In this document: in pieces, positions 1 through 64,000 of the stretch
Position numbering within the stretch: position 1 is the stretch's first letter
Layout: each line of letters opens with the position of its first letter
Virus record (IMG/VR): IMGVR_UViG_3300008339_000021
Location: 1 to 64,000 of that record
Origin: a virus
Reading direction: 5' to 3' (one strand)
Length of the DNA: 64,000 nucleotides
Position numbers and translations under genes: made by a program
Notes under the pieces: model-generated
What the model was told of the DNA's origin: nothing
The model's database searches: none
Seen by the model: only the letters and a program-made list of their open reading frames with translations

Positions 1-891
1 ATGGATATGGAGATTAATCAATATATTGATAAGTCTTGGTTGCCAGAAGGTGGTATTGATATAGATAACTATCAAGAGCACAATCTTGATAGAAAAGCTG
101 GTTGTAGATATTATTATGACAAGCTGAAACAACTACAGGATGAGAAAAATAAGAATGGTACATCTGGTAGTGATGCTATGGATCAGTTACTAGACAATAT
201 TGAGTCTGGTAATATTCCTGATCATAGTACATGGGAAGAGTTTGAAGATCTTAGTGAAGCTGAGCAAAAGTTAATTGAGAAACAATTACAGAAAGTTCTT
301 AGTGATGCTAAAGAACAAACTCTTAAGAAAAGAGGTACAGTTCCTGGAGAAATTGAAGGAGTAATTATTATTGAAGAAGTTGTCAAGCCTAAATTTAATT
401 GGCGGGGATATATTAGAAGATTTACTGGTGTAAGTACTAAAGTATTTACTAAGAAAATTAGAAGAAAAGAGAACCGTAGATTTGAGGCTAATCCTGGTCT
501 TAAAGTAAAAATGAGACAACATATGTTGTTGGCCATTGATACTTCAGGATCTGTAAGTGATGCGGAACTTCAAGAATTTATGAGTGAAATCTATCACATC
601 TATAAATGTGGTGTAGATATTACAGTTGTACAGTGTGATACAATGATTAGATCTGTTGAGCCTTACAAAGGTAAATTTGAAATGGCTGTACAAGGCAGAG
701 GTGGGACTGAATTTGATCCTGTCCTAGAATATTTTAATGCCAACCTGAAGAAATACACAAGCCTGGTGTATTTTACAGACGGGGAATGTAGTTATTCTGT
801 AAAACCTAGAGGTAATACTCTGTGGGTTTTGTCAGAAAGATCTTATATGAATGAAGATTTACCAGGTAAAGTAATTAAATTAGAACTATAA
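1..891 (+). CDS. VWA-domain putative metallopeptidase (DUF2201-like), probably 5'-truncated by the window
   Basis: MIDAS motif DTSGS...GRGGT...FTDG in the C-terminal half. The opening DMEINQY resembles the end of the DUF2201 N-terminal peptidase region. It lies directly upstream of a MoxR-type ATPase, its usual partner. Confidence 0.8.
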   Translation: MDMEINQYIDKSWLPEGGIDIDNYQEHNLDRKAGCRYYYDKLKQLQDEKNKNGTSGSDAMDQLLDNIESGNIPDHSTWEEFEDLSEAEQKLIEKQLQKVLSDAKEQTLKKRGTVPGEIEGVIIIEEVVKPKFNWRGYIRRFTGVSTKVFTKKIRRKENRRFEANPGLKVKMRQHMLLAIDTSGSVSDAELQEFMSEIYHIYKCGVDITVVQCDTMIRSVEPYKGKFEMAVQGRGGTEFDPVLEYFNANLKKYTSLVYFTDGECSYSVKPRGNTLWVLSERSYMNEDLPGKVIKLEL

Positions 892-902
892 AAAGAAAGA
901 TT

Positions 903-2072
903 ATGAATCAAGTACAGTTGAACGTAGATGAGTTGAAAAACTTTATTAAGCATATGGTTAAGAATAACCAACATATTCAGTCTGAAGGTAAAGTACCTGT
1001 GGCTATTAATATTGAGGGTGATGCTGGTTTGGGTAAAACTTCTGCAATCATGCAGTTGGGTAAAGAACTATCTATGGAGGTTGTAAAGCTGAATTTATCT
1101 CAGCTAGAAGAGTTAGGTGACTTGGTTGGGTTTCCTGTAAAAGAATTTCAAATACAAAATGCTGAAGGTAAAACTACCTGGATAAATGAATCTCAGATAT
1201 CTGCAGCTACTAGTAAAGGGTATAAAGTTGTAGGAAAGAGAATGTCACATGCTGCTCCTGAGTGGATTCAAGGTAAAGGAGAAGGTGGTTTCTTAATTCT
1301 TGATGACTATACTCGTGCTGATGCAAGATTTATGCAGGCTACTATGGAGATCTTGGATAGACAAGAATATGTTTCTTGGAAACTACCTAAGAACTGGCAT
1401 GTTATCTTGACTACTAATCCAGATAATGGTGACTATAATGTTACTTCTCTTGATGTAGCTCAGAAGACCAGATTTATTTCTGTTGAGTTGAAATATGATT
1501 CTGATGTATGGGCTAAGTGGGCAGAGAAAGCAAACATAGATGGTAGATGTATCAACTTTATGTTGATGCACCCAGAGTTGGTTACTCAAAGAATAAATCC
1601 AAGAGCAATTACTACTTTCTTTAATGCTATTAGTTCTATTCCTAAGTTTGAGGACAACTTGCCATTGATTCAAATGATTGGTGAAGGTTCTGTGGGAGCT
1701 GATTTTAGTTCAATGTTTACTATGTTCATTAATAATAAACTTGATAGAATTATTTCTCCTGAAGACATCCTGACTAAAGATGAGCAGTATGTTATGAATA
1801 GTTTGACCAATGCTGTTGGTAAAGATGATGAGTTCCGTGCTGATATATCTAGTGTAATTGCAACCAGATTGATTAACTATTCCCTTACTATTGCTGACAA
1901 AGGAGCAGTTGGTAAACCAATTATAGATAGGATAGCTAAGCTTACTACAGATTGTGAAGCATTTACTAATGACCTTAGATACTATATGGTTAAAGAAATT
2001 GTCAACGGTAATAAAGTTAAGTTTAGTCAATTGATGATGAATCAAGAGGTGGTGAAGATGGCTGTTAAGTAA
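903..2072 (+). CDS. MoxR-like AAA+ ATPase
   Basis: Walker A GDAGLGKT, Walker B-like FLILDDYTRA, sensor-1 TTNP, and LDVAQKTRF arginine-finger region. Adjacent to the VWA gene. Confidence 0.85.
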   Translation: MNQVQLNVDELKNFIKHMVKNNQHIQSEGKVPVAINIEGDAGLGKTSAIMQLGKELSMEVVKLNLSQLEELGDLVGFPVKEFQIQNAEGKTTWINESQISAATSKGYKVVGKRMSHAAPEWIQGKGEGGFLILDDYTRADARFMQATMEILDRQEYVSWKLPKNWHVILTTNPDNGDYNVTSLDVAQKTRFISVELKYDSDVWAKWAEKANIDGRCINFMLMHPELVTQRINPRAITTFFNAISSIPKFEDNLPLIQMIGEGSVGADFSSMFTMFINNKLDRIISPEDILTKDEQYVMNSLTNAVGKDDEFRADISSVIATRLINYSLTIADKGAVGKPIIDRIAKLTTDCEAFTNDLRYYMVKEIVNGNKVKFSQLMMNQEVVKMAVK

Positions 2073-2080
2073 TTGAAACA

Positions 2081-2156
2081 TAAAGGGTTTTCCCCCTTTA
2101 AAAATACATTACTATAATTAAAAACAAACATAAGGGGAGGTAATACTCCCCTTTTT
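2081..2156 (+). terminator. Two hairpins, the second a likely rho-independent terminator
   Basis: TAAAGGG-TTTTCC-CCCTTTA (2081-2100) and AAGGGGAG-GTAATA-CTCCCCTT followed by TTT (2132-2156). Confidence 0.6.
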
Positions 2157-2168
2157 AAATAAAATTCT

Positions 2169-3470
2169 ATGAAAAAATATTTGTTTATTTATGATGCGGC
2201 AACAGATGGAAATGAAATAATTATAAAAGTACAACCATTATATTGTGCTTGGGGTGGTGATGAATTTTTACCAGTAGTTGATAAAGAATATATCCCTAAT
2301 AAAGGAGACAAACTTTATTTCCTTCCTGGTGTAAATATTCCTAGAGTAAAACTAAAAGATTTGTCTTTGGAATATGGTATTAAAACAGTTAGAAATATAG
2401 AAGATGCTACACATGTTTTCCGTGGTAAAAATACTAGAGATAAAATTGTATCATCACATTGGTATTATAAAATACCTACATCTGCATTAAGGGCAATCAT
2501 TGAGGACTCTGAATGTAATATGGATGATTATTACAAAGAAAACTTAAGAGAAGCACTAGAACACTATACTGAAGACATAGTTATTGTAAATTATGCTGAT
2601 GCTAGTGTATTAAGAAATAATAATGTACCTGTACTAAGAAGACATATACAAGCTAGTATGTTAGGTTCATCTAATACATATTATACAATAGATGATGATC
2701 ACAAAGATTTATTTCCAGATATATTGAGTCTAGAACTTTATGATGAAAGTAAATTGCTAAAGTACATTAATGGTAATGATGCTGCTACTATAGATGAATC
2801 TATGTTCTTACAGATTTCTGATATGTTTGAAAGCTCAGATAGAGACAACCATATTCTTGCAATGGAAATTATGGCCAATTGTAATTATATGGAAAGTCTA
2901 CTATTTATTGAGATGCTTTTTGAAAGATATGCATATAAGATGAGTGAATGTCATACCAAGAACCATGTTAATTTCAAATCTTTACTTAGTTTTCTAGGTA
3001 AAAATAAGAATTACATGAGCACTAGTATTGATGAGATGACAACATCTCTTATCAATAAAGAAGTATTTGATTTAGATAAGGTTAATCTTATAATGAAATA
3101 TTATGGTAAAGAGATAGCTGAAAAAGGTGGTACTCAATACTTTGAAGTAAAAAGTGTAACTCTTAGTGAAGAAGCAGCAAAGTTACTCAATACTAACTAT
3201 GTTCATGAGATAATACCAGATTTTATTCCTGAAGGTGTAGAACAAGTAGAAATCCAAGAACCAACAGTGTATCCAGTTAATGAGGCAGAGCATGAAGAAC
3301 TTCTAGGTGAAGACATAGAAACTGCATTATCTAGAATTGAGAGAAATCAACTTAAGTCAGAGCTAATAGCTATTGAAGAAGAGTTAAGTGCACCACAGGG
3401 GTCCCTGGATGAAGAATCAAATAACAATCAAATAGAAGAGAAAGATGACAATGGTTTTGAATGGTTCTGA
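2169..3470 (+). CDS. Hypothetical protein with a BRCT-like N-terminal segment and acidic tail
   Basis: 433-aa ORF. LYFLPGVNIPRVKLKDLSLEYGIKTVRNIEDATHVF resembles the BRCT beta-alpha-beta-beta pattern. The C-terminus is Glu/Asp-rich and ends FEWF. Confidence 0.6.
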   Translation: MKKYLFIYDAATDGNEIIIKVQPLYCAWGGDEFLPVVDKEYIPNKGDKLYFLPGVNIPRVKLKDLSLEYGIKTVRNIEDATHVFRGKNTRDKIVSSHWYYKIPTSALRAIIEDSECNMDDYYKENLREALEHYTEDIVIVNYADASVLRNNNVPVLRRHIQASMLGSSNTYYTIDDDHKDLFPDILSLELYDESKLLKYINGNDAATIDESMFLQISDMFESSDRDNHILAMEIMANCNYMESLLFIEMLFERYAYKMSECHTKNHVNFKSLLSFLGKNKNYMSTSIDEMTTSLINKEVFDLDKVNLIMKYYGKEIAEKGGTQYFEVKSVTLSEEAAKLLNTNYVHEIIPDFIPEGVEQVEIQEPTVYPVNEAEHEELLGEDIETALSRIERNQLKSELIAIEEELSAPQGSLDEESNNNQIEEKDDNGFEWF

Positions 3471-4461
3471 TGAACTAGAGAGATTTTATAAGGAGAAGTT
3501 TTATTTTAGCTATAGTGGCTTAAATAAACTACTATATTCTCCTGCACTATTTTATAATCATTATGTGCTCAACCAGAGAGAGGATAGTACAGACCCGCAC
3601 CTTGTAGGAGGGCGGGTTCTGCACTGTCTTTTATTTGAGCCTGAGAAGTATGATGAGCAATTTGTATCATTACCGGGTAAACTTCCAACAGATAGTCAAA
3701 GAAAAATTATTGATAATATTTTTAGAATACATTGCTCAGTAGGAAATAATTCTTTACTTTTGGAAGACTACTCAACAGATATACTCACACAGCTTCTTAC
3801 AGCAAATCTTTATCAATCACTCAAAACAGATGCTCAAAGATTAGAAAAAATTCTAACAGATGAGAACAAAGAGTATTTTGAATTCCTCAAACAAAGTCAA
3901 GATAAAGCAGTAGTAGATCAACCAACTTTGGATGGCTGCAAAGCACAGGTAGAGATACTAAAAACTAATAATGATGTTAGAGCTTTATTAGCATTAGACA
4001 AAGCTGAGGAAGATGATCATATTGAGATATATAATGAGTTGCATATCAAAATAGATCATGATCAGTTGCCCTTTGGATTTAATGGATTCCTTGATAATGT
4101 AGTTATAGACAACCAAGCAAAAGTTATATTTATTAATGACTTAAAAACTACTGGCAAGTCTATTCAAGATTTTCCTGATGCTGTTGAGTATTATAAGTAT
4201 TGGATTCAAGCTGTTATCTATTATATACTGGCAACACATAAATTTTTGAAAGGCAAACCAGATATAACATCTTGGCAAGTACAAGTAACCTTTATTGTAA
4301 TTGACAAATACAATTTAGTTTATCCATATCAAGTGTCAAGAGAAACAATGTCTAAGTGGCAAAAGGATTTTAAGTCTGTGTTAGAAGTGGCTGTATGGCA
4401 CTATACAGAGAAGAAATATGACTTGCCATATGACTTAGCAGTAGGTAATGTAAAATTGTAA
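3445..4461 (+). CDS. PD-(D/E)XK (RecB/Cas4-like) exonuclease
   Basis: N-terminal SYSGL, then GRVLH, GFLDNV...INDLKTT catalytic motif, and YWIQAVIY (QxxxY) motif. Confidence 0.85.
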   Translation: MTMVLNGSDELERFYKEKFYFSYSGLNKLLYSPALFYNHYVLNQREDSTDPHLVGGRVLHCLLFEPEKYDEQFVSLPGKLPTDSQRKIIDNIFRIHCSVGNNSLLLEDYSTDILTQLLTANLYQSLKTDAQRLEKILTDENKEYFEFLKQSQDKAVVDQPTLDGCKAQVEILKTNNDVRALLALDKAEEDDHIEIYNELHIKIDHDQLPFGFNGFLDNVVIDNQAKVIFINDLKTTGKSIQDFPDAVEYYKYWIQAVIYYILATHKFLKGKPDITSWQVQVTFIVIDKYNLVYPYQVSRETMSKWQKDFKSVLEVAVWHYTEKKYDLPYDLAVGNVKL

Positions 4462-4465
4462 AATT

Positions 4466-5032
4466 ATGGTAATTGATGCGCTTTATAGGAAATACTTCCA
4501 GAAGTCCAAGATATTTTTATATCCGCTCTTGGGCATTAAAAGAGGTACAAGTGTTGTTCCAGGTGAGACTTATCTCTCTTGGGAAAACAAAGTAAACTCT
4601 GAGGATATGAAACTAGTTTGTGTATACCATACAAGAACTGACATGGAATATTTACAGTTTGAGAAAAATATTTTACTCAAACATAATAGACTTGTTGATT
4701 TTACTAAGGTAGATGAAGATAAACTAGTTGCAATTTTTAATTTTTCTGATTTAAGTGATGATTGGTCATACTTTCTAGATGGAAAGTACAGTAAAATGAA
4801 TACAAATACAAAGCGCAAAATTCTAGACTTCTTTGATAAGAGAAGTGGTAACTATGCTTATGTAGAAAGCTACCTGTTTCCTGAAAATCATTTTGAAACA
4901 TATGCTAAAATACTAGGTGTAGATGTTGAAATACTCAAATCTGTTGGTGAGCTATGCAATAAGCCAGATTTTGAAAAAGAAAATTTACTTATTGAAGTAG
5001 CAGATTTGGAAAACATTAAAATAATTCAATAA
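4466..5032 (+). CDS. Hypothetical phage protein
   Basis: 188-aa ORF tightly packed in the operon. No motif recognised. Confidence 0.75.
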   Translation: MVIDALYRKYFQKSKIFLYPLLGIKRGTSVVPGETYLSWENKVNSEDMKLVCVYHTRTDMEYLQFEKNILLKHNRLVDFTKVDEDKLVAIFNFSDLSDDWSYFLDGKYSKMNTNTKRKILDFFDKRSGNYAYVESYLFPENHFETYAKILGVDVEILKSVGELCNKPDFEKENLLIEVADLENIKIIQ

Positions 5033-5037
5033 CTTTG
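5005..5037 (+). promoter_or_regulatory. Bacteroidota-type sigma70 promoter (-33 TTTG / -7 TAnnTTTG)
   Basis: TTTG at 5005-5008, a 21-nt spacer, then TAACTTTG at 5030-5037, ending 14 nt before the ATG at 5052. Confidence 0.65.
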
Positions 5038-5051
5038 TTAAAACCAACAAA

Positions 5052-5396
5052 ATGAGTGAAAAAACAATGATGATTGTCCAGTCAACTTGGCAAGACAAAC
5101 AAACTTTTAGATTGATTCCAATTGCAGAATCATGTCCTTATGTAGAATGTATTTTTGATCCAGATAGCAAAGTTTTTGTTATTGTATCAAAGATTAGAAA
5201 AACTTCTTTACATATGTTGCCCAAACTTGATGAGTACGGTATTGCCATATCAGGCAACCGTGGAACTAAACAAGAAAGACACAAGATAGAAGTGTTTCAA
5301 GAATTCTATATAGAAGACCTAAATGCTATTGAAGAATTAATTAAAACTTTTGCAGTTAATGCTGAGTTTGATTATAAAACATTTATGAATAACTAA
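5052..5396 (+). CDS. Hypothetical phage protein
   Basis: 114-aa ORF with an A-rich leader, bracketed by a promoter and a terminator. Confidence 0.75.
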   Translation: MSEKTMMIVQSTWQDKQTFRLIPIAESCPYVECIFDPDSKVFVIVSKIRKTSLHMLPKLDEYGIAISGNRGTKQERHKIEVFQEFYIEDLNAIEELIKTFAVNAEFDYKTFMNN

Positions 5397-5419
5397 CATA
5401 AATAGTTTAATTCTACCAG

Positions 5420-5452
5420 AAGGGAGTGTTTACAGGCACTCCCTTTTATTTT
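5420..5452 (+). terminator. Rho-independent terminator
   Basis: Stem AAGGGAGTG / CACTCCCTT followed by TTATTTT. Confidence 0.75.
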
Positions 5453-5488
5453 AACTTAACGGGGGGACAGCTTAACTGAACAAATCTT

Positions 5489-7387
5489 ATGAAAACACAT
5501 TGGGTAATGGACTATGAAACTCTTAGTAATTGTTTCATAGCAGTATTTGAAGATATTAAATCTGATGACCGGGAAATTTTTGTAGTTCATGAGTCTAGAA
5601 ATGACACTGAAGAACTAGTAAACTTTCTAAATAGGAACAAAACCTTTAATGAATGGCATGTCAGCTTTAATGGTCTTGGCTTTGATAGTCAAATCACTGA
5701 ATATATATTAAGAAAACAGAATGATCTGTGCAGTATGTCTGCACAGGATGTTGCAGCTTATTTATATTCAAAAGCACAACAAATTATTAATAAACAAAAC
5801 TCTGGTGAGTTTTTAGAATTTAGTCAAAAAGATCTCCAGATAAGACAGATTGATGTATTTAAACTTAATCATTGGGATAATCCAGCTAAGAGAAGTTCAT
5901 TAAAATGGATTCAGTATACTATGGACTGGCACAACATTGTAGACATGCCAATTCATCATACTAGTCATATTGTTGCTCAGCAAATAGAACCAATTATTAG
6001 GTATTGTATTAATGATGTCAAGTCTACTAAACAAATTATGCAACTTAGTAAAGGGCAGATTGATTTACGTAGATCTTTAACACAAGAATATAATATTGAT
6101 TTATTTTCAGCATCTGAACCTAGAATTTCTAAAGAATTATTTCTTCATTTTCTAAGTAACCAAACAGGAATAAAGAAATGGGACTTAAGAAACATGAGAA
6201 CTTACAGACCTAAAATTACTGTTGCCGATATTATTCTGCCTTATATAAAGTTTGAAACAGCTACTTTTCAAAGATTGCTTAATAAATTTAATGAAGTAGT
6301 TATATTCCCAAATGAAACTAAAGGAGGTTTTAAGTATTCTGTACAGTATAAAGGTGTAAAAACTGACTTTGGTCTTGGTGGTGTGCACGGTGCTAGAGAA
6401 AGTAAAGTGTATAAATCAAACTCTGATATGGTTATTATGACATCTGATGTTGTAAGTTTCTATCCTAATCTTGCTATAAGAAATAAATGGGCTCCAGCTC
6501 ATTTGCCGCAGCAAGAATTTTGTAATCTATATGAGTGGTTCTTTGAGGAAAGAAAGAAGATACCAAAGTCTGATCCTAAGAACTATGTATATAAGATCAT
6601 TCTAAATTCTACTTATGGTCTTAGCAATGATGAGAATAGTTTCTTGTATGACCCAGAGTTTACTATGAGAATTACCATCAATGGTCAGTTGAGTCTTACT
6701 ATGTTGTATGAAATGATTTGTGAAGAGATTCCAAATGCAGTTCCATTAATGCAGAATACAGATGGTCTTGAAACTATGATTCCAAGAGAGTATCAAGATA
6801 AATATATGGAGATTTGCAAAAGATGGGAGCAGATAACTAATCTTGAACTTGAGCACGGCACATATAGTAAGATAGTTCTAGGTGATGTAAATAATTATAT
6901 TGCTGTAACTGAAGATGGTAAGTCTAAATGTAAGGGTAGATTTGAGTATGATAATCTAGCTTTACATAAGAACAAAAGTTTTTTAATTATTCCAAAAGCC
7001 TTACATGCATATTTTGTAAATGGTATTAAACCTGAAATATTTATAAAAGAAAATTTAAACATTTTTGATTTCTGTGGAGGAGTCAAGATAAAAGGTGATT
7101 GGAGATTTACTGAACATAAAATAGAATTTGGAGAATATACAGAAACAAAACTTCAGGATACTATTAGGTATTTCATCTCTAAATCAGGTAGTAAGATTAT
7201 CAAGAAACATAACACTGATGGCCGGGAAATACAAGTAGAAGCTGGAAGATGGTTACAAACTCTATATACCAACCATCATGATAATCCATTTTCTGAATAT
7301 GATTTAAATTATGATTATTATCTAGAGAAGATTAGAAAAGAAATAGAATCTCTAGAGCCAAATACAAATCAATTAAGTTTATTTTAA
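5489..7387 (+). CDS. polB: Family B DNA polymerase with 3'-5' exonuclease
   Basis: ExoI DYET, ExoII FNGLGFD, ExoIII YCINDV. Polymerase motifs SDVVSFYPN, KIILNSTYG and QNTDG. C-terminal QLSLF. Confidence 0.93.
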   Translation: MKTHWVMDYETLSNCFIAVFEDIKSDDREIFVVHESRNDTEELVNFLNRNKTFNEWHVSFNGLGFDSQITEYILRKQNDLCSMSAQDVAAYLYSKAQQIINKQNSGEFLEFSQKDLQIRQIDVFKLNHWDNPAKRSSLKWIQYTMDWHNIVDMPIHHTSHIVAQQIEPIIRYCINDVKSTKQIMQLSKGQIDLRRSLTQEYNIDLFSASEPRISKELFLHFLSNQTGIKKWDLRNMRTYRPKITVADIILPYIKFETATFQRLLNKFNEVVIFPNETKGGFKYSVQYKGVKTDFGLGGVHGARESKVYKSNSDMVIMTSDVVSFYPNLAIRNKWAPAHLPQQEFCNLYEWFFEERKKIPKSDPKNYVYKIILNSTYGLSNDENSFLYDPEFTMRITINGQLSLTMLYEMICEEIPNAVPLMQNTDGLETMIPREYQDKYMEICKRWEQITNLELEHGTYSKIVLGDVNNYIAVTEDGKSKCKGRFEYDNLALHKNKSFLIIPKALHAYFVNGIKPEIFIKENLNIFDFCGGVKIKGDWRFTEHKIEFGEYTETKLQDTIRYFISKSGSKIIKKHNTDGREIQVEAGRWLQTLYTNHHDNPFSEYDLNYDYYLEKIRKEIESLEPNTNQLSLF

Positions 7388-7389
7388 TT

Positions 7390-8595
7390 ATGCCAAAGAA
7401 AATTCAAAACACAACAAAGGCACATTTAGTAAGTGTGCCTCTACCAAATCATGGTGCTAGTTATACTGTAATTAGTCATCAATTTGTTATTGATTATGCT
7501 TATCAAGCCCTTGCTAATGCAGGGTTTGGGATTGTAGATGAAGAGTACAGATGTACTGCTGATGGACAAATTGCTCAGGGAGTTTACAAACTAAACTTTA
7601 ATAATGATCCTGAGTTGTCAATGATGTTTGCTTGGACAAACAGTTATAATAAACAAGTAAAGTTTAAATGTGTAGTTGGTGCATATATAAATAATAGTGG
7701 TTCTGTCATGATCTCTGGAGAAGTTGGAAGCTGGGTTAGAAAACATACAGGTACTGCAGATACAGAAGTCAAAGCTACTATTGATGATTACATTACTAAT
7801 GCATATATGTATTATACTCAGTTATGCTCTGATAAAGCTGTAATGGAAACTATCTCTTTAAATAGAAGGAGACAATCACAGCTGTTAGGGGTACTATTTG
7901 CCGAGTATGAAATACTTACTACAGAACAAGCTAGTGTTGTAAGAGATCAAATGAAGAAGCCTTATCATGTATTTGCTAATACAGATAGTTTATGGGCATT
8001 CTATAACTATGTAACCAATGCATTACAGTCATCACATCCTAAGACTTGGATGGAAGACCAAAGAATCTTGCATTATTTCATAGGAACAATCTGTGACTTT
8101 AGTGCACCAGTTAGTCAACCAGTTCAAGCTGTTAGTGCACCAGTAGAAGATCCTTTATATGTAGATCCAGCACAAACAAATATTCTTGATCAAATTGCAG
8201 AAGTTGAATCAGAAGTGGTGCAAGATGAGACTATCTGTGCAGATGATCTGCACCGATCAGAAGAAATCATTGAAGACACAAATGAACCTGAGATACTTCC
8301 ATTTGATATAGATGAGGATGATGATGCTGTGTTAGATCAATTACTAGTTCCAATTGAAAGGGAAATTGAGGAAGAAAAATCTGAGGACATTTTTCCCCAA
8401 GATAAAATTGTTCAATATACAGATCCTGTAGGTAATGTATTTGAGGCACCAGTTGTTATAGATACAATTGATCTTAATGAAACTACTAAAGCTTCTGTTG
8501 TAGTAGTTGAAAATAGTGAAGATACAGATCTAGATTTTGATCTAGATTTTAATGAAACAGAAACTGGAACAGAGGATGTTCCAGATTTCTTTTGA
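7390..8595 (+). CDS. DUF932-like protein with a long acidic C-terminal tail
   Basis: Motifs SYTVISH, NSYNK...GAY, RKHTG and LWAFYNYVT resemble the DUF932 family. About 150 aa of D/E-rich tail ends DVPDFF. Confidence 0.6.
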   Translation: MPKKIQNTTKAHLVSVPLPNHGASYTVISHQFVIDYAYQALANAGFGIVDEEYRCTADGQIAQGVYKLNFNNDPELSMMFAWTNSYNKQVKFKCVVGAYINNSGSVMISGEVGSWVRKHTGTADTEVKATIDDYITNAYMYYTQLCSDKAVMETISLNRRRQSQLLGVLFAEYEILTTEQASVVRDQMKKPYHVFANTDSLWAFYNYVTNALQSSHPKTWMEDQRILHYFIGTICDFSAPVSQPVQAVSAPVEDPLYVDPAQTNILDQIAEVESEVVQDETICADDLHRSEEIIEDTNEPEILPFDIDEDDDAVLDQLLVPIEREIEEEKSEDIFPQDKIVQYTDPVGNVFEAPVVIDTIDLNETTKASVVVVENSEDTDLDFDLDFNETETGTEDVPDFF

Positions 8596-8635
8596 CATCC
8601 TTGTTAGCATATAAGGATTTATTGATTTATCATCT

Positions 8636-8667
8636 AGGGGGTAGCTTCGGCTATCCCCTTTTTTTTT
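8636..8667 (+). terminator. Rho-independent terminator (cUUCGg loop)
   Basis: AGGGGGTAGC-TTCG-GCTATCCCCT followed by a T run. Confidence 0.85.
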
Positions 8668-8696
8668 ATTAACTTAGTTTTACAAAAATAAAAGAC

Positions 8697-8870
8697 ATGC
8701 ATCCAGTAGCATTTAAAAAAGCATTAATTGAAGCATACCTTGCAGGAGCAAGTAGTATGTATTGTGGTTGTTATGAAATGCAAACTAAGGCAAGTGCCAG
8801 AGAATGGTTTGATAATGAATATGGGGAACAAGAGTCAGAAGATTGTGACTGTTGTGAAGAAGATGAATAA
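8697..8870 (+). CDS. Small Cys-rich acidic protein (57 aa; not in the ORF track)
   Basis: Translated by hand: MHPVAFKKALIEAYLAGASSMYCGCYEMQTKASAREWFDNEYGEQESEDCDCCEEDE*. It has an A-rich leader and fills the space between two terminators. Confidence 0.65.
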   Translation: MHPVAFKKALIEAYLAGASSMYCGCYEMQTKASAREWFDNEYGEQESEDCDCCEEDE

Positions 8871-8872
8871 AT

Positions 8873-8902
8873 AAGGGGAGCCTTCGGGTTCCCCTTTTTT
8901 TT
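8873..8902. terminator. Terminator at the convergence of the replication and late blocks (probably bidirectional)
   Basis: AAGGGGAGCC-TTCG-GGTTCCCCTT with a T run on + and an A-rich 5' flank. It lies between convergent stop codons at 8870 and 8904. Confidence 0.8.
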
Positions 8903-8903
8903 C

Positions 8904-9044
8904 TCATCTACCTTGTGCTCTATAAGCTTTTTTGTAGTTTTTTGATCTTTTAGACTTAGAAGTTTTAGTTTTAGCATGTACACCTGGACGGGTTACTTTT
9001 ACTTTTCTATAAGTCCTTACTGTTCCTGTTGTTGCCTTTGCCAT
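8904..9044 (-). CDS. Small highly basic protein (46 aa; not in the ORF track)
   Basis: Translated by hand: MAKATTGTVRTYRKVKVTRPGVHAKTKTSKSKRSKNYKKAYRAQGR*. It starts 6 nt after the stop of the 2543-aa gene and ends at the terminator. Confidence 0.75.
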   Translation of the reverse strand: MAKATTGTVRTYRKVKVTRPGVHAKTKTSKSKRSKNYKKAYRAQGR

Positions 9045-9050
9045 TATTTA

Positions 9051-12000
9051 TTATTTTAATTTACCTGCACTTTCAAATCCTTCTAATGCCTTATCTACTT
9101 GACCTGTGTTACCATTAATACCAACACTCTTAAGTAAGTGACCTATAACTTTTGGTGACCCCTCTTGTTGCCAGAAGTATTCACCCTCTTTTCTACTATA
9201 GTATGCTTTATCATTAAATGTAATTAGTTGGAATACATCTTCAAATATTTTAGCATATAAACTAATGGTATTTCCAAATGCAGATGTAGTTGTAGTAACC
9301 ATTTTAATATAATCATCTGCTCCAAGGTTTACACCAGCAATTGTTGGTAGTGGAACAAATGCTGAAGTTTCAGCTTGTACACCTAATAATAATAAAAGCA
9401 TATGATTTTGAATAAATCCCCATGTTTTAAAGTCATCAGTAAATAAAGCTCCTGATCTTGCTCTAAGTTTATCAAATCTTTTCTTATCATCTGGATCATA
9501 ACCCCAAAGCATTGATGCAAGAAGAGCGGCAGTTATTATAAATAATCCTTCAGAAAGAGTTCTCATCAAATCTCTTTTTTGATCAAGTGGCATATAAGCC
9601 CAATACTTACCTTTACTTTTAATAAGTTCTTTCATTCCAAGATATGCATTTACATAAAAGCCCATAGTAGTTTTACCGGTCATCCAATCATATCTTTTTT
9701 TCATTTTTGGTTTCCAGAACTTACCATCTTCTATTTCTACTGCAGCTCCCCATCTGTTTGTAAGCATTGGTATAAACCACTTTCTCATGAATGTAAACAT
9801 TCTATATGGTAAATACATATTACCTTCAGCTTGAGCAAACTTATCATATGAACCATACAATCTGTGAGATACACCCTGAAATTTATTTCTAAACTGTTTA
9901 AATTTCTCAGATTTAGCAATTATAATTTCTTTACCTTCTTCAAATTCTATAGCACTAACAACTTTATTTCTTTGCTGAAGTTCTTCAACAGTAACACCAT
10001 ACATTTGAGCAATTTCTTCAAGTGTTTGACCTTTAACATACTCATGATATACTGTTCTATTATACCATGCTGGATCAACACCTGGTTTTAATTCAGCTAT
10101 ACCAGTATCTTTATTAAGTTGCCATGCATCTTTATAGTTAATAGTGATAGTCTTACCATTAGAAAGTCTTTGCTCTACTTTTTCAGCATTTAAAAATGCA
10201 CCAAAAAGTTGTAAAGCTGCTTCCATTTCAGCATTTTTTCTAATGTTGTACATCCACTCTCCATTCATAAGATCCTTTGACATGTTTCTAGAGACAGATC
10301 TTCCAAAGTCATCTTCAAATTTAAAGGCTGCATCAAACATTTCAATTATCTGAGATGATAATGCAGGAACACCTTTTGTATATACACTCTTAGCTACCCA
10401 CTCTAACATAGCTGGAGTAGCCCATAGTTTACCTTTTCCTAAATCTTTTACAGTAATAAATCCACCACCAGCTGATTCAATAATATTTTGTACTATCTGA
10501 CCATATCTGTTTTTTAAATCTGAAGGTAAGTTTACTGCTAGTGAAGCTCTTGATGATAGCTTTTGTAGTTTGCCAATAAATTTATCTAAGTAGACAGAGC
10601 TTCCCTCACCGCTATATTGTTTACCATAGTATTCTCTTTCAATAAGAGATCTTACTTGGCCGGCTCTATTATTAGTAGCACCCGGTTTTACAGTATGAGT
10701 AAGTTTACCTTTTATCCTATTTATAGTTTTACTATAAGTGTTAGGAGTCTTTGGTGCATTAGCTGGATCCTCTAATGTATCTAGTATAGAATTAACAAGA
10801 GGAAGAGTTTGTAATAATTGTGACTGTTGTTCAAGAGATAGTAAATACTTAAACATTCCTCTAACAACATCTGGATCAGTATTATCTATATCTAGATTAT
10901 ATAATCCAGTTACCGGAATATATGAAACTTCTTCAGAATTTAAATCAGTATTTACAAGTCTATACTCTTGAAGATTATTATCTCTTTCATAGTTGTGTTC
11001 TAATTCAACTTCATCTACAGACTTACCCCAAGCATCTCTTATTGACTGACCAATACCTTTTTTAATCTGAGAATATCTTTCACCTAATTTACCAGCTTGT
11101 AATCTAGATAGGTTATCTCTTAATACATAGCGTGGCATATCTAGATATAACTTAGACTTATTAGACTTATCTTCTTGAAATGAAAGATGAGCTTCTTTCA
11201 TTACCTCAAGGAGTTGGAATCTTACACTATTTGGTTGATCCTTAAGCCTCATGTAATCCTTGTTAATGTATCTATCATCTTTAGCAGAATTAGGATCATT
11301 TACATTAGTAAATAATCTTGGAAGATATTGACCTTTATTGTCAATGTGTACACCAACTTGTAATTCTACTTCACCTGTCTGAGGATTGTAACCTGTTCTA
11401 TATTTATCTTTTATTCTATAAATAGAGTGTCTAGCATTAGGTAAACCATTAAAGGTTTCTTCTTCTCCTGTTAGCTCATTAAGCAATACAGTTTTTTCAT
11501 AGTACTCTGGATTCTTTGGAACAGACAAAGAATTGGCCATAGTTCTTTCATACTTGACTTCAATTTTTCTAGTCTTTCTATTTTTAACCTTTCTAGAAAC
11601 GTGATTAACTCTAAACCAATCTACTAGTTTCCCATCTTTTTCTAATAGGGCTTTCATTTCATCACTGTTGATGAAATTAGTTGCATCTTCAACATTAATT
11701 GGTGCAACATTTAATCTCTGCAAATGCTCATTTAATGCATCAACATAATATTCAGTAGGTATCTTTTGAGTTAATGAAGATAAGTCAGCATAAATACTTT
11801 GCATAAGAGCCACTTCACCTACAGATAAACCAGTCTTAGCTTGTTTTTCCAACAATGTTCTATATCTTAACTTTTGTTCTGGTGTTAGTTTTGCTGGATC
11901 TTTTTTACTTATAGCAATATATAAATCAAGTTCTTCAGACTCATCTCTAGAAAGTCCAGTTTTAGTATCAAATTTAGCTTTGTAATCAATAATTTTTTGA

Positions 12001-15000
12001 TTAAGCTCTTTAATTGTTTTTAACTTATCTACACCTAACTCTTCTGGAATAGGTTGACCCTGCTCATCTTTATAAGCATACATTAAGTTATAGATTTCAC
12101 TATAGGCATTGCTGATATCAAAATCTTCTTCTATTACAGTATTAACTTTTGATTGTAAAGCTTTAAGTTTAGTAATCAAGTCTTTTCTAGAATTATAAAA
12201 GTCTTCAGTATAAGCAACTCTTAAATTTTGCTTTACCCATTCTTTTTTAGCTTCTTCTATTTCTTCAGGAGTAGCTCCTTCTTGATCCTTTAAACTTAAA
12301 AATTCATTAAATGCAGTTTGTAAAGAGCCAGCTCTTGGGATAAACTCATAATAGTCACCGGTACTTTCTCTATGTTCAAGAAGTATTCTAGTAATAGTTA
12401 AGTCATAAATACCATTGATTGGATCATCTACTTTATCACTACCATCAGCATACTTTAATGAATACAAATTTTTGTAATCTTGCCAAAGTGACTGAAGTGT
12501 AGAATATTTTTGAAATCTTTCTAGCTCATCTGTTAACTCATTTGATTCATTGTTATATGCATCAAGAGCCATTTTTCTTGCAAGCCATGCCATCTTTCCT
12601 ATATCACCATACTTATCAAACACACTATCTTTTTGATAGACTTCTTGAATGTACTCATCATGCATATAGTCTCTTTTAAAAGCTCTATATTCATCAACAG
12701 CAGTTCTAATTTTTTCTTGATCTTCAGATGACCATGCCTCATCAATTTTATATTCAAGTAAATCCTGAACATATCTCCAACCATTTCCAAACTCATTCAA
12801 AAAAGTTAATATTTCTTTTTCAACTGGCTTTTTTGTTTTAGGATCTACATAAAGTATTTTATCCTTAAACATTAATAAGTCTACTAATTGCCTTGTTTTT
12901 AAAGTACTATAACCTATTTTTTCTAAAAGTGGTTGAAGCTTTTTTCTAAATTGATATGACTTTTCCAGGGCCCTGTTATTAGCTTCAGTTATCTGATCAT
13001 TAATAAAAATAGCTAATCCACCTACTATAGGGTCATTACTAGAAGTATAGCTCTCAAAGAATCTGTTAAACCAACTTACATCTTTTAATTTACCTGACAG
13101 ACCATCAGTAATTGTATCTTGATTTAGCAAAAACTCTTTATAGTCATCAATAAATTTCTTAATGTATTTAGATTCAATTCCTTTCTTTTCATACTTTGCA
13201 TACAACTCATCTAAATCTTGATCTGTAAATGATTGTTTGATAACACCATTGTATAATTCTTCAATCTCCGAAACAGATAGTTTATTAGTTAATGCATTTT
13301 TTAAATTATTTCCAAGTTCTTGCATTAGGAAATCATTCATATACCCAGTGACTTCTACATAAAAGTTGACACTGTTTTCTTGATAGATATCTCTAATTTT
13401 TTTGTCTGCTCTGAGTAAATTATTCTTTGTCTCATTAATGAGATCTGTTAGTTCATTTGGTTGAGTAACATCAAAATCATCTTGCTCAATTAAGAATTCA
13501 TCAAATGTGTTAAACATATCATTCCATGATCTAATTGAGCTTCTATATAAAAAGAGAAGAGCTACAGCATCCCTAGAGTTAAACTCTTTTGTTTTCTGCA
13601 TTCTATTTAGATCACTAAATATATTCTGAGAAATATTATTGACTACAGCAACACTATTAATAAAACTTCTAGCTCTGTTAGTAAGATCTTGAGTTCTTGC
13701 TCTTTCAGCTTCAACTGTATTTTTGATTATCTCATCAACAGATAGGTCTTCATAGTTAGTTATTGTTTGAAAGCCAGCTAAACTTCTTTTTATTCTTGGC
13801 AATAGTTCTTTAGTACCTTTTACAAATAATGCTTCTTTAAGCATTTTCTGATACAAAGGTGATCTAGTTTTAAAGTTTATTGCCTTTTCATAAATTAATT
13901 GATTAGTAGCAAACAAGTCATTTATAGATTCTTGAATTTTATCAGCCTTAACATCTTTTACAAGTCTGTTAGCCATGTCTTTAATTTCCCTAGCAAAAGC
14001 TACTATGTCTTCATTTTTTATGGCTTCAACATTATACTCAAAAGTATCTGTCAATAACATTTCTGCTAACTTATCTATCTTTGTATTTACATTAATGTCA
14101 GCTACCTTTACTTTAGAGCCAAAAATCTTTTTAAGTAAGTCTTTTAATACACTTAATAATTTACCTATAAATGACTCAAATCCTTCTGATTCAATTTGAT
14201 TAGTTACCTGATTAGCTGCTTTTCTTTGTAAAGCATATGCTAAAGTTTCCTCCATAAAGAGGGGATTAAGTTGCCTTTCCCCATTTGCATCTATAGTATA
14301 CTCAGGTAATTCTGGATAGTTTTTTATAACATGATCTCTTATTATCTGACCTTCAGTAGTTGCCATCAAACTATTATAGAGATTGGTAAATAGAGTTTTG
14401 TTTTCTCTATAGATTGCTCTCAATAGTGGGTGGGATAATTCATGGAGTACTGTATCAAAATTTACATTGTCTCCTACTATGTATACAGCTCCTCCAAAAA
14501 AGAATGCTGGTTCTCCATTATATTTTTTCTTTCTTGATTCAAGAATTTGTCTAGCTTCTTGCTCAGTTACATACATATACTGAACACCTAATGATTCAGC
14601 AATTTTTTGTCCTAATGCATCTGCAGCTTCTTTTGCTCTCTCATTATTTATTTTTCCTTCATCAACTGTTAAATCACTTTTGTCAGGCATATTTGTAAAA
14701 TGATCATCTGCAAAAGTAAAATATCTAAAACCTCTATTAGTAAATTTATATTTGTCTTCAAAGAAAGGTTGGAAGTATATAAGATCTGTTAAGTCTTTAC
14801 CTCTACCCATGTTTATTTTTGCTTCAAAGATTTGTTTCCAGTCTTTATAGTACTGATCAAATATTTCTGGATAATTTCCTTCTTGGGTTCTTAAAAAGAA
14901 ATCAAGTACATATCTCTTAGGTCTAGTAACCATATTGGGAACAATTTTTCCCCCATAACTTGCTAATCCATCTTGTACAGTTTCTGTTTCAGTAGGATGT

Positions 15001-16673
15001 TCAACATAACCCGTAATTGTAATTGACTCTCCCTTCTTATGATCTTTACCAATAAAGGCAGTATCAAAATTCCAACTAGGAAATTGTTCTTTTAAATTTT
15101 TATACCAAGATTGTGCTTCAAGATATGGTAAAACTTCTTTTTTAAAAGTTTCAGAATTTTTTCTGCTCCTAGCTTTACTTAATGGTAAGCCTCTTTCTTC
15201 AATCCATTTAAGGAACTGAGCTGCATTTTTCTCACTGTTAAATTGCTCAAGACTAATAACACCATCAATATCATGCAGATCTTCAGATATAGCTCTTACA
15301 ACTCTACCATACTTTCTTAATACTAATGAGCCACTAAGAAAGTATTCAAATGGAGAATTAAATAATTTTTCTACAATCCCTTTAGCAAATGGGTCTCTAT
15401 TTAAACTTTGATTATAATACTTTTGCTCAAACTCTTCTCCCTTGCTTGAAAAGAACTTACCATTTGAATCCTCATAGTAACTTCTAATAAACTTCTCATA
15501 GTTCTTTTTATAAACATCATCAACAATATCTAAGACAGTGTCTCTTAGTTCAGCTTCCTTGTATATAGTTATAGCTTTATTGTCCTTAATATTTGCTTGC
15601 CACCAGTTCCATAGTTTATTGAACATTCTAATAATCCAATTTTCAGCATATTTATCTTTGTAGCCTAAACTTTCAAAGTATTCTTTGCTTATATCAGGAT
15701 TTTTTCTTTTACTACCATCATATCCATTTTCAACACCAACAACTAACATACCGGCAATAAACTCAATAATTACTTGCCTGTGTGCATATGGGTTAAATCT
15801 AGCTGGGTCATATTTGTAGATTTCTCTAACTGTTTCTGCAGCCATATCTCTCTCACCATATGGTGTAACTTCTTCCGCAGTTTGTTCATCTTCTACTTCA
15901 AGCCTTCTTGTATTGTATTTATTGTACAATTCATCATATCTGCTCCAGCTATTTATACCTTTCCAAAGCTCTAAACCAAGTTTAGATTTTTTACCAAGAA
16001 ATTGAAATATAACATTTGCAGACTGCATAGCTAATGTCTTGTCTGATACATTTCTTTTAAGTGCCATATACTTTTGAAGTATATCAAATGCAGCTAAAGG
16101 ATCCTCTTTTGTTCTTCTTACACCATTCTCATCAATCCAAGTTCTTCTATCTGAACTTATTATTTCATCAAGATCCTGATCAATTTTAATGTTTAATCCT
16201 TCCATGAAAGAAATAAGACTAGTTCTTAGTCTATTACTAAACTCCCTATTTAAAGATGAATTATTAAAGTTATCCCTCATAAACATAGGGTTTAAACTTT
16301 CATCATCCTCAAAGTTTGATACAGGTTCTTTTAGAATATCAAAGTCTTTAGTCTCTTCTTTTATTTCTTGTTGGATTCTAACATCATCAAGTATTTGGAA
16401 TAACTCATCATTTGGTTGAGCATAAAGTGTAACATTTATGTCATCCCTATAGAATCTAGATGAATATGGATATCTTGTTTGAACCTCATATGGTTCATTG
16501 AAGAAAGAATCATTTTCTTCAAGTTTTAGATTTGGATACTTGAGCTGTATAAATCTGGTAAATTCTTCATTAAATTTATTAAATTCAATTGGATCCAATA
16601 TATCATTGAATTCACCAAGTATACCTCTCTTTTTTAAATCTTCTAAAACTGTTGACCTAGATTCACAAAACAT
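9051..16673 (-). CDS. Giant virion cargo/ejection protein (~2540 aa) with nucleotidyltransferase, HExxH metallopeptidase and LysM modules
   Basis: The likely start is MFCESR at 16673, overlapping the RNAP stop as TAATG. Motifs: LSGSLVL...DLHDID...K-x4-RGKDLTD, VLHELSHP, and LysM-like YVKGQTLEEIAQMYGVTVEELQQRN. There are hydrophobic helices near the C-terminus. Its position next to the virion RNAP matches crAss-like phages. Confidence 0.8.
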   Translation of the reverse strand: MFCESRSTVLEDLKKRGILGEFNDILDPIEFNKFNEEFTRFIQLKYPNLKLEENDSFFNEPYEVQTRYPYSSRFYRDDINVTLYAQPNDELFQILDDVRIQQEIKEETKDFDILKEPVSNFEDDESLNPMFMRDNFNNSSLNREFSNRLRTSLISFMEGLNIKIDQDLDEIISSDRRTWIDENGVRRTKEDPLAAFDILQKYMALKRNVSDKTLAMQSANVIFQFLGKKSKLGLELWKGINSWSRYDELYNKYNTRRLEVEDEQTAEEVTPYGERDMAAETVREIYKYDPARFNPYAHRQVIIEFIAGMLVVGVENGYDGSKRKNPDISKEYFESLGYKDKYAENWIIRMFNKLWNWWQANIKDNKAITIYKEAELRDTVLDIVDDVYKKNYEKFIRSYYEDSNGKFFSSKGEEFEQKYYNQSLNRDPFAKGIVEKLFNSPFEYFLSGSLVLRKYGRVVRAISEDLHDIDGVISLEQFNSEKNAAQFLKWIEERGLPLSKARSRKNSETFKKEVLPYLEAQSWYKNLKEQFPSWNFDTAFIGKDHKKGESITITGYVEHPTETETVQDGLASYGGKIVPNMVTRPKRYVLDFFLRTQEGNYPEIFDQYYKDWKQIFEAKINMGRGKDLTDLIYFQPFFEDKYKFTNRGFRYFTFADDHFTNMPDKSDLTVDEGKINNERAKEAADALGQKIAESLGVQYMYVTEQEARQILESRKKKYNGEPAFFFGGAVYIVGDNVNFDTVLHELSHPLLRAIYRENKTLFTNLYNSLMATTEGQIIRDHVIKNYPELPEYTIDANGERQLNPLFMEETLAYALQRKAANQVTNQIESEGFESFIGKLLSVLKDLLKKIFGSKVKVADINVNTKIDKLAEMLLTDTFEYNVEAIKNEDIVAFAREIKDMANRLVKDVKADKIQESINDLFATNQLIYEKAINFKTRSPLYQKMLKEALFVKGTKELLPRIKRSLAGFQTITNYEDLSVDEIIKNTVEAERARTQDLTNRARSFINSVAVVNNISQNIFSDLNRMQKTKEFNSRDAVALLFLYRSSIRSWNDMFNTFDEFLIEQDDFDVTQPNELTDLINETKNNLLRADKKIRDIYQENSVNFYVEVTGYMNDFLMQELGNNLKNALTNKLSVSEIEELYNGVIKQSFTDQDLDELYAKYEKKGIESKYIKKFIDDYKEFLLNQDTITDGLSGKLKDVSWFNRFFESYTSSNDPIVGGLAIFINDQITEANNRALEKSYQFRKKLQPLLEKIGYSTLKTRQLVDLLMFKDKILYVDPKTKKPVEKEILTFLNEFGNGWRYVQDLLEYKIDEAWSSEDQEKIRTAVDEYRAFKRDYMHDEYIQEVYQKDSVFDKYGDIGKMAWLARKMALDAYNNESNELTDELERFQKYSTLQSLWQDYKNLYSLKYADGSDKVDDPINGIYDLTITRILLEHRESTGDYYEFIPRAGSLQTAFNEFLSLKDQEGATPEEIEEAKKEWVKQNLRVAYTEDFYNSRKDLITKLKALQSKVNTVIEEDFDISNAYSEIYNLMYAYKDEQGQPIPEELGVDKLKTIKELNQKIIDYKAKFDTKTGLSRDESEELDLYIAISKKDPAKLTPEQKLRYRTLLEKQAKTGLSVGEVALMQSIYADLSSLTQKIPTEYYVDALNEHLQRLNVAPINVEDATNFINSDEMKALLEKDGKLVDWFRVNHVSRKVKNRKTRKIEVKYERTMANSLSVPKNPEYYEKTVLLNELTGEEETFNGLPNARHSIYRIKDKYRTGYNPQTGEVELQVGVHIDNKGQYLPRLFTNVNDPNSAKDDRYINKDYMRLKDQPNSVRFQLLEVMKEAHLSFQEDKSNKSKLYLDMPRYVLRDNLSRLQAGKLGERYSQIKKGIGQSIRDAWGKSVDEVELEHNYERDNNLQEYRLVNTDLNSEEVSYIPVTGLYNLDIDNTDPDVVRGMFKYLLSLEQQSQLLQTLPLVNSILDTLEDPANAPKTPNTYSKTINRIKGKLTHTVKPGATNNRAGQVRSLIEREYYGKQYSGEGSSVYLDKFIGKLQKLSSRASLAVNLPSDLKNRYGQIVQNIIESAGGGFITVKDLGKGKLWATPAMLEWVAKSVYTKGVPALSSQIIEMFDAAFKFEDDFGRSVSRNMSKDLMNGEWMYNIRKNAEMEAALQLFGAFLNAEKVEQRLSNGKTITINYKDAWQLNKDTGIAELKPGVDPAWYNRTVYHEYVKGQTLEEIAQMYGVTVEELQQRNKVVSAIEFEEGKEIIIAKSEKFKQFRNKFQGVSHRLYGSYDKFAQAEGNMYLPYRMFTFMRKWFIPMLTNRWGAAVEIEDGKFWKPKMKKRYDWMTGKTTMGFYVNAYLGMKELIKSKGKYWAYMPLDQKRDLMRTLSEGLFIITAALLASMLWGYDPDDKKRFDKLRARSGALFTDDFKTWGFIQNHMLLLLLGVQAETSAFVPLPTIAGVNLGADDYIKMVTTTTSAFGNTISLYAKIFEDVFQLITFNDKAYYSRKEGEYFWQQEGSPKVIGHLLKSVGINGNTGQVDKALEGFESAGKLK

Positions 16674-19600
16674 TACATACAATTTAATGGGTTATTCTCT
16701 CCTTCAAATTTAGCTAATATTTCTGCATCTGTTACAGGTTGATATTTGGCTACCTCTGAACTTACTTCTTTTGCAAACTCCGATCCTGGGTTAAGATATT
16801 GGAATTCTTCAAAAAGTCTTCTACTTAAATATACAAATAATTCTTTTGGCATCAAAGCAGGATCTCCATATCCATTAATAGAAAATGCAACTTTACCTCC
16901 TTTTTCTATTACTTGATTGATTTCTGCAATAGCAAGTTCTATATCAGCTATCCTATTATCATAGTACTTTTTATCTAGAGTAGAGAAAGCATCGGATACC
17001 TTATCTAAACCAGTTACTATACCTACAGAAGAACTATTAGCTATTTTTTTAAGTAGCACTTGCCCTTTAAGCTTTCTTTTATTAAACTCTTCAGGTGTCA
17101 TTTTTTCATATGCTTCTTTTTGTGCTAAGCTTAATTGATAGATAAATGTAATGTCTTGATTATTATCAACTATATACTGGTATGCTTTTTCACTTCCAGA
17201 AAGATCATTGTATACAAATACATTAGCACTAATAGTTGGTATAAGATTTTTTCTTTCTACCAGCCTTTCTGCATTTTCTATGTCTTCAGCTGTTATTGTT
17301 TCTGAATCTGGAATTTTTGAAAGTACATACTGTGTATCTATAGATTTCTGAACATCTAGTCCTGTCAAATAATTTTTAAATCTATACTTGTCTCTATTTG
17401 TTTTACTGTTAACTTGTTCAAACTTATTTTTAAAATCAACAAGCATTTTAAGTTTTACAGGAGATTCTAAGAACTTAGCAGTCTCATCATTCATTACATC
17501 AATAAACTTATCAAAGTCAGTTAAGCTTAGGAAGTTGTATTTACTTTTATTAGTACCTGATTGCAGCATTGCAATGTATGTAATCTTTGCAAAGAAGTCA
17601 CTAATTCTATCATTCTCATCTTTATCTTCAACCTTTTTTACAGCCCTATTTGAAAGCTCTTCAAAATTTCTTGAATATAAATTAGACTTAAATGATGTCA
17701 TGTCTTTATCATCTATATAAAGATTAAACATTGTCTTAGATTGATTAGTATCTATTACTATTCTAGATAGTACAGGATAATTATCAAAAAGCTCAGTTCT
17801 GTATTGAGTCTTAAGCCTTTCTAATCTAACAGCATATGCATTTTCTTTATCATTAAATAAATGATATGGATTCAATGTGTTATCTAAAGCTCTACTTGCT
17901 ATAATTTTTTCATAAGTGTATCTTCTATTTTCTGTTTCCACACCTCTTACACTAGTCTTTTTTACATTTTCAAGTTCTTTTTTAAACTCTTGTGTTTTTA
18001 CAACTTCATCAAAAGGCATAACATGTCTTAGATACTCTCTTTCTACAACAAATCTGATATATTCTTCTTTGTTAGAAGCTACATTACTTCCAAAATGACC
18101 TGGCTCAAGAGCATATAATCCTCTATCCTCATAACTATTTTTAGCTTCACTTCCTCTTAGATAAGACTTGTCAAAGAATTCTTTTTCAATTTGAACTCTA
18201 TCAACCACCATAGTTGGCCCACCAGCTGTATCTACAACCCGTGCACCAAACTTAAGTCCTGCAGCAGGTGTAATTTTAATATTGTCACTTAGGGCATAAG
18301 AGCTATATTCTTTTCCAAGACTATATTTTCTTAGTGTATTTTGGAACAAATAACTTAAAATATCATTTCTAAATACAACTGGGAATATATCACGATAGTT
18401 ATATCCAAATGCAGCTTTTAAAATTTCTGCATTTTTAAAATCAGAAACATAAGATTGTATATAATCTTGTATGTCTTCATCATATCTAAACTTGAATAAT
18501 GGTTTTGCTAAACCTTTAACAAGTTTTGAATTAAAGAAAGAACTAATAATTGAATCATTAATCATTCCTAACCTTAGATCTTGATCTATTTTAGTATTTA
18601 GTGCTAAAGCCTCAATATTAGATTCAGCTTGAATAGCTTGTCCTACATCAGTGTTAAGAGCTGTATCAGGATTAGAAGCCATCTTTAATGCTGTGATTCC
18701 TTCAATTTGTTTTTCTATAGTAAGATAATGCAAGAACATTGTTCTTGATAAGTCACTACTAGCTTTTTCAGGATTATTTTTACTTTCTGTGATTAGATTA
18801 AGCATTTCTTCTTTAGTGAAATGTTTGTTATCTTCACTTCTGTTTTTAAAATATTCATCCATCATATTCTTACCAACAGTATATCTTACTTGGTCATCTG
18901 CAAGAAAGTTCTTAAAGTTTTTAGATATAACATTGCTGGCTGCTTTGAAAGATACTCCTAAATATCCTGGGTCTCTTCTTAATGGTTCTGCAAATGTACT
19001 TTGTGCAAGTCTCTTTTCTTTTACATAGTCCCTAACAAGTGGTTGTGATACAAAGTAAACTGCTTCTTCTACTGGTACTCCTGTCTTAAGTAAGTAAAGT
19101 AGTATAGGTGCAACTTCATAGTTACCCTGCACAAAGAATATCCAAGCATCTTTTTCAACATCCACCCAACCGTTTATTAATTGGGATATAACATCAGCTA
19201 TTTTATTTACACCATCAACATCATACTGATTAGACAATGATATAACATCTTGTCCATTCTTTTTTGTTGTGTGATGTCTTAAACCTAAGAATGATATTCT
19301 ATTCATTTCTTCATCACTGTGTTTATACACAGGAGGCATTGTTGCTCCTAATGAATTAAATATAACATTGAATGTATTTTCAATAGCACCAAGTCCTAAT
19401 GTCTTCTTACCAACAACATTTGATTCATGTTTGTATAAGTTATAACCTACTTCAAAGATTCTTGTTGGACTAATAACTTCTTTTTGCTTACCACTTTTAT
19501 CTGGAGCTGAAAGATTTGGTACAAGGTTTCCATCTTTATCTTTAGTCATCATATTTTGTAATGGACTATAATCCATTACTGATTGTGCTAATCTATCTGC

Positions 19601-22600
19601 TATAGGTTTAACAAGATAAGTTCCGTTAGGAGTTGTAAGAGATACAAAATTTTCTGGTAATTCAAGAATACTTCTTATGTCATTGATCAGTGCATTCTCA
19701 AGACCAGCCTTTTGCATAGCATACATCTGCTGCTTAGTCATATCATATTTTGCTGGATCTTTGAGTGCATTATAGAATTCCTCTGCATTTTCAAACATTG
19801 TCTGTTTAACATTGCCATCAGAATCAATGTTATTCATGAATATAGATAACTTATCAATATCAAAGTCAGCTCCTGATTTAGCAACTATTTCTGCTGGAGG
19901 AATGATAATATTACCAGCTTCTGCTGGAAGGAAGTGATATACTTCCATAAATTCCATAGAGTTCAAACCCTGTACTGGAATCCTAACTCCAACCATAGTT
20001 ATTGCTTTTCTGTTATTTTTATCATTTGCATCTAACCATTCATCATCTTTGATAGCTTCATTAAGTCTATCAATAGTTCCTATTGGTTCACCTTTGTATT
20101 CTAGATTTAATAAACTCTCATAATCACCTTGAAGAGATATGGCAACTTTCATTGCTGTAGTTTTACCATCAGCTCCTCTATGATATGTAGGTAAAAAGTT
20201 AGAGCCCATATATTTTTTAACTGCAGTTTCCCGTGCAGCAGGACTCATCTTATCTAAATCAATTGGCAACTCAAATAAACCATCATAGAAAGCAGATGAT
20301 TTCTGTACTAATGGTTCTCCCTTAACTTTTTGTTTAATTATTCTTTTATTGATCAATGACAATAAAAGTTTTTCAATCTTCACAGCCTCTGGGTGTAGAG
20401 ATAAGTCAAATCTTAAATCTCCCTCATCAGTTACATCAATGATGTCTATTAGATTGTCACTATATACATCATCTCTTGTAAGAGTATCCCGAATCATTTT
20501 TGCAAGCTTTGCAATACTGTCTTTATTTACTGGAATAAATTCTCCACTTTCAGTTTCTTCAAACCCTAGTTCATCAACTAATTCATTTTTAAGTAACTCA
20601 GTATACTCAGATACCCTGTTTACATAGTTTTCAATTAGCTTAGTATGTTTTTTTATGGTTATTTGACCATTTTCATACATTCCTTCTAATACTAACTTTC
20701 TTAACTGAGTTGAGAATATTGATTTTTGTTTATACTTTGAGTTTACTTCAGTTTGATTTTTAAGGTATTCTGCAAAAATTACATTCTTGGTTAATGTAAC
20801 TGAGGTATCTATATTTCCATTTTTGTCCACAATGTTATCACCTGAACCAAAATGTCCTACCTTTTCACCAGATTCCATTAATACATAATCAATACCTTGT
20901 TTCATCATCATGTCATGAATCTGACCCAATCTAGTATTGGCAGTATGCACTGTAGGAATCAATGGAGCTAATGAAAATTTATGAAAAGATGTTAATGGTA
21001 ATCCAGAAACTTTAATGTTACCATAGTACTGTAATTTATATGGTGGAAAGTATTCTCTAATTTCAGAAGCTGTAATTGTTTCATTATTTACAATTCTTTT
21101 ATATAAGTTTTCCTGTTGAGTAGTCCAGTTACCTTCTAGATTTTTTAACATCTTATATGCTTCAAATCCTATCCAACCTTGACCATCAGCAATTTTCATA
21201 TCACTGTAGTCTTTAAGAACTATTGTTGCAAGTTCTTTTGCAAGTCTTTCTGCTTCAGCTTTAGATTTACCAGCTTTTAAATACCTTTGTGTATAATCTT
21301 TAACGTGAGCATCATAGTATTCTGACTTATATTTAGATTCCCCTATCTCTTCTTCTTTTATAATAGCTGTGTTAAGTGTACCATCATATGGTCTAAATTC
21401 ATAATTATATTTTTCAGCATAAAGTCTTTCATACATAGGGCTGTTGATATACATCCTTGCTCTATAATCTGCACGGAATCCTCTACCACCAGAACCTAAA
21501 CCAGCATTTCTCTTATGGAACTCTTCTTTGTCATGGTTATACTGTACTGTATCTCCATATGCCAAAATGGTTGTTTCAAAGTTATGTATCCAATAGTTAT
21601 AGGTGTATGCTTTAACTAGCATTTTATCTACTTGATCTTTACTAAGTTCTTCAGAAGATACCATATCATATAAACTTTGGTCTATATATCTAGCATCTTC
21701 TAATCTACTGTAGTTTTGTTGTGTTTGAGCATTAAAATATTGAATGACATCATTTTTAATTTTTCTTCTTAATTCAGGATTCTCATTAACAATATCTTTA
21801 AGATTAAAATCTTCAGGATTAAAATAACCAGTCTCTAATGCATCTTCCATAGTTTTATCTATCAATGCATATAGATCACCTTGTACTTCAGCAGATAAGA
21901 CATCATCAAATGCTGTAAATGCTTCACCGGCTTTTACAGTTTGACCATTATCTTTTCTTACTACATTTCTATTATAGGCTGAAAATTTTCCAAAGTATTC
22001 TTTATTTGATTTGAATCTGTAAATCCTACCAGCTTCTGCTGCAATGTAACCAAGTAACACATTAAATGCTTCTGACTCTCCTAGATTATTATTTGCTGTA
22101 GTATTACTTGGACTAAATGCCATGATATCTACATAAAGATTGGTGAGTTTTTTGCTTGAATAAGTATTTACTTTCTTAGCTCTTAAGTTCATTGCTGTTT
22201 GCTTAGAAGCATGTCTCATGAACTCCACAACACCTGATTGTAGCATTGTATGCATTTCCTGTAAGAACTTACTTGTTACATCTGTATTTGCAGTTGATGT
22301 TCCAGTAGTTTCATTATTCTCTCTATCAATAATTTGAGTACCTCCAATATTTTCTAATAACAATTCAGCACCTGGAAACTTTTCACCATAGTTTGGTGAC
22401 ATTGGATTTAAATCAAAAATAGAATTTAATACTACAGAAAATGCTGAAGAAGGATTATTCTCTTCAGACAACCATCTCATGTGTTGGAATCTACCATTTG
22501 GATCAGCTTCTTTCATAGTAAGCTGTTGCCAAGAAGAAGCTTTATTTATTGAAGTTACAATTCTTGTTACTGTATTATCTAAGAACTGTTCCCATACTCT

Positions 22601-25600
22601 ATTCTTTTCAGGAGTTAATACACTGTAGTTTGAGTATCCATCTGAAAATCTATTTTGTAATTGTGCAAGTGTTGTAATTTTAGATCTAACATCTCTTGCT
22701 TTTCCTCCAGCAGCATCAACTATTGCTTTTGGCATTTCATTCATCAAATAATATAGAGGCTGTCTTTTAAAATCCTCTGCTGCAGCCATTAGTCCAATAT
22801 CATTGGACTTACTAGCTAAGTATACTAATCTTACATTATCATATATAAAATCAATATTGTATCTAGAAGCAAATGGTTTTTCTTTATTTCTAACAACATT
22901 TCTAATATCAGCACTTGTCATATCTAATTGGATACCAAGAGCTGCAAGAAACTCACCTGCTTTGTTAGGATTAAGCTTTTTGTCTAATGTAAATTCTTTA
23001 ATAACCTCATTAACATTTAAGTAATTGTTTCCACCATCCTTTTCAATAAATCTGTTGGTAACAGAATCAGCAACATTAAAGTTTGTTGTCCAATCATTAA
23101 TGATTCTATAAATATCAAAGTTAGCTGCAGCAAGTCTAGCTTCATAGATTGATTTCTCTGGTATTCTTTTACCATCAATTTGTTTAGCTTTCTCTATAAC
23201 AGTTTTATTTATATTTAATTGAATAAATGGAATAACCGGCTTCTTAAGATCTTGCCAGAAATTAGTTTCTGATTTAAACTCTGTGTTATTATTATAAGCT
23301 AAAGGTCCAAATTGATATGGGTTTGGTAATATTTCAAGAACTTGAATAAACTCAGGATAATTTTCAATTGAGTTTTTCATTCTATCATACATATCAAGAA
23401 AATCCATAGAGCCCTGTAAAGTTCTTGCTAATCTAGCCCACATTACATCTACTGGTTCTAGCATTGGAAGACCAAAGTCATCTGTTTTTACAGAGTAGGT
23501 TTTAACTCCATTTTCATTTTCTTCAATTAAATAATCCCCATTCTCATCTCTATTAAGTTGGTAGATTCCAGAAAGCATCATCATTGTATCATCAGTTGCT
23601 AACTGTTTAGCAGAAATAGAATTACCTTCTTCTGTTTTAAATAAAGCTACTGTAGCATCTTCTGTATCATCATTATAGGCATCTTTCAAAATATTAAATC
23701 TTGATCTTTGCATGTGAAATGCAACTACACCTTTATCTGTTTTTTTACTTAATGCCTCATCAACAACACCATAATTTTCCACTGCTTTCATCAAAAGATC
23801 AAGCTTTGCCATCTCTTTTTGTTCAGCTACAAAATCAGGATTTTTATTTGTGGGGTCTGCATTTGCAATAGCAATACTTTGTGCAACTTCTATTTGATTA
23901 TCAAGTAAAACATTTAACTGTTTTTCTATATTACTATAAAGTTTTTGTCTATTAGTTATATCACTTAAAAGTCTTACTGCTCCACTTGTTGTACCGTATG
24001 TAGTATTATATTTATAGAAGGTTCTAGCCATTAATGAATCCATAAGATCCACAATCTTATTAGACTGAACATCAGTAATTTCAGTAAAGTCTTTGCCAGT
24101 ACTTGTGATTGGTTGTATTGTTTTCTTTGCACTATTCAATCTTTGAAAACCAGGCATTAAGTTATGCTCAGCATTTTCAGTATCAACTGTAAAGTTTCCG
24201 GTATAAAGATTATTATAATATTCTTTTACCATTGGTATATCATACAATCTTGTTACATCTCTCTTAGTTGTTTTACCAAAGAAGAAATCAATAATCTTTT
24301 TGATTTTATTAAATATGGTCTGAATAATACCAGATTGTTTTTTACCATTTACAGCATAGTCAATAAAGTCTTCAGCTAAATCTTCTTCAATTTCTATAAA
24401 TTCTTTATTGGCCCATTTATCAAATGTTCTAATATGGTTATATAATGCTGTCTTTTCTTCTATTGTTAGAACCAACTGAGAGAATGCATGCCATGCTTCG
24501 TGATATAAAGTAATTGGTTGGGCATCTCCATATAGTTCTATTCTTGCTGCAAATCCTTCTTCTCTAAGTTTATTTGCTGCATCAGATAAAAGAGATCCTG
24601 CAGAAAGAAATGTACCATATGCTGAAGAGTTAAATACAAGAGCCAGTCTTTCAACATCTACAACACCTTTTAAAGGGGACTTATCAAACCATGCATTTAC
24701 ATCTTCCCAAGCTCTAGCACTTCCATAGAGTTGATTCATAACAGAAGCAGCTCTTTTATTTCTATCCATACCTGGAAGATCAGGTATTAAATCAGTACCA
24801 TTTAGTAAATCATCTATAGAAATTTTATTAATTTTTCTATCTTGAACTTTTTGTTGCTCTACTGTTTTAGCTGGTATAGTTGGTTTAGCAGGGACAACAG
24901 TTGATGTATCCACTGGTTGAGTAACTTTATTTGCAGCTTTCTTATAAGTTTTAGTTGACTTGCTAAGAAATCTAGATAGAAAATCTGCTTTAGTATTCTT
25001 AGTTGATTTTGAACCTGAAGCTAAATATGGAGCTTGAGTTCTTAATGCATAACCTGTAAATGCTCTAATCTTAACTGGTATACCTAATTTTTTTGCTGCT
25101 TTGATTGAAGCTTCAGCAATACCGGTTTGACCATTACTAATGATCTTAGATATTGGATAATCCTTTACAACCTCTTTTAAGATATTATAAATATACTTAT
25201 CTATTTCTGCTTGAGTGTAACCATCTTTAGCAAGCTGTGCAATATCATTACCAACAATATTTACAACATTACCTTTCATTTTAGAAAGGTTACTTACCAT
25301 TAAATCAATAGCATTTTGTGGAGGAATTAAATTTTTTGGAGCTTCACTTTTAGAACCAATTTTTAATCCATACCATTTGTTTACTGCACCAGCTCTTTGT
25401 TGTACTAATTTTTCATCAGGAGTAGTAAACTTTGTTCCTAATCCAAATACTACATCTGCTTCATTTATATTTGCTACAAGAGTTTTATCATTTGGAAGAG
25501 TAGATTGTTTAGTTTCTATTGTAAACTTTACTCCTTCTTCTTCCTCTTCTTCAACTTCTTCTTTTTTAACTTCATCTTGAGTACCATTATCTACATCATC

Positions 25601-27490
25601 AGAAGTTAAATTACTTTCTTTTGGTATACCTATATCAATCTGTTCATCCATTGGAGTTTCTAAATCTATAGGGACAGCAAATTCTAAATAAGCATTGACT
25701 CCAGCAAAATAACCAACATCACCTATTGTATAATCTACTTTAGCAAGAGGCTTAATAAAACCAAAATAATCTTTTTGTACTTCTTTTATTATTTCTATGC
25801 CATCTTTATTTTGATTGATTTCATAGTCAGTAAATCTTACACCTTTTTGTATTGCACCATCCTCTGCAAATGATTTCATGTAACTCATACTAGCAGGATA
25901 ACTAATTTGAGTTCCATCATTTTTAGTTATAACTTTTACTTTTTTAAGATGATTGCTAATTATACTTGCCGCATCATCTTTTTCTAAATCAACAACAGTT
26001 GATTCTCCAGTTAATGGATCTTTTATAGTTACAGAAAGTTGATTAACACCTAATACTTCATTTATTTCAACATTAATATTATTTGTCTCAACTCTATTAG
26101 ATAAAAAAGTATTGTAGTATTCCAGCTTTGCTTGTGGACTTAATGGTTCTCCATTTAATAATCCTTTAGTTGCTAGTATTTTACCTAGGTTGTCTGCAAG
26201 AGATTCTGGCATGTCCATTTTTTGCAAATAAATTTGACTATTAACAGCAACACCAGCACTGAATTTGTTTACCATGAAAAAACTATAACCCTCTTTTACA
26301 CCAGAGTCATAAGTATAGATCATAGACAAATCATCAGCAAAATTTGTATTAGATATTAATTCAGATTTACGTTCTACAATACCAAAGCTTCCACCTGTAA
26401 TAGGTAATAAGACAGGTTCAGTACTTGTACTAAGTCTATCATTTAGCCTTAGTAGATCATTCATTTTTTGTTTTTGTGTATTCTTTATTTTATTTAGGAT
26501 ATCTTGTCTCTCTTGTTCACCATACAAGTTACCTTCTGCAATACCTTCTTTAATTTCTCTTGCAGCTAATGTCTCAGCAGGTATTAATGTATATAAGAAA
26601 CCAGATCTATTTCCTAAATATAATTTGCCACCTTGATTAACAACTGGTCTAATGTACTGGTATACAATTCTACCACCTGTTTCTACAATATTACTATTCT
26701 CATCAAATCTAATTGGATTACCTTTTGCATCAGAGATGATGGCAATATTAATATCATAAGTTCTATTCTTACTTAAGAAAGTCTTATCATAGTTAGTTAA
26801 ATCATCAGGATTCAAATCTCTAATGTTCTGAGCTCTAAGCATGATTGCTTTGTCCCCTAACATTACATTATCATTTATATCCTTTTTCTTAGCTTGTACT
26901 ACTGCAGTTTTAACTACTTCAAAAAATAATTTTTTATCCTGGTCTTCTTGATTTCTTTCCTCCTCCGTCATCTTATCAGGATTTTTTGCAATAGCAACAT
27001 TATCAGATGTTTTATCTGGATAATCTACTTTTGCTTTTTCCTGCACAGCTGACCAATTTGGTTGTGCATTATTATCATTATTTTGTACTACATTCTTAGA
27101 AGTCTTATTGCTCTCTTTAATTTTTTTATCAACGTCTTTCTTTGTTTTTGTAGTAGTTTTTGGAGTAACAAACTTTAATACATTTTTAGGATCTTCAAAT
27201 TCCAATGATAAGTCTTGTAAATAGTCAAAACTTAAACCAGCATCTTGTCTTAAATACTTTTTAATTTCAAGATCATTCTTAACTAAATCTAATATATCAG
27301 GAACAGCTTGTGCATAAAGAAGACCATTTGGTTCATCTTTAAATTCTTCATAGATCTCTCTAATGAATTTATCTAATGCTTTATTATCAAATTTACCTAG
27401 TTTAGGATCATTCATCCTATCAAGTATTTCTCCACGGACTATTGTATATAAAGCACTTATATCATTTTCAGTATAGAGTTGACAAGCCAT
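16673..27490 (-). CDS. Virion-packaged single-chain two-barrel RNA polymerase (crAss-like, phi14:2 gp66-type), 3605 aa
   Basis: Catalytic GADFDIDKL at about 19853-19868, preceded by RIPVQG and ADGQGWI. The N-terminal part carries HEAWH and a SLOG-like SNGQTG segment. Confidence 0.9.
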   Translation of the reverse strand: MACQLYTENDISALYTIVRGEILDRMNDPKLGKFDNKALDKFIREIYEEFKDEPNGLLYAQAVPDILDLVKNDLEIKKYLRQDAGLSFDYLQDLSLEFEDPKNVLKFVTPKTTTKTKKDVDKKIKESNKTSKNVVQNNDNNAQPNWSAVQEKAKVDYPDKTSDNVAIAKNPDKMTEEERNQEDQDKKLFFEVVKTAVVQAKKKDINDNVMLGDKAIMLRAQNIRDLNPDDLTNYDKTFLSKNRTYDINIAIISDAKGNPIRFDENSNIVETGGRIVYQYIRPVVNQGGKLYLGNRSGFLYTLIPAETLAAREIKEGIAEGNLYGEQERQDILNKIKNTQKQKMNDLLRLNDRLSTSTEPVLLPITGGSFGIVERKSELISNTNFADDLSMIYTYDSGVKEGYSFFMVNKFSAGVAVNSQIYLQKMDMPESLADNLGKILATKGLLNGEPLSPQAKLEYYNTFLSNRVETNNINVEINEVLGVNQLSVTIKDPLTGESTVVDLEKDDAASIISNHLKKVKVITKNDGTQISYPASMSYMKSFAEDGAIQKGVRFTDYEINQNKDGIEIIKEVQKDYFGFIKPLAKVDYTIGDVGYFAGVNAYLEFAVPIDLETPMDEQIDIGIPKESNLTSDDVDNGTQDEVKKEEVEEEEEEGVKFTIETKQSTLPNDKTLVANINEADVVFGLGTKFTTPDEKLVQQRAGAVNKWYGLKIGSKSEAPKNLIPPQNAIDLMVSNLSKMKGNVVNIVGNDIAQLAKDGYTQAEIDKYIYNILKEVVKDYPISKIISNGQTGIAEASIKAAKKLGIPVKIRAFTGYALRTQAPYLASGSKSTKNTKADFLSRFLSKSTKTYKKAANKVTQPVDTSTVVPAKPTIPAKTVEQQKVQDRKINKISIDDLLNGTDLIPDLPGMDRNKRAASVMNQLYGSARAWEDVNAWFDKSPLKGVVDVERLALVFNSSAYGTFLSAGSLLSDAANKLREEGFAARIELYGDAQPITLYHEAWHAFSQLVLTIEEKTALYNHIRTFDKWANKEFIEIEEDLAEDFIDYAVNGKKQSGIIQTIFNKIKKIIDFFFGKTTKRDVTRLYDIPMVKEYYNNLYTGNFTVDTENAEHNLMPGFQRLNSAKKTIQPITSTGKDFTEITDVQSNKIVDLMDSLMARTFYKYNTTYGTTSGAVRLLSDITNRQKLYSNIEKQLNVLLDNQIEVAQSIAIANADPTNKNPDFVAEQKEMAKLDLLMKAVENYGVVDEALSKKTDKGVVAFHMQRSRFNILKDAYNDDTEDATVALFKTEEGNSISAKQLATDDTMMMLSGIYQLNRDENGDYLIEENENGVKTYSVKTDDFGLPMLEPVDVMWARLARTLQGSMDFLDMYDRMKNSIENYPEFIQVLEILPNPYQFGPLAYNNNTEFKSETNFWQDLKKPVIPFIQLNINKTVIEKAKQIDGKRIPEKSIYEARLAAANFDIYRIINDWTTNFNVADSVTNRFIEKDGGNNYLNVNEVIKEFTLDKKLNPNKAGEFLAALGIQLDMTSADIRNVVRNKEKPFASRYNIDFIYDNVRLVYLASKSNDIGLMAAAEDFKRQPLYYLMNEMPKAIVDAAGGKARDVRSKITTLAQLQNRFSDGYSNYSVLTPEKNRVWEQFLDNTVTRIVTSINKASSWQQLTMKEADPNGRFQHMRWLSEENNPSSAFSVVLNSIFDLNPMSPNYGEKFPGAELLLENIGGTQIIDRENNETTGTSTANTDVTSKFLQEMHTMLQSGVVEFMRHASKQTAMNLRAKKVNTYSSKKLTNLYVDIMAFSPSNTTANNNLGESEAFNVLLGYIAAEAGRIYRFKSNKEYFGKFSAYNRNVVRKDNGQTVKAGEAFTAFDDVLSAEVQGDLYALIDKTMEDALETGYFNPEDFNLKDIVNENPELRRKIKNDVIQYFNAQTQQNYSRLEDARYIDQSLYDMVSSEELSKDQVDKMLVKAYTYNYWIHNFETTILAYGDTVQYNHDKEEFHKRNAGLGSGGRGFRADYRARMYINSPMYERLYAEKYNYEFRPYDGTLNTAIIKEEEIGESKYKSEYYDAHVKDYTQRYLKAGKSKAEAERLAKELATIVLKDYSDMKIADGQGWIGFEAYKMLKNLEGNWTTQQENLYKRIVNNETITASEIREYFPPYKLQYYGNIKVSGLPLTSFHKFSLAPLIPTVHTANTRLGQIHDMMMKQGIDYVLMESGEKVGHFGSGDNIVDKNGNIDTSVTLTKNVIFAEYLKNQTEVNSKYKQKSIFSTQLRKLVLEGMYENGQITIKKHTKLIENYVNRVSEYTELLKNELVDELGFEETESGEFIPVNKDSIAKLAKMIRDTLTRDDVYSDNLIDIIDVTDEGDLRFDLSLHPEAVKIEKLLLSLINKRIIKQKVKGEPLVQKSSAFYDGLFELPIDLDKMSPAARETAVKKYMGSNFLPTYHRGADGKTTAMKVAISLQGDYESLLNLEYKGEPIGTIDRLNEAIKDDEWLDANDKNNRKAITMVGVRIPVQGLNSMEFMEVYHFLPAEAGNIIIPPAEIVAKSGADFDIDKLSIFMNNIDSDGNVKQTMFENAEEFYNALKDPAKYDMTKQQMYAMQKAGLENALINDIRSILELPENFVSLTTPNGTYLVKPIADRLAQSVMDYSPLQNMMTKDKDGNLVPNLSAPDKSGKQKEVISPTRIFEVGYNLYKHESNVVGKKTLGLGAIENTFNVIFNSLGATMPPVYKHSDEEMNRISFLGLRHHTTKKNGQDVISLSNQYDVDGVNKIADVISQLINGWVDVEKDAWIFFVQGNYEVAPILLYLLKTGVPVEEAVYFVSQPLVRDYVKEKRLAQSTFAEPLRRDPGYLGVSFKAASNVISKNFKNFLADDQVRYTVGKNMMDEYFKNRSEDNKHFTKEEMLNLITESKNNPEKASSDLSRTMFLHYLTIEKQIEGITALKMASNPDTALNTDVGQAIQAESNIEALALNTKIDQDLRLGMINDSIISSFFNSKLVKGLAKPLFKFRYDEDIQDYIQSYVSDFKNAEILKAAFGYNYRDIFPVVFRNDILSYLFQNTLRKYSLGKEYSSYALSDNIKITPAAGLKFGARVVDTAGGPTMVVDRVQIEKEFFDKSYLRGSEAKNSYEDRGLYALEPGHFGSNVASNKEEYIRFVVEREYLRHVMPFDEVVKTQEFKKELENVKKTSVRGVETENRRYTYEKIIASRALDNTLNPYHLFNDKENAYAVRLERLKTQYRTELFDNYPVLSRIVIDTNQSKTMFNLYIDDKDMTSFKSNLYSRNFEELSNRAVKKVEDKDENDRISDFFAKITYIAMLQSGTNKSKYNFLSLTDFDKFIDVMNDETAKFLESPVKLKMLVDFKNKFEQVNSKTNRDKYRFKNYLTGLDVQKSIDTQYVLSKIPDSETITAEDIENAERLVERKNLIPTISANVFVYNDLSGSEKAYQYIVDNNQDITFIYQLSLAQKEAYEKMTPEEFNKRKLKGQVLLKKIANSSSVGIVTGLDKVSDAFSTLDKKYYDNRIADIELAIAEINQVIEKGGKVAFSINGYGDPALMPKELFVYLSRRLFEEFQYLNPGSEFAKEVSSEVAKYQPVTDAEILAKFEGENNPLNCM

Positions 27491-27492
27491 TT

Positions 27493-30400
27493 CTATTTTG
27501 GTTTACAATTATTAATATTATCATCTTTACTCTTATTCTTCAATGCGGCAAGTCTATCTTTTTTAGACATGCTGGCTGCATTTTGTTTTGCCTTTTCAAT
27601 TAGTTCAGGATTGTCAGCAAAATCTTTAAGACTGCTTTTTGAAATTTCAGAGTTTTCTTTTTCTTCTGGTGTAGGTTCCATAATTTCTTCTTCTACTTTT
27701 AATGCTTCTTCAGTAGTTTTAGTAAACCCTGCTTTTATCTGAGTTTCAGTAAATGTTTTTTTCTTAGGTTTTCCATTTTTTACATTTTCAACCTGATTGA
27801 TTACAATCTTACCGTCACCTTTAGATTTAACAACAACTACCTCATTTTCTGTAATTCCAAAGATAGGTTTTTTGCTAATAAGATAGTCACCTTCAGCAAT
27901 GTTTTCCTCAGATGTGCTTAGCTTTAATGAATTCTTTCTAATCTGGTATACATTTTCTACAAGGTCTGCAAACTGTATATCTGTTTCTGCTGTAATAGCA
28001 ACTATGGCATCAGTATAAGCTGTTTCTAAATCTTCAAGTTTCTCAGCAGATTTGATTCTGTCAAGTATATTTTTGAATTCTTCAGAAGTTAATGATACAA
28101 GTTCTGGGAATACATTATCTACAAAGTTTCTTTTTAATGCATCAAGTTCATCTTCAATTGGATCTTTTGTTGGTGTTGATGCCTTTTTTAAAGCAGCTAG
28201 TTGTCTATCAAATTCAGCATTGATTTTATCAAAATCATCTTTAGATTTTCTGTATACATTTTTTAAATCTTTTATTTTTAACTCAAGTTTTTCTAAATCC
28301 TTAAAAGGTTTGATATCTCGAACAGGGACAGCTCCTAAAAAATCTAATTTATCATATACCCTACTTTTAGCTTTATTAAAAAACCAATCATCACTTTCTG
28401 TTTTTCCTTTTTCAAAATTTTCTGTTAATTCTGGACTTTGATATAACCTACTATTTCTTTCAGAATCTGCAATTTGTTTAAACCTATTATTATACTCTTT
28501 TTCTAATTCTTCAATTTTATCAAATCCTTCTTTAATTTCATTTTTTATTTCTTCTATTGAAAATGGTGTAGTATCAAATATTGTTTTAAATCTTTTTTCT
28601 AATTCTTTTAGTCTTCTTTTTTCTATATCAGCTTCCTCAGCTTTTATATCTTTAGGTGCTTTTTCAAGTTTTGCCAACTCAGTTTCTAACTGTTTTTTCT
28701 TAGCAAGTAGTTGTTCATATTGAGGAGAAGTAGCTACCATATCACCAACAGAGATCATACCTCCATTAGGAATATCAGCTAACTTTTTATTTACTTCAGC
28801 TATTTTCTTTTTTAGTTTTTTAACTTCAGTTGACTTTTGTTCTTCTGTAAGTTGTGGCTCCTTTGTTTCTTGTCCAACATTTTCTGGTTTAAGATTGTCA
28901 GGAAGATTAGGAAGCTTCATTACCACACCATACTCAGCTAGTTTTGCATCATCAATTGGTTCTAAAGGAACTGTTTTTGCACGTTCTAATTCTTCTACTT
29001 TATTTTCTAATTCTTTTATTTTATTAGCATCTGGCTTGCTTGATTTTTCTATTGATAGTATAGTATTTTTTAAATCTCTAATAACTGGACCATTAACAAC
29101 TTTAGCTGCTGACTCTGCAGAAAGAATATTACCATCCATATCTGTAGTAATTGATATAGGAAGAATAGAAATACTTTTTGCTAACTCACCTGTCATATTA
29201 TATAAGAGAGCTCTATAGATAGACTGTTGTATTCTATATGTAAGTTTTTTATTGAACTTACTGTCATCATTAAAGTTGGTCCAGTTTTCTGGTTTACCAG
29301 TTTTAATATCAATAATTTTAAGATCTCCCGTCTCAGTATCAAATGCTACTAAGTCCATTGCACCTACTAAACCTGAGTCAAGTAAAGTAGGATCATATAT
29401 TATTACATCATCAGATAAGATTTTATATTTACCATCTATTACTGAGTCTTGTAATTCAGTTATAATACCATACTCCCCAAACAAATTGTCATAAGCTTGT
29501 TGTGACATCTTAGCTGGCTTTTCTGGTTTTATAAATCCTCCATCTTTATCAGTTCTAAATGCAACTCTAGTCATGTTGTCTATTGTGTTTCCAGCAATAG
29601 TTGATTCATCATTAGCAACATCTTTTACAACTGCAATTAATGTAGCTTCAGTAAAATTATTAGTTAAAGCATTTCTAATAATGTCAAGCTTTCTTTGACT
29701 TTTTAACTGAGCAAGTTTACCATCTTTTACAGTATATTCAAGAAATGACATGAATCTATTAAGTCTTTCAGCATCTGATTCTATGTCAGTATCATTTACA
29801 AGATCTCTAAATGGTATTAGCAATTGACCACCTTTTTGGACTTTGCCTTCCATATAAGGTTCCTTAATTGCTTCATACAAATAAGGATCTTTATTGGTCA
29901 TTTTATTTTCTATCTCTTCAGTAAGTTTAGTAACCCTCATAGGTTTACCATCTACACCTGGAAACTCATAACCAACTGTATTGCCTTCAGCATCTAGAAT
30001 TCTTGAGACACCGTTTTGTTTATTTTTTACCATCTCTTCAAAAATTCTGAAGACACGGTTTGTATTATCTTTTGGTTTATATATTGATCTTAGATAAGTT
30101 AAATATTTTTGTAATTCAGAAATATCATTTTTAATAGCATTTCTATCATTATTAGTAAGAGTATCACCATTATCATACTTGTTTCTATCATACATGCTCT
30201 GCAGCTTATCTCTCATAACTCTTAATTGAGTAAGCCCATATTCTGTAATTGATTTAGTAAGTGGTAGATACTTTATTTTAGGTAAAGCTGATTCTTCATC
30301 AATTGGTCTTTCATTGTATGCCTTAATAATATCTTTTTGTTCTGGTCTTTCAAGCCAGTTGTTTCTTATTAATTCATATCTAGTTGGGTCAATTCTTCTG

Positions 30401-33400
30401 AAGTCTGCAGGTTTTCCTAAACCTTCTGGAGCAGGAGCTACAAGATAAGCATCAAATGCAACTTCAAGTTCATTTCTTAAATCATCTGGTAAATCATTCC
30501 AAGTTGCATTTAAGTCAACCTCTTGTCTAGATTCTTTTTTAGGAGCTTGTGTTGTAACAGGTTTTGTTTGTGCCGGAGCTTCTGTTAATTGACCTTTTAA
30601 TTTATTAATGAAAGCATTATATCTTTCATTTGTCTTTTTTACTTGCTCTTGATAATCTTTCCATGCATCAGTTGTTTCAATAGGTGGAACAGCTTCTTGT
30701 TGTAAGTCTTCAGTTTCCTGTTCTATTTTAGCTTGTGCAATTTTATCTAATAATATTTGTTGCAAACCAAACTTAACTAAGGTTGCTCTTTGTCTATCTT
30801 CTACAGATGCACCAGATTTTTTAGTTGATTTAAAGAATTTACTACTTTCTTCTGGATTATTTTGTATTGCAAGCTCAGCTAATTCTGTAAAATTCTCAGG
30901 CACAATATTTTGTTGTGCCATTGTTTCATATAAGTCAAATAATGATGATACATCATTTGCATCTTCAACTAATTTTAAAACAGAATTAAGATCTTTAATA
31001 CCATCTTCAATTTCTTTTTTACTTCTAGGTGCAGGTGGTATTTCTTTTTGCATCCAGGCTTCTTTATTTTCACCTGTTGTTGCTAATAAGTTTTCTTCAA
31101 ACTGTACTTCAAGTTTTTCAAGTTGTCTATCTTTTCTTTCTTGTAGTTGTGAAATTCTAAGTTGTAGCTCTGCATTTTTTGCAGTCTCAGTTACAACTCC
31201 TTCTATTTCTTTTAGTGTTTGGTATCTCTCCAGTGTTTCCATATATCTGTCATATGCCAAACTACCTTCAGGAACTACTAAACCTTTTCTTTCATCATAG
31301 AATTCTTTTGGTGGAATACCTTGATCTCTCCATAGAAGGAAGTCATTTCCCTCCATAAATATTCCTCGGTTTGCTAAAAAATTTAACAAACCATTATCTT
31401 CAATTTGTGATAACTCTTGTGTAGCTATCTCTCTATAGTAATCTCCTTTTTTAAGCCAGAGATCTGTCATCCATTTTTCATTACGGTAGTAAACATCTAA
31501 GAAACCTTTTGGGTCATTCATTAGATTAATTATATCTACCATTTCTCTAGACTCATCATTAAGTTTATAAAAGTCTAGAACTAACTCAAATGAGTCATCT
31601 ATATTTTCTGTAAAGAGATAATCATCTGGTTTTCCAGAAATTGTTTTTAATAAATTCTTATACTGGTCTTCTAGATTTTCAAGTATTTTAGTTTCTATCT
31701 CTTCATTTTTTGGTCCAAATCTATCTTCTAAGTATTGTTCTACTTCTTGATCTGTAACTTCTTCTCCTTCTTCTTTATCTTGTTGTAAGATTGATTTAGC
31801 TCTATTAAAATATCTATCTCTATGATAGTACTCACTAAACTCTTGGTATGCTTCAGAATATTTTTCTAGAGCTTCTGCTTCTTTTAATTTGTCCTTAGCC
31901 ATTTGTTTTGACTCAGGATCACCCACAGCAATAAGATTATTAGCTTCATTTTTTAATAGTCCAATCTCATTTCTCATTTCTTCTGGGCGAAGAATAATAT
32001 CAGATTGTCTTTTAGTCATAGATTGTAATGGTCTTTTCTCATAAAACTTGTTCATGATTCCAACCATTCTTTTTCTTACATCATCAAAAACTTCATTATA
32101 GAAAACAGCAGATTTAATACCATAATTCCAAGTATGATGCATTATATATGCTTGTTCATAGTCTTCACTATCTTTAGGTATTTTGTTGAGATCAATTGGA
32201 TTAGGATATACTTTATTATAGAAGTCCATTCTTTTTTGTATATCTCTTGCTTGAGTTACTAAATCACTAATTCTTGCTTTGTATTTATTAATATCTTCTC
32301 CAGCTAATTTTGGAAAAGCTTCTTTAAACTCATCATTAGTCATGTCCTTATAGCTTTCTACAGCATCTAAGTACATATCTAAAACTCCATAGTCATTAAG
32401 CATCATAAAATGTTGAATCAAAGATTCTGATTCAGCATCCATTACTTCTTTTTTATTTCCTGAATTTTGAACTTTTGCTAATATGTCTTGAGTACCTCCA
32501 TTAAAGAGTCGGCTGTTAAGCATTTCTTCAACACCAAACCCATTCATTTGATTAACAAGCTCATCTACTATTTTTGACTTTTCTGTTTTATATTCCTCAA
32601 ATGTTTTAGGGTCAAATATTTGATTTGCTTTTTCATACAAATAAGTCATGGATTTATTTAATCCACCTGCTAATGCACCCATAGCAAATCCAGAAGCAAA
32701 TGTTGAAAATCCACCAGCTCCTAGTTCTTGAGAATAATATGAAAGAGGTGTTGTACCTTTTCCAAATACAGCTTTACTTATAAGATTTTTTCTAACTGGG
32801 TTACTATAAAATGTGTCTTTATAATATTTTTCATTTGCTGAAGCAATTGTTTCTTGCAAAGATTCTTGAATACCCTCAGTTAAATTTGTTTTAAGATAAC
32901 CAACTGTACCCCATACTGATTTATGTAAAGGTTCTGTTTTCCATTTATTCCACCAAGTTTTAAATCCTCTTTCAGCAAATTTCCATTCATTCTTAGCAAC
33001 ATCAAAACCTATAGTACCTAACTCTCCAAATCTACCACCACCAACAGTTTTCCAGTCAAGCATTTTTTGTCTTAATACTCCTTGAGCACCTACTCTAGGA
33101 TTAAGTATATTATCAAATGCTAGTTTATTTGAGAAGTAAATAATACCAGCATTCATTGCAGAAGTTTCATATGCAGCCTGTTTTGCTTGAGCTACAATAT
33201 CTTGCATCTCTTCATTATTAGGATTTCTGCCAAATTTAATTTGGTAATCTTTATAGATATCTCCAATTAAATTATTATAGACCATACCAGATTCAAGTCT
33301 GGCTTCTGCTAATGCTAAGTTTATATTTCTAAAATCTCTATAGGCAGCTCCTGCAGTTTTTAAATACAGACCTGCAGATTTCATATAGCCAGTAAAGTCA

Positions 33401-34350
33401 TCTGTAGAATTTAATATAGAATAGTAATTATCAGTCAAGTTACTTAATGGATTAAGAACTCTACCAACACCTGACTGCAAACCTCTTTGTATTCTACCTA
33501 TACCATTAGCTTTATTCCAAGCTTCTCTAACTTTATTTATATCTTTTAATTCATCAAGTTTTTGAGCATAGGTAGCTATTCCATCAAATGATTTTCCAGC
33601 TTGGTATTCTTTCCATAGTAAGTTAGCTGCTTTAGGTGCAATAGCTCTAGCTCCAATTAATCCTCCAACAGCTGCTCCTACAAAGTTTTCACCCATAGCA
33701 GTTGCCATAATACCAATTGTATAACCAAGATTGTTTGTTAGATTATTAACAAATGAACCTAAGTTATTTTTAGATGAGTATGTTAAAGCTGATAGTTTAG
33801 CATGCTCTTGAGCTATTCTTGCATCTTCTCCAAAAAAATCTCCTTCATTAATTAACTTTCCTGTACTTGCATATACACTTTTTATTCCTGTTCCAATCAT
33901 AGGAAAAAAAGTTTGAGATAATGTTCTATACATATCTCCAAAGAAATTAGTATTTCTATTGAGTATAGCTTCATTATCTCTTAATGGATGGAACTCTATT
34001 TTACCAGCTTCTTGAATCCCAGAGTATCTATCATAAAAAGTTCCAGTAGGACCTGAATTATAAGAATATATTTTTGCCCATTCATTTTTGTCTTCTTGAT
34101 CTCTAACAGTTGCATCATGCCATTCTTGCATAGCAGCAATGTTAGCCTTTGGATCAAAATTTTTAGGACTACCTTTAGGAACTTGAGACGGTAATGGTCC
34201 AGGAGAGATTCCAATAAATCTCTCTTTTACTTGTATAGGATTAGGTGAAGAACCAGCCATACCCATATCTGTTTGAGGTGGCATAGGAACTGAACCTGCA
34301 TATTCTGCATTTACTCCAGACTGAAAGCTATTTACATTAGTATCCTCCAT
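27493..34350 (-). CDS. Giant virion cargo/ejection protein (2285 aa) with a RecB-like PD-(D/E)XK nuclease domain
   Basis: Gly/Ala-rich hydrophobic segments and EGIQESLQE in the N-terminal half, long coiled coils, and GAMDLV...KIIDIKTG...YRIQQSIY at about 29190-29370. Confidence 0.8.
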   Translation of the reverse strand: MEDTNVNSFQSGVNAEYAGSVPMPPQTDMGMAGSSPNPIQVKERFIGISPGPLPSQVPKGSPKNFDPKANIAAMQEWHDATVRDQEDKNEWAKIYSYNSGPTGTFYDRYSGIQEAGKIEFHPLRDNEAILNRNTNFFGDMYRTLSQTFFPMIGTGIKSVYASTGKLINEGDFFGEDARIAQEHAKLSALTYSSKNNLGSFVNNLTNNLGYTIGIMATAMGENFVGAAVGGLIGARAIAPKAANLLWKEYQAGKSFDGIATYAQKLDELKDINKVREAWNKANGIGRIQRGLQSGVGRVLNPLSNLTDNYYSILNSTDDFTGYMKSAGLYLKTAGAAYRDFRNINLALAEARLESGMVYNNLIGDIYKDYQIKFGRNPNNEEMQDIVAQAKQAAYETSAMNAGIIYFSNKLAFDNILNPRVGAQGVLRQKMLDWKTVGGGRFGELGTIGFDVAKNEWKFAERGFKTWWNKWKTEPLHKSVWGTVGYLKTNLTEGIQESLQETIASANEKYYKDTFYSNPVRKNLISKAVFGKGTTPLSYYSQELGAGGFSTFASGFAMGALAGGLNKSMTYLYEKANQIFDPKTFEEYKTEKSKIVDELVNQMNGFGVEEMLNSRLFNGGTQDILAKVQNSGNKKEVMDAESESLIQHFMMLNDYGVLDMYLDAVESYKDMTNDEFKEAFPKLAGEDINKYKARISDLVTQARDIQKRMDFYNKVYPNPIDLNKIPKDSEDYEQAYIMHHTWNYGIKSAVFYNEVFDDVRKRMVGIMNKFYEKRPLQSMTKRQSDIILRPEEMRNEIGLLKNEANNLIAVGDPESKQMAKDKLKEAEALEKYSEAYQEFSEYYHRDRYFNRAKSILQQDKEEGEEVTDQEVEQYLEDRFGPKNEEIETKILENLEDQYKNLLKTISGKPDDYLFTENIDDSFELVLDFYKLNDESREMVDIINLMNDPKGFLDVYYRNEKWMTDLWLKKGDYYREIATQELSQIEDNGLLNFLANRGIFMEGNDFLLWRDQGIPPKEFYDERKGLVVPEGSLAYDRYMETLERYQTLKEIEGVVTETAKNAELQLRISQLQERKDRQLEKLEVQFEENLLATTGENKEAWMQKEIPPAPRSKKEIEDGIKDLNSVLKLVEDANDVSSLFDLYETMAQQNIVPENFTELAELAIQNNPEESSKFFKSTKKSGASVEDRQRATLVKFGLQQILLDKIAQAKIEQETEDLQQEAVPPIETTDAWKDYQEQVKKTNERYNAFINKLKGQLTEAPAQTKPVTTQAPKKESRQEVDLNATWNDLPDDLRNELEVAFDAYLVAPAPEGLGKPADFRRIDPTRYELIRNNWLERPEQKDIIKAYNERPIDEESALPKIKYLPLTKSITEYGLTQLRVMRDKLQSMYDRNKYDNGDTLTNNDRNAIKNDISELQKYLTYLRSIYKPKDNTNRVFRIFEEMVKNKQNGVSRILDAEGNTVGYEFPGVDGKPMRVTKLTEEIENKMTNKDPYLYEAIKEPYMEGKVQKGGQLLIPFRDLVNDTDIESDAERLNRFMSFLEYTVKDGKLAQLKSQRKLDIIRNALTNNFTEATLIAVVKDVANDESTIAGNTIDNMTRVAFRTDKDGGFIKPEKPAKMSQQAYDNLFGEYGIITELQDSVIDGKYKILSDDVIIYDPTLLDSGLVGAMDLVAFDTETGDLKIIDIKTGKPENWTNFNDDSKFNKKLTYRIQQSIYRALLYNMTGELAKSISILPISITTDMDGNILSAESAAKVVNGPVIRDLKNTILSIEKSSKPDANKIKELENKVEELERAKTVPLEPIDDAKLAEYGVVMKLPNLPDNLKPENVGQETKEPQLTEEQKSTEVKKLKKKIAEVNKKLADIPNGGMISVGDMVATSPQYEQLLAKKKQLETELAKLEKAPKDIKAEEADIEKRRLKELEKRFKTIFDTTPFSIEEIKNEIKEGFDKIEELEKEYNNRFKQIADSERNSRLYQSPELTENFEKGKTESDDWFFNKAKSRVYDKLDFLGAVPVRDIKPFKDLEKLELKIKDLKNVYRKSKDDFDKINAEFDRQLAALKKASTPTKDPIEDELDALKRNFVDNVFPELVSLTSEEFKNILDRIKSAEKLEDLETAYTDAIVAITAETDIQFADLVENVYQIRKNSLKLSTSEENIAEGDYLISKKPIFGITENEVVVVKSKGDGKIVINQVENVKNGKPKKKTFTETQIKAGFTKTTEEALKVEEEIMEPTPEEKENSEISKSSLKDFADNPELIEKAKQNAASMSKKDRLAALKNKSKDDNINNCKPK

Positions 34351-37300
34351 ACTCTCTTCTTTGCTGATTCATTAATTGTTGAATTTTTGGACCATCAAGA
34401 TCACTTGAACTTGCATCACCTGTAAAGAATCTTTCTCTATTATATCTTAAGTTAGCACCTTGATTTGATAATGGGGCAACAAGAGTAACTGTTTTAGAAT
34501 CTTGACCAGGACCCATATATTGTTGATAGCTTGTAGTTACAACTATCTTAGATGGATCTACTGGATCTATTTTATAGTTAAGTGATATACCAGGTAATGT
34601 AGGATCAGTATATGTAACACCTTTAGATCCTGCTTTTTCAATTCTAATTTGTTCTGCTGACTTAAATGAATTTTTATACATACTAACATTTGCCAAATTT
34701 TTAGCATCTGTTATAATGCTTATACCATTTTTAAGTATGTCATTATATTGGTCTTCACTCATAATACCATTACCATCTGAGTCTGGTTTAAATTTCTTCA
34801 AATAGTCTTCAGGTAATTTAAAATTAATTGCTGCTTTAGTTACATCTTCTCCACCAAATGGAGATACAGCAACTTGAAATCTTTTTAAATCCATTCCTTT
34901 TGAGCCAGTTCTTGGATTAAAATCAGCCCATATTGCAGACCATATTTCATTATTTTTTGCTGGGTCATCAATGTTTTCAAATTTATCAGCTACTCCACCA
35001 AATGATACATAGTTTGATCCATCACTTGTTTGTAAATCTAAATTTCTAACTACCCCTCTAAGTTGTAAATAATGATCATATGTAGGTGAACGTACTCCAG
35101 GTTCAACAGTAATACCTGCTCCACCAGTAGTATATAATCCAGTACCAAATTCAGTAAGTGATACTGGTTGATCTAATCCTAATATATCACTTGTTAACAT
35201 ACTATTTTCAGCTAACAAATCATATGCTGCTAACATCTCATCATATTCTTCTGATGTAGAATAGTTATGTCCTGTCCAATGAGAATTACCTTGTGCTAAT
35301 CTAGTTCCATCTTCTTCATCAGTTCCCCATATACTATTATAAATCCAATCCCATGCACCACCACCAAGATACCCTACACCTGTTGCAAGAGCTCCTGTAA
35401 GATATGCAGCAGGTACAGTTACTACTTCTTCAGGTAAAGCAACTTGTGGACCAAGTTGTCCAGCTACTGCTACTGCTGTTGATGTAGCTAGACCACCTGT
35501 ATTCATAGCATTAATAAAACCTGCCATTGACATTCCATTATTTAGAATTATATCTTCTGGAAAATCTCTATGAACATTTGCAATAAATGTCTTTTTGTCA
35601 ACCATATTAAGTTGGTCATCAAATAATTGATTGGCATACATGAAACCTTGAGCTCTAAGCTTATTAGCAGTTTCATTTGCAATGTCTTCTTTATTTTTGA
35701 TTGCTGCTAGTTTGTATGCAGCATAATCATCTAAACTGTGACTTAATGTAATTAAGTTTTTTACTTTACTACTGTTTCTTATATAATAATCATCTTTCTT
35801 CCTATCAATTACATTTAACATTTTTTTAGTCATGTCTGTAATCATGTTTGGAGAAAAGTCAGTCTTTAGACTTGCTTTTGCTAATCCTGCAAGTTTTAAT
35901 TTAGAAGCATCACCTTGTGCAACAAGATCATCTCCCATTTCTGCTGCTGCTTCTCTTTCTAACTCTGTAACATATGTACCTTCCTGAATCATTATATTTA
36001 ATATATCAGTTGGTATATCTTTTGTTGTTACATATCTTTTACCTGTTTTTGGATTAATTTCACCTGTACCTTCTTTAAATTTATCTCCATTTTCTTTTAT
36101 CCACCTTAATACAGGTTCTATATTAAAACTATTTAAGTTTTTATTATCTATAATTTCTAATATTTCTGCATTAGAAATTATTCCCTCTTCTTGCATTTCT
36201 GCAAGTACACTTACCATTGTTTGTTTAGCAGCTTCAGCATCACCAGTATATAAACCATCTATTGTATTAGACAAAGCCATTGGATCATTTGATGGTGTTT
36301 TAGTCATCATTTCAGCAACTCTTTCAATGTTTGCTAACTCTGGCTTTATTTTTAATTCATTAGTTTCTGGATCAATATCATAAAGTCCTGATTCAGCTTT
36401 TGCTTTATATGTTGCTTTATCCATATCAAGCTGATGCTTAAAGAGTGCAACATCTTTTTGTGCAGCAGCTCTTTGTTGAATAAGTGAAGAGTCATACTCA
36501 TATTTCTGTCTTTGTACTGAGAATGGATTTGCTTCATATGATACCTCTCCATGAAGATCTGCCCAATTCATAGCTGCTTGATTGAGATCTGCTAATAGTA
36601 AATTAGAAGCTGTAACTGCATCAACTCTCATTCTTAACAAATCCATGTCATCCATATTAAGAGCACTACCTCCTTGAGTTGTCATAGTCCGGTTAAGATC
36701 TCCATCTAACATTACTAAGTCATTCTCAGCTTGTTTAAGCATTTCAGAAATTTGAGCATTAGCTTCTTTATATTGTTCTAATGAAGTTTGTGTAGTTTCA
36801 ATATCTGTTCCATCTGCAATAGACTTCTCCATTCTAGTGATCATCTTATCATTAGCCATCTTACGGCTTAATAAATCATTCTTAGTAATGAGGGTTTGAT
36901 TCCTCATTACTTTTAGTGTTCTATTTAGATAATCTTTCTCAGCTAACTCAGCATTACCTCCATATTCAGGCCTATCTTTATTTGATGCTACTGTATCTTT
37001 TCTATCAAGATAAGCTTGTGTTACATACATTTCTTTTACTTTAGGATCTTTACCTAAGACAGAATAAAATGTACTTTGTAAAGGGGCAATGGCTTGCTGT
37101 CCATTTTTTTCAGTAACAATCCAATCACCTTGTGGAGTAACTCTTTTAATATCAATCTTCATTTCTGCAGCTAACTCCAATGCTTTCTTCTCTACATTAA
37201 CATATGGAGTATATTTTACATCACCGAAAGATGGTAGTTGCTCATATGGCAAAGCTTTAAATTCTTGTACTTTGTAATCAATTGCTCTTAAACCACCATC

Positions 37301-37714
37301 CCAATATTCAGAGTTTATTTTTTCATCAGTATTATATCTCTTACCTTCACCTAATGATCTTTCAAAACCTACATTTTTTGTGAAGGCCATATCTTTCATT
37401 AAACTGGCATCTTCATAAAAAGGTCTGAATAACTGTGTAGCTTGTTGAACATTTTGCTCAAGTGATAGATCTAAACCAGTAATTCTTTTTAAATCAAAGT
37501 CAATTCTTTTGAAAGTATTATCTCTTTTATTTATACTTTCATCATGAGTTAGCGGAGCATTTAATATCTGACCATATATATTATTTAATCTACTCCAGTT
37601 TTGATCATACTGTGTTTGTTTTAGTTGTAAAACATTTGCAGTAAAATTAAAATCAGGTTGATAAGCCTGGTATTCTGGGATAAATGTTGTGACTCCTGAT
37701 GGATATGTTGCCAT
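34337..37714 (-). CDS. Virion cargo protein (1125 aa) with a putative membrane-inserting segment
   Basis: Helical/coiled-coil protein with the hydrophobic stretch GGLATSTAVAVAGQLGPQVALPEEVVTVPAAYLTGALATGVGYLGGG. It lies just upstream of the RNAP-cluster genes. Confidence 0.7.
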   Translation of the reverse strand: MATYPSGVTTFIPEYQAYQPDFNFTANVLQLKQTQYDQNWSRLNNIYGQILNAPLTHDESINKRDNTFKRIDFDLKRITGLDLSLEQNVQQATQLFRPFYEDASLMKDMAFTKNVGFERSLGEGKRYNTDEKINSEYWDGGLRAIDYKVQEFKALPYEQLPSFGDVKYTPYVNVEKKALELAAEMKIDIKRVTPQGDWIVTEKNGQQAIAPLQSTFYSVLGKDPKVKEMYVTQAYLDRKDTVASNKDRPEYGGNAELAEKDYLNRTLKVMRNQTLITKNDLLSRKMANDKMITRMEKSIADGTDIETTQTSLEQYKEANAQISEMLKQAENDLVMLDGDLNRTMTTQGGSALNMDDMDLLRMRVDAVTASNLLLADLNQAAMNWADLHGEVSYEANPFSVQRQKYEYDSSLIQQRAAAQKDVALFKHQLDMDKATYKAKAESGLYDIDPETNELKIKPELANIERVAEMMTKTPSNDPMALSNTIDGLYTGDAEAAKQTMVSVLAEMQEEGIISNAEILEIIDNKNLNSFNIEPVLRWIKENGDKFKEGTGEINPKTGKRYVTTKDIPTDILNIMIQEGTYVTELEREAAAEMGDDLVAQGDASKLKLAGLAKASLKTDFSPNMITDMTKKMLNVIDRKKDDYYIRNSSKVKNLITLSHSLDDYAAYKLAAIKNKEDIANETANKLRAQGFMYANQLFDDQLNMVDKKTFIANVHRDFPEDIILNNGMSMAGFINAMNTGGLATSTAVAVAGQLGPQVALPEEVVTVPAAYLTGALATGVGYLGGGAWDWIYNSIWGTDEEDGTRLAQGNSHWTGHNYSTSEEYDEMLAAYDLLAENSMLTSDILGLDQPVSLTEFGTGLYTTGGAGITVEPGVRSPTYDHYLQLRGVVRNLDLQTSDGSNYVSFGGVADKFENIDDPAKNNEIWSAIWADFNPRTGSKGMDLKRFQVAVSPFGGEDVTKAAINFKLPEDYLKKFKPDSDGNGIMSEDQYNDILKNGISIITDAKNLANVSMYKNSFKSAEQIRIEKAGSKGVTYTDPTLPGISLNYKIDPVDPSKIVVTTSYQQYMGPGQDSKTVTLVAPLSNQGANLRYNRERFFTGDASSSDLDGPKIQQLMNQQRREYGGY

Positions 37715-37758
37715 AGTATTTTTTATATTATAAAACTATCAAAATTTTTTAAGTTTAT

Positions 37759-37775
37759 TAAATCTATAAAGTTTA
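37759..37775. promoter_or_regulatory. 17-bp imperfect palindrome, copy 1
   Basis: TAAATCTATAAAGTTTA, 15/17 identical to 44888-44904. Both copies lie in short late-region intergenic gaps. Confidence 0.5.
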
Positions 37776-40208
37776 TCAGATTATAAATGGATAGGCATTA
37801 GTAGCAAAAACATAACCTCCATTTGCCATTCTTTGTCCTCCATACATACTCTTATTCAATCTAGATTCTTTATAAGCCATGTCAAATGCTTGTTGATAAT
37901 CTCCAGTTTTACCTAAGTAATATTGTATTCTATCTTCAAGTGTAGCACTTGTTGCACCAGTAAGTGGTTTCTCAACTCCTGTAGGAGCAATAAATCCATA
38001 CTCATACTCAGATGCATATTGTGGAGTAAGTATATTCATATTCTGTCTAGCAGCCATTTCTTTATCTGCATCCATCATAGCACCCATTGTATTGTATCTT
38101 CTTAGATTTTTATTAGCTGTTTCTTGATCTCTGTTAAGCTTTTGTGTATCTAAGGCTCCTTGCATTGCTTGTGCTCTAGCTAACATGTTTGCATTATCAA
38201 TAGTAGCTGTTTGAACATTGGTTTCTCTTTGTCTATCAACATTTCTAGATTGTACATCAGCTACAGCATCCATAGAAGCTCTTAGAGATTTACCAAGAAG
38301 GTCTTTCATTTGAGCTTGCTTAGAACTACTTGATCCAGCCATACCTGTCATTACTGCATTTTGTAATGAATTAATTGCTGCTTGAGCTGTGTCAACTTTA
38401 GTTTGATATTCTTCATAAGCTCCTTTAACTTGTGATCTACCTGGAAGAACAACATTAGATGGTGCAGGTTTAGTTGCTACTAATGCATTACGCATCACAT
38501 TAGTTCTAGCTGCTCTACTCCAATGTGGTGTAGCTGCAGTTGCCATACCTTGAGATAGCTGACCTTGGCTACCATCTTGACATATACAATCTGCTTCATT
38601 TTCAATTGCATACTCTGTTACTTGTCCGGTTACAGGGTCAGTACATCTACATAGAAGACTTTCAGTTTCAGTTATTGTTCCACAAGATGCATCATTAACT
38701 AGGCATTCTCCAGTCTCTGGATCTTTAGGAGCAATTTTAGTATTACCATTTGAATCTTTATATACAGTTCCATCAGGATTTTTACATAGACAGTCTTCAG
38801 TTGGAGTTGCCTCAGTAAAGATTGCTTCTTCTTCTACAGTTTCTCCTTTAACTTCACATCCTTTTAAAAAACCTAATGCACTTGGTGCAGCTATACCAGC
38901 AGCAATTATTTCTTCAGCTGTCCAGCCATAATAATTACCACCAACTTTTTTCATCCATGAACATACATCTTCTTTGGTATAACCACCACCACCTCTGACA
39001 CCTCTACCTGAAGCTTCTCTTTGAGATTTAGTTTGAACATCAGCTTTACCAATTACTTCACCTGTTCTTCTGTTATACTTATATTCACCTTGATCATCTC
39101 GTCTTGTTTCCCAAGTACTGCTTGCATATTCTTCTGGAGATACTTTTCTTGTTGTACCTGGTCTTGTATCTCCACCATTATCAAATCTTGGTACACCACC
39201 ATAAGCCATTTCATTTGGGTAGTAAGGAAAATCATAACCACCCATTTCCATTCCATATGCAGCATAAGGCATTCCACCATAAGCCATCATACCTGGTTGA
39301 GGTGACATTGCTTGTTGTGCCATCATATCTGGAGGAGGCATAGAACCTTGCATCTGAGCCATCATATCTGGTGAAGCTACAGGAGCTCCACTAGGCATTT
39401 GTTGTGGATAAGATGGTTGTGGTTGACCTTGAGCCATCATTGCTTGCTGAGCTTGCATAGCTTGTTCAGGAGCCATCTGTTGCATCTCTTGAGCCATCAT
39501 TGGATTTTGCTCTTGAGGCATTCCTGTTTGTTCTCCAGATCCCATAGCTTGAGCTAAAGCATCAGCTTGTTCTTTTAATTCAGGCATTAAATCTTCTTCA
39601 GAGATTCCATTAGCTTCCATATATGGTTTAGCCATTTCTGGAACACCTTGAGGAAATCCTTTCATAGATTCTTGTACAAGAGCTAGAGCTCCCAGTTTCA
39701 TGATATAATTTTTAATCATGATTGTAGCAGTATCCCTTTCAAGTTTACCACTTTCAGGATCTAAAAGAATTGCTTTGTATTTATTAATGTTATAAGGTTT
39801 AGCTATCTCTGCAGGAGTATAACCTCCTTTTTTAGGAACCTTGTTAAACATTGCTAATACACTAGGATCATTAATTCTTAATGAAGCTGTATCACTAAAG
39901 ATAAATGTGTCATCTGGAAGATTTAAAGGTACACCTCCTTCATGGTGTCTTTTACCTCTTATCTTAAGATGATCTGGAATTGATTGACCAGAGATTGGAC
40001 CAAAAGCAGTTTCACCTCCTTCTGCTTCTAGGTTAGCTTCTTCTCTAGAAACTTCATCTACAGTTTGTTTAACACCCTTATAGTTAGCTTTATCTGATGC
40101 TTTATAATCTCCTCCACCAAATGCTCCTGGTTGTAATGATAATGAACCATCTACTTGTTTACCGTAAGCAGCTTTACCTAATGGCATTTTTGTTATTTGA
40201 ACTCTCAT
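37776..40208 (-). CDS. crAss-like virion/cargo protein (810 aa) with an M/Q/P-rich linker and Cys-rich region
   Basis: N-terminal ANLEAEGGE...GKRHHEGGVPL...IFSD block of the kind seen in crAss-like structural proteins. Repeated AYGG/xxGG motifs and a CxC cluster. Confidence 0.7.
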   Translation of the reverse strand: MRVQITKMPLGKAAYGKQVDGSLSLQPGAFGGGDYKASDKANYKGVKQTVDEVSREEANLEAEGGETAFGPISGQSIPDHLKIRGKRHHEGGVPLNLPDDTFIFSDTASLRINDPSVLAMFNKVPKKGGYTPAEIAKPYNINKYKAILLDPESGKLERDTATIMIKNYIMKLGALALVQESMKGFPQGVPEMAKPYMEANGISEEDLMPELKEQADALAQAMGSGEQTGMPQEQNPMMAQEMQQMAPEQAMQAQQAMMAQGQPQPSYPQQMPSGAPVASPDMMAQMQGSMPPPDMMAQQAMSPQPGMMAYGGMPYAAYGMEMGGYDFPYYPNEMAYGGVPRFDNGGDTRPGTTRKVSPEEYASSTWETRRDDQGEYKYNRRTGEVIGKADVQTKSQREASGRGVRGGGGYTKEDVCSWMKKVGGNYYGWTAEEIIAAGIAAPSALGFLKGCEVKGETVEEEAIFTEATPTEDCLCKNPDGTVYKDSNGNTKIAPKDPETGECLVNDASCGTITETESLLCRCTDPVTGQVTEYAIENEADCICQDGSQGQLSQGMATAATPHWSRAARTNVMRNALVATKPAPSNVVLPGRSQVKGAYEEYQTKVDTAQAAINSLQNAVMTGMAGSSSSKQAQMKDLLGKSLRASMDAVADVQSRNVDRQRETNVQTATIDNANMLARAQAMQGALDTQKLNRDQETANKNLRRYNTMGAMMDADKEMAARQNMNILTPQYASEYEYGFIAPTGVEKPLTGATSATLEDRIQYYLGKTGDYQQAFDMAYKESRLNKSMYGGQRMANGGYVFATNAYPFII

Positions 40209-40215
40209 GTCTTTA

Positions 40216-43200
40216 TTATATAAATTTTATTTGACCACCTGCAGCAAGAATCTGACCTATCTCTTCTTGAGTTAAATCATATACACCACCTTGACGGAAT
40301 TTAAGTTCCCCACCTTTCTTTACAAAGGCAGCTTCACCTACTACATAGTTAAATCCTGTAGATCCTGCTCCTTGTCCTTTTGACATATTTCTTTGACTTA
40401 AACCACTATAACCACCTCTATAATCTAGTTGATTAACTGGTTCTCTACTATCAGAAGGACTTCTTGATGCTAAATAATTTGTATTGTAACTATCATTTAG
40501 ACCAGCAGAAATTCCTCTGATACCCGCACCTAAGAACTGTCCAGCATTTGCTATCTTATTTGTATCTAGTGTACGTGCCTTATTTATATCATAAGTAACT
40601 GAGAAATCTTCTGGTGTTGTATTTTGTAATGCAGAAGGTTTATAGTTAGGATCATAACAAGGACTATTTGGATTTTGTACTTCAAATTCTGTACATGGTC
40701 CTGTGATAGCTTGATTAGGATTTGTTTCTAAATTACTACTATTAGGATTAAAAGGACCTGTTCCACTAAACTGTCCACCAGGATTAAACTCAGGAACATA
40801 TCCTCCAAATTCCATATAGTTTGAAGCTCCTCCGTAAATTCTTTTAGGAACCCATTTTTTTAATATATAACTATATTTAGCAGGTGTACCATCAGGGAAT
40901 GTATTATTATTCATTCCATCATTAATAATACCTTGTTCAGTAAAAGCTTTTCTTGCATTAGCCTCTTGTTTATCTGCTTCCCAAGTACCTGTCTTATCAT
41001 TGTAGTCTACCGGTGTCCCGTCTGCAAACTGATAACCAGAAGCACCAGTAGTATTGAATATTACACCTTGATTTTTTTGTGCTTGTTCTTTACGTTGAGC
41101 TCCTGATGTAGTTTCTCTATTCCATTCTTCATTCCAGTCTGGATTACCAGTTTGATTAGTTGTATTAGTAGTCTGAGTTGTGCCTGTATTAGTAGCCCCT
41201 GTTGTGCCTGTATTAGTAGTTTGTGTAGTACCTGTATTATTTACTTGAGTATCAGTGGCTGCAGGTTGAGTTGTAGTTCCAGTTGCTGGTGTTGAAGTAG
41301 TTGATTGTTCAGGTTCAGTTACTGTTTCTTTACTAGATCTTCTTTGTATTCTTTTTTGTTGTCTACGTTCTCTTGGACTCATTTCTTCTTCAACTGTATT
41401 AGTTGATGTTGAAGTACCAGTTTGAGTTTCACGAGGATTTGGAGTTTGTAAATAATCAGGTAAACCATTACCATCAGTATCAGCGTTATATCCAGAATAA
41501 CCAGGTCCAACTGCTTCAGGATTATATCCTTCTGCAATATTATCTGCAGTTGTATTAGCAGAAGCACCACCAGCTGTTGTACCTGCATTAGGATTATTTG
41601 GATCAACCCATCTACCTGTAAGTGTCATTGTTTTTTTACCTGACCACCAAGGACCTTTCTCAAACTTATAATCATACATATAACCAGCTTGTGGCTGTGT
41701 TGCTGTACCATCAGCATTTGTACCAGCTACAGGAACCATACCTTGTAATTGACCTTGTGGTTGGAATATAGCACCACTTGCTGTTCTTGCAGGACCTTGT
41801 TGTGACATCCAAGTAAAATCATAATTACCTCCAGTAGCAGGATTATATTTAAATGGTGAAAACATATTTCTTATCTGTTGACCAATTGTTGGTGCAGTAG
41901 GATAACTATAACCACCAGTCATTGGATAACCTGCTCCATAACCATAATTATAATTTCGAGTTGTGGTAGTTTCTGTTGATGCAGGTTGTGATGTAGTACC
42001 TAATTTTCTTTGAAGAATTTGTTGATATACTGCATCATTAGGATTAGCTTCATACTTCATAAATGTAGATGCATCTGTCTTAGTCCTATTCATGTAGTCA
42101 TTATACTCAGCAAGAGCTTCTTGTTCAGCTTTTTGTTTAAGCCATGCATCATAATCATTTGTAGTTACTTGACTATTATTAATACCATCATATTTATATA
42201 GACCACCCATTCTATACATAAAAGGATCATCTACATTTTTAGACTGTATATCATTATTATCATATGCTACTATTGGAGAAATTGGTAACTCATCTCCACC
42301 ATATACAAATTTAGTTAATGTATTAGGATCCATTTGAGATGTATTTACCATTCCACCTTGTTGATAACCTAAATAGTCAGCTACTTTAGGAGCTATTTGA
42401 GTTGCAAGTCCATATGCAGGAAATGTCATACCCAATGTAAAATCGGAAACATTATTGGCTACATCTTGTGCAGCTCGTTTTCCAGCATACTGTGCACCAA
42501 GTATTTTTGCTCTATCATATCCATATTTCTTCTTTATTTCTTCCCACCATTGGGTGTACGTCGTACTAAGAATAGGGTTTTTCATTAAATCTGGGACACT
42601 ACCCAATTTATTCAACATGTCAAACTGTTGTTCCTCATCCGCTGTTAAAAACTCTAGATTTTTGTCATATATTAATTGTTCAAGTTCAGGATTAACCTCA
42701 AAAGACTTATTTGCATCTGAAGAATTTTTTGAGTTTTGTTCTTGTAGGTAATTGTCACCAAAATAATTATCATAAGAATAAAAATCATATTCAAGTTCAT
42801 CTTTAAGAGCTTTAACATATTTGTTTTCTGGTGTACCATATGTTTCTTCATATAGCTTATTCAGATTAGATATTATTGCTTCTTTTCCAGCTGTATCTGA
42901 ACTATTATATTTTTGTTTTATTCTATTCATTTCAGCTTGATAGTCAGCTTCAGAATAAGTTGGCGATGCAACTCCAGTAGCAGGAGCACTGGCAAAACTT
43001 TTAGGTGTAGTTGTAGTTGTAGTTTTAGCTTTAGGTGTGCTTGCTGCAAACATTTTATTTATCTCAGCTTGTACTTGTGCATAGTTTTCACCTAATGCTG
43101 CTTTTCTTGCAGCACCACTACCATACTCTCCCCTAAGTGTTTTCTGAACTTCTTCACTTAAGTTAAATGGTATAGTTTCAGTATTAGCTCCTACAGTTTC

Positions 43201-44841
43201 AGTAGCAGCAGGTATTATTTCTGTTCCTGTAATAGGTGCTGTTTCAGTAATAGTTTCTGGCATAGGACCAGTACCTACAGATTCAGTTCCAACTACTGGT
43301 GCTGTCTCAGTAGGAATAAAATCAATTAGCTGTGTTCCAGAAGGATTTGTTTGAGTTGGCATGAAATTTTTATTTCCTGCTCCGAACATCCATGGAGCTT
43401 GAGCAGCAGCAGCTCTTCTTCTTGCTGCTTCTTCTGCTGAAATTGCTTCAACTTCATTTCCTTGTTCATCATATACCATTTCAGTTCCTTCAGGAGCAGG
43501 ATTTAATTCCATATAACCTGCATAGGGTTTAATACCACTATTTTTAAGAATTGTTGCTTCATCATTTTTAGCAGGATCTGCTGCAGCATTTAGTACTTGA
43601 GATTTTGTTCTTATAACTTCACCAGGAAATGTTCTAGTTGTATTCCAAGAAGAACCATAACCCATACCCATTGGCATATATCCATAACCAGGATTCATAC
43701 CAGCTAACATAGCTGCAGGTATACCTTTAGCAGACCATTCTCTTGTGCCTTTCCACCATGGTCCTTTTTTATACTCTAAATCAATAAGTGGTCCTGTTTG
43801 ACCTGACATAGCTCCAGCAGTCATTTGAGGATTAACTATTTGAGGAGATACCACTTGAAGATAGTTTGGTAATCCCGGTACTCCAGCATATCCAGCTGCC
43901 ATATCCCCAAACATGTTTTGCCAATCTCTTGCTACTCTACGAGTTTGTCTATCAGCTTGTCTTTGTTCACGTCCTCTTCTTGCTTCTGGCAAGTTTTCAT
44001 AACCTGCACCATGTACTTGATTCATAGGTTGTTTAAAAATATTTGATACTGATCCTGAATAAGCTTGAAGATGATGCATTGGATTTTCTATATCTTGCTG
44101 TTCCATCTGCATTCCCTCTTGTGCCATAGGCATCATTTGGTTATTCATTGGAGGTAAGGCACTTGTTTCTTGTTGTAACTGTTTAGTTTTATCATAAATT
44201 TCTTTTGCATAATACTCATTACCAAGATCTTTTATACCTCTTCTAAAATTATTAATGTGTGCTTGTCTTCCATTTGGAGAATCTAATATTGTAGAATTAC
44301 TAGATTCATCTTGCTGCATTCCTTCTGCAGCTTTTTTTAATCCTCTTACTATATTTTTGACAAACTTTTTCTTACCAATAGTTCCTCCTTTTCTTTCTAC
44401 TGATAATGCTTGTTCATCTTCTGCAGCTAGATCATCTTCACTTTCTTCACCAAAGTCATCCCAGCCTGTATCATCATCAGATATCCATGGTAAATCAGTA
44501 TCATAGAGTGGTTTTTTAATAGGAACAATATCTTCAACTTCTGCATCTTGAGAAAGCATTTCATTCTTTGTATCATTAACATCTTGTCTATACAAAAATT
44601 CAACTACTTTTTCTACTCTATCTAGAGCATCAAAATAACCAAGACCATATTTATCTTTTAAGGTATCAGCAATCATCTCTACATCTGTAGTCATTGTTAA
44701 TTGATCTAGTATATCTTGTTCTAAAGCTAAATCATTAACTTGCATACCGGCCTGAGCCTTTTGTAAAAACTGGGCTGTCTTATTAATATATTGTCCATTT
44801 CCTCCTGGATCTTTATATATTCTTACTTTTCTTTTGTTCAT
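40216..44841 (-). CDS. Large low-complexity virion/cargo protein (1541 aa) with a CW_7-like cell-wall-binding repeat
   Basis: T/G/Q-rich linkers. VQKTLRGEYGSGAARKAALGENYAQVQAEINKM matches the Cpl-7 CW_7 pattern. Two KGPWW repeats and a DTDGNGLPDY Ca-binding-like loop. Confidence 0.7.
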   Translation of the reverse strand: MNKRKVRIYKDPGGNGQYINKTAQFLQKAQAGMQVNDLALEQDILDQLTMTTDVEMIADTLKDKYGLGYFDALDRVEKVVEFLYRQDVNDTKNEMLSQDAEVEDIVPIKKPLYDTDLPWISDDDTGWDDFGEESEDDLAAEDEQALSVERKGGTIGKKKFVKNIVRGLKKAAEGMQQDESSNSTILDSPNGRQAHINNFRRGIKDLGNEYYAKEIYDKTKQLQQETSALPPMNNQMMPMAQEGMQMEQQDIENPMHHLQAYSGSVSNIFKQPMNQVHGAGYENLPEARRGREQRQADRQTRRVARDWQNMFGDMAAGYAGVPGLPNYLQVVSPQIVNPQMTAGAMSGQTGPLIDLEYKKGPWWKGTREWSAKGIPAAMLAGMNPGYGYMPMGMGYGSSWNTTRTFPGEVIRTKSQVLNAAADPAKNDEATILKNSGIKPYAGYMELNPAPEGTEMVYDEQGNEVEAISAEEAARRRAAAAQAPWMFGAGNKNFMPTQTNPSGTQLIDFIPTETAPVVGTESVGTGPMPETITETAPITGTEIIPAATETVGANTETIPFNLSEEVQKTLRGEYGSGAARKAALGENYAQVQAEINKMFAASTPKAKTTTTTTPKSFASAPATGVASPTYSEADYQAEMNRIKQKYNSSDTAGKEAIISNLNKLYEETYGTPENKYVKALKDELEYDFYSYDNYFGDNYLQEQNSKNSSDANKSFEVNPELEQLIYDKNLEFLTADEEQQFDMLNKLGSVPDLMKNPILSTTYTQWWEEIKKKYGYDRAKILGAQYAGKRAAQDVANNVSDFTLGMTFPAYGLATQIAPKVADYLGYQQGGMVNTSQMDPNTLTKFVYGGDELPISPIVAYDNNDIQSKNVDDPFMYRMGGLYKYDGINNSQVTTNDYDAWLKQKAEQEALAEYNDYMNRTKTDASTFMKYEANPNDAVYQQILQRKLGTTSQPASTETTTTRNYNYGYGAGYPMTGGYSYPTAPTIGQQIRNMFSPFKYNPATGGNYDFTWMSQQGPARTASGAIFQPQGQLQGMVPVAGTNADGTATQPQAGYMYDYKFEKGPWWSGKKTMTLTGRWVDPNNPNAGTTAGGASANTTADNIAEGYNPEAVGPGYSGYNADTDGNGLPDYLQTPNPRETQTGTSTSTNTVEEEMSPRERRQQKRIQRRSSKETVTEPEQSTTSTPATGTTTQPAATDTQVNNTGTTQTTNTGTTGATNTGTTQTTNTTNQTGNPDWNEEWNRETTSGAQRKEQAQKNQGVIFNTTGASGYQFADGTPVDYNDKTGTWEADKQEANARKAFTEQGIINDGMNNNTFPDGTPAKYSYILKKWVPKRIYGGASNYMEFGGYVPEFNPGGQFSGTGPFNPNSSNLETNPNQAITGPCTEFEVQNPNSPCYDPNYKPSALQNTTPEDFSVTYDINKARTLDTNKIANAGQFLGAGIRGISAGLNDSYNTNYLASRSPSDSREPVNQLDYRGGYSGLSQRNMSKGQGAGSTGFNYVVGEAAFVKKGGELKFRQGGVYDLTQEEIGQILAAGGQIKFI

Positions 44842-44860
44842 ATAACCGGTTCTATATATT

Positions 44861-44871
44861 TAATATACTAA
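44861..44871 (-). promoter_or_regulatory. Putative late-promoter motif TTAGTATATTA, copy 1
   Basis: The same 11-mer occurs at 61971-61981. Both copies are just upstream of - strand start codons. Confidence 0.45.
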
Positions 44872-44887
44872 TTTTTAGTTTAATGAA

Positions 44888-44904
44888 TAAACCTATTAAG
44901 TTTA
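44888..44904. promoter_or_regulatory. 17-bp imperfect palindrome, copy 2
   Basis: TAAACCTATTAAGTTTA, overlapping the stop codon of the 2542-aa gene. Confidence 0.5.
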
Positions 44905-47900
44905 TTCTTCAATTACTGTATAACCTTTTCTGATGTAATCTTCTATTTCTTTATCAGTTAATTCCATTTCTAAAAAGTTGGAATCCCCACCAAATTGTTT
45001 TTTATTTGTAGTACCTTGATTCATTTGATAATTTGGATCAAATACAATTTCATCATTTATTACAGTTAAACTTACAGGTGGCATCACCCGCCCATTTTTT
45101 ATTATAATCCTTTCTCCAGAAGGCCATACTTGAGCTTTAGGATTATTATATATATACCTTCTAGCAGTTGGATAAAGATCTTTATCATCTGTAAACAGCT
45201 CATAATCAATACCTCTATCAATTAATTGTTGTTCTGTTTCTGTAGGTATTTGACCTGCATAGTATATTCCTACAAGAGCTCCAGTTGCACCAACTGCAAG
45301 TCCAACATTTTGAAGTTTGCTTTTAAATTTGTTTTTTTTAACTTCTAAAATTTGTCTTTCATTATATATTTCAGATGCTCTAGTTTGTAATTCTTGTATT
45401 CTTTTTTCTACTGCATTATATTCAGTTTGTGCTCCCTTTGTAAATTTATTTATAAGAGCCTCTTGTTGAGCAATTAAAGCATTATATTCATTTCTTATTA
45501 AACTTAATCTAGTATTTGCGTTTATTATTCCATTATCTATTATTGAATTAATTTTATTAAAATCATCAATAGTTGATATTTGTGAAGAAGTACTAGCTTT
45601 ATTTGCTATTAAACTTTCTAATTTTTCTTTTCTTTGGAAACCTGATTTTGGAGCGGTATGATATTTCTTATATGAATATAGCATAGAGTCTACTAACTCA
45701 TCAAAGTTTCCAAACAAAGATGCATATTGAGATCTTGATGCACCATATGTTGGTGTTGCTATATCTGCATCTTTTGCAATAGCTCTTATCCCCATTGTTT
45801 CAGCCATTTCATCTAATGCAAGTTTACCTTGAGTATAGTCAGAATCAGCAATTATTAAATTTAATATATCTCGTGATTCTTTAATATTGTCAAGTTGATA
45901 TTTATACTGTGGCAAATATTTAAGAAAAATTTCTTGTACCTGTTTAGCTTCTTCTGGAGTATATACATATGTACCACTAGTTGCCCTATTAATAGATTTA
46001 ACATATGCTTCAGGATTAGATATATCAGTTTTAATACCAATTTGTCTATGACCTATAATAGCATTTTCTGTGTCATATACATGTATAGGATTTCCTTTTC
46101 TTACTGTATTTAATCCCATTCCATTTAGTGAGCCTCCTCCAGCGGCAGGATACCATTCAGTTAATGCATTTTCTATAGTTTTAACTTTGTCAGTTGTTAG
46201 TGGTAAATTGTGCGGACTAATTTCTCTTGTGAAAGTAGTCATGTTGATATAATAGTCATTCAATGCTAATTGCATTCTAGCAGGATCATTTGCTACTCTA
46301 ACTACATCATCACCTTTAAAACCCATTGCTATTAAAGCATCCATGTTCTTTGCAGGATCAGAAAGGTCCTCTACTTTAAATTGATGCCCTAATGTTGCTT
46401 TGTGACCTGCTATAGATTTAATATATGCTTCTTGACCTTTAGCTACTACTGCAGGATCACCATATTCTATTAATACATCTGGTCTTACTATATGTTTTTC
46501 TTTTGATGATTTATAACTACCCCATTTTGTTAATGGTGTTGCCTCATATGAATCTATTACTGTTTTTACTTTAGAATCAATACCATTCATAAATTCTTCA
46601 GTAGACATATTAATTTCAATAGGCTTTCCTGTTTTAATTGATTCAATTGAAGCTTTTTGAAATTGTTCAGGATAAAATTGTCTAAACAATTCAACCTCTA
46701 AAGAAGTTTCTTCTTGTGTATTTACATCTTTTCTCCATACTGGTTTTACTGTTCCATTAGGATTTTCATGTACTATATTAAAATCTAATGTTCCTTCTTG
46801 TCCATATTGTGGATACACAGAATGTTGTTTGGCTGGACCATAATCTTGAACAAAAGAAAATTTATCTTTTACATTTTTATTATAAGCACTTTCACTTATA
46901 AGAACATCTATGTCACCAGTAATATGTGGCATACCAGCTTCAGTTACAAGAACACTTGAACCAAATACTTTTGCTCCTGGTATATCAGTTTCAACTTTTT
47001 GTTTTGAATTACTTAATGAATTAACATATTCTTGAGATATAACAGGTTCATTAGTTGAAGCATCTTTTACAACTAATTCACCATCTTGTATACTATATTT
47101 TACATCTACTTTTGGTAACTCAACTTGAGCTTTTATTTTTTCCCCAGTGCTAAAATCTGTAACCACTTGCTCACCAGTAGTTACAGCACCTTTATATATT
47201 GAAGGTTGAGTTTGTTCTAAACCTTCTCCTGTTTTTACAAAGTCTTGTTTTATCTTACTATATTTATTTATATCTTGTTGCCTTTCATACATTTTTCTTG
47301 ACTTAGGTATGAGTCGGTTTTTATCTTCAAAATAGTTTTCAAACTTTCTTTTCTTAGTATTTAATAATTTACCAAGTTCCTCCTCTCTTGCAAGTAATCC
47401 TTTTTTACTAGGATCTACAGCCCAGTCATCCGGCCAGACACTTCCAAGTTCCTTTACTAATTCATCATGTTCTTTAGCTAAAGCTTTAATCTGATTATTA
47501 AAATAATTTACTTTATTTACTGTGTTTAATGCTTTTAATCCTTTCTTACCATAATCAGACATTAATGTTCTTAATTGATTAGGTATTTTTATTTTTGGAT
47601 TTCTAGATAGAAAAGCTGCTAGGATCATAATTGGTGCTCCAGCTTGTGTAACATTTCCATCTGTCTGTTCTTCATTAGCTAGACTCAATGTTGTTGCAAC
47701 TCCTCCTGCTATAATTGGCAGAGCATTAATTACATTTTTTAGTATGCTAAAGTTCTTTGGATTATTTTCCATTATATCATATAGTCTTAAAGGATATTTT
47801 TCTCCTTTTAGATTTTTATAAGTTTTATAATGTTCTCTTAGCATATCTATGGTGATAGGGTCATACTCATTTTTTAGTATTCCTTTATCCAACATGTCTT

Positions 47901-50900
47901 GTCTTATCTCTGCAACGAATGGAACTTTTTCTGTACCCTTAGAACCTGTATTAAAATACTCTAATGTCTTTTCTAGATAGTTTGGATTTGCAGTACCAAA
48001 TAATGAATGTGCTTTTGATTCTTCTGAAACAACTTCCATTCCTGGAATCTCTAATTGTTTTCCTGCTGATTTTCCACTAACTAATTGTAGTTCTTTTAAT
48101 TGCTCATCTAAGTATGTTATATTAGCTTCTTTATTTGCAAATGATCCTAGATAATGACCAAGTTCATGTGCAGTAACTTTTTTAAGATCTCCTGCTGCAA
48201 ACTTATCTCCACTTACAAATAATTGATTGTCTTTCATTCCATAGAAACCAGCCTTATCTCCAAATATTTTTTCTGTTTCTGATATAGCAGTATTAACAGA
48301 ATTTAATTCTGCTTCTAAAGGGTCAACTAAATTTTTATAATCTTGTGTTGACATCTTACCTTCATCATAAAAAATAGTAAAATAATCTATTTGATCTTCT
48401 AAACTTTTTCTTTTATTTAATTGGTTGCCATAAACTTTATTTAAATTATTCATTGTAGACATACCCTCTATCAAGGTTTCTGGTGTTTGTCCAGCTAATG
48501 ATGGAGTATTGTCAATCATTAACTGTAATCTTCTTTTGCCTTCTTCAGTTTGCCATAACTCAATTTTGTTATTTCTCATGTCATCAATGACATTGGCAGC
48601 AATTTCATTATCTGATTTATTTACTATTTGTTTTGCTTGAGTTGAAATTGATTCTTGAGATACTCCTGTGGATTGTGAAGCTTTCCATTCTTTAAACATT
48701 TCTGCATCTTTTGCAGTACCTAATGGAAGAACTTGTTCTGGCTCAAATGCTACATATGTATTACCACCTTCTCCCTGAAACATGTCTCTACCTATTACAC
48801 CATCTGCTCCTTCTAATCTAGCTTCTGTAGGTGTAATAAGATTTGATCCTAAACCACTTCCTCTAAACTCTTTAGCTTTATCAGTAAACTCATATGATTG
48901 ATCAAGGACTGTAGGATTTTCTAAATTTAACAAGACAGGTTTTCTTGTCCCTTTCATTTCCTCTAATTCATATAACCATCCTTTATCTTGTGTTGCATAG
49001 AATGGTCTTCCACTTTCAGCAAGAACTTCATCTCCTCTATTAACATGATAAAGAATATCCTGTGCTGAACTATTAGGAAATGTTTGTCTTAAATACTCAG
49101 CATATTCATCTGCCGTACCAATTTTACTTAACTCAGGATAACTATTATATATGGATTCAATTTCTGGAGTAACACCTGAAACTCCTGCAATGCCTAGTTG
49201 ATCATCTGCTGTAGTTAATGCTTGTTCTTCTGCAAGAGCTTGATCAATATTCAATGGTTGTCTAGTTGTGTTAAGTCCTTCAACTGTTCCAGAAACTTCT
49301 TTTATAGTTGCCTTCTCTGTATTTAATAAAACATATTCAGGTTGACCAAAAAGATTTGTACCTTCTATATAATCATAACCTTGTTTTTGGAGATCTTTAA
49401 GTACTGATTGTTTTATTCTTTCCATAGAACCCTCATACTTATATCCTTTAGCATTTGAGGGAAGTCTAATTTCATGTAGACCACCATTTGGATTTTCTCT
49501 AGCATATTTTAAAGCCCAAGATCCTTCTTCAAGATCTGGTGACATATAAAAGCCTGCATAACTTCTACCTTTTTTATTTTGTCTTTGAGCTAATCTTAAT
49601 GGGTCTATATCAGCTACTGTTGCATTTTTATCAAGACCTCCGTGATAGAAAACTATATCATCAGTATTTTGTGTTATTGTATTCTGATTAAGAGGATCAT
49701 ATGATTTAGCAACTTCTTTATATTCATCTGGTAATATAAATTCTTTTTCAGGCTGTCCTGCAAATGATAATGCTGCTGGATCATTTTTAACATTATATTC
49801 TTCTAATTTTGAAAATGGTACTTTAGTTTCTAAATATACCATCTCATTTGCTTTATCAATATACTGACCAGTTACTGGATCAAACACATATGTATTAACA
49901 GCATGTGGTGCACCCCTTTCTCCTACTTTTTGTGTACTCCACCATTTACCAGCTGTATTCTGAGGAAAAAATGAACCTATGCGTTCTACACCATTTTCAT
50001 CTACATATCTTATTGCAGCTGGATCTTGCATAGCCTCTGCTATTTCTGATTCAGACATTTCAGCTACTGGTCCATAATCCCAATTATTATACTCATTAGC
50101 AGTTTTACTTTCTGAAGGTAAATATCCTGGAATTTCACTTCTATATAAAGAAACTTCAGTATCTAATGTTTTTGGAATATTTTCATATACTTGAGCAGCT
50201 GTTTTGCCTTCATTCAAAAGAGTGTTAATGTTTGCACCTATATATCTGCTATTATTTGTTAAGCTTCCAATATTACTTCTCATTATTTTAAATTCACCAA
50301 GATTTGCATACTTAGTAAATCTATTTAATGGGTTTGTTAAATTAGTAAATGCTTCAGTTGCATTTCCAATATTTGGATTACCCACAACTAAACCACTCTG
50401 TAAGGGTGAATTATATAAAAATGAATAATTACCTGATGTAGGTAATACACCGAGACTACCCGGCTTTCTAAGTTCATTAATTGCTTTAAATGTATTTGCC
50501 GCAGGTTTAATAAGTGGTAAAACACCTAGACCTCCCCATAGTAAATTTTCAAATCCTTTAGCATGATCTCCTTCTGAAAACCCTTCATAGGCTTGTTGAA
50601 TATGTCCTTGTGGTTTTAATGCTTCATATGCAAAATATGCATTAAGAGCATTACCTCCTGTTAACCATGGTAGAGATTTAATTGGTGCATAAGCTAAAGC
50701 TCTTGATGCTCCTATAAGACCTAAACCTCCCATAGCAATTGTTCCTGGTAGATTATAAAGAAATGAACTTTGAAAATCCTGCATGTTGTCAGCAAGCATT
50801 GCTTTCTCATATTTATCAGCTTCTTCTTGAGTCATGTAAACTGTTTGCCCAGCCATCTCATCTGGGGTAACAAATTTTGTCAATTGTTCTCCTGTTATAG

Positions 50901-52530
50901 GATCTTTACCAGCAGGAACCTCAAATTGATATTGATAGTATTGACCACCCCAACCATCTTCATCACCTCCAACATACATTTTATTAGGTCTCCATTCATC
51001 TGTTTCACTAATTTGAACAGCTACTTTACCTTTTTTCCAATCTTCTTCATCTTGTTCTATTGTTGGAAAATATTTTTTCTTATATGCTTGTGGTTCTAAG
51101 TTTTGGTAATCTTTTAAATTATTTATTAATGCTTTATCTAAGTCTGTTGGTTCTACTACTAGATTTTTATATGTATCATCAGCAGCAAGTTTTACAAGTT
51201 CATTTGATTTTGGTTTCCACCCCCATTTACCTGAACGTAGTGCTTGAAGTATTTGTGCACCCCATTCTTGTCTACCAGTAGCATTAGGAGAAACAATATC
51301 TATATTAGCACCATGACTATCAATAAATTCTCTATCTCTTGCTAGAGTAATAATATCATTATCTGTCCACCTATCTATTAGATCTGTTGTTTGATCTTTC
51401 TCATATGGTTTTTCATAATCATCACTATATGCTATATAAGCTTTTGCATAGTTTTCTATTTCTTTAAAATCTTTTCCATATGATTTATAAAGATCTTCTT
51501 TTGTTCCTAGTTTTTTTACATTAGCTAAATAACTTACTGCATTATCTAAACTATATCCTTTCTTCTCCATTAAATCAAGGACAGCTTTCTTAGTTTGATA
51601 TTCATGGTATTCATCTGCTTGACCCATGAAATCTCCAAAGTAATTTTCTATAGTTTCTTTAGTACCTACACCAAGTTTATTTATTATATCATCTGTTCTA
51701 AGACCACTATCCCATATTCTTGTATAAATTTCATTTGATGGAAATAATTCTACATTTCCAGTAGTTTCATTTTTATTTATAAAGTAACCTTGAGCCTTAA
51801 GTTGATTTTCATATTCAGGATCTGTACTTAATCTTGATTCATATTCAGTTAATGGAATTGTTTCAAGTGGATCTAGTTTGTCAAACTTATTTTTCTTTTT
51901 AAAGTCTGCTTCTCTTTGAGCTAATTTTTCTTGCCATAATCTTTCTTCTTCTTCTTCTCTCTTTTTTTGTTCTTCAGCCAGTCTTAATTTTTCTTCTTCT
52001 TCTATTTGAAGTCCTACAGCTTCTCTTTCTGCTTCAAGTTTTGCTATTGCTTCTGGAGTAAGACACTGTCCCATATAAGGACTTGTACCTGGTTGACATA
52101 CTAATGGATTACCATTTATATCTACTGGTGCATATGGATTACTTTCTACAGAGGTTACTGTGTTACCTGAGATACCTTTATAGAAAGCCGGGGTTCCTAT
52201 GGGTGCTGTTACCATATTTCCTGTATACAAATCTGTTTTGTATCCATAAGGAAATACTGTTGGTAAAGTATTTATTATTTCTTCTTCAGTTTTTTGATCA
52301 GTTGGTAATGTATTTACTAGTTGTTCATTAGTTATTTGAACAGGTTGAATTAATGAAGGATCTACTGGTGTTGATCCTAACAAAGGATCAGTAGGAAAAA
52401 ATCCTTCTACTGGACTATTCCAATTTGATGTTACAACTGGTTGAGTTTCTTTATTTTTTTTTCTTCTTAAAAATTTAGGAGGCCAAGCTGTTTGTTCTTG
52501 TGGTATTCCTGTTATTTTATACTTTGCCAT
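44902..52530 (-). CDS. Giant polyvalent protein (2542 aa): three ADP-ribosyltransferase-like domains, HExxH metallopeptidase, Pol-beta nucleotidyltransferase and TM-like segments
   Basis: ART-like motifs: LYRSE...WWST...EKEF; FYHGG...GFYMS...EYVLLN; LYHVN...FYAT...DGVI...YVAFEPEQV. Peptidase: AHELGHY. NTase: VFGSS...GDIDV...LDF. Several Gly/Ala-rich hydrophobic helices. Confidence 0.75.
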   Translation of the reverse strand: MAKYKITGIPQEQTAWPPKFLRRKKNKETQPVVTSNWNSPVEGFFPTDPLLGSTPVDPSLIQPVQITNEQLVNTLPTDQKTEEEIINTLPTVFPYGYKTDLYTGNMVTAPIGTPAFYKGISGNTVTSVESNPYAPVDINGNPLVCQPGTSPYMGQCLTPEAIAKLEAEREAVGLQIEEEEKLRLAEEQKKREEEEERLWQEKLAQREADFKKKNKFDKLDPLETIPLTEYESRLSTDPEYENQLKAQGYFINKNETTGNVELFPSNEIYTRIWDSGLRTDDIINKLGVGTKETIENYFGDFMGQADEYHEYQTKKAVLDLMEKKGYSLDNAVSYLANVKKLGTKEDLYKSYGKDFKEIENYAKAYIAYSDDYEKPYEKDQTTDLIDRWTDNDIITLARDREFIDSHGANIDIVSPNATGRQEWGAQILQALRSGKWGWKPKSNELVKLAADDTYKNLVVEPTDLDKALINNLKDYQNLEPQAYKKKYFPTIEQDEEDWKKGKVAVQISETDEWRPNKMYVGGDEDGWGGQYYQYQFEVPAGKDPITGEQLTKFVTPDEMAGQTVYMTQEEADKYEKAMLADNMQDFQSSFLYNLPGTIAMGGLGLIGASRALAYAPIKSLPWLTGGNALNAYFAYEALKPQGHIQQAYEGFSEGDHAKGFENLLWGGLGVLPLIKPAANTFKAINELRKPGSLGVLPTSGNYSFLYNSPLQSGLVVGNPNIGNATEAFTNLTNPLNRFTKYANLGEFKIMRSNIGSLTNNSRYIGANINTLLNEGKTAAQVYENIPKTLDTEVSLYRSEIPGYLPSESKTANEYNNWDYGPVAEMSESEIAEAMQDPAAIRYVDENGVERIGSFFPQNTAGKWWSTQKVGERGAPHAVNTYVFDPVTGQYIDKANEMVYLETKVPFSKLEEYNVKNDPAALSFAGQPEKEFILPDEYKEVAKSYDPLNQNTITQNTDDIVFYHGGLDKNATVADIDPLRLAQRQNKKGRSYAGFYMSPDLEEGSWALKYARENPNGGLHEIRLPSNAKGYKYEGSMERIKQSVLKDLQKQGYDYIEGTNLFGQPEYVLLNTEKATIKEVSGTVEGLNTTRQPLNIDQALAEEQALTTADDQLGIAGVSGVTPEIESIYNSYPELSKIGTADEYAEYLRQTFPNSSAQDILYHVNRGDEVLAESGRPFYATQDKGWLYELEEMKGTRKPVLLNLENPTVLDQSYEFTDKAKEFRGSGLGSNLITPTEARLEGADGVIGRDMFQGEGGNTYVAFEPEQVLPLGTAKDAEMFKEWKASQSTGVSQESISTQAKQIVNKSDNEIAANVIDDMRNNKIELWQTEEGKRRLQLMIDNTPSLAGQTPETLIEGMSTMNNLNKVYGNQLNKRKSLEDQIDYFTIFYDEGKMSTQDYKNLVDPLEAELNSVNTAISETEKIFGDKAGFYGMKDNQLFVSGDKFAAGDLKKVTAHELGHYLGSFANKEANITYLDEQLKELQLVSGKSAGKQLEIPGMEVVSEESKAHSLFGTANPNYLEKTLEYFNTGSKGTEKVPFVAEIRQDMLDKGILKNEYDPITIDMLREHYKTYKNLKGEKYPLRLYDIMENNPKNFSILKNVINALPIIAGGVATTLSLANEEQTDGNVTQAGAPIMILAAFLSRNPKIKIPNQLRTLMSDYGKKGLKALNTVNKVNYFNNQIKALAKEHDELVKELGSVWPDDWAVDPSKKGLLAREEELGKLLNTKKRKFENYFEDKNRLIPKSRKMYERQQDINKYSKIKQDFVKTGEGLEQTQPSIYKGAVTTGEQVVTDFSTGEKIKAQVELPKVDVKYSIQDGELVVKDASTNEPVISQEYVNSLSNSKQKVETDIPGAKVFGSSVLVTEAGMPHITGDIDVLISESAYNKNVKDKFSFVQDYGPAKQHSVYPQYGQEGTLDFNIVHENPNGTVKPVWRKDVNTQEETSLEVELFRQFYPEQFQKASIESIKTGKPIEINMSTEEFMNGIDSKVKTVIDSYEATPLTKWGSYKSSKEKHIVRPDVLIEYGDPAVVAKGQEAYIKSIAGHKATLGHQFKVEDLSDPAKNMDALIAMGFKGDDVVRVANDPARMQLALNDYYINMTTFTREISPHNLPLTTDKVKTIENALTEWYPAAGGGSLNGMGLNTVRKGNPIHVYDTENAIIGHRQIGIKTDISNPEAYVKSINRATSGTYVYTPEEAKQVQEIFLKYLPQYKYQLDNIKESRDILNLIIADSDYTQGKLALDEMAETMGIRAIAKDADIATPTYGASRSQYASLFGNFDELVDSMLYSYKKYHTAPKSGFQRKEKLESLIANKASTSSQISTIDDFNKINSIIDNGIINANTRLSLIRNEYNALIAQQEALINKFTKGAQTEYNAVEKRIQELQTRASEIYNERQILEVKKNKFKSKLQNVGLAVGATGALVGIYYAGQIPTETEQQLIDRGIDYELFTDDKDLYPTARRYIYNNPKAQVWPSGERIIIKNGRVMPPVSLTVINDEIVFDPNYQMNQGTTNKKQFGGDSNFLEMELTDKEIEDYIRKGYTVIEE

Positions 52531-54158
52531 TATTTTACGATTTCAAATGTATAACCTAGTTTTTCTAATTCTAATTTAGTAGCTTCATCTACTTCATCTC
52601 CTATATCATATTCTCCTCCTGATTGCCATTTAGTTAGTCTTGGAATAGAAATATCTTCTACTACATAACCACCCTTTACATATTGATCAATTTCATTTTG
52701 AGTAAGTTCAGTTTCAATAGGTGTTGGATTGGTTCTAGCTTTTTCTTCTAGCTCTTTAATTTTTGCTCCATATTCCATCTCTGGAGAAAATCTAGATACA
52801 TAAGCAGTTCTTCCATTACCTGGTTTCATTCCAGACCACATACCTACATTAAAATCAAAGTCTGATGCCCTACCATTGCTATCTACATAGATAGGTTTTC
52901 CATCTTCTCTATAATGGGAAAATGTCATAGCATGGGAAGTACCCGGTCCCTTAATATTTATTATATCTCCAGTCTGTAGTAATCCTTTTTCTTGTGCATC
53001 AAAATCTGGGTCAGTTGTTTTAGTTACTCTTTCAAAAGGTACAGTACCTTTATTTACAGCATTAATAAATTTATCATTTGACTCAAATGCAGTTTTAGAA
53101 ACATCACTAAACTCAGGCTCACACATCCAACCTGATCCTGCAGCCCACATACAGTTTGCAGGATTAGGCATTCCCAATCTACTTTCTAAAGTTGGTACAC
53201 CTCTGTTTTTCCAAGCAGTTGCTGCACTCATGCCTTTACCTTCTTCTGGATAAACATCATATATAACATCCCATGCTGTATCTACAACTTCTTGTGGAAG
53301 GTATCTTCCTCTATCCAACATTTCTTGGATCTGATCTGTTTCTAAACAACGTCCTTCATCAACACATAATGTTTCAGTACCTGTTACTACATCTGATATC
53401 TCTGCTTCTTTTTTAACTGGAATCTCTGGAAATTCTTTTTGCTCAACAATACCTCTCAAATGATATGGTATAGGAACCATATAATTTGACATTGCATTAT
53501 TAGTTTTATCTGCAGGTGCAGCATCTGGATTTTGTTGTCTCCATATATAATAGTCCTGAAGCATATTCTGCATGTAATTATAATCTTCAGGCAACCATTG
53601 TGTAGGTTCTCCTATTTGAGTTTCTGCAGCTTTAATTTGCTGATCCCATTCTTCTGGGGATTCTGGAAAAACACCGGGAATATATGTAGGTACTATTTGA
53701 ACAGGTGATACATCTCCACCACCTTGAAAGTACATTGCTTGTGGATCATAGATCTTTTTCTTATAGTTCTTCTTTTTGAATAAAGGATTCTTTTTAAATA
53801 AAGAGTTCTTTTTACTTTTTGCAAATATTCTATTAGTGGCTAATAAACTTTTAGAATACTTTTTACTACCACCTTTCTTTGCTTCTTCTAATGGAACTTC
53901 AGTAACTACATTTGTATCAAACTGATGCATACCGGAATATGGAGAAAGAACTTTTCCATTTGCCATAATAGGCACTCCTGTATTAGACATATCAATTGTA
54001 CCATCCTCAGTATAGATATCCATTGACTGTTTGTTTCTAAATGGAGAATCATCTCTGTATCCCATTTTAGAATTATAATCAATGTCTCTTTTCTTAGCCG
54101 GCTTTTTTGCTTTGTCTAAGTTTTTTAAAGTTTCTAAAAGTAACTTCTTGTTATACAT
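52530..54158 (-). CDS. Virion protein with an NlpC/P60 (papain-like Cys-His) peptidase/amidase domain
   Basis: ANCMWAA (Cys), then LQTGDII...GTSHAMTF (His) and YVDSNG. The N-terminus has a GYRDDSP...VTEVPL module and a Lys-rich segment. Confidence 0.65.
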   Translation of the reverse strand: MYNKKLLLETLKNLDKAKKPAKKRDIDYNSKMGYRDDSPFRNKQSMDIYTEDGTIDMSNTGVPIMANGKVLSPYSGMHQFDTNVVTEVPLEEAKKGGSKKYSKSLLATNRIFAKSKKNSLFKKNPLFKKKNYKKKIYDPQAMYFQGGGDVSPVQIVPTYIPGVFPESPEEWDQQIKAAETQIGEPTQWLPEDYNYMQNMLQDYYIWRQQNPDAAPADKTNNAMSNYMVPIPYHLRGIVEQKEFPEIPVKKEAEISDVVTGTETLCVDEGRCLETDQIQEMLDRGRYLPQEVVDTAWDVIYDVYPEEGKGMSAATAWKNRGVPTLESRLGMPNPANCMWAAGSGWMCEPEFSDVSKTAFESNDKFINAVNKGTVPFERVTKTTDPDFDAQEKGLLQTGDIINIKGPGTSHAMTFSHYREDGKPIYVDSNGRASDFDFNVGMWSGMKPGNGRTAYVSRFSPEMEYGAKIKELEEKARTNPTPIETELTQNEIDQYVKGGYVVEDISIPRLTKWQSGGEYDIGDEVDEATKLELEKLGYTFEIVK

Positions 54159-57100
54159 TATCTTGGAGAATATTGTGTTTTTGTATTTACTATTTTTAAG
54201 ATCATGTTTGTATCCCTTGAGTTACTCTTAGATAGTTTTAGAAAATTAATATAATGCCTAAACTTTTTCCTTTGTAATTCAGGTTTAGCATAATCTAAAT
54301 TTAGTAAATTTAATACTTTATCATATCCATTAGGTGCAGTAACCCAAATGTTTCTATCTTCATAATTTCCTAAAAGTACAGTAGAATCTGGACTTGGAAA
54401 ATATGGTCCAGGTGCTGGAGGATATGATGACCCAATTGGAAATTCTCCTCTATCTTTAGTTATATCCCAAAATTGATTTATTCTATACTTGTTTTCTTCC
54501 TTAGAGTAAAGTATATCATAACTAGCTTGATTAGATCCAAGCTTTGGAAATTGAAGAGATAATGGTATATCATTCTTTGGATAAAGATTTAAATTCAAAT
54601 ATCCTGATACTTGTTCTGTATTATGTATTACAGCCTGATCAAAATTATAATCAAGAATATGGAACTGATCTATACATAAGTTTCTATCTCTTCTGTAGCA
54701 CTCTAAATAGTATTCAATACTTTTTATAGTATTAATCATCTGAGCAGTAACAACTGGTAATTCAATTTCAAATGGATATTGTACACCATAGAAATTACAA
54801 TAGTCATTACAATATGCACTGTGTTTCCATATACCATCTACCTTAGTTGTTAAGAATGTTCCTTTACTTGGTATATAGAAATTAGGATGCCAGTCATGAA
54901 AACTAATCCAAAATTGTAATTTAGGGTCATAACTTATTGTCCATGATGCATCAGTAAAGTATTGTGGATTTCCTAATTTAAATTTATTGTATCTAGTTGG
55001 TTTACCATCTGGACCAAATGTAACTGGTATCATAAAGTTATCATAGAAAGAATCATAGATAACTTGATTTTTATATTCATCTTTTAATCTAAAATCTCTT
55101 TTAGAAAAATATAATACACTATTGTCATTATCATAACTTGCCATGCAAGATATACCAGCAACTGGATTATCTGTGTGTGGATAATTAGGGAAATCCTCAA
55201 GTAGTTTGAATGGTAAGAATTCACTGAACCACCATTTCATTCCATCTTGTGATATCTCTGTTAAGCCTTCTCTGTAGGAAAATACTTTACCCTGATTTTG
55301 TGAAATATAATAAAGTCCGGCTGGAGTTGATACTACACCATATTTATTTTGAGATGATCCATATTCATATGGTTTTTCAGCTACTACTACATTTTGAGGA
55401 GCTTGTTCAAATAAACCTCCATCTCCAACAGTAACTTTAGTTCCACTATCATCCAATTGTATAGAATCAACACCTTGATAAATTAAAGGACTGTCATTTT
55501 CAAATGTGATAAATAAACCTGTCTTAGCAAAACTTTTTACTGAACTAAGTTTACTTTTAAAGTCTACTTTATTTAAAGGCAAAAATGTTCTCCATGCATC
55601 TATATTACTTGCATCTTGTTGTTGTAAAGAATAGGTTACTCTATTAGGATAAGTTACATAACATAACTCAGCAATATTTGGATCATATGAAACACCCTGA
55701 AGATATCCTGCTGTAAAATACTGATTAAATAAAAATCTAGATGCACTTAAACTAAAGTCATATGCATAGAAATTTCCTTTTGTAAGAATTTGTGGATTTG
55801 AATCAAACAAAGATGGAAGATCAGTATAGTTATATTTACTATATGGTCTTTCATAATCAAATGTTCCAACATCTCTAAAATCAACTAGTACTTCTGACTC
55901 AACAAAGAAATCTCTAATTCCATTTGCAGATGTATAAAAATAAGAATCTTTTACTCCAAATATGCCTGGATAAATTAACCATGAATTATTTGAAATACTA
56001 TAGTATACATTATCTAAATCATAATAACTTCTAGGCAATAATCCATCTCCATAATCAGGAGTACTCTGAAACATATCAAGAATATTTTGTAGATTAAAAT
56101 CACTAATATCCCATGGTTGACTATTAACTTGAAACTTTGGTTCAGGAATCATTTGATTTAAGAAATAATTCCATTCAATATTATCTGGAACATCATACAA
56201 CCATTCATAAAAGAAGTGCATGATGTTTTTTTCTGTAAACCTATTTATATAGGTATCTCCACCAAAAAATACTGGAGTATATAATTTTTTTTGTGTAAAG
56301 TTCTCAATACTACATGTATTACCAAAACTTGTAGAGCTTAATGTATTTGCTCCACTTGTAGCTTGAAAATTAATTTTTTGTTCACATGGTGTTGCTACTA
56401 CTTGTTGTATAGTATCAACTTGTCCATATTGATTTTCAATTCTGTATTTTAGACCAACATAGTGACTAGCAATATTATTTATAAAATTATTTGATTTACC
56501 AGTATCTCTCCAATTTATTTTATTTGGTGTAAAAGCACTTCCACCTGGAATACTAGCAAGGGGGTTAAATGTTCTAATTGCATAATTTAAAGTCATAAGA
56601 GATTGATCTATACTATCTCCATTTCCTTGTAATAAATAATGAGGACCCATACTAGTTCCTGTAGCATTTCCTCTTTTAGTTCTTACTACTGCTAACTTAG
56701 GTCTTTTAATATTATTGATTGTATATTTTTTAAGATTTCCAGAACTATCAATAAATTCAGGCATAGCTTGTAATTGATCATATACATATATACCTTCTTC
56801 CATTACAAATCTTTTATCAAAGGAGTCATTAGGTTTTACAAATCTCCAGTAATCTCCATGACTTACCATCTCTAATGCATATTGTCTTTTTCTTACAATA
56901 GCATAAATTGTTTCTGTTGCTAGTTGTGCACCTTCAACAAAATAAAATAATAACTGACCACCATTGCTTATACCACCTAAGAAGTTATTAATTGTAGGTC
57001 CAAGCATTTCATAACCAGTATATGTTTTATCATATGTTGGTGTTGTAATATATTTACCATCTTGAGCAACTTGCTCATATGTAGTTTTAAATAAATTTTC

Positions 57101-59707
57101 AAGTGAAGTACCACCAAAAAATGTTTCAGTAAAAGCACCACCTGATGACAAGTATGTATCTAATTCAGATTGGAAATTACCTGGTGCATTAAATAATGTA
57201 TTATAAGTATCATCATAATATGTTTGACCACCAACATTATTTAAGAATGTAGGATCACCTTGACCTTGTTGATCATAGTTATCTCCTGTAATACTTGTAT
57301 TAATATTACTTGGTGTAGTTGTGATTGAACCACCAGCTGTAGTCCATACACCATTGGGACCATTGATTGTGTTGGTTGCAGCACCACCATCAATTTTTAA
57401 TTTAGCTTCAAACTGTGGATCAAAGTTACCAGCAGGGTAATTAATTTTTAATTCTCCTAATCCTTTTAAGATAGCGTTTATAATACCAGTTGCTAAAGCA
57501 AATGGTATAATTTTATTTGATAAAAGTTTAAACTTAGGATGCTTGCTTGGCTCAATAAAATACTGCAATGCTTCACCTTGTACACTACCATATATTTTTA
57601 ATTCAGTAGCTGACAAATAAGGATTAATAAAACTTGTATCAGGTGAGTGGAATGAAACTATATCTGTCGGTATTGTTTGATTAACCTTATCATTTTCATT
57701 ATCTCTTACTGTAATATAAGGATCATTATATAAGTAATTATAATCATTTGGATTTGTAGTATTAAGAGCTGGAACAATACAGTTAAATGGATAGTTAGCA
57801 TATAAACCAGTAACACCAGCTTCAGTAGCACTTCCTCTTGGATTATAATCCCGGAAGTTATTGATCATCCCTTTAGCTAGAATGCTTTTATTACCATGTC
57901 TTGATCCTCTTAGTATTTCATATCCAACTATACCTGGTATATCATTACCATCATTATCTTTAGGGAATATAATATTCTTAAAGTCTACTCCCATCAGTCT
58001 AATAAAATATTCACCATTTGCTTTTTTTACAAAGTGATGAGTACTATTTCCTGTAGCATTATCAGGAAACCTATGATGTCTTATTGGTTTTCCACACAAA
58101 TCATAATTTGGATCTGTTGTTTGTGTCCAACATTGTGAACTTGAATTCCATACATTAGGTTGATAGTCTGGATAAACTTCAGTAGATTGCCAGTATCCCA
58201 TTTTACCTCGGGATATTACAGTGCCTCCATCAGGCAATACACTTGTTGTTGTTGAAGTTATAGTAGCTGTATTAACACTTTGGAAAAACATTGTGTCTCC
58301 AGGAAGAGTTACTCCAGTTTGATTTGCAAATGGTGCTAATTCAAAAATTGAATTTCCATTATATAAATAATTTTGTGGGGGTCTTCCCGGAATATGATAA
58401 GATGCTGACTTATCTCCTGTATTATATACCCAACGGATGAAAAAAGAATATACCTCATCTCTTAAATAAGATGTGTGTTTTCCCCCATCTATATAGTATC
58501 TTTCAGGATACTCAACACATACCCATTCTGTTTGAATTAGATTTGCTAATGGTTGATAATTAAAATCAAATTTAGAAGTTGGTCCTATTCTTAATAGATA
58601 ATTATTTACATCTGTCATTTGAGCAGATTTCTCAAATACAGGATTCTGTAAAATTAATTCTTCTACAGGAACCGTTACAGTGGTTTCAGGAATTTGATCA
58701 AGTACAATATTTGTTGTTCTTGTAGAATAGTATCCAATTCTTTTTGCACTTAAGTTTTGATCTATAAATCTTACAACTACTAGTTCAAATTCTTTAAAGT
58801 GCTCCGTATCTGCATCTACAGATATCTCAAAGGAACCCCTCTCATTTACTGAGTTAAATACAGGTTGTATATAACCAATAGAAAAATAATTTGTAACTCT
58901 TTGTCTATCTATTACATAAGCTGCTAATACTCCATATGATCCATTTTCTAATACTCCCTGTTGTTCAGATAACCTTAAATCAAAACAAGGTGTCTTAACT
59001 AAAGATGCTAGTCTTATTTCTTCACAGTTTAGTTCATTATATGGTTTACATATTACACAAGGTGTAGGTTCATTGGAATTTTCTGTTTGACATTTTTCTT
59101 TCCATGCTACACCAGGCCAAAGTAACTTATTTGCTGTACCGTTACCATAATAGTTTATTGTTGTAGAACCAGGAGCTCCTCCTAACCAAACATAATCATC
59201 TGGTGGCCAAGTTTTGGGATCTCCAATATTTAAGTATCTATCTGGATTTAAATTATCAGCCCAGTACACTTGCCATGTACAATCATCTTTTAATTTACTA
59301 GCTCCAGTAATTAAATGTAACTTACTAAAGTTTAAACAATGATCTTGTACAATAGGTCTATACTTACATAAGTCTGATTCAAATAAACCTATCTCAGAAT
59401 TATTTGCTTTTGTATCAAGTGCATCATAACCTACTGAATATATTACCCACTTATCACTAAATAAATGTATTGCACCAATTATATAAACAAAAGGTGAACC
59501 CATTGTTTGTCCAGCTCTAGCACATAAAGCATTTGATTCCTCATTAGATAAAGTGCCAAGATCCCCCTCTGCAGTATTATTCACAGCATTGCGGGCATGT
59601 GTCCACATTCCCTCCTGTACAAATAATGGATCTGCATCTCTGTTTAACCCTTTTATAAATGAGTTAGTCTGAAGGGATGATGTTTCTTGTTGAGCTTTCT
59701 TTGCCAT
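54158..59707 (-). CDS. Tail muzzle / stabilisation protein (P22 gp10-like, crAss type)
   Basis: 1849-aa beta-rich protein with N-terminal FIKGLNRD...NAVN...GTLSNE, YLRDEVYSFFIRW...SYHIPGR and WISFHDWHP motifs. It follows the ring-protein genes. Confidence 0.75.
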   Translation of the reverse strand: MAKKAQQETSSLQTNSFIKGLNRDADPLFVQEGMWTHARNAVNNTAEGDLGTLSNEESNALCARAGQTMGSPFVYIIGAIHLFSDKWVIYSVGYDALDTKANNSEIGLFESDLCKYRPIVQDHCLNFSKLHLITGASKLKDDCTWQVYWADNLNPDRYLNIGDPKTWPPDDYVWLGGAPGSTTINYYGNGTANKLLWPGVAWKEKCQTENSNEPTPCVICKPYNELNCEEIRLASLVKTPCFDLRLSEQQGVLENGSYGVLAAYVIDRQRVTNYFSIGYIQPVFNSVNERGSFEISVDADTEHFKEFELVVVRFIDQNLSAKRIGYYSTRTTNIVLDQIPETTVTVPVEELILQNPVFEKSAQMTDVNNYLLRIGPTSKFDFNYQPLANLIQTEWVCVEYPERYYIDGGKHTSYLRDEVYSFFIRWVYNTGDKSASYHIPGRPPQNYLYNGNSIFELAPFANQTGVTLPGDTMFFQSVNTATITSTTTSVLPDGGTVISRGKMGYWQSTEVYPDYQPNVWNSSSQCWTQTTDPNYDLCGKPIRHHRFPDNATGNSTHHFVKKANGEYFIRLMGVDFKNIIFPKDNDGNDIPGIVGYEILRGSRHGNKSILAKGMINNFRDYNPRGSATEAGVTGLYANYPFNCIVPALNTTNPNDYNYLYNDPYITVRDNENDKVNQTIPTDIVSFHSPDTSFINPYLSATELKIYGSVQGEALQYFIEPSKHPKFKLLSNKIIPFALATGIINAILKGLGELKINYPAGNFDPQFEAKLKIDGGAATNTINGPNGVWTTAGGSITTTPSNINTSITGDNYDQQGQGDPTFLNNVGGQTYYDDTYNTLFNAPGNFQSELDTYLSSGGAFTETFFGGTSLENLFKTTYEQVAQDGKYITTPTYDKTYTGYEMLGPTINNFLGGISNGGQLLFYFVEGAQLATETIYAIVRKRQYALEMVSHGDYWRFVKPNDSFDKRFVMEEGIYVYDQLQAMPEFIDSSGNLKKYTINNIKRPKLAVVRTKRGNATGTSMGPHYLLQGNGDSIDQSLMTLNYAIRTFNPLASIPGGSAFTPNKINWRDTGKSNNFINNIASHYVGLKYRIENQYGQVDTIQQVVATPCEQKINFQATSGANTLSSTSFGNTCSIENFTQKKLYTPVFFGGDTYINRFTEKNIMHFFYEWLYDVPDNIEWNYFLNQMIPEPKFQVNSQPWDISDFNLQNILDMFQSTPDYGDGLLPRSYYDLDNVYYSISNNSWLIYPGIFGVKDSYFYTSANGIRDFFVESEVLVDFRDVGTFDYERPYSKYNYTDLPSLFDSNPQILTKGNFYAYDFSLSASRFLFNQYFTAGYLQGVSYDPNIAELCYVTYPNRVTYSLQQQDASNIDAWRTFLPLNKVDFKSKLSSVKSFAKTGLFITFENDSPLIYQGVDSIQLDDSGTKVTVGDGGLFEQAPQNVVVAEKPYEYGSSQNKYGVVSTPAGLYYISQNQGKVFSYREGLTEISQDGMKWWFSEFLPFKLLEDFPNYPHTDNPVAGISCMASYDNDNSVLYFSKRDFRLKDEYKNQVIYDSFYDNFMIPVTFGPDGKPTRYNKFKLGNPQYFTDASWTISYDPKLQFWISFHDWHPNFYIPSKGTFLTTKVDGIWKHSAYCNDYCNFYGVQYPFEIELPVVTAQMINTIKSIEYYLECYRRDRNLCIDQFHILDYNFDQAVIHNTEQVSGYLNLNLYPKNDIPLSLQFPKLGSNQASYDILYSKEENKYRINQFWDITKDRGEFPIGSSYPPAPGPYFPSPDSTVLLGNYEDRNIWVTAPNGYDKVLNLLNLDYAKPELQRKKFRHYINFLKLSKSNSRDTNMILKIVNTKTQYSPR

Positions 59708-59708
59708 A

Positions 59709-60728
59709 TTATACTACTCTTATCTTATTATAGTTTCTATAGTATACATTGTTAGGTGAGTAGCTTTTGAACATGTCATAATACTTACCGTACATTGCTT
59801 TTCTATTAGCCATCCATAATTTTTCCATCTCTTTAAAGTTAGGAGTGTTAACTAAACTAAGTGCTTGATTTCTTGCTGCTTTTAATTTAGCTGATACTAA
59901 CTGAAGTTTTGTTACCACATCTTCACCATTCATGAATAAGTTTTCTAGAATTCTTTCTTTTACTGCATACTCATAGTATTCATTAAGAAGTTCATGATCA
60001 GGAACAAGAAGATTCCCGTCATCATCTTCAAGGTGTGCTTGATAATTAAGATATACTTTACCTTCTTTAAATGTGGTATTTAAGAATCCATATTTTATCC
60101 AACCTTCATTTGCTGTATTGTAATATAAGTTTGGACAGTCACATTCAATTTCTTGACTAGGTTTCATTCTTAAAGGTTGAGTATAACTAAATACTCTAAC
60201 CTCACCTGGCTTTACTACTTGTACAAGTTCATAAGCTTCATTCTTGCAATTAACAAATACTCTTGGTTGAACTACTCTTGGAGGAGTACAAGTATCTCCA
60301 TATGGAGCTTCAGGATTATGTGTTACACATACACCTTCTTTACCTTCAAAACAACATGGTTGATCTACTGGAGCCTCACAACAATTAAGAATTGTTTTTG
60401 CAGGAAACTCACGGTATGGTATTTCTTCAATGTGAGTACCACCTACACCCATAGAATATCCTGTCTGATACACATAATTTCCACAGACTAATCCAAAATT
60501 GAATGTATAAAAATTATCAGGTAACTTTACTTTATGATGTGTAACATCTAGAATTATCTCCTTCTGTTGGTTTATTCTTAAACCAAGATCATAATTAATT
60601 TTCCTAACCAACTTGATTAGTTGTTGAGGTTCAATCATGTTCTCTAATGCAAAAGTATGTAAGTCAATACTTACATCTTCTAGAAGCTGATCAAAAGTTC
60701 TATATTTAAGAGTGTAGTTAAAGTCCAT
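59709..60728 (-). CDS. Tail ring / tubular protein (crAss-type) with a Cys-rich insertion
   Basis: KVKLPDNF and FKEGKVYLNY...DDDGNLLVPD...YYEYAVK pattern typical of crAss-like ring proteins, plus synteny with the muzzle gene. Confidence 0.65.
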   Translation of the reverse strand: MDFNYTLKYRTFDQLLEDVSIDLHTFALENMIEPQQLIKLVRKINYDLGLRINQQKEIILDVTHHKVKLPDNFYTFNFGLVCGNYVYQTGYSMGVGGTHIEEIPYREFPAKTILNCCEAPVDQPCCFEGKEGVCVTHNPEAPYGDTCTPPRVVQPRVFVNCKNEAYELVQVVKPGEVRVFSYTQPLRMKPSQEIECDCPNLYYNTANEGWIKYGFLNTTFKEGKVYLNYQAHLEDDDGNLLVPDHELLNEYYEYAVKERILENLFMNGEDVVTKLQLVSAKLKAARNQALSLVNTPNFKEMEKLWMANRKAMYGKYYDMFKSYSPNNVYYRNYNKIRVV

Positions 60729-61390
60729 TATCTTAGTATATTTTGACTGTCATCTGTTGGATCTACAGGGATCTGAGCAATCAGGGTTAATTCTTTTAAT
60801 GCAAACTGTTCAACTTCAGAAAATAAATATTCAGGAATATTAAGTGGCTGATCTTGTATTAACTGACATGCATCAGAGTCACATGTTGGAACATCATTTT
60901 CAAATATGGCTTCTATTCTCATAGCATCCCAATCAACATTAGGAACATATATATAACCATTAAGATACCAAAAGTAAGGTCTCTTATTATATTTAAAAGT
61001 TGTAGATTTAGTTATAGAAACCCAAGTACCAGGATCTGTTCTAAACATTTCAATGCCTCCGTCTATTGATGAAGCTGTTCTAATTAGTGGTCCAAACATA
61101 CCATCTAAAATACTTGGTAGTTTTTCTTTTGATCTTTTAAAGTAACACCCAGAATATACACCAATACAACCTGCCTCTACTTTATCTACATCTATCAATT
61201 CAATGTAAGGTAATACTTTGAAGATTGAACTAATCTTCATTAGTCTAAACTGATTGTCTTCTCTTTTAATTAGAGTTTTTGCATACTTAGTAAGTACAAA
61301 GTATATTTGACGGTCAGTAAGAAATGGATCTTCTTTTACAGCTTTTAGTGCATTTCTCACTCTAGATATTGCTTCTCCAATTGTTGTCAT
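60728..61390 (-). CDS. Tail ring protein (crAss-type)
   Basis: LTDRQI, C-x6-C...RSKEKLP and YFWYLNGYIYV...IFEN patterns. Translationally coupled to both neighbours. Confidence 0.6.
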   Translation of the reverse strand: MTTIGEAISRVRNALKAVKEDPFLTDRQIYFVLTKYAKTLIKREDNQFRLMKISSIFKVLPYIELIDVDKVEAGCIGVYSGCYFKRSKEKLPSILDGMFGPLIRTASSIDGGIEMFRTDPGTWVSITKSTTFKYNKRPYFWYLNGYIYVPNVDWDAMRIEAIFENDVPTCDSDACQLIQDQPLNIPEYLFSEVEQFALKELTLIAQIPVDPTDDSQNILR

Positions 61391-61968
61391 AAGTCAAACT
61401 CATTATAGCTTTTTAAAGCTTTATTTTCTTTCATAAGGACAATATTTTTAACTACTGTCTTCTGATATATTTTTCTAAGTTTAGTAGTTGCATCAACTAC
61501 AACATACATATTCCAGTTTTCTGGATAATTTTTAGAAACAGCTCTTTTAAAATCTCTACATGCAACAAAACTCCAATACTCTCTATTCTTCATTTTATGC
61601 TTTGGTGCATGACTTGTAAAAAAGATTTTAGCTAATTTACCATCTGTGTCAAAGTTTCTATTTGTAACTGTTACACCATACTTGTTTGATTTAGCATAGT
61701 CTACATTTGCCTTTTTACTTTTCTGGCAAGTACCTATAAATAACCAACCAATTGTTTCTGGTAATTGTACACCATCTCTTTTTTCAATTACAGTATTATA
61801 AACTAACTTGTTAAATGATTTGATTATCTTTCTTAACTTGTCATTTGTATAGTCTTTATACTTACTGTGCTTTTTTCTAAAATCATCAAAGAACTTCTTA
61901 TCTAATATGTTGTGCACTTCTGGTCTAAACCGTGGTGCTTTTAAATCTGGTTTTTTAAATTCCTTCAT
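61387..61968 (-). CDS. IHF/HU-like DNA-binding protein (crAss-type)
   Basis: Basic 193-aa protein. KIIKSFNKLVYNTVIEKRDGVQLPETIGWLFI resembles the HU helix plus VxLxxxGxF strand, and FVACRDFKRAV resembles the FxpsxxLKxxv end. Position before the ring genes matches crAss-like phages. Confidence 0.65.
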   Translation of the reverse strand: MKEFKKPDLKAPRFRPEVHNILDKKFFDDFRKKHSKYKDYTNDKLRKIIKSFNKLVYNTVIEKRDGVQLPETIGWLFIGTCQKSKKANVDYAKSNKYGVTVTNRNFDTDGKLAKIFFTSHAPKHKMKNREYWSFVACRDFKRAVSKNYPENWNMYVVVDATTKLRKIYQKTVVKNIVLMKENKALKSYNEFDL

Positions 61969-61970
61969 AT

Positions 61971-61981
61971 TAATATACTAA
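61971..61981 (-). promoter_or_regulatory. Putative late-promoter motif TTAGTATATTA, copy 2
   Basis: It ends 2 nt before the ATG of the IHF-like gene and lies downstream of a terminator, so re-initiation is expected here. Confidence 0.45.
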
Positions 61982-62010
61982 AAATTAATGACATTAACAA
62001 ATATAGGTAT

Positions 62011-62037
62011 AAAACAAAACCCCCACAAGTGTGGGGG
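62011..62037 (-). terminator. Rho-independent terminator for the 434-aa gene
   Basis: Stem CCCCCAC-AAGT-GTGGGGG with AAAACAAAA on its left, which reads as a U-tract on the - strand. Confidence 0.75.
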
Positions 62038-62079
62038 CTTTGCTTGTTTGTCACAGAAACCAACAAACCTGTAACAATT

Positions 62080-63384
62080 TTATCCCATTACAGTGATAGT
62101 AGCTGGAGCCCAGTCACCACCTGTTATGTTAGTAATTTCAATTGTATTGTTATTTACAATTCTATATGTATAATCTGTACCATGAACATATGCTGGTAAA
62201 GTTGGTAAACTTCCATCATACTCTAAAACTGATACTAACAAACTTGGTGTATTTAAGTTGTGAGTAACAGTAACAGATGCTCCAGAAAGAACAGCTGAAC
62301 TTTGTACCCATTTGTTAAAAGTTATTCCAACAGTAACTGCAGTAGCAGAACCTGTTAATGTAATACCTTCACCAATACTATTTGTACTTGCTGTTAGACC
62401 TTTAGTTGCAAGTGTTGGACCAGTACCATCATTTACTAATGTTTCAGTTCCTCCAGCAGATGCTAATGTAACTGTAGCAGGAATTGCAGTATTTGTAATA
62501 GTGATATCAGTTCCACTAGCAGTTAAAGAAATCCCTGCACCTGCAGTTAATCCTTTAGTTGCTAAAGCAGGTCCTGTACCATCATTAACTAGAGTTTCAG
62601 TACCACCTGCTGATGCCAATGTTACAGCAGAACCCGGATCAGAGTTAGTAATTCTAATTGCATCTGTACTAGGTACAGTACTTGCATTAAGAACAATACC
62701 TGTTCCAGCTACAAAGTTTAATGTATCACCAGGAGCTTCAGCAATTTGAATATTTGTAGGATCATTATCAGGTCCCCAAGTAAATCCTGTATCAGGATTA
62801 ATAGTAGCTCTATCATAATCATTTGGTGGAACTACAGTTCCTGGTACAACTGATGCACCAGTTACGTGACCAAATGTATCAAATGTAAAGAAGATATCTT
62901 GGATAAATGTATTACCAGAATTATCACTAGTTAAGTTACTTACAGTTGATGTATCTTGATGTGATATAGTAACTGCATTTGTAACAGGGTTTACAGAAAC
63001 ATCAATACCAGGACCTTCAAAAATTGATGATGCAATAGTTTGGGCAATGATTAAATCAAAGTAAGCTTGTAATGCTGGTACATCTACATAGACAGTATAA
63101 GTAGTTATGTTACCTACTGTGTTAGATACTACATCAATATATTCTGATCCTACTACTGTTGAAATTGGAGCTTCAACACTACATAGGTAATTAACAAGTT
63201 TAGTAATAACTGTATCAAGATAATCATATCTTCTGATTACTACATCTTGATTACACATAATATCTGTTCCTGTATATACAATACATTGTGCATTGAATAC
63301 TTCAGGACAAGATGGTGGACATGGTGCAGTTACAGTATAGGTATTGCTGCATCCACAATTTTTGGTACAGGTGTGATTTGCCAT
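62080..63384 (-). CDS. Tail fibre / decoration-like structural protein with an internal repeat
   Basis: T/G/V-rich beta-type sequence with repeated AGxGIxL strands, a Cys-rich N-terminus and a C-terminal VTHNLNT module. Confidence 0.6.
   Translation of the reverse strand: MANHTCTKNCGCSNTYTVTAPCPPSCPEVFNAQCIVYTGTDIMCNQDVVIRRYDYLDTVITKLVNYLCSVEAPISTVVGSEYIDVVSNTVGNITTYTVYVDVPALQAYFDLIIAQTIASSIFEGPGIDVSVNPVTNAVTISHQDTSTVSNLTSDNSGNTFIQDIFFTFDTFGHVTGASVVPGTVVPPNDYDRATINPDTGFTWGPDNDPTNIQIAEAPGDTLNFVAGTGIVLNASTVPSTDAIRITNSDPGSAVTLASAGGTETLVNDGTGPALATKGLTAGAGISLTASGTDITITNTAIPATVTLASAGGTETLVNDGTGPTLATKGLTASTNSIGEGITLTGSATAVTVGITFNKWVQSSAVLSGASVTVTHNLNTPSLLVSVLEYDGSLPTLPAYVHGTDYTYRIVNNNTIEITNITGGDWAPATITVMG
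62390..62630 (-). repeat. Two copies of a ~28-aa coding repeat
   Basis: VTLASAGGTETLVNDGTGP(A/T)LATKGLTA occurs twice, with synonymous divergence at the DNA level. Confidence 0.85.
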
Positions 63385-63429
63385 TTTTTTTATTTTAATT
63401 AAACATATATATACTTTTTCTTTTTATAC

Positions 63430-63999
63430 CTAACAGCTTATAAAAGTTGGTGTATTACCTGAACAATCCTGCACAAATGCTTTAAGATCAGATAAATTAA
63501 TTTGTAGACCTCCTAATTGTTCTGCTCTTGACATATCTTGATCAAATGCAAATGTCAGAGATGAACCAACTAAATTAGGTTGATAAGAACCTGCTGCTGA
63601 TGCATTAAATTGACTTGGTGCTGTACCAAAATATTCTGGTATATTTTCTCCTGCTACAGCTACTGTACAAAGTTGTCTTGTCAAAGATGTTTTACCTACT
63701 ACATTAGGTGATCTATACCAATCATTAAAGTTGGCACTAGTAATAGTTAATTGTCCTATATCACTTATTGATAAACCAATAACAGATGTCATTGAATAAT
63801 CATCATCCTCATCTCCACCAGTTCTTGCAACTCTTTCACAAATAATTCTACCTGTTACTGAAGCACCACCATCTATAGTTTCACCTACACCCAAAATACC
63901 TGGAGGTATAACACTATTTCCTCTATGGAAGCGAAGTCTTAAAGCTTCTTCTGGAGGAGTACTAACACCCCATGCTGCATAAAAGGGGCCACTCAATAA
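63430..63999 (-). CDS. Hypothetical (probably structural) protein, 5'-truncated
   Basis: The frame stays open to the window edge, and the TAG stop is at 63430. Confidence 0.65.
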   Translation of the reverse strand, partial: LLSGPFYAAWGVSTPPEEALRLRFHRGNSVIPPGILGVGETIDGGASVTGRIICERVARTGGDEDDDYSMTSVIGLSISDIGQLTITSANFNDWYRSPNVVGKTSLTRQLCTVAVAGENIPEYFGTAPSQFNASAAGSYQPNLVGSSLTFAFDQDMSRAEQLGGLQINLSDLKAFVQDCSGNTPTFISC

Positions 64000-64000
64000 A

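Follow-up and report, generated by a model that had tools for sequence, protein, structure and literature searches.

Organization of the locus

The window, the 64,000 nt stretch of DNA that was analysed, contains between positions 9051 and 54158 a block of eight minus-strand ORFs (45,108 nt, 14,993 aa in total from the ORF list), in agreement with the roughly 45 kb that a preliminary description had assigned to these giant ORFs. Neighbouring genes abut or share overlaps of 1-14 nt, and the block is bounded by the crAss muzzle gene on one side and by the end of the late operon on the other. The Pfam match of the muzzle protein, together with an RNA polymerase (RNAP) homologous to PDB 6VR4, assigns the source to the crAss-like phages. 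The features are the following:

9051..16673, minus: P0001, gp65-like giant protein, 2543 aa, last gene of the late operon (ORF)
9954..10034, minus: LysM repeat in P0001 (residues 2217-2243; Pfam PF01476, 22.5 bits against a cut-off of 20.9)
14106..14675, minus: zincin 1 (P0001 670-859; HELSH 747-751 and Glu 812; motif, model)
14673..16265, minus: module B of P0001 (residues 140-670), mobile cassette with NTase 1 (homolog distribution)
14730..15410, minus: NTase 1 core (P0001 425-651; GS 451-452, DxD 471-473, third Asp 594; conserved residues)
16673..27490, minus: P0002, giant virion RNAP protein, 3605 aa (6vr4_A, E 1e-23 over residues 2070-2823)
19853..19867, minus: RNAP catalytic motif DFDID (P0002 2542-2546; motif search)
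24191..24703, minus: zincin-like region 2 (P0002 930-1100; LYHEAWHAF at 997; motif conservation)
25037..25474, minus: SLOG/cpYpsA-like domain (P0002 673-818), variable slot (phrog_10774, E 1.6e-13)
27493..34350, minus: P0003, 2285 aa, in the position of phi14:2 gp67 (synteny)
29182..29373, minus: PD-(D/E)XK nuclease core of P0003 (D1666, D1681-x-K1683, Q1708xxxY1712; Pfam PDDEXK_1, motif)
34337..37714, minus: P0004, 1125 aa, no family
37776..40208, minus: P0005, 810 aa, rich in Q, M and G and containing a 10-Cys cluster (composition)
40216..44841, minus: P0006, 1541 aa, low-complexity protein that includes a CW_7 repeat
43051-43140, minus: CW_7 repeat of P0006 (residues 568-597; Pfam PF08230, E 1.9e-7, 31.1 bits against 25)
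44902..52530, minus: P0007, polyvalent protein, 2542 aa, six modules
46444..47397, minus: M5 (P0007 1712-2029), NTase 2 (GS 1858-1859, DxD 1873-1875, third Asp 1916; conservation, model)
47641..48651, minus: M3+M4 (P0007 1294-1630), helical domain and zincin 3 (HELGH 1455-1459; AF2, conservation)
48541..49179, minus: M2 (P0007 1118-1330), ART-PolyVal-like without the catalytic Glu (sub-threshold Pfam match)
49243..49728, minus: M1 (P0007 935-1096), ART-PolyVal-like H-Y-E ADP-ribosyltransferase (conserved motifs, Atlas neighbours)
49666..50043, minus: M0 (P0007 830-955, or about 790-955 in a wider delimitation; the first ART of the preliminary description), 10-sequence family
52530..54158, minus: P0008, 542 aa, encoded directly after the muzzle gene, no family
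54158..59707, minus: P0009, crAss muzzle protein, outside the block (context; Pfam PF25731, E 1.6e-33; PHROG virion structural protein)

Enzyme modules embedded in the giant proteins

Three conserved zincin motifs and two conserved Pol-beta-type nucleotidyltransferase (NTase) sites are embedded in these proteins, along with an H-Y-E ADP-ribosyltransferase (ART), a Glu-less ART-PolyVal-like domain, a RecB-type PD-(D/E)XK core and a cpYpsA-type SLOG domain. The three HExxH motifs noticed earlier are exactly the three present in the block (P0001 747, P0002 997, P0007 1455), against 0.06 expected from composition, and all are conserved. GS..DxD as a bare pattern is non-specific, with 2-8 matches per protein; the two sites singled out beforehand are nevertheless near-invariant in their families, and their AlphaFold models are weakly Pol-beta NTase-like. 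No curated family in Pfam, NCBIfam or PHROGs reached threshold for either NTase or for any of the three zincins, nor did the AbiEii, MPTase-PolyVal and DUF6782 profiles when run on the genome for these domains.

Translation of P0001 probably begins not at the first residue of the listed ORF but at the ATG of residue 4, from which its homologs align. Pairwise BLASTP relates it to phi14:2 gp65 through weak, collinear matches (residues 4-91, E 9e-6; 1939-2087, E 1e-3; 2275-2403, E 1e-4). Module B occurs in 93 of the 120 listed homologs, 27 of them having a different C-terminal body, and shows 43-74% identity in alignment A2. Within it, G451, S452, D471, D473 and D594 of NTase 1 are kept in 92 of the 93 homologs that hold the region, and the AlphaFold model bears a weak resemblance to the minimal Pol-beta NTases LnuA, MenT1, TglT and ANT(2''). 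The neighbouring zincin 1 models as an anthrax-LF/PPEP-like zincin whose H, E, H and downstream E are kept in 92-95 of 95 homologs, and the LysM repeat is common to many P0001 homologs.

P0002, which has tblastn matches in 77 crAss-like records, is by homology to 6VR4 a two-barrel virion RNAP. Its HExxH is kept in 58/58 homologs, down to 29% identity, and its SLOG segment in 40 of 58. The SLOG-like domain of the preliminary description holds up through the PHROG match listed above, its own Pfam match being weak (E 0.047); by tblastn it also matches phage 'molybdenum cofactor carrier' proteins and the RNAP gene of Kehishuvirus. It further matches part of P0172, where a cpYpsA hit above threshold (48 bits) overlaps the matching region.

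Each of the six modules of P0007 occurs solo or shuffled in other proteins (744 library matches, E<=0.001). The three tandem ARTs proposed for this protein fare unequally. M1 is a convincing H-Y-E, ART-PolyVal-like domain: Y962-H963, G993-F994-Y995 and E1065 are conserved in 13-14 of 14 sequences, 29 of its 30 named ESM-Atlas neighbours are ART-PolyVal clusters, and its tblastn matches are DarB-like/PLxRFG polyvalent proteins in 16 non-crAss phage records. M2 scores 21.6-23 bits against Pfam ART-PolyVal, below the threshold of 31.2, and its family carries T-Y at the site where Glu is expected. Across the 11 sequences of this family, which share 39-46% identity, 58 positions are conserved in 85% or more. 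M0 is doubtful as an ART; WW863-864 and E930 are conserved in its family (n=10), across which there is no conserved Arg, and the ESM-Atlas leads to ART families are weak.

Most of the M3+M4 region is modelled by AF2 with pLDDT >90, and H1455, E1456, H1459, D1475, E1534 and E1541 of zincin 3 are invariant in 20/20 sequences. The best BFVD match of M3+M4 is a 593-aa structural protein of phi14:2 (E 9e-3, prob 1.0). This phi14:2 protein adjoins the muzzle-side genes of its own genome. In NTase 2, the G, S and first D are invariant, and at least 90% of 37 rows (alignment A1) retain the D at +2 and likewise the third D, the motifs being placed on strand-helix-strand elements of the AlphaFold model. 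Searching the models with Foldseek, the check that the preliminary description had proposed, gave NTase-fold proteins in 35 of the 45 rows listed for NTase 2 (best E 0.045), with weak resemblance to CdnE, TM1012 and MenT1, and no match at E<=0.001 for either AlphaFold model. Two VIA runs on the P0007 model gave matches dominated by a helical hairpin.

The PD-(D/E)XK nuclease reported earlier lies in P0003 and is borne out by its motif residues, kept in 2/2 IMG/VR relatives, and by PDDEXK_1, which reaches exactly its cut-off of 22.0 bits on the cut segment and scores 21.5 bits when the whole genome is searched. P0003 shows no sequence similarity to phi14:2 gp67. It is only from gene position that P0003, P0004 and P0008 would be classed as cargo, because none of them has a detectable relative among 50,697 GenBank phages.

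Module turnover among relatives

Comparing domain content across homologs of P0001, P0002 and P0007, as had been suggested, revealed modules swapped or missing. Relatives of P0001 carry ART-PolyVal (P0076, P0093), GNAT (P0100) or a PIF1-type helicase (P0083), and those of P0002 carry cpYpsA, a 2OG-Fe(II) oxygenase, a Zeta-toxin/AAA_33 kinase, GNAT or ART-PolyVal. In the IMG/VR relative G002, the P0007 ortholog matches residues 1292-2029 only, without M0-M2, and the genome retains NTase 1 and the SLOG/zincin region. Several modules are thus present, absent or exchanged for other enzymes among relatives, a turnover that fits an arms race with host defences.

Comparison with known systems

The order of genes after the muzzle is shared with phi14:2 (gp67-gp66-gp65) and with crAss001 (gp47/gp49/gp50 and cargo gp45/gp46). 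In phi14:2, genes g071-g065 are syntenic with the block and are all annotated from virion MS/MS, although g070-g065 total 6,990 aa against 14,993 aa here. The RNAP is homologous to that of the cultured crassviruses, the protein that closes the block resembles gp65 and shares its zincin, and the cultured counterparts were detected in virions.

The block also resembles the polyvalent proteins of Iyer 2017 (PMC5512222), which are giant, lie in late or virion gene neighbourhoods and string together unrelated catalytic domains. Their hub is a zincin MPTase, which that paper unifies with anthrax lethal factor, and their most frequent modifier is ART; the domains are shuffled and also occur solo, and the prediction is that the proteins undergo processing once injected. 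The scaffold differs, being here the crAss two-barrel RNAP block; the searched text of that paper, supplementary lists apart, makes no mention of crAssphage or Cellulophaga, and the Pfam MPTase-PolyVal model has no match here. Coliphage N4 virion RNAP (gp50) and N4-like polyvalent vRNAPs are likewise packaged giant RNAPs fused to an HExxH zincin domain, some relatives being also fused to ART or lysozyme, but their polymerase has a T7-like single-subunit fold, and the available accounts describe no NTase, SLOG or PD-(D/E)XK modules in them. T4 Alt, a head-packaged ADP-ribosyltransferase that retargets host proteins, is a precedent for a preformed ART injected with DNA; it is a single-domain R-S-E enzyme, whereas M1 is an H-Y-E, ART-PolyVal-like module in a 2542-aa chain.

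Structural alignments with MenT1, TglT/MenT3, LnuA, ANT(2''), TM1012 and JHP933 give 12-15% sequence identity, and unlike the minimal Pol-beta NTases of conflict systems, the domain here has no antitoxin partner and is part of a giant phage protein. The Pfam AbiEii model found nothing in the genome; a downstream K..GR.KD..D helix presumably resembles the AbiEii motif.

All of the domain classes embedded here have been described in polyvalent proteins before. The combination of domains had been regarded as novel, which is too strong, because Iyer 2017 counts Pol-beta NTases, ARTs, zincin MPTases and GNATs among polyvalent-protein domains, because a zincin of the crAss RNAP block is already in print in the available text of the Drobysheva preprint, and because the 2608-aa 'putative RNA polymerase' of the cultured Kehishuvirus has the same SLOG-like domain at its N-terminus as P0002. 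NTase 1, NTase 2, M2 and the PD-(D/E)XK protein have no detectable counterpart in the 50,697 GenBank phages.

Probable virion delivery and possible roles

We consider it reasonably probable that the block is the cargo/RNA-polymerase operon of a divergent uncultured crAss-like phage, whose giant proteins have expanded into polyvalent proteins of the phage type. Packaging of P0001 and P0002 is a fair inference from homology to the virion proteins gp65 and gp66 of phi14:2, and several enzyme modules are probably injected with the DNA. Orthologs of gp65-67 occur in virions and gp65 has a zincin domain (Drobysheva preprint), and virion mass spectrometry of crAss001 detected cargo and RNAP-associated proteins. 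The idea of a multi-enzyme arsenal stands insofar as several credible modules lie in giant late proteins, and is overstated insofar as accessory enzyme modules, summed from domain limits, make up about 2,300 of the 14,993 aa.

Following the example of crAss001 and phi14:2, the proteins would be synthesized late, loaded into capsid and tail, and then expelled ahead of the DNA, partly unfolded. LysM, CW_7 and the low-complexity proteins, which would bind the envelope, may help to build or open the passage, and the RNAP would initiate early transcription. The zincin domains might cleave the long chains or activate the RNAP, and the freed modules would reach their host targets ahead of all phage gene expression and act on them: the NTases could attach a nucleotide to the end of a tRNA, to a protein or to a small molecule, the ART could ADP-ribosylate a host macromolecule in the manner of T4 Alt, the PD-(D/E)XK nuclease may cut DNA, and the SLOG domain may bind or process a nucleotide signal.

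The modules could instead serve the phage's own machinery, the block being an ejectosome-plus-transcription apparatus and not a host-attacking arsenal; we regard this as unlikely, though it is the strongest competitor. Zincins would then mature or activate cargo and RNAP or digest the cell wall, NTases would add tails to RNA, repair it or prime transcription, the nuclease would process phage DNA, and the ART-like domains would modify phage proteins. RNAP activation or peptidoglycan digestion is what the Drobysheva preprint proposes for the gp65 zincin, N4 vRNAP has its HExxH domain inside the packaged C-terminal domain, the zincins are a conserved core and not the variable part (P0002 58/58; P0007 20/20), and NTase 1, NTase 2 and SLOG are retained in the close relatives examined. 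LysM (P0001) and CW_7 (P0006), as cell-wall binders, further suggest that part of the block works in the envelope or periplasm and not as cytoplasmic effectors. However, NTase 1 is structurally closest to NTases that are toxins or modify antibiotics (MenT1, TglT, LnuA, ANT(2'')), relatives of M1 are located in DarB-like anti-restriction polyvalent proteins, and a fixed housekeeping role is hard to reconcile with slots that in relatives hold enzymes of conflict type unrelated to one another (Zeta toxin kinase, GNAT, ART, AlkB-type oxygenase).

A less probable alternative is that the proteins are expressed late and mostly stay unpackaged, only the RNAP trio being cargo, and act as tail or envelope-penetration parts or in the producing cell, in late host shut-off, defence suppression or superinfection exclusion. 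For P0003-P0008, homology leads to no virion protein confirmed by mass spectrometry, and the combined single-copy mass of P0001-P0008, 1.70 MDa, is large against the cargo room of about 5.5 MDa in crAss001, so copy numbers would be low or some proteins not packaged. Against this stand the order from muzzle through cargo to RNAP trio, as in the virion-annotated stretch of phi14:2, the structural protein of that phage as best BFVD match of the P0007 core, and tight gene coupling across the block. That several domains (chiefly M0 and M2, possibly the P0002 HExxH region) are decayed relics or inactive chance matches, as the missing Glu of M2, the lack of a conserved Arg in M0 and the sub-threshold family scores might suggest, is very unlikely, since the conservation of M2 and of the P0002 HExxH, and three HExxH motifs where almost none are expected, argue for selection, whatever the chemistry.

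Read as the cargo operon of a crAss-like phage, the block would add a rich example to those already known of the 'polyvalent protein' strategy.

Organization of the late region

The source of the window is a linear IMG/VR virus record of 90,205 bp, of which it comprises the first 64 kb; CheckV gives this record a completeness of 76%. The plus strand at positions 1-8595 is occupied by genes for replication, encoding a DNA polymerase, an exonuclease, an ATPase and an HNH-type protein, and the late genes are encoded on the minus strand from 63,996 down to 9051. Virion structural genes come first, followed by the muzzle gene (Pfam crAss_MUZ, E 1.6e-33) and, directly downstream, by eight genes that we refer to as P0008 to P0001. 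In transcription order these late genes are:

P0009, 54158..59707, minus strand, muzzle protein
P0008, minus strand, 542 aa
P0007, minus strand, 2542 aa, polyvalent protein
P0006, minus strand, 1541 aa
P0005, minus strand, 810 aa
P0004, minus strand, 1125 aa
P0003, minus strand, 2285 aa, in the position of phi14:2 gp67
P0002, minus strand, 3605 aa, giant RNA polymerase (RNAP) protein
P0001, minus strand, 2543 aa, gp65-like protein

Neighbouring reading frames among P0001-P0008 abut or overlap by 1-14 nt, except around P0005 and P0006, where 7-61 nt separate them. The eight genes (9051-54158) cover 45,108 nt, half of the record, and encode 14,993 aa, and one copy of each protein adds up to 1.70 MDa. 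The preliminary description had spoken of about 45 kb devoted to candidate effector proteins; the length is correct, but by our arithmetic only about 2,300 of the 14,993 aa are accessory enzyme modules. A prophage or a bacterial polymorphic toxin locus is ruled out, since the record is an IMG/VR virus contig with crAss hallmark genes.

The window had no match at the DNA level among GenBank phages, Pfam and PHROGs scans of all nine whole proteins were almost silent, and NCBIfam had no match under E 0.008 for ten cut domains, the sole relevant one being a metzincin motif (E 0.023). The only PDB entry found by phmmer was 6VR4, and tblastn against 50,697 GenBank phages returned no match for P0003, P0004, P0008 or either half of P0001.

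The RNA polymerase block and its proposed cargo status

Residues 2070-2823 of P0002 match 6vr4_A, the structure of the virion RNA polymerase from Cellulophaga phage phi14:2 (E 1e-23). The DFDxD site of two-barrel RNAPs is present as GADFDIDK at 2542, together with homology to phi14:2 gp66. With tblastn, the P0002 core finds 77 phage records at 21-26% identity, crAss-like by name among the matches listed, including phi14:2 g066 and many gut-crassvirus genes annotated as 'putative RNA polymerase'. The block also has the gp65-like zincin neighbour and the upstream muzzle gene of Crassvirales: pairwise BLASTP between P0001 and phi14:2 gp65 gives three weak collinear matches (E 9e-6, 1e-3 and 1e-4), and P0001 is the last gene of its late operon, as g065 is in phi14:2. 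The order in that phage is g071, g070 (593 aa), g069, g068, g067 (1797 aa), g066 (RNAP, 2180 aa) and g065 (1421 aa), every one of them annotated from virion MS/MS. P0003 occupies the gp67 position, yet pairwise comparison with gp67 gives no significant sequence similarity.

The only phages for which virion presence of block proteins is known are phi14:2 and crAss001. The Drobysheva preprint reports gp66 and its two neighbours in virions, a fusion of all three in some phages, and a zincin-like protease domain in gp65; Bayfield et al. report cargo proteins gp45 and gp46 and the RNAP-associated gp47, gp49 and gp50 in crAss001 virions, with cargo room estimated at ~5.5 MDa. On this basis the cargo reading is well grounded for P0002, reasonably grounded for P0001, and suggested by gene position for the other six. 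Since one full set weighs 1.70 MDa, a cargo space like that of crAss001 would take no more than about three.

Two further features of the block were observed. P0003, P0002 and P0001, 8,433 aa in total, contain only four cysteines, all at ends facing the next protein (window 16671-16675, 27482-27490 and 27502-27504): C2282 of P0003, fourth from its C-terminal end, C3 and C3604 of P0002, and C6 of P0001, the third residue if translation begins at the likely ATG; M-S-C is also the start of phi14:2 gp65. In distant P0002 homologs (database proteins P0172-P0187), the giant RNAP chain closes with a domain of the uncharacterized Pfam family DUF7831 (PF25176), for which P0002 itself has no match.

Two conserved candidate nucleotidyltransferases

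The paired GS..DxD nucleotidyltransferase (NTase) sites that had been noticed by eye proved to be strongly conserved. A search with residues 400-1000 of P0001 found 133 giant metagenomic proteins, of which 120 are among the matches listed; contigs of this lineage reach up to 126 kb. Local BLAST shows P0001 to be modular: a brief N-terminal part is followed by module B, a cassette at ~140-670, and then by a body that runs from ~670 to the end. Among the 120 listed homologs the NTase region occurs in 93, the body in 93 and both in 66; at least 27 bodies other than this one therefore carry module B, and this one is also found without it. Of the 93 homologs with the region, 92 retain the NTase 1 residues G451, S452, D471, D473 and D594, which lie within module B. 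The AlphaFold model of P0001 140-900, built from a 48-row alignment, has a mean pLDDT of 79, and NTase 1 likely adopts a Pol-beta fold.

A 37-row alignment of NTase 2, located in P0007, shows the Gly, the Ser and the first Asp to be invariant and each of the other two Asp to be present in at least 90% of rows. In the model of P0007 1294-2029 (mean pLDDT 84) the motifs fall on a strand-GS-helix, a DxD strand and, for the third Asp, a later strand. Both NTases carry the Pol-beta signature, in which hG[GS], [DE]x[DE] and one more carboxylate lie on neighbouring strands, at positions that fall on strand-helix-strand elements of the models. In the Foldseek comparison proposed in the preliminary description, NTase-fold proteins (CdnE, TM1012, MenT1, JHP933, Cid1, TUTases and ANT(2'')) make up 35 of the 45 rows listed from the PDB for the P0007 model, with a best E of only 0.045. 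Both VIA-align runs on this model were filled by a helical hairpin (model residues 68-133), and the profile of one alignment (A1) matched only coiled coils in the PDB because its rows share long helical flanks. The downstream helix (K..GR.KD..D) may resemble motif III of AbiEii, and the Pfam AbiEii model (PF08843) has no match in the genome. A locus search of IMG/VR found one relative for module B, none for NTase 2 and two for the nuclease of P0003 described below.

Predicted zincins as the constant element

The three HExxH motifs claimed for the block are indeed there, against 0.06 expected, and all are conserved. In P0001 the motif and a downstream Glu are conserved; in the model HExxH lies on a helix (603-621) after strands 587-597 (model numbering), with E812 on the next long helix. 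In P0007, all 20 relatives share H1455, E1456, H1459, D1475, E1534 and E1541 without exception, and the helix (153-170) again follows strands (135-146, model numbering). Both models thus show the zincin arrangement of an HExxH helix after a small sheet with a downstream acidic ligand. In P0002, LYHEAWHAF is kept at the motif level in all 58 homologs, down to 29% identity. The family MPTase-PolyVal (PF18818) has no match in the genome, while the HExxH plus Glu motif and an LF-like fold are present, and one of the 20 relatives of the P0007 zincin matches the putative metallopeptidase family DUF6782. As judged from sequence conservation, these predicted zincins are the constant part of the giant proteins.

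The best BFVD match of the P0007 model is the 593-aa structural protein g070 of phi14:2 (E 9e-3, probability 1.0). Pairwise comparison of the P0007 core with phi14:2 g070 gives no significant sequence similarity. Two HExxH strings were seen in g070 (L003 817-2598; 593 aa) in non-significant BLAST HSPs, so that in a cultured crassvirus the cargo protein nearest the muzzle may itself be a double zincin.

Modular anatomy of P0007 and its ART-like domains

A HMMER scan of P0007 830-2029 against 1.84 billion representatives gave 744 matches at E<=0.001, and 150 listed matches delimit six independent modules:

M0, P0007 830-955, ART-like domain of the preliminary description
M1, P0007 935-1096, likewise
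M2, P0007 1118-1330, likewise
M3, P0007 1294-1420
M4, P0007 1435-1630, HELGH at 1455
M5, P0007 1712-2029, NTase 2

Every one of them is also found in many other architectures, and several occur as small solo proteins. Three tandem ART-like domains had been described, which do not stand equally. M1 alone carries the H-Y-E triad (H963, Y995 and E1065), with Y962-H963, G993-F994-Y995 and E1065 kept in 13-14 of 14 sequences. ART-PolyVal clusters account for 29 of its 30 named Atlas neighbours (score 0.91, with 177 features in common), and its only GenBank-phage relatives are DarB-like, PLxRFG or virion structural polyvalent proteins in 16 non-crAss records. M1 itself does not match ART-PolyVal (PF18760), for which a 170-aa homolog scores E 0.01. 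Taken together, its residues and relatives make M1 a convincing candidate ADP-ribosyltransferase domain. M2 is strongly conserved and reaches 21.6-23 bits against PF18760, under the 31.2-bit Pfam cut-off, with the His and Tyr present and T-Y at the Glu position. M0 has no conserved Arg, the Arg originally noted lying outside the conserved family, and its Atlas leads are weak. One alignment (A3, 149 rows) misaligned the ART rows, which showed 13-20% identity versus 30-60% in A4; hhalign of A4 against A5 was uninformative because of long helical flanks, and we therefore claim no homology between M1 and M2.

The ART part appears from these sequences to be the least stable part of P0007. P0188, a representative with 90% identity, aligns with P0007 only from 1087 onwards and over 19 further residues (953-971), so most of M1 is missing from it.

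At the C-terminus of P0007 (window 44902-44970) we observed a motif, ELT..EI..Y...GY.V, which is conserved there across the P0007 family; variants lie near the ends of P0008 (52530-52720) and P0006 (40216-40290), and it also occurs inside unrelated polyvalent proteins such as the database homolog P0211. This shared motif may be a packaging, docking or processing signal.

Candidate nuclease, SLOG-like domain and module turnover

The single PD-(D/E)XK nuclease of the earlier claim is located in P0003, where D1666, D1681-I-K1683 and Q1708xxxY1712 form the motif, kept in both of two relatives. The cut segment scores 22.0 bits against PDDEXK_1, exactly the cut-off, and 21.5 bits in the genome search, so that P0003 is a borderline candidate for a RecB/Cas4-type nuclease. 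Further PD-(D/E)XK matches were seen in the replication module (window 3973-4386, 27.3 bits) and in a 306-aa frame beyond the window (G000:C1:83756-84100).

For the claimed SLOG-like domain, residues 673-818 of P0002 match phrog_10774 and, with tblastn, small phage 'molybdenum cofactor carrier' proteins (E down to 8e-11). Against cpYpsA (PF12694) the cut query reaches only E 0.047 and the genome search gives no match, but in the P0002 homolog P0172 the equivalent region overlaps a 48-bit cpYpsA match. The domain is also found near the N-terminus of a 2608-aa 'putative RNA polymerase' of cultured Kehishuvirus phages. Comparison of domain content across orthologues, likewise suggested in the preliminary description, revealed modules swapped or missing: the SLOG-like segment is present in 40 of 58 P0002 homologs, and a 2390-aa P0007 ortholog in an IMG/VR relative (G002) matches residues 1292-2029 only. 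One P0002 homolog lacking the segment (P0177) has a 2OG-Fe(II) oxygenase at residues 577-788, and others carry Zeta-toxin/AAA_33, GNAT or ART-PolyVal domains.

Elsewhere in the block, P0005 has ten cysteines in CxC-like pairs at residues 416-543 (window 38580-38965); it is otherwise Q/M/G-rich and of low complexity, and no family was found for it. A Cys stretch in P0008 (53100-53160) and a later Ser-His stretch (~52900) may resemble a papain-like NlpC/P60 or CHAP cell-wall peptidase, a likeness for which Pfam, PHROG and GenBank phages gave no match.

Possible roles of the enzyme modules

The gene arrangement, homologies, conserved catalytic residues and module turnover are shown by the sequences; from the literature on crAss001, phi14:2, N4 and polyvalent proteins, the following course is probable. 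The giant proteins would be synthesized late, packaged, and ejected ahead of the DNA; their LysM, CW_7 and low-complexity parts would do envelope work, the RNAP would carry out early transcription, the zincins would cut or activate, and the freed NTase, ART, nuclease and SLOG modules would act on host targets. We tentatively propose that the cargo proteins could be a plug-in platform for toxin-family enzymes, in which the two conserved MenT/LnuA-like NTases would be the first virion-delivered NTases, injected as protein so that, seconds into infection, they could nucleotidylate the ends of host tRNAs, proteins of defence systems or nucleotide signals, with the three zincins as the release switches that set them free.

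The main alternative, which we consider unlikely, assigns the enzymes to the ejection and transcription machinery itself. Two observations speak against such a role for the variable parts: the neighbours of the NTases are toxin-like, and unrelated conflict enzymes take the place of modules. These arguments do not extend to the zincins.

Relationship to polyvalent proteins

The findings in 9051-54158 all fit the class of polyvalent proteins. Within a late or virion gene neighbourhood, three chains each combine at least two unrelated catalytic domains: P0001 (NTase and zincin), P0007 (ART(s), zincin and NTase) and P0002 (SLOG, zincin motif and RNAP). Domains are also shuffled and found solo, as for NTase 2 (M5; 241 aa), M1 (170-176 aa) and module B with its 27 or more bodies. 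Compared with the polyvalent proteins of Iyer 2017 (PMC5512222), the scaffold here is the crAss two-barrel RNAP block, the scale is larger, and two conserved minimal NTases occur in a phage-type protein, whereas the text of that paper places Pol-beta NTases in conjugative-element proteins only. The combination described at first as unfamiliar thus belongs to a class already known, from which it differs in the paired minimal NTases, the crAss scaffold and the scale. Database labels in gut crassviruses hint at the same theme, with RNAP genes labelled 'DprA-like' and 'DUF1768', and in cr130_1 an 'ART-PolyVal-like domain-containing protein'. In our literature searches no paper linked crAss-like cargo to polyvalent proteins, NTases or ARTs, although supplementary lists may bear on this novelty.

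CrAss-like phages, still mostly uncultured, rank with the most abundant phages on Earth. If the modules are delivered and active, these phages would carry a preformed, fast-evolving enzyme kit on the very proteins that bring in the RNA polymerase, the idea of T4 Alt and of polyvalent proteins would extend to a new scaffold and to toxin-type nucleotidyltransferases, and the modules would be ready candidates for counter-defence enzymes. With conserved zincins beside swappable modules, an idea of long standing, the processing of injected polyproteins by MPTases, can be put to a concrete test. If the modules instead work for the phage's own machinery of ejection and transcription, they would still mark where that machinery departs from the cultured models.

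Follow-up and report, generated by a model that had tools for sequence, protein, structure and literature searches.

A conserved nucleotidyltransferase cassette beside the virion RNA polymerase gene of a crAss-like phage

What is a nucleotidyltransferase (NTase) doing inside a giant phage protein that may travel in the virion? To our knowledge, the payload of crAss-like particles beyond DNA and RNA polymerase is largely unknown. We analyzed a window of 64,000 nucleotides (positions 1 to 64,000 of IMG/VR record IMGVR_UViG_3300008339_000021), in which the first-pass annotation had proposed that an AbiEii/MenT-like NTase, taken from a toxin family, is embedded in an ejection protein. The four motifs on which that proposal was built are all found where it placed them, inside 14770-15400, and the domain itself extends slightly beyond this interval (Table 1). 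The likelier start of the host gene is an ATG at residue 4 (nt 16673). Translation from this codon, which overlaps with the stop codon of the RNA polymerase gene upstream, gives a protein of 2540 aa; a relative (P0002) is likewise 2540 aa long and is 99% identical to the host protein.

Table 1. Features of the NTase-bearing gene and its upstream neighbor, in window positions
Feature	Residues	Position (nt)	Strand	Remark
Upstream gene, crAss-like virion RNA polymerase homologue	3605 aa	16673..27490	minus	phmmer to 6VR4 chain A
Host gene ORF	2543 aa	9051..16682	minus	From TTG; residue numbering counts from TTG
N2, mostly helical domain	aa ~200-419	15426..16085	minus	Immediately upstream of NTase
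Predicted Pol-beta-fold NTase domain	aa ~421-660	14703..15422	minus	
FLSGSLVLRKYG	from aa 448	15341-15306		
hG-S motif	G451, S452	15327..15332	minus	Start of helix after strand 1
DLHDIDGVI	from aa 468	15281-15255		
Predicted metal-binding pair	D471-I-D473	15264..15272	minus	Strand 2; invariant E467 and H470 before it
Three-helix insertion	aa ~478-533	15084..15251	minus	Between DxD strand and remaining sheet; model helices 59-114
Long beta-hairpin, variable length	aa ~553-598	14889..15026	minus	Model strands 134-157, 160-179
YVLDFF	from aa 591	14912-14895		
Predicted third catalytic carboxylate	D594 in YVLDFF	14901..14903	minus	
AKINMGRGKDLTDL	from aa 621	14822-14781		
C-terminal helix pair	K622-x4-R627-x-K629-D630-xx-D633	14784..14819	minus	Model helices 196-206, 209-217
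Zincin-like region	aa ~670-860	14103..14675	minus	HELSH at 14430-14444; neighbor module outside NTase
LysM motif, near C terminus	aa 2217-2243	9954..10034	minus	PF01476, E 1.1e-4
Single hydrophobic, transmembrane-like segment	aa 2376-2394	9501..9557	minus	Kyte-Doolittle window scan

The residues expected of a working enzyme are retained throughout the family. Searching 1.84 billion representatives with aa 420-670 (phmmer) retrieved 103 proteins at E<=1e-3, including 78 at <=1e-10 and 31 at <=1e-30. In an alignment of 102 sequences, G451, S452, R456, G459, R463, E467, H470, D471, and D473 are 100% conserved, as are D594, K622, R627, K629, D630, and D633. The G-S pair, the three aspartates predicted to be catalytic (D471, D473, and D594), and the C-terminal residues are also invariant in alignments of 36 and 23 sequences, D633 in the smaller set excepted. 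The latter set spans 23-65% identity and keeps G, S, R, G, R, E, H, D, D, D, F, K, R, K, and D without exception, with D633 conserved at >=90%. Across 166 family segments, the full C-terminal motif is kept in 164 and G[GSA]...DxD/E in every one. The domain occurs once in the 90-kb record by the family profile (A3), for which a 2542-aa ORF reaches only E 6.7.

AlphaFold2 (AF2) gives the domain a Pol-beta fold at high confidence (pLDDT 88.5 and pTM 0.84 for the NTase domain, and pLDDT 87.0 and pTM 0.84 for a two-domain model of aa 195-665), and this fold matches solved NTases. In the domain model, G451-S452 open a helix (model residues 32-39) that follows a strand (28-30), and the three aspartates sit on strands at model residues 52-57 and 160-179, the hairpin ending in the third catalytic acid. 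The length of this hairpin varies by ~50 alignment columns among family members. All of the top 6 VIA-align rows for the domain model, and the top 7 for the two-domain model, are NTases, lying ~3 Z units above polymerases beta and lambda; these polymerases, TUTases, poly(A) polymerases, CCA enzymes, and Rel/SAS proteins appear further down the lists. Foldseek, which the first-pass annotation had suggested as a check, placed the toxin-family protein JHP933 among its best rows, together with TUT4 and TM1012; taken alone, it gave no PDB or BFVD match at E<=0.001. We conclude that aa ~421-660 is a Pol-beta-superfamily NTase that, judged by its residues and its model, is catalytically intact. Neither outcome named beforehand as refuting the first-pass proposal, lack of a predicted Pol-beta fold or of conserved Asp residues, was observed.

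Sequence comparison sets this domain apart from every named family we searched. It forms a separate family unmatched by four libraries: no NTase model in Pfam, NCBIfam, PHROGs, or PADLOC matches the domain or the whole protein. PF08843, the model for the DUF1814 toxins, including MenT1, MenT3 (TglT), AbiEii, and JHP933, gives no match to protein or domain at E<=10 (cut-off 22.5 bits) and none among 36 relatives at E<=1; as a gauge of sensitivity, the same model matched 58 of 121 Bacteroidota genomes. The six-frame genome is free of matches at E<=10 to PF08843, PF23942, PF10706, and PF19502, PF10706 (cut-off 21 bits) is also unmatched in the protein, and the HMMs of the TM1012/DUF2204 (PF09970)/DUF6036 (PF19502)/NTP_transf_5 group find no match. 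When the 36 relatives were scanned singly, Polbeta (E 0.02) and NTP_transf_2 (E 0.067) each appeared in one and DUF7277 (E 0.087) in two. Neither phmmer nor two profile searches recovered an NTase from PDB sequences, in which the whole protein also matched nothing.

In profile-profile comparison by hhalign, no link reaches significance by HH-suite standards. The family alignment and 31 fetched AbiEii ORFs align with motifs in register at a non-significant probability of 6.5% (P 0.0057); taken by block, the values are P 6e-4 (28.7%) for the N-terminal part and P 0.26 for the C-terminal part. Against small NTases, all three motif blocks are colinear (overall P 0.0013-0.0045, full-length probability 7.7-18%), and the C-terminal block reaches P 1.3e-4 (probability 53%); the three-helix insertion is gapped or unmatched in these alignments. 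The four clearest PF10706-like ORFs gave the weakest comparison (P 0.03).

GS/DxD with K..R.KD..D had been taken as an AbiEii/MenT signature, and the C-terminal motif IV has been described as unique to DUF1814. The exact K-x4-R-x-KD-xx-D spacing is present in 0 of 31 AbiEii ORFs vs. 4 of 9 small DUF2204/DUF6036/PF10706-like NTases, which suggests that the motif marks a clade wider than DUF1814. The K-to-R gap is 4 residues here; of the 31 AbiEii ORFs, 12 conform to a looser pattern, with a gap of >10. MenT1 and MenT3 rank among the top structural neighbors, and similarity to solved AbiEii/MenT members is present. The earlier label proves too narrow: ANT(2'')-Ia and LnuA tie with MenT1, with similarity across the whole enzyme, PF08843 is unmatched, and the hhalign probability for AbiEii is low. 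On the evidence of the predicted structure, the domain belongs to a sub-group, defined by the C-terminal K...R.KD..D helix pair, that comprises ANT(2'')/LnuA, MenT/AbiEii, and TM1012/DUF2204/DUF6036.

Within this sub-group, the module stands apart in context. AbiEii/MenT toxins are stand-alone proteins paired with an antitoxin gene, whereas no antitoxin gene adjoins the gene described here, whose NTase has a helical insert and a hairpin, is partnered by N2, and is one module of a putative virion giant protein. ANT(2'')-Ia (covered by PF10706) and LnuA are stand-alone resistance proteins of 160-180 aa that act on small molecules and share 12% identity with the NTase domain in structural alignments. 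Proteins of the TM1012/DUF2204/DUF6036/NTP_transf_5 type, ~160 aa long and found in bacteria and archaea, are without insert, hairpin, and N2.

Wider searches gave no stand-alone bacterial relative of the domain. With the whole protein or the NTase segment as query, tblastn matched none of 50,697 phage records, so that no cultured-phage relative emerged, and species-representative genomes yielded no relative of the domain. A plasmid match at E 1 lies under a HAD phosphatase gene and was set aside as chance level. A scan for the motif pattern picked out 40 loci, only 2 of which encode real relatives, both on MAG contigs; two archaeal ORFs share the C-terminal motif without the acidic pair. A profile search of proteins of 119-489 aa gave 9 matches and no bacterial stand-alone family, which leaves the earlier idea that a toxin-family NTase was captured without support. 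Nor, as far as the literature search extended (PMC5512222, PMC10172136, PMC7450476, PMC10435456, 10.1101/2020.03.07.982082, and PMC12386605), did it yield a description of a crAss-like virion NTase domain or anything on a Crassvirales polyvalent protein. One paper found on this subject mentions a CCA tRNA nucleotidyltransferase gene as its sole NTase.

The NTase does not travel alone. N2 directly precedes it in 173 of 191 NTase-bearing stored proteins (jackhmmer), wherever the NTase lies; in one displaced example, N2 occupies residues 2945-3119 and the NTase residues 3111-3339. N2 is helical in the AF2 model of aa 195-665, and no solved-structure row spanned this part. The two domains thus form a fixed cassette of about 450 aa. 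In 9 of 31 IMG/VR viral loci, an ORF of its own (579-693 aa) encodes the cassette at this place. This arrangement with an upstream helical domain had escaped the first-pass annotation.

The cassette lies at the N-terminal end of a zincin-bearing giant protein, directly after a crAss-like virion RNA polymerase gene. The 3605-aa upstream product is identified as a polymerase by its aa 2070-2823, which match chain A of 6VR4, the virion RNA polymerase of phi14:2, at E 1e-23; a DxD[GA]D pattern search of this protein found nothing. Farther up this strand are portal and major capsid genes. The host gene is the last of an operon of giant virion/cargo ORFs and is followed downstream by a strand switch. 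Synteny around the host gene is maintained across IMG/VR loci, with viral loci arranged likewise: in 21 of 31 the upstream ORF measures 2,860 aa or more, and in a further one it and the host ORF form a single fused frame.

This layout recalls phi14:2, whose virions are reported to contain the RNA polymerase along with its two adjacent proteins, one of which has a zincin-like domain; in some phages the polymerase and its two neighbors are reported as one fused polyprotein, and the locus that joins the polymerase-side and NTase-bearing ORFs echoes such a fusion. In phi14:2, the gp65-type virion protein likewise contains a zincin-like domain with HExxH and is encoded next to the virion RNA polymerase (gp66); the description consulted mentions no NTase for it. 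Position and motif are the sole grounds for regarding the host protein as a putative gp65 orthologue, and on the same two grounds we infer its packaging in the virion. HExxH was seen in 103 of 113 homologous stretches of the zincin-like region, which has no Pfam match. Delivery with the virion, implied by the earlier term ejection protein, is therefore plausible from the adjacent 6VR4 homologue and the conserved HExxH.

The host protein as a whole is a multidomain assembly of the NTase, the conserved HExxH region, and LysM, the last being the only Pfam model above its cut-off (22.5 vs. 20.9 bits) and also matched by phrog_1274. Further domains occur in its relatives, namely ART-PolyVal, GNAT, a PIF1-type helicase, and a CCA-type NTase together with HD. 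One relative among ~200 (P0127) carries a CCA-adding-type head (PF01743, 2.9e-23) and HD (1.4e-11) upstream of the cassette. An NTase inside a multi-effector giant protein of a mobile element is likewise described for polyvalent proteins (Iyer, Burroughs, Anand, de Souza, Aravind 2017, PMC5512222). ART-PolyVal, a hallmark of that class, occurs in relatives but not in the host protein, in which no PolyVal-specific Pfam model matches. The NTases described in PMC5512222 are minimal four-strand domains that come from conjugative elements and, according to that paper, do not occur in polyvalent proteins of the phage type; the domain described here is larger, phage-borne, and of another sub-group.

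Since a giant protein encoded after the virion RNA polymerase gene bears an intact NTase domain, the phage probably injects an enzyme of this family. Our best guess for its substrate is an RNA 3' end, and we see about an even chance that the injected cassette acts early in infection by transferring NMP to such an end, in take-over of the host or counter-defence. The host protein would be virion cargo that leaves the particle together with the DNA, as has been reported for the phi14:2 RNA polymerase and its two neighbors. The cassette might then be released by the neighboring zincin domain, or simply refold, and would work in the first minutes of infection. Catalysis would follow a two-metal mechanism through D471, D473, and D594, with the NTP phosphates held by K622, R627, and K629, and an NMP would be added to a 3'-hydroxyl at the end of an RNA. 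The tRNA acceptor end ranks first among the candidates, as for MenT (MenT3 has been reported to extend tRNA 3' ends), followed by the 3' ends of early transcripts from the co-injected polymerase. The purpose would be take-over or counter-defence rather than self-poisoning. It counts against this reading that no tRNA genes are present in the record, so that blanket tRNA poisoning would harm the phage too.

The lean toward RNA draws on the MenT1 and MenT3 neighbors, on 9 of 30 language-model matches that fall in clusters partly labeled Poly_A_pol_cat, and on the CCA-type head of P0127. That fusion is one protein among about 200, which weighs against the RNA reading, as does bulk charge, which does not point to nucleic acid: the NTase segment has a pI of 7.05 (median 6.35 across 166 family segments), and neither charge nor pI separates RNA binding from action on small molecules.

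A protein substrate appears improbable. Under this alternative, a host protein (e.g., a defence toxin) would receive AMP or UMP from the cassette, as is proposed for MNT-type NTases, or the cassette would modify a co-injected phage protein such as the RNA polymerase. PMC5512222 does list polyvalent Pol-beta NTases among protein-modifying domains and predicts NMP transfer to protein, relatives of the giant protein bear other protein modifiers (ART-PolyVal and GNAT), and the cassette adjoins the polymerase gene (with the long upstream ORF in 21 of 31 loci and a fusion in one). These NTases are, however, the minimal conjugative-element domains considered above, and the structures nearest to ours are RNA- or antibiotic-modifying enzymes, not MNT; the matches to NTP_transf_2 and Polbeta are weak and confined to 1 of 36 members each.

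The tie with ANT(2'')-Ia and LnuA raises the prospect of an enzyme that adenylylates, and so inactivates, a host anti-phage metabolite or an immune signaling nucleotide. We consider this unlikely: PF10706 is unmatched in protein and genome (E<=10), PF10706-like ORFs gave the weakest hhalign result, the three-helix insert, long variable hairpin, and obligatory 200-aa helical partner look more like a platform for a macromolecule, and no candidate small molecule is known.

Action on RNA could also take the form of tailing. The cassette would then be a phage-delivered poly(A)- or poly(U)-type polymerase, a partner of the injected RNA polymerase, that marks or stabilizes the first phage transcripts or tags host RNAs for decay. 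Gene order (in 21 of 31 loci the cassette gene comes directly after that of the polymerase, with 1 fused) and the Poly_A_pol_cat-labeled clusters are what this proposal draws on, and we hold it to be unlikely; if true, crAss-like particles would carry a self-contained transcription and RNA-processing kit, as poxviruses and giant viruses do. Last, a noncatalytic relic, kept as a structural or packaging module with motifs serving folding only, is conceivable because cargo proteins are reported to have to unfold through the tail, but it is very improbable given that the two-metal and NTP-binding residues stay invariant among sequences as distant as 23% identity, with divergence all around them, that the motifs persist in 164 and 166 of 166 segments, and that real decay looks otherwise, as in the two archaeal ORFs that have lost the acidic pair.

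The preferred reading, transfer of NMP to an RNA 3' end by an injected enzyme, lends itself to experiment: the natural split forms of ~590 aa are a ready expression construct, and the question is therefore directly testable. crAss-like phages include what has been reported as the most abundant human gut virus, and a conserved, predicted-intact enzyme cassette is now defined beside their virion RNA polymerase. It falls in one structural group with tRNA-poisoning toxins and antibiotic-modifying enzymes, yet is unmatched in four libraries, and it corrects a published generalization. If injected and active, the cassette would be a new early-infection effector, and its substrate would reveal how these phages take over or disarm their hosts.

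All four motif strings quoted by the first-pass annotation were located in the giant protein, at residues 448, 468, 591, and 621 (nt 15341-14781; residues counted from the TTG of the 2543-aa ORF). A phmmer search of 1.84 billion representative proteins with residues 420-670 retrieved 103 proteins at E ≤ 1e-3, 78 of them at E ≤ 1e-10, and in 102 aligned sequences G451, S452, R456, G459, R463, E467, H470, D471, D473, D594, K622, R627, K629, D630, and D633 are 100% conserved. The picture is the same in 36 sequences ranging down to 24% identity and in 23 domain-only sequences thinned to less than 48% mutual identity. These alignments show a nucleotidyltransferase (NTase) active site that is complete for two-metal catalysis and under strong purifying selection. 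A word-indexed search with residues 400-820 found 131 proteins, and by BLASTP the NTase segment is present in 103 and the HExxH-bearing region (window 14103-14675) conserved in 87 of the 120 listed (1821-2995 aa); 33 of these 120 have the NTase without the HExxH segment and 17 the reverse, and the two modules are therefore independent.

An AlphaFold2 model built from a 36-sequence alignment (pLDDT 88.5, pTM 0.84) has the element order of a Pol-beta NTase, that is, a strand, the hGS helix, the DxD strand, and later strands ending with the third Asp, and its two C-terminal helices bear K622 and R627/K629/D630/D633. The plan is extended by three helices inserted at model residues 59-114 and by a long hairpin at 134-179, whose length spreads over about 50 columns among family members. 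Foldseek with this model gave no match at E ≤ 0.001, and its best rows are NTases: JHP933 (E 0.03, probability 0.80), TUT4, TM1012, Pol beta, and small alarmone synthetases. Re-examination of Foldseek's top 1000 chains ranked ANT(2'')-Ia (9.2), MenT1 (8.8), LnuA (8.5), TM1012 (7.4), and JHP933 (6.9) highest, with Pol beta and lambda next at about 5.5; a viral poly(A) synthase is also close in structural comparison. The ranking was reproduced with a second, independent model of residues 195-665 (pLDDT 87.0, pTM 0.84). A stored 140-aa fragment of a relative (P0154) diverges past the start of the hairpin into a stretch labelled mRNA_triPase (PF02940, precomputed), which may reflect either an insertion into the hairpin or a chimeric assembly.

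The first-pass label, AbiEii/MenT-like, is favored by the structural nearness of MenT1 and JHP933 but proves too narrow. None of the NTase models of the libraries searched (Pfam, NCBIfam, PHROG, and PADLOC) matches the protein, the domain, or its counterparts in relatives, or, for selected models, the genome. We compared the family alignment by hhalign with 31 AbiEii ORFs from Bacteroidota genomes and with nine small NTase ORFs found with PF10706, using shallow comparison alignments whose figures are weak in either direction. Against AbiEii the probability is 6.5% (P 0.0057, shallow alignment), with the hGS/DxD block in register (P 6e-4) and the C-terminal block motif-aligned but insignificant (P 0.26); against the small NTases, with alignments likewise shallow, the three blocks are colinear (P 0.0013-0.0045 overall; C-terminal block P 1.3e-4, 53%), and against the four clearest PF10706-like ORFs P is 0.03. 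The motif count gives a clearer answer: 164 of 166 family segments and 4 of the 9 small NTases contain K-x4-R-x-KD-xx-D, against 0 of the 31 AbiEii ORFs, 12 of which fit a looser pattern in which the loop from K to R is longer. Papers on MenT name the C-terminal element "motif IV, unique to DUF1814"; in the sequences compared here, a similar element is also present outside DUF1814.

The nine PF10706-found ORFs straddle PF10706, PF08843, PF19502, PF09970, and PF14907, which therefore overlap, and small NTase ORFs in two Bacteroidota genomes (L078 and L079) match PF10706, PF08843, and PF19502 with similarly weak scores; the Pfam boundaries among these last three families are blurred. We read the NTase as lying within a wider structural group that takes in ANT(2'')/LnuA, MenT/AbiEii, and the TM1012/DUF2204/DUF6036 small NTases, and as a separate family inside it. 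Two archaeal MAG contigs (L005, about 3190-3900, plus strand, and L041) encode ORFs of about 230 aa with the same AK[LI]xMGRxKD element, in which N replaces the catalytic D pair; weakly DUF6036-like (E 0.0045), they are probably inactivated NTases.

The NTase has a constant partner, the N2 domain. A counterpart of N2 (jackhmmer profile, residues 200-419) adjoins it on the upstream side in 173 of 191 NTase-bearing stored proteins, and this order is kept wherever the NTase sits, be it at residue 950, 1680, 2010, 3110, or 4850. N2 is helical in the predicted model of residues 195-665, for which structural comparison returned no row of a solved structure spanning N2. In 21 of 31 IMG/VR contigs (24-226 kb) encoding relatives, the immediate upstream neighbor of the NTase-bearing ORF is an ORF that measures 2,860 aa or more (truncated at the fetch edge); in 1 the NTase-bearing ORF forms one 5,899-aa frame with the upstream giant ORF, and in 17 the large ORFs that come next are on the other strand, as in the window. 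In 9 of the 31 loci the N-terminal part stands as a separate ORF of 579-693 aa that stops about 35 residues past the NTase, and an ORF of 1853-2008 aa comes after it; one further locus (L116) is split at 1168 aa. The natural split falls exactly at the domain border behind N2 and NTase, and we therefore argue that this cassette functions as an independent unit and that the mid-length proteins in the database (575-689 aa) may be complete. One relative among the stored proteins (P0127, 1193 aa) holds two different NTases in one polypeptide: a poly(A)/CCA-type head at aa 239-364 (PF01743, 2.9e-23) and, beyond an HD domain at aa 469-575 and then N1 and N2, the family NTase at aa 949-1188.

Features of the NTase-bearing gene, its surroundings, and related loci
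Feature	Residues	Position	Strand	Remarks
NTase-bearing ORF	2543 aa from TTG	window 9051..16682	minus	
N2	~200-419	window 15426-16085	minus	helical domain immediately upstream of NTase
HELSH	747	window 14430-14444, within region 14103-14675	minus	HExxH kept in 103/113 homologous stretches
LysM motif	2217-2243			in giant protein
Hydrophobic segment (one)	2376-2394			in giant protein
Plus-strand block		window 1-8595	plus	HNH endonuclease, ATPase, exonuclease, DNA polymerase
Split-form loci (L108-L114, L117, L098)	579-693-aa ORFs	about locus 9005-10800		

The virus record is linear, 90,205 bases long, and estimated to be 76% complete, with the window as its first 64 kb. On the minus strand, genes for the portal protein (8.7e-96) and major head protein (1.4e-29; PHROG matches) and further structural-module genes are followed by nine large ORFs (542 to 3605 aa), the last of which is the NTase-bearing gene. 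An alternative start, the ATG at residue 4 (nt 16673), gives 2540 aa, equal in length to a 99%-identical database protein and the size stated by the first-pass annotation; this ATG shares one base with the stop of the 3605-aa RNA polymerase gene (window 16671-16675, minus strand), and the overlap suggests coupled translation. Residue 6 is the only cysteine of the whole giant protein.

That 3605-aa gene, immediately upstream, matches 6VR4 chain A, "DNA-dependent RNA polymerase" (E 1e-23). A preprint (10.1101/2020.03.07.982082) identifies 6VR4 as gp66, the virion RNA polymerase of phi14:2, a crAss-like phage; it states that virions contain the polymerase together with its two neighbor proteins, that the three are joined into one protein in some phages, and that gp65, one such neighbor, has a zincin-like protease domain. 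Like gp65, the giant protein adjoins a virion RNA polymerase gene and carries an HExxH; the HELSH region probably corresponds to the zincin-like domain that gp65-type proteins have, and Pfam peptidase models found no match in it. Because of the polymerase adjacency and the conserved HExxH, the giant protein can reasonably be taken for an ejected virion protein. In one locus (L097, 2-17698, plus strand), one uninterrupted reading frame of 5,899 aa unites the polymerase-side giant ORF with the NTase-bearing ORF, which fits the remark on a "fused polyprotein" in the same preprint. No relative of the giant protein was found by tblastn among 50,697 phage records.

The first-pass annotation had also proposed the capture of a toxin-family NTase. 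We find no support for capture from a host, since no search of proteins or genomes returned a stand-alone bacterial relative, and the two MAG contigs that encode full relatives, binned as Saccharibacteria (L008) and Dehalococcoidales (L039; local search E 8.8e-78 and 2.8e-81, respectively), are probably phage contigs placed in bacterial bins. The family looks viral.

As for function, the giant protein would be injected into the host and the cassette released afterward. We lean, with roughly even confidence, toward RNA-end nucleotidylation, with the 3' end of an RNA serving as substrate, because the top structural neighbors include MenT1 and MenT3, both of which lengthen tRNAs at the acceptor end according to the MenT papers, because a viral poly(A) synthase is structurally close, because the helical insert, the hairpin, and the obligatory helical partner suit a macromolecular substrate, and because P0127 has its CCA-adding-type head and HD domain before the cassette. 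Against an RNA end count the neutral pI, the occurrence of the CCA-type fusion in one protein alone, and the two best structures being antibiotic modifiers. A small-molecule target is in our view improbable, and a protein target seems just as doubtful. That the domain is a noncatalytic relic is very hard to credit beside its invariant catalytic residues. In the 90-kb record (the window plus L001 and L002) ARAGORN detected no genes for tRNA or tmRNA, and indiscriminate poisoning of tRNA would therefore harm the phage, which also counts against an RNA end.

A Pol-beta NTase as such and an effector domain within a giant phage protein are already known, and no description of this NTase domain was found in the main texts of the literature searched. 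The Pol-beta NTases that Iyer et al. (2017) describe in polyvalent proteins are minimal four-strand forms of conjugative elements, which that paper says are missing from polyvalent proteins of the phage type. What is new is an uncatalogued NTase family that has a constant partner domain, resides in a probable virion protein, and keeps a set position next to the virion RNA polymerase in crAss-like phages.

Follow-up and report, generated by a model that had tools for sequence, protein, structure and literature searches.

Few known phages are as abundant as the crassviruses, whose packaged cargo proteins are thought to act before phage gene expression; to our knowledge, no chemistry has been assigned to these proteins besides that of the virion RNA polymerase. 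An earlier reading of an environmental viral DNA, made from the sequence alone, had pointed to a Pol-beta nucleotidyltransferase (NTase) motif within a giant predicted protein, raising the question of whether the motif marks a genuine enzyme domain and, if so, what kind of protein carries it. Using sequence profile searches, structure prediction and gene-neighborhood comparisons, we find it probable (roughly 60%) that residues ~1826-2050 of this protein form a genuine Pol-beta-fold NTase domain, most likely catalytically competent, which resides in the constant core of a cargo protein of an environmental crAss-like phage.

The giant protein and its gene neighborhood

The window, i.e. the whole stretch of DNA that was analyzed, comprises 64,000 nucleotides of the IMG/VR record IMGVR_UViG_3300008339_000021. 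The ORF list and translation confirm that an ORF at 44902-52530 on the minus strand encodes a 2542-aa protein with the motif where the sequence-only reading had placed it, namely in a span (46450-47010 of the window) that corresponds to aa 1841-2026. The segment AKVFGSS...GDIDVLI maps to aa 1853-1878 (window 46897-46974) and supplies the GS at 1857-1858 and the DID at 1873-1875, while GTLDFNIV maps to aa 1913-1920 (window 46771-46794) and supplies D1916.

The genomic context is set by the gene for the crassvirus muzzle protein (Table 1). The gene for the 2542-aa protein lies in the block directly downstream of it, the position by which we recognize it as a cargo protein, and the gene order around these two genes is the same in 10 related viral loci (the IMG/VR loci of our homologue alignment A1), with the muzzle gene itself being matched in 7 of the 10 records. 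A query of IMG/VR with a single protein, in comparison, gave 12 pattern matches, none of which was confirmed. The cargo proteins of the phage crAss001 are ejected (Bayfield et al. 2023, PMC10172136), and by analogy the 2542-aa protein is most likely injected into the host by its crAss-like phage. In the same study, crAss001 gp45 and gp46 occupy the same gene position directly downstream of the muzzle and have a predicted hydrophobic helix (PMC10172136); the crAss001 cargo proteins are 534-842 aa in length, as against 2542 aa here. We rejected gp44-gp47, gp49 and gp50 of crAss001 as homologues of the module (full-sequence scores of at most 0.8 bits with the module profile, and no motif).

Upstream of the NTase region the protein contains a putative zincin region with a HELGH motif and a sub-threshold match to the ART-PolyVal domain (Table 1). 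An HExxH motif is found at most 500 aa upstream of the module in 39 of 137 homologues. The sole match in a PHROG search of the full protein was phrog_32895 (aa 955-1093), and the LPD and MPTase Pfam models found no match on it. This architecture may correspond to that of the polyvalent proteins, in which an NTase likewise occurs in a multidomain mobile-element protein beside zincin-like and ART-like regions (PMC5512222); in both cases the proposed role is that of a nucleotidylating effector. In the part of the 2017 survey of polyvalent proteins available (Iyer et al., PMC5512222), Pol-beta NTase domains are found only in conjugative elements, whereas the present one sits in a crassvirus cargo protein.

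Table 1. Positions in the window of the features discussed in the text
Feature	Position	Strand	Evidence
Crassvirus muzzle protein gene	54158..59707	-	Pfam crAss_MUZ, E 1.6e-33; PHROG virion structural proteins also match
Multidomain cargo ("polyvalent") protein, 2542 aa; second gene downstream of the muzzle gene	44902..52530	-	ORF list, translation; gene order as in 10 related viral loci
Sub-threshold Pfam ART-PolyVal (PF18760) match in the same protein	48730..48978	-	E 1.9e-5, 21.6 bits (cut-off 31.2)
HELGH (HExxH) motif, putative zincin region upstream of the module	48154..48168	-	Located in the translation
Two short Gly/Ala-rich hydrophobic segments, aa 1600-1618 and 1627-1642, with an acidic loop between and a basic stretch after; possible membrane hairpin	47605..47733	-	Kyte-Doolittle; flank charges +2, -3, +5
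541-aa conserved module, aa 1790-2330; comprises the NTase domain and a conserved second half that are predicted to form a single compact unit	45541..47163	-	Homologues; AF2 pLDDT 90.8, pTM 0.91
Predicted Pol-beta-fold NTase domain, aa 1826-2050: alpha/beta N-lobe plus helical lobe	46381..47055	-	AF2 pLDDT 92.9; structure matches; hhalign to PF01909
Motif I, F-G1857-S1858-x14-D1873-I-D1875-V; GS after strand 1, DxD opening strand 2	46903..46965	-	Translation, AF2 model, conservation
D1916, third carboxylate, on strand TLDFNIV	46783..46785	-	D/E in 166/173 domain matches; model strand aa 1914-1920
Module second half, aa 2051-2330; near-invariant N2062, R2102, G2137-x-G2139-x-N2141, R2300	45541..46380	-	Conservation profile
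Gly-rich hydrophobic segment, aa 2409-2428, about 80 aa past the module	45247..45306	-	Kyte-Doolittle

Conservation of the catalytic signature

A strict search for h-G-[SG]-x7-20-D-h-[DE]-h yields a single instance in the 2542-aa protein. Shuffling the residues of this protein, however, produces one or more instances in 255 of 2000 trials, and therefore the motif by itself is not significant. Its spacing from GS to DxD (14 residues) is one above the classical range of 9-13. On the sequence side, the weight of the motif comes instead from its conservation across homologues. We collected 188 domain matches from 185 homologous proteins; 49 homologues cover the module fully, and 159 representative clusters match the module at E<=1e-3, with identities down to about 25%. 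Across this range G1857 and D1873 are invariant (172/172 domain matches each), S1858 is retained in 170 of 172 and replaced by glycine in the other two, D1875 is occupied by 167 aspartates and 5 glutamates (n=172), and D1916 by 162 aspartates, 4 glutamates and 7 other residues (n=173). The conservation of the catalytic aspartates, on which the sequence-only reading had staked its proposal, is thus upheld, with D or E at position 1875 in 172/172 and at position 1916 in 166/173 matches. Of the 540 profile positions, no more than 21 are conserved at 93% or above, and six of these are the NTase signature together with H1869. The helical lobe contributes the conserved residues K1989, D1993, K2012 and H2013.

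That the signature is a chance motif in a non-NTase domain, as the frequency of the pattern in the shuffles might suggest, is contradicted by the near-invariance of its five residues in 185 proteins, by their correct placement on the predicted secondary structure, by two-lobe structural matches that are all NTases, and by a PF01909 profile match that falls exactly on motif I (the last three are described below). We regard this explanation as extremely improbable. The sequence-only reading had also counted this domain as the second NTase of the protein. Strict and loose regular expressions run over eight giant ORFs, this one included, recovered only low-complexity or terminal chance matches elsewhere, no NTase Pfam match was found anywhere in the record, and a first NTase was not located.

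Predicted fold and structural affinities

An AF2 model of the domain (pLDDT 92.9, pTM 0.89) displays the element order helix, strand, GS, helix, strand (DxD) ... strand (D). In the model, F-G1857-S1858 follows a strand at aa 1854-1856 and opens a helix at aa 1858-1864, D1873-I-D1875-V stands at the start of a strand at aa 1875-1879, and D1916, placed by secondary structure, lies on a later strand at aa 1914-1920. The alpha/beta core of the predicted domain superposes at the fold level on solved NTases. All Foldseek matches listed for the domain (ranks 1-49) are NTase-fold proteins by title, the best being CdnE (E 2.7e-4). The Foldseek and VIA matches include ANT(2''), MenT1 (Foldseek probability 1.00, TM 0.43/0.49), LnuA, TM1012 and the CD-NTases, and every two-lobe structural match found is an NTase. 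The model and its structural matches over aa 1826-2050 thus support a Pol-beta-NTase-like fold, as the sequence-only reading had anticipated.

The CdnE match, along with those to CdnG, CdnC and CdnD (E about 3e-3), gives the CD-NTases the best Foldseek E-values and might suggest a CD-NTase-like enzyme that makes a nucleotide second messenger, or a decoy directed against CBASS-type defence, the latter having been suggested by the sequence-only reading. The corresponding TM-scores are, however, only 0.21-0.30, and no CD-NTase Pfam model matches, making such a role very improbable in our view. ANT(2'')-Ia, LnuA and TM1012 are two-lobed like the phage domain; with 8-11% identity in the structural alignments and no match to a sequence model, we do not assign the phage domain to the ANT(2'')/LnuA sequence family. 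Each of these three enzymes stands alone, at about 160-180 aa, and has small molecules as substrates; the phage NTase, unlike them, lies inside a protein of 2542 aa, with a further conserved part of about 280 aa behind it.

A sequence family outside the existing models

At the sequence level, Pfam searches (E<=1) placed no family over the NTase domain of the 2542-aa protein, and searches with 33 family members (E<=0.1) returned nothing relevant other than one weak match to PF22600 (E 0.019, in 1 of the 33). No NCBIfam or PHROG model covered the module. Against PDB sequences, phmmer gave 0 matches and a profile search two chance-level ones (E>1). A six-frame search of the record with PF01909 and PF08843 at E<=10 was empty, and tblastn of the module against 50,697 GenBank phage records, from which close relatives may be absent, gave no match at E<=1e-5 or at E<=5. 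By these searches the domain belongs to a sequence family that has no Pfam, PHROG or NCBIfam model.

The sequence-only reading had proposed comparison with the CD-NTase, MNT and AbiEii families; an NTase-like fold emerged from it, while the relationships to individual families proved uneven, with the low CD-NTase TM-scores given above. NTP_transf_2/MNT (PF01909) is the only family with profile-level similarity to the phage domain: hhalign of the family profile with 29 PF01909 members gave E 1.1e-4 and a probability of 56.6% over 27 columns, with FGS...DID aligned exactly, compared to 1.0% for a negative control. Likewise, in a language-model search the third-nearest named cluster (score 0.92) was a viral one with PF01909 on 33% of its members. 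In contrast to PF01909, the phage domain carries four additional residues between GS and DxD, has twice the length and bears a helical lobe, and we rejected outright membership, the Pfam model having no match on the protein, the 33 family members or the six-frame record. The tRNA 3'-end toxins of the MenT/AbiEii group (DUF1814, PF08843) have C-terminal motifs III and IV according to PMC7450476. The phage domain differs from this group in having neither a PF08843 match nor an antitoxin partner. With 28 AbiEii members hhalign gave a probability of 0.6%, over 17 columns around the DxD only, and AbiEii membership was likewise rejected; but AbiEii scored only 1.4% against PF01909 by the same method, which is therefore insensitive between true NTase families.

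The NTase domain as part of a constant module

Conservation extends beyond the NTase domain to a 541-aa module (Table 1), of which the domain makes up the N-terminal half. The module lies about 190-280 aa from the C-terminus of the cargo protein in all 10 related viral loci, whereas the N-terminal parts of the protein vary. The earlier view of an independently acquired NTase does not sit with this arrangement; judging from these sequences, the module looks like a C-terminal core that the cargo gene retains throughout, not like an accessory.

Among BFVD predicted structures the second half of the module matched ART-PolyVal-like proteins (TM to target 0.44-0.45, E 6e-3 to 6e-2), as well as a protein of Burkholderia phage Bp-AMP4 and an "LPD" protein (E about 1e-3). 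No ART fold was present among the 50 PDB structural matches listed for it, and profile comparison did not relate it to the zincin region or the ART-like regions of the same protein (hhalign <1% against the latter). A protein language-model search of Atlas clusters produced no family lead for it (best score 0.75).

Hydrophobic flanks and possible membrane association

The sequence-only reading had placed membrane helices near 47700 and 45280. Hydrophobic peaks do occur at both sites: of all 15-aa stretches in the protein, aa 2409-2423, 1627-1641 and 1604-1618 are the most hydrophobic. The segments are short, weak and Gly/Ala-rich, and their 19-aa Kyte-Doolittle means reach no more than 1.71 (aa 1600-1618) and 1.23 (aa 2410-2428). 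The downstream segment recurs in 94 of 120 homologues, compared to 8 of 73 control windows. The net charge of the 20 aa before it averages +2.0, against +0.29 for the 20 aa after it, with the former exceeding the latter in 64 of 95 homologues and the bias failing in 24 of the 95. A membrane tether of the module, resting on these weak segments, is plausible, and from the charge bias we infer that the module would lie on the cytoplasmic side.

A constant cargo core flanked by hydrophobic, Gly-zipper-like segments could also be read as a structural element, or a pseudoenzyme, of the ejection machinery, in which an NTase-derived fold serves packing or channel assembly and the acidic residues bind a stabilizing metal; the NTase-fold pseudoenzymes NF90/NF45 are indeed among the Foldseek matches. 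Pseudoenzymes, however, usually lose the GS/DxD/D set, whereas here each of the five signature positions is retained in 96% or more of the 172-173 matches, down to about 25% identity. Moreover, the ejection proteins gp26-gp29 of cyanophage A4 have neither a match to the module profile nor the motif, so that we rejected them as relatives; the available part of the A4 ejection-protein paper makes no mention of an NTase. We consider a role of this kind unlikely.

Proposed mechanism

If the domain is an active NTase, the following sequence of events can be envisaged. By analogy with the crAss001 cargo proteins, virions would carry the protein and release it into the host before the DNA enters. The hydrophobic segments flanking the module would insert in the inner membrane, leaving the module on the cytoplasmic face with access to NTP and Mg2+. 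There D1873, D1875 and D1916 would hold two metal ions and G1857-S1858 the triphosphate, and an NMP would be moved to an acceptor hydroxyl, the acceptor being held by the helical lobe together with the second half of the module (K2012, R2102, GxGxN and R2300). Candidate acceptors include: 1) the 3' end of a host RNA, as for the MenT toxins; 2) a protein; 3) a small molecule, as for ANT(2'') and LnuA. We favour a host macromolecule, whose modification soon after infection begins would dampen translation or defence.

An alternative is that the enzyme acts on the phage's own nucleic acids, tailing or capping early transcripts of a co-injected virion RNA polymerase or modifying the incoming DNA end. 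Terminal uridylyl-, poly(A)- and CCA-adding enzymes and Pol X are among the structural matches, in keeping with this, but the two-lobe matches are small-molecule and tRNA-toxin NTases rather than processive tailing enzymes, crAss001 packs a virion polymerase yet has no such module, and no RNA-binding domain was identified in the protein; we consider this alternative distinctly improbable.

Returning to a host acceptor, a more far-reaching version of the proposal would make the NTase module indispensable, as an enzyme, to the entry apparatus of a whole lineage of crassviruses. Anchored in the inner membrane beside the DNA channel, it would nucleotidylate a host component (e.g. the ends of tRNAs, a defence factor or a membrane factor) during the opening seconds of infection, before phage gene expression, as an "enzymatic ejectosome" with a large acceptor-binding half. 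We put this forward as a speculative extension that is rather unlikely in its full form.

Significance

In the literature searched, with subscription journals and supplements lying outside its scope, no description of an NTase in crassvirus cargo or podovirus ejection proteins was found. The family described here would add to the NTase superfamily a member outside all database models, and would extend the Pol-beta NTase domains to what we take to be a phage virion protein. A conserved and, by prediction, probably active NTase core offers a concrete, testable biochemical function for protein ejection by crassviruses, and suggests that crAss-like phages may deliver ready-made enzymes besides DNA. 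Should the acceptor prove to be a host RNA or defence factor, the enzyme would represent a new mechanism of pre-emptive host take-over or counter-defence.

Signature and conservation of the module

The sequence-only reading had placed a second, divergent Pol-beta nucleotidyltransferase (NTase) at 46450-47010, which corresponds to aa 1841-2026 of the 2542-aa protein, and translation recovered both strings that it quoted for the active site. The signature runs F-G1857-S1858, 14 residues, D1873-I-D1875-V and then D1916 in the strand TLDFNIV, and its strict form occurs once in the protein. As 255 of 2000 residue shuffles of this protein also contain the strict pattern, the motif by itself proves nothing.

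Features located in the window
Feature	Position	Strand	Details
2542-aa ORF	44902-52530	minus	contains the reported NTase signature
First quoted string	46897-46974	minus	aa 1853-1878, located in translation
Second quoted string	46771-46794	minus	aa 1913-1920, located in translation
Module second half	45541-46380	minus
Flanking segments	47605-47733, 45247-45306	minus	Gly-rich
ART-PolyVal match (PF18760)	48730-48978	minus	aa ~1185-1267; E 1.9e-5, 21.6 bits, sub-threshold (cut-off 31.2)
Muzzle gene, 1849-aa ORF	54158-59707	minus	Pfam crAss_MUZ, E 1.6e-33; two genes upstream of the 2542-aa ORF
1541-aa ORF	40216-44841
CW_7 repeat in the 1541-aa ORF	43051-43140	minus	aa 568-597; Pfam, E 1.9e-7, above cut-off
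3605-aa ORF	16673-27490	minus	weak hits only: PF01982 CTP-dep_RFKase, aa 2011-2092, E 1.8e-4, below cut-off; phrog_10774, aa 673-818, E 1.6e-13

With aa 1790-2330 as query, a word-indexed search (8000 scored candidates of 1398-4449 aa) recovered 49 proteins at E<=1e-3, nearly all covering the 541-aa stretch in full at identities from 94% down to 28%; its start varies from position 409 to 2298. When 1.84 billion representatives were searched exhaustively with HMMER, 159 proteins reached E<=1e-3, of which 136 reached 1e-10 and 77 reached 1e-30; short fragments excepted, they are large. We then aligned a profile built from the 49-protein set to 188 domain hits in 185 proteins, and found the signature residues to be nearly invariant: G1857 and D1873 are kept in 172/172, S1858 in 170/172 and H1869 in 162/172, while position 1875 is D in 167 and E in 5 of 172, and position 1916 is D in 162 and E in 4 of 173. 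Beside such conservation a chance motif, as met with in the shuffles, would be a most improbable explanation, and an NTase-fold pseudoenzyme is unlikely.

Just 21 profile positions reach at least 93% conservation. These include P1954 (173/173), D1993 (176/176) and K2012 (172/176) and, within aa 2051-2330, N2062 (169/173), R2102 (173/173) and R2300 (129/130); G2137, G2139 and N2141 of a GxGxN motif are each kept in at least 170 of 172. Invariant polar and basic residues are thus found in the second half as well, and the proposed NTase domain is part of a larger conserved unit, the 541-aa module.

Fold and relationships

Pfam, PHROG and NCBIfam models and PDB sequences gave zero matches to the module. 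Local profile-profile comparison of the NTase-domain alignment (173 rows) with 29 PF01909 members drawn from Bacteroidota-class genomes aligned 27 columns (E 1.1e-4, probability 56.6%), with FGS on FGS, DiD on DID and a 4-residue insertion in the module family. The control, the second half against PF01909, reached 1.0%, and the NTase domain against 28 AbiEii members 0.6%; the method is conservative, since AbiEii against PF01909, both true NTase families, scores only 1.4%. A protein-language-model search recovered a viral cluster, 33% of whose members bear PF01909, at a score of 0.92, and other NTase-labelled clusters at 0.81-0.82.

AlphaFold2 models were obtained for the whole module (34-row alignment, mean pLDDT 90.8, pTM 0.91) and for aa 1826-2050 alone (more divergent 33-row alignment, pLDDT 92.9, pTM 0.89). 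The predicted order of elements (helix, strand, GS, helix, DxD-starting strand, helix, hairpin, helix, D1916 strand, helical lobe) matches that of Pol-beta NTases apart from an inserted hairpin. Foldseek searches of PDB with the domain model returned exclusively NTase-fold proteins among the matches listed (ranks 1-49), such as CdnE (E 2.7e-4), CdnG, CdnC and CdnD (about 3e-3), TM1012 (4e-3) and MenT1 (probability 1.00, TM 0.43/0.49). VIA-align, run against 48,161 representatives and Foldseek's top 1000 chains, scored ANT(2'')-Ia at 6.6-7.1 (144-153 of 174-176 aligned, rmsd 5.0-5.6), MenT1 at 6.7-6.8 (140-147), LnuA at 6.3-6.7 (137-138 of 158), TM1012 at 6.3 (126 of 156), a Paracoccidioides NTase-like protein at 6.0, MenT3/TglT at 5.5-5.8, a JHP933-like protein (4ok0) at 5.2-5.5 and Pol X, in its N-lobe, at 6.0; both lobes were aligned by NTases only. 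By the models tested the module belongs to none of the PF01909, DUF1814, CD-NTase and ANT/Lnu families, and second-messenger synthesis, which the Cdn matches might recall, is quite improbable.

With the whole module modelled, the alignments to ANT(2'') and MenT1 reach model residues ~499-514, an indication that portions of the second half occupy the place of these proteins' C-lobes. For the second half, weak BFVD matches to the whole module are ART-PolyVal-like predicted structures and a Burkholderia phage Bp-AMP4 protein; an ART fold was unconfirmed by PDB and profile comparisons. Of the ART-like domains proposed upstream, one is supported by a PF18760 match, though below cut-off. The protein also matches phrog_32895 (aa 955-1093) and contains just two cysteines.

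Genomic context

The source record comprises 90,205 bases at an estimated completeness of 76%. The crAss_MUZ match, to the muzzle protein family of crassviruses, marks the phage as crAss-like, and the muzzle ORF is also matched by PHROG virion structural proteins. As described in PMC10172136, the cargo proteins of crAss001 are encoded downstream of the muzzle, packaged in tail and capsid, and proposed to be ejected, partly unfolded, preceding the DNA. Lying second past the muzzle, the 2542-aa ORF occupies a cargo position. The 1541-aa ORF carries a CW_7 repeat, a peptidoglycan-binding motif, and the next cargo gene has a weak PHROG amidase match; RNA polymerase models in the libraries used gave no match to the 3605-aa ORF.

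The module is encoded in ten IMG/VR loci (identity 31-59%), seven of whose records have crAss_MUZ above cut-off, the remaining three being 28-59% complete. In all ten the module gene is the first to third gene 3' of a 1660-1850-aa ORF (or of one truncated at the edge of the locus), and the large ORFs that come after it form the same series throughout. ORF lengths range from 969 to 2383 aa, and in the nine loci reaching the ORF end the module stops about 190-280 aa short of the C-terminus. Tblastn of GenBank phages gave no match, and neither did the module profile with the crAss001 cargo products gp44-gp47, gp49 and gp50. Among 185,579 prokaryote species (one genome each) a single contig encodes it, a 21.8-kb Cytophagales MAG contig that also has a muzzle gene; probably this is phage DNA that was binned with the MAG, and it hints weakly at the host. 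A Cytophagales MAG has two contigs with crassvirus muzzle genes, one also with the module, and this reflects either the binning of phage DNA or, as a hint, Cytophagales hosts.

The upstream regions of the 2542-aa protein rarely recur in the 185 proteins (42 hit rows for the putative zincin region; 21, 3 and 14 for the three ART-like regions), counts which, the proteins having been gathered with the module as query, cannot establish it as ancestral. They do show that module and tail are constant and the N-terminal domains variable, contradicting the suggestion of an independently acquired NTase.

Hydrophobic flanks and topology

The protein's three 15-aa windows of highest hydrophobicity (aa 2409-2423, 1627-1641 and 1604-1618) flank the module, partly in keeping with the membrane helices previously proposed; averaged over 19 aa, Kyte-Doolittle hydropathy is modest (1.71 at aa 1600-1618, 1.23 at aa 2410-2428). 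A comparable downstream segment, a median of 77 aa past the module, occurs in 94 of 120 homologues with enough sequence against 8 of 73 control windows; an upstream segment is found in 73/137 and HExxH in 39/137. The 20 residues before the downstream segment have a net charge of +2.0 against +0.29 after it, with the charge higher before it in 64 of 95 homologues (24 the reverse, 7 ties). The cluster representative that is 100% identical to this protein shows +4 before and -5 after the segment. Upstream, the loop between the two segments is acidic (-3) and the exit from the pair basic (+5). By the well-established positive-inside rule this bias would place the module on the cytoplasmic side, to our knowledge the sole side with NTPs. 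The flanking segments are Gly-rich, with GxxxG-like runs (e.g. GLGxxGxGxxxGG in homologues), as would be fitting for helices packed against one another in an oligomeric membrane channel.

Proposed function

What the models and alignments show is a predicted NTase-like fold that bears the NTase active-site signature, intact and conserved, in a cargo-position gene. We propose that the protein would be packaged in the virion and ejected into the host, where the flanking segments may insert into the membrane and expose the module to the cytoplasm. Its working mode may resemble that of small bilobal Pol-beta NTases: a two-metal transfer of NMP to a hydroxyl acceptor, presumably held by the second half and the helical lobe. 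Some structural neighbours are small-molecule O-nucleotidylyltransferases (ANT(2''), LnuA) and others tRNA-end NTase toxins (MenT), and they therefore do not decide the acceptor. It seems rather unlikely that the module acts on RNA or DNA of the phage itself; given how large and conserved the second half is, and given the conflict context, we lean towards a host macromolecule. In the 2017 survey of polyvalent proteins (PMC5512222) Pol-beta NTase domains are described from conjugative elements only, and phage-type proteins as carrying RelA/SpoT instead. Our literature searches turned up no account of an NTase in the cargo proteins of crassviruses or the ejection proteins of podoviruses. The module would represent a new NTase family in a new setting, a crassvirus cargo-position protein.
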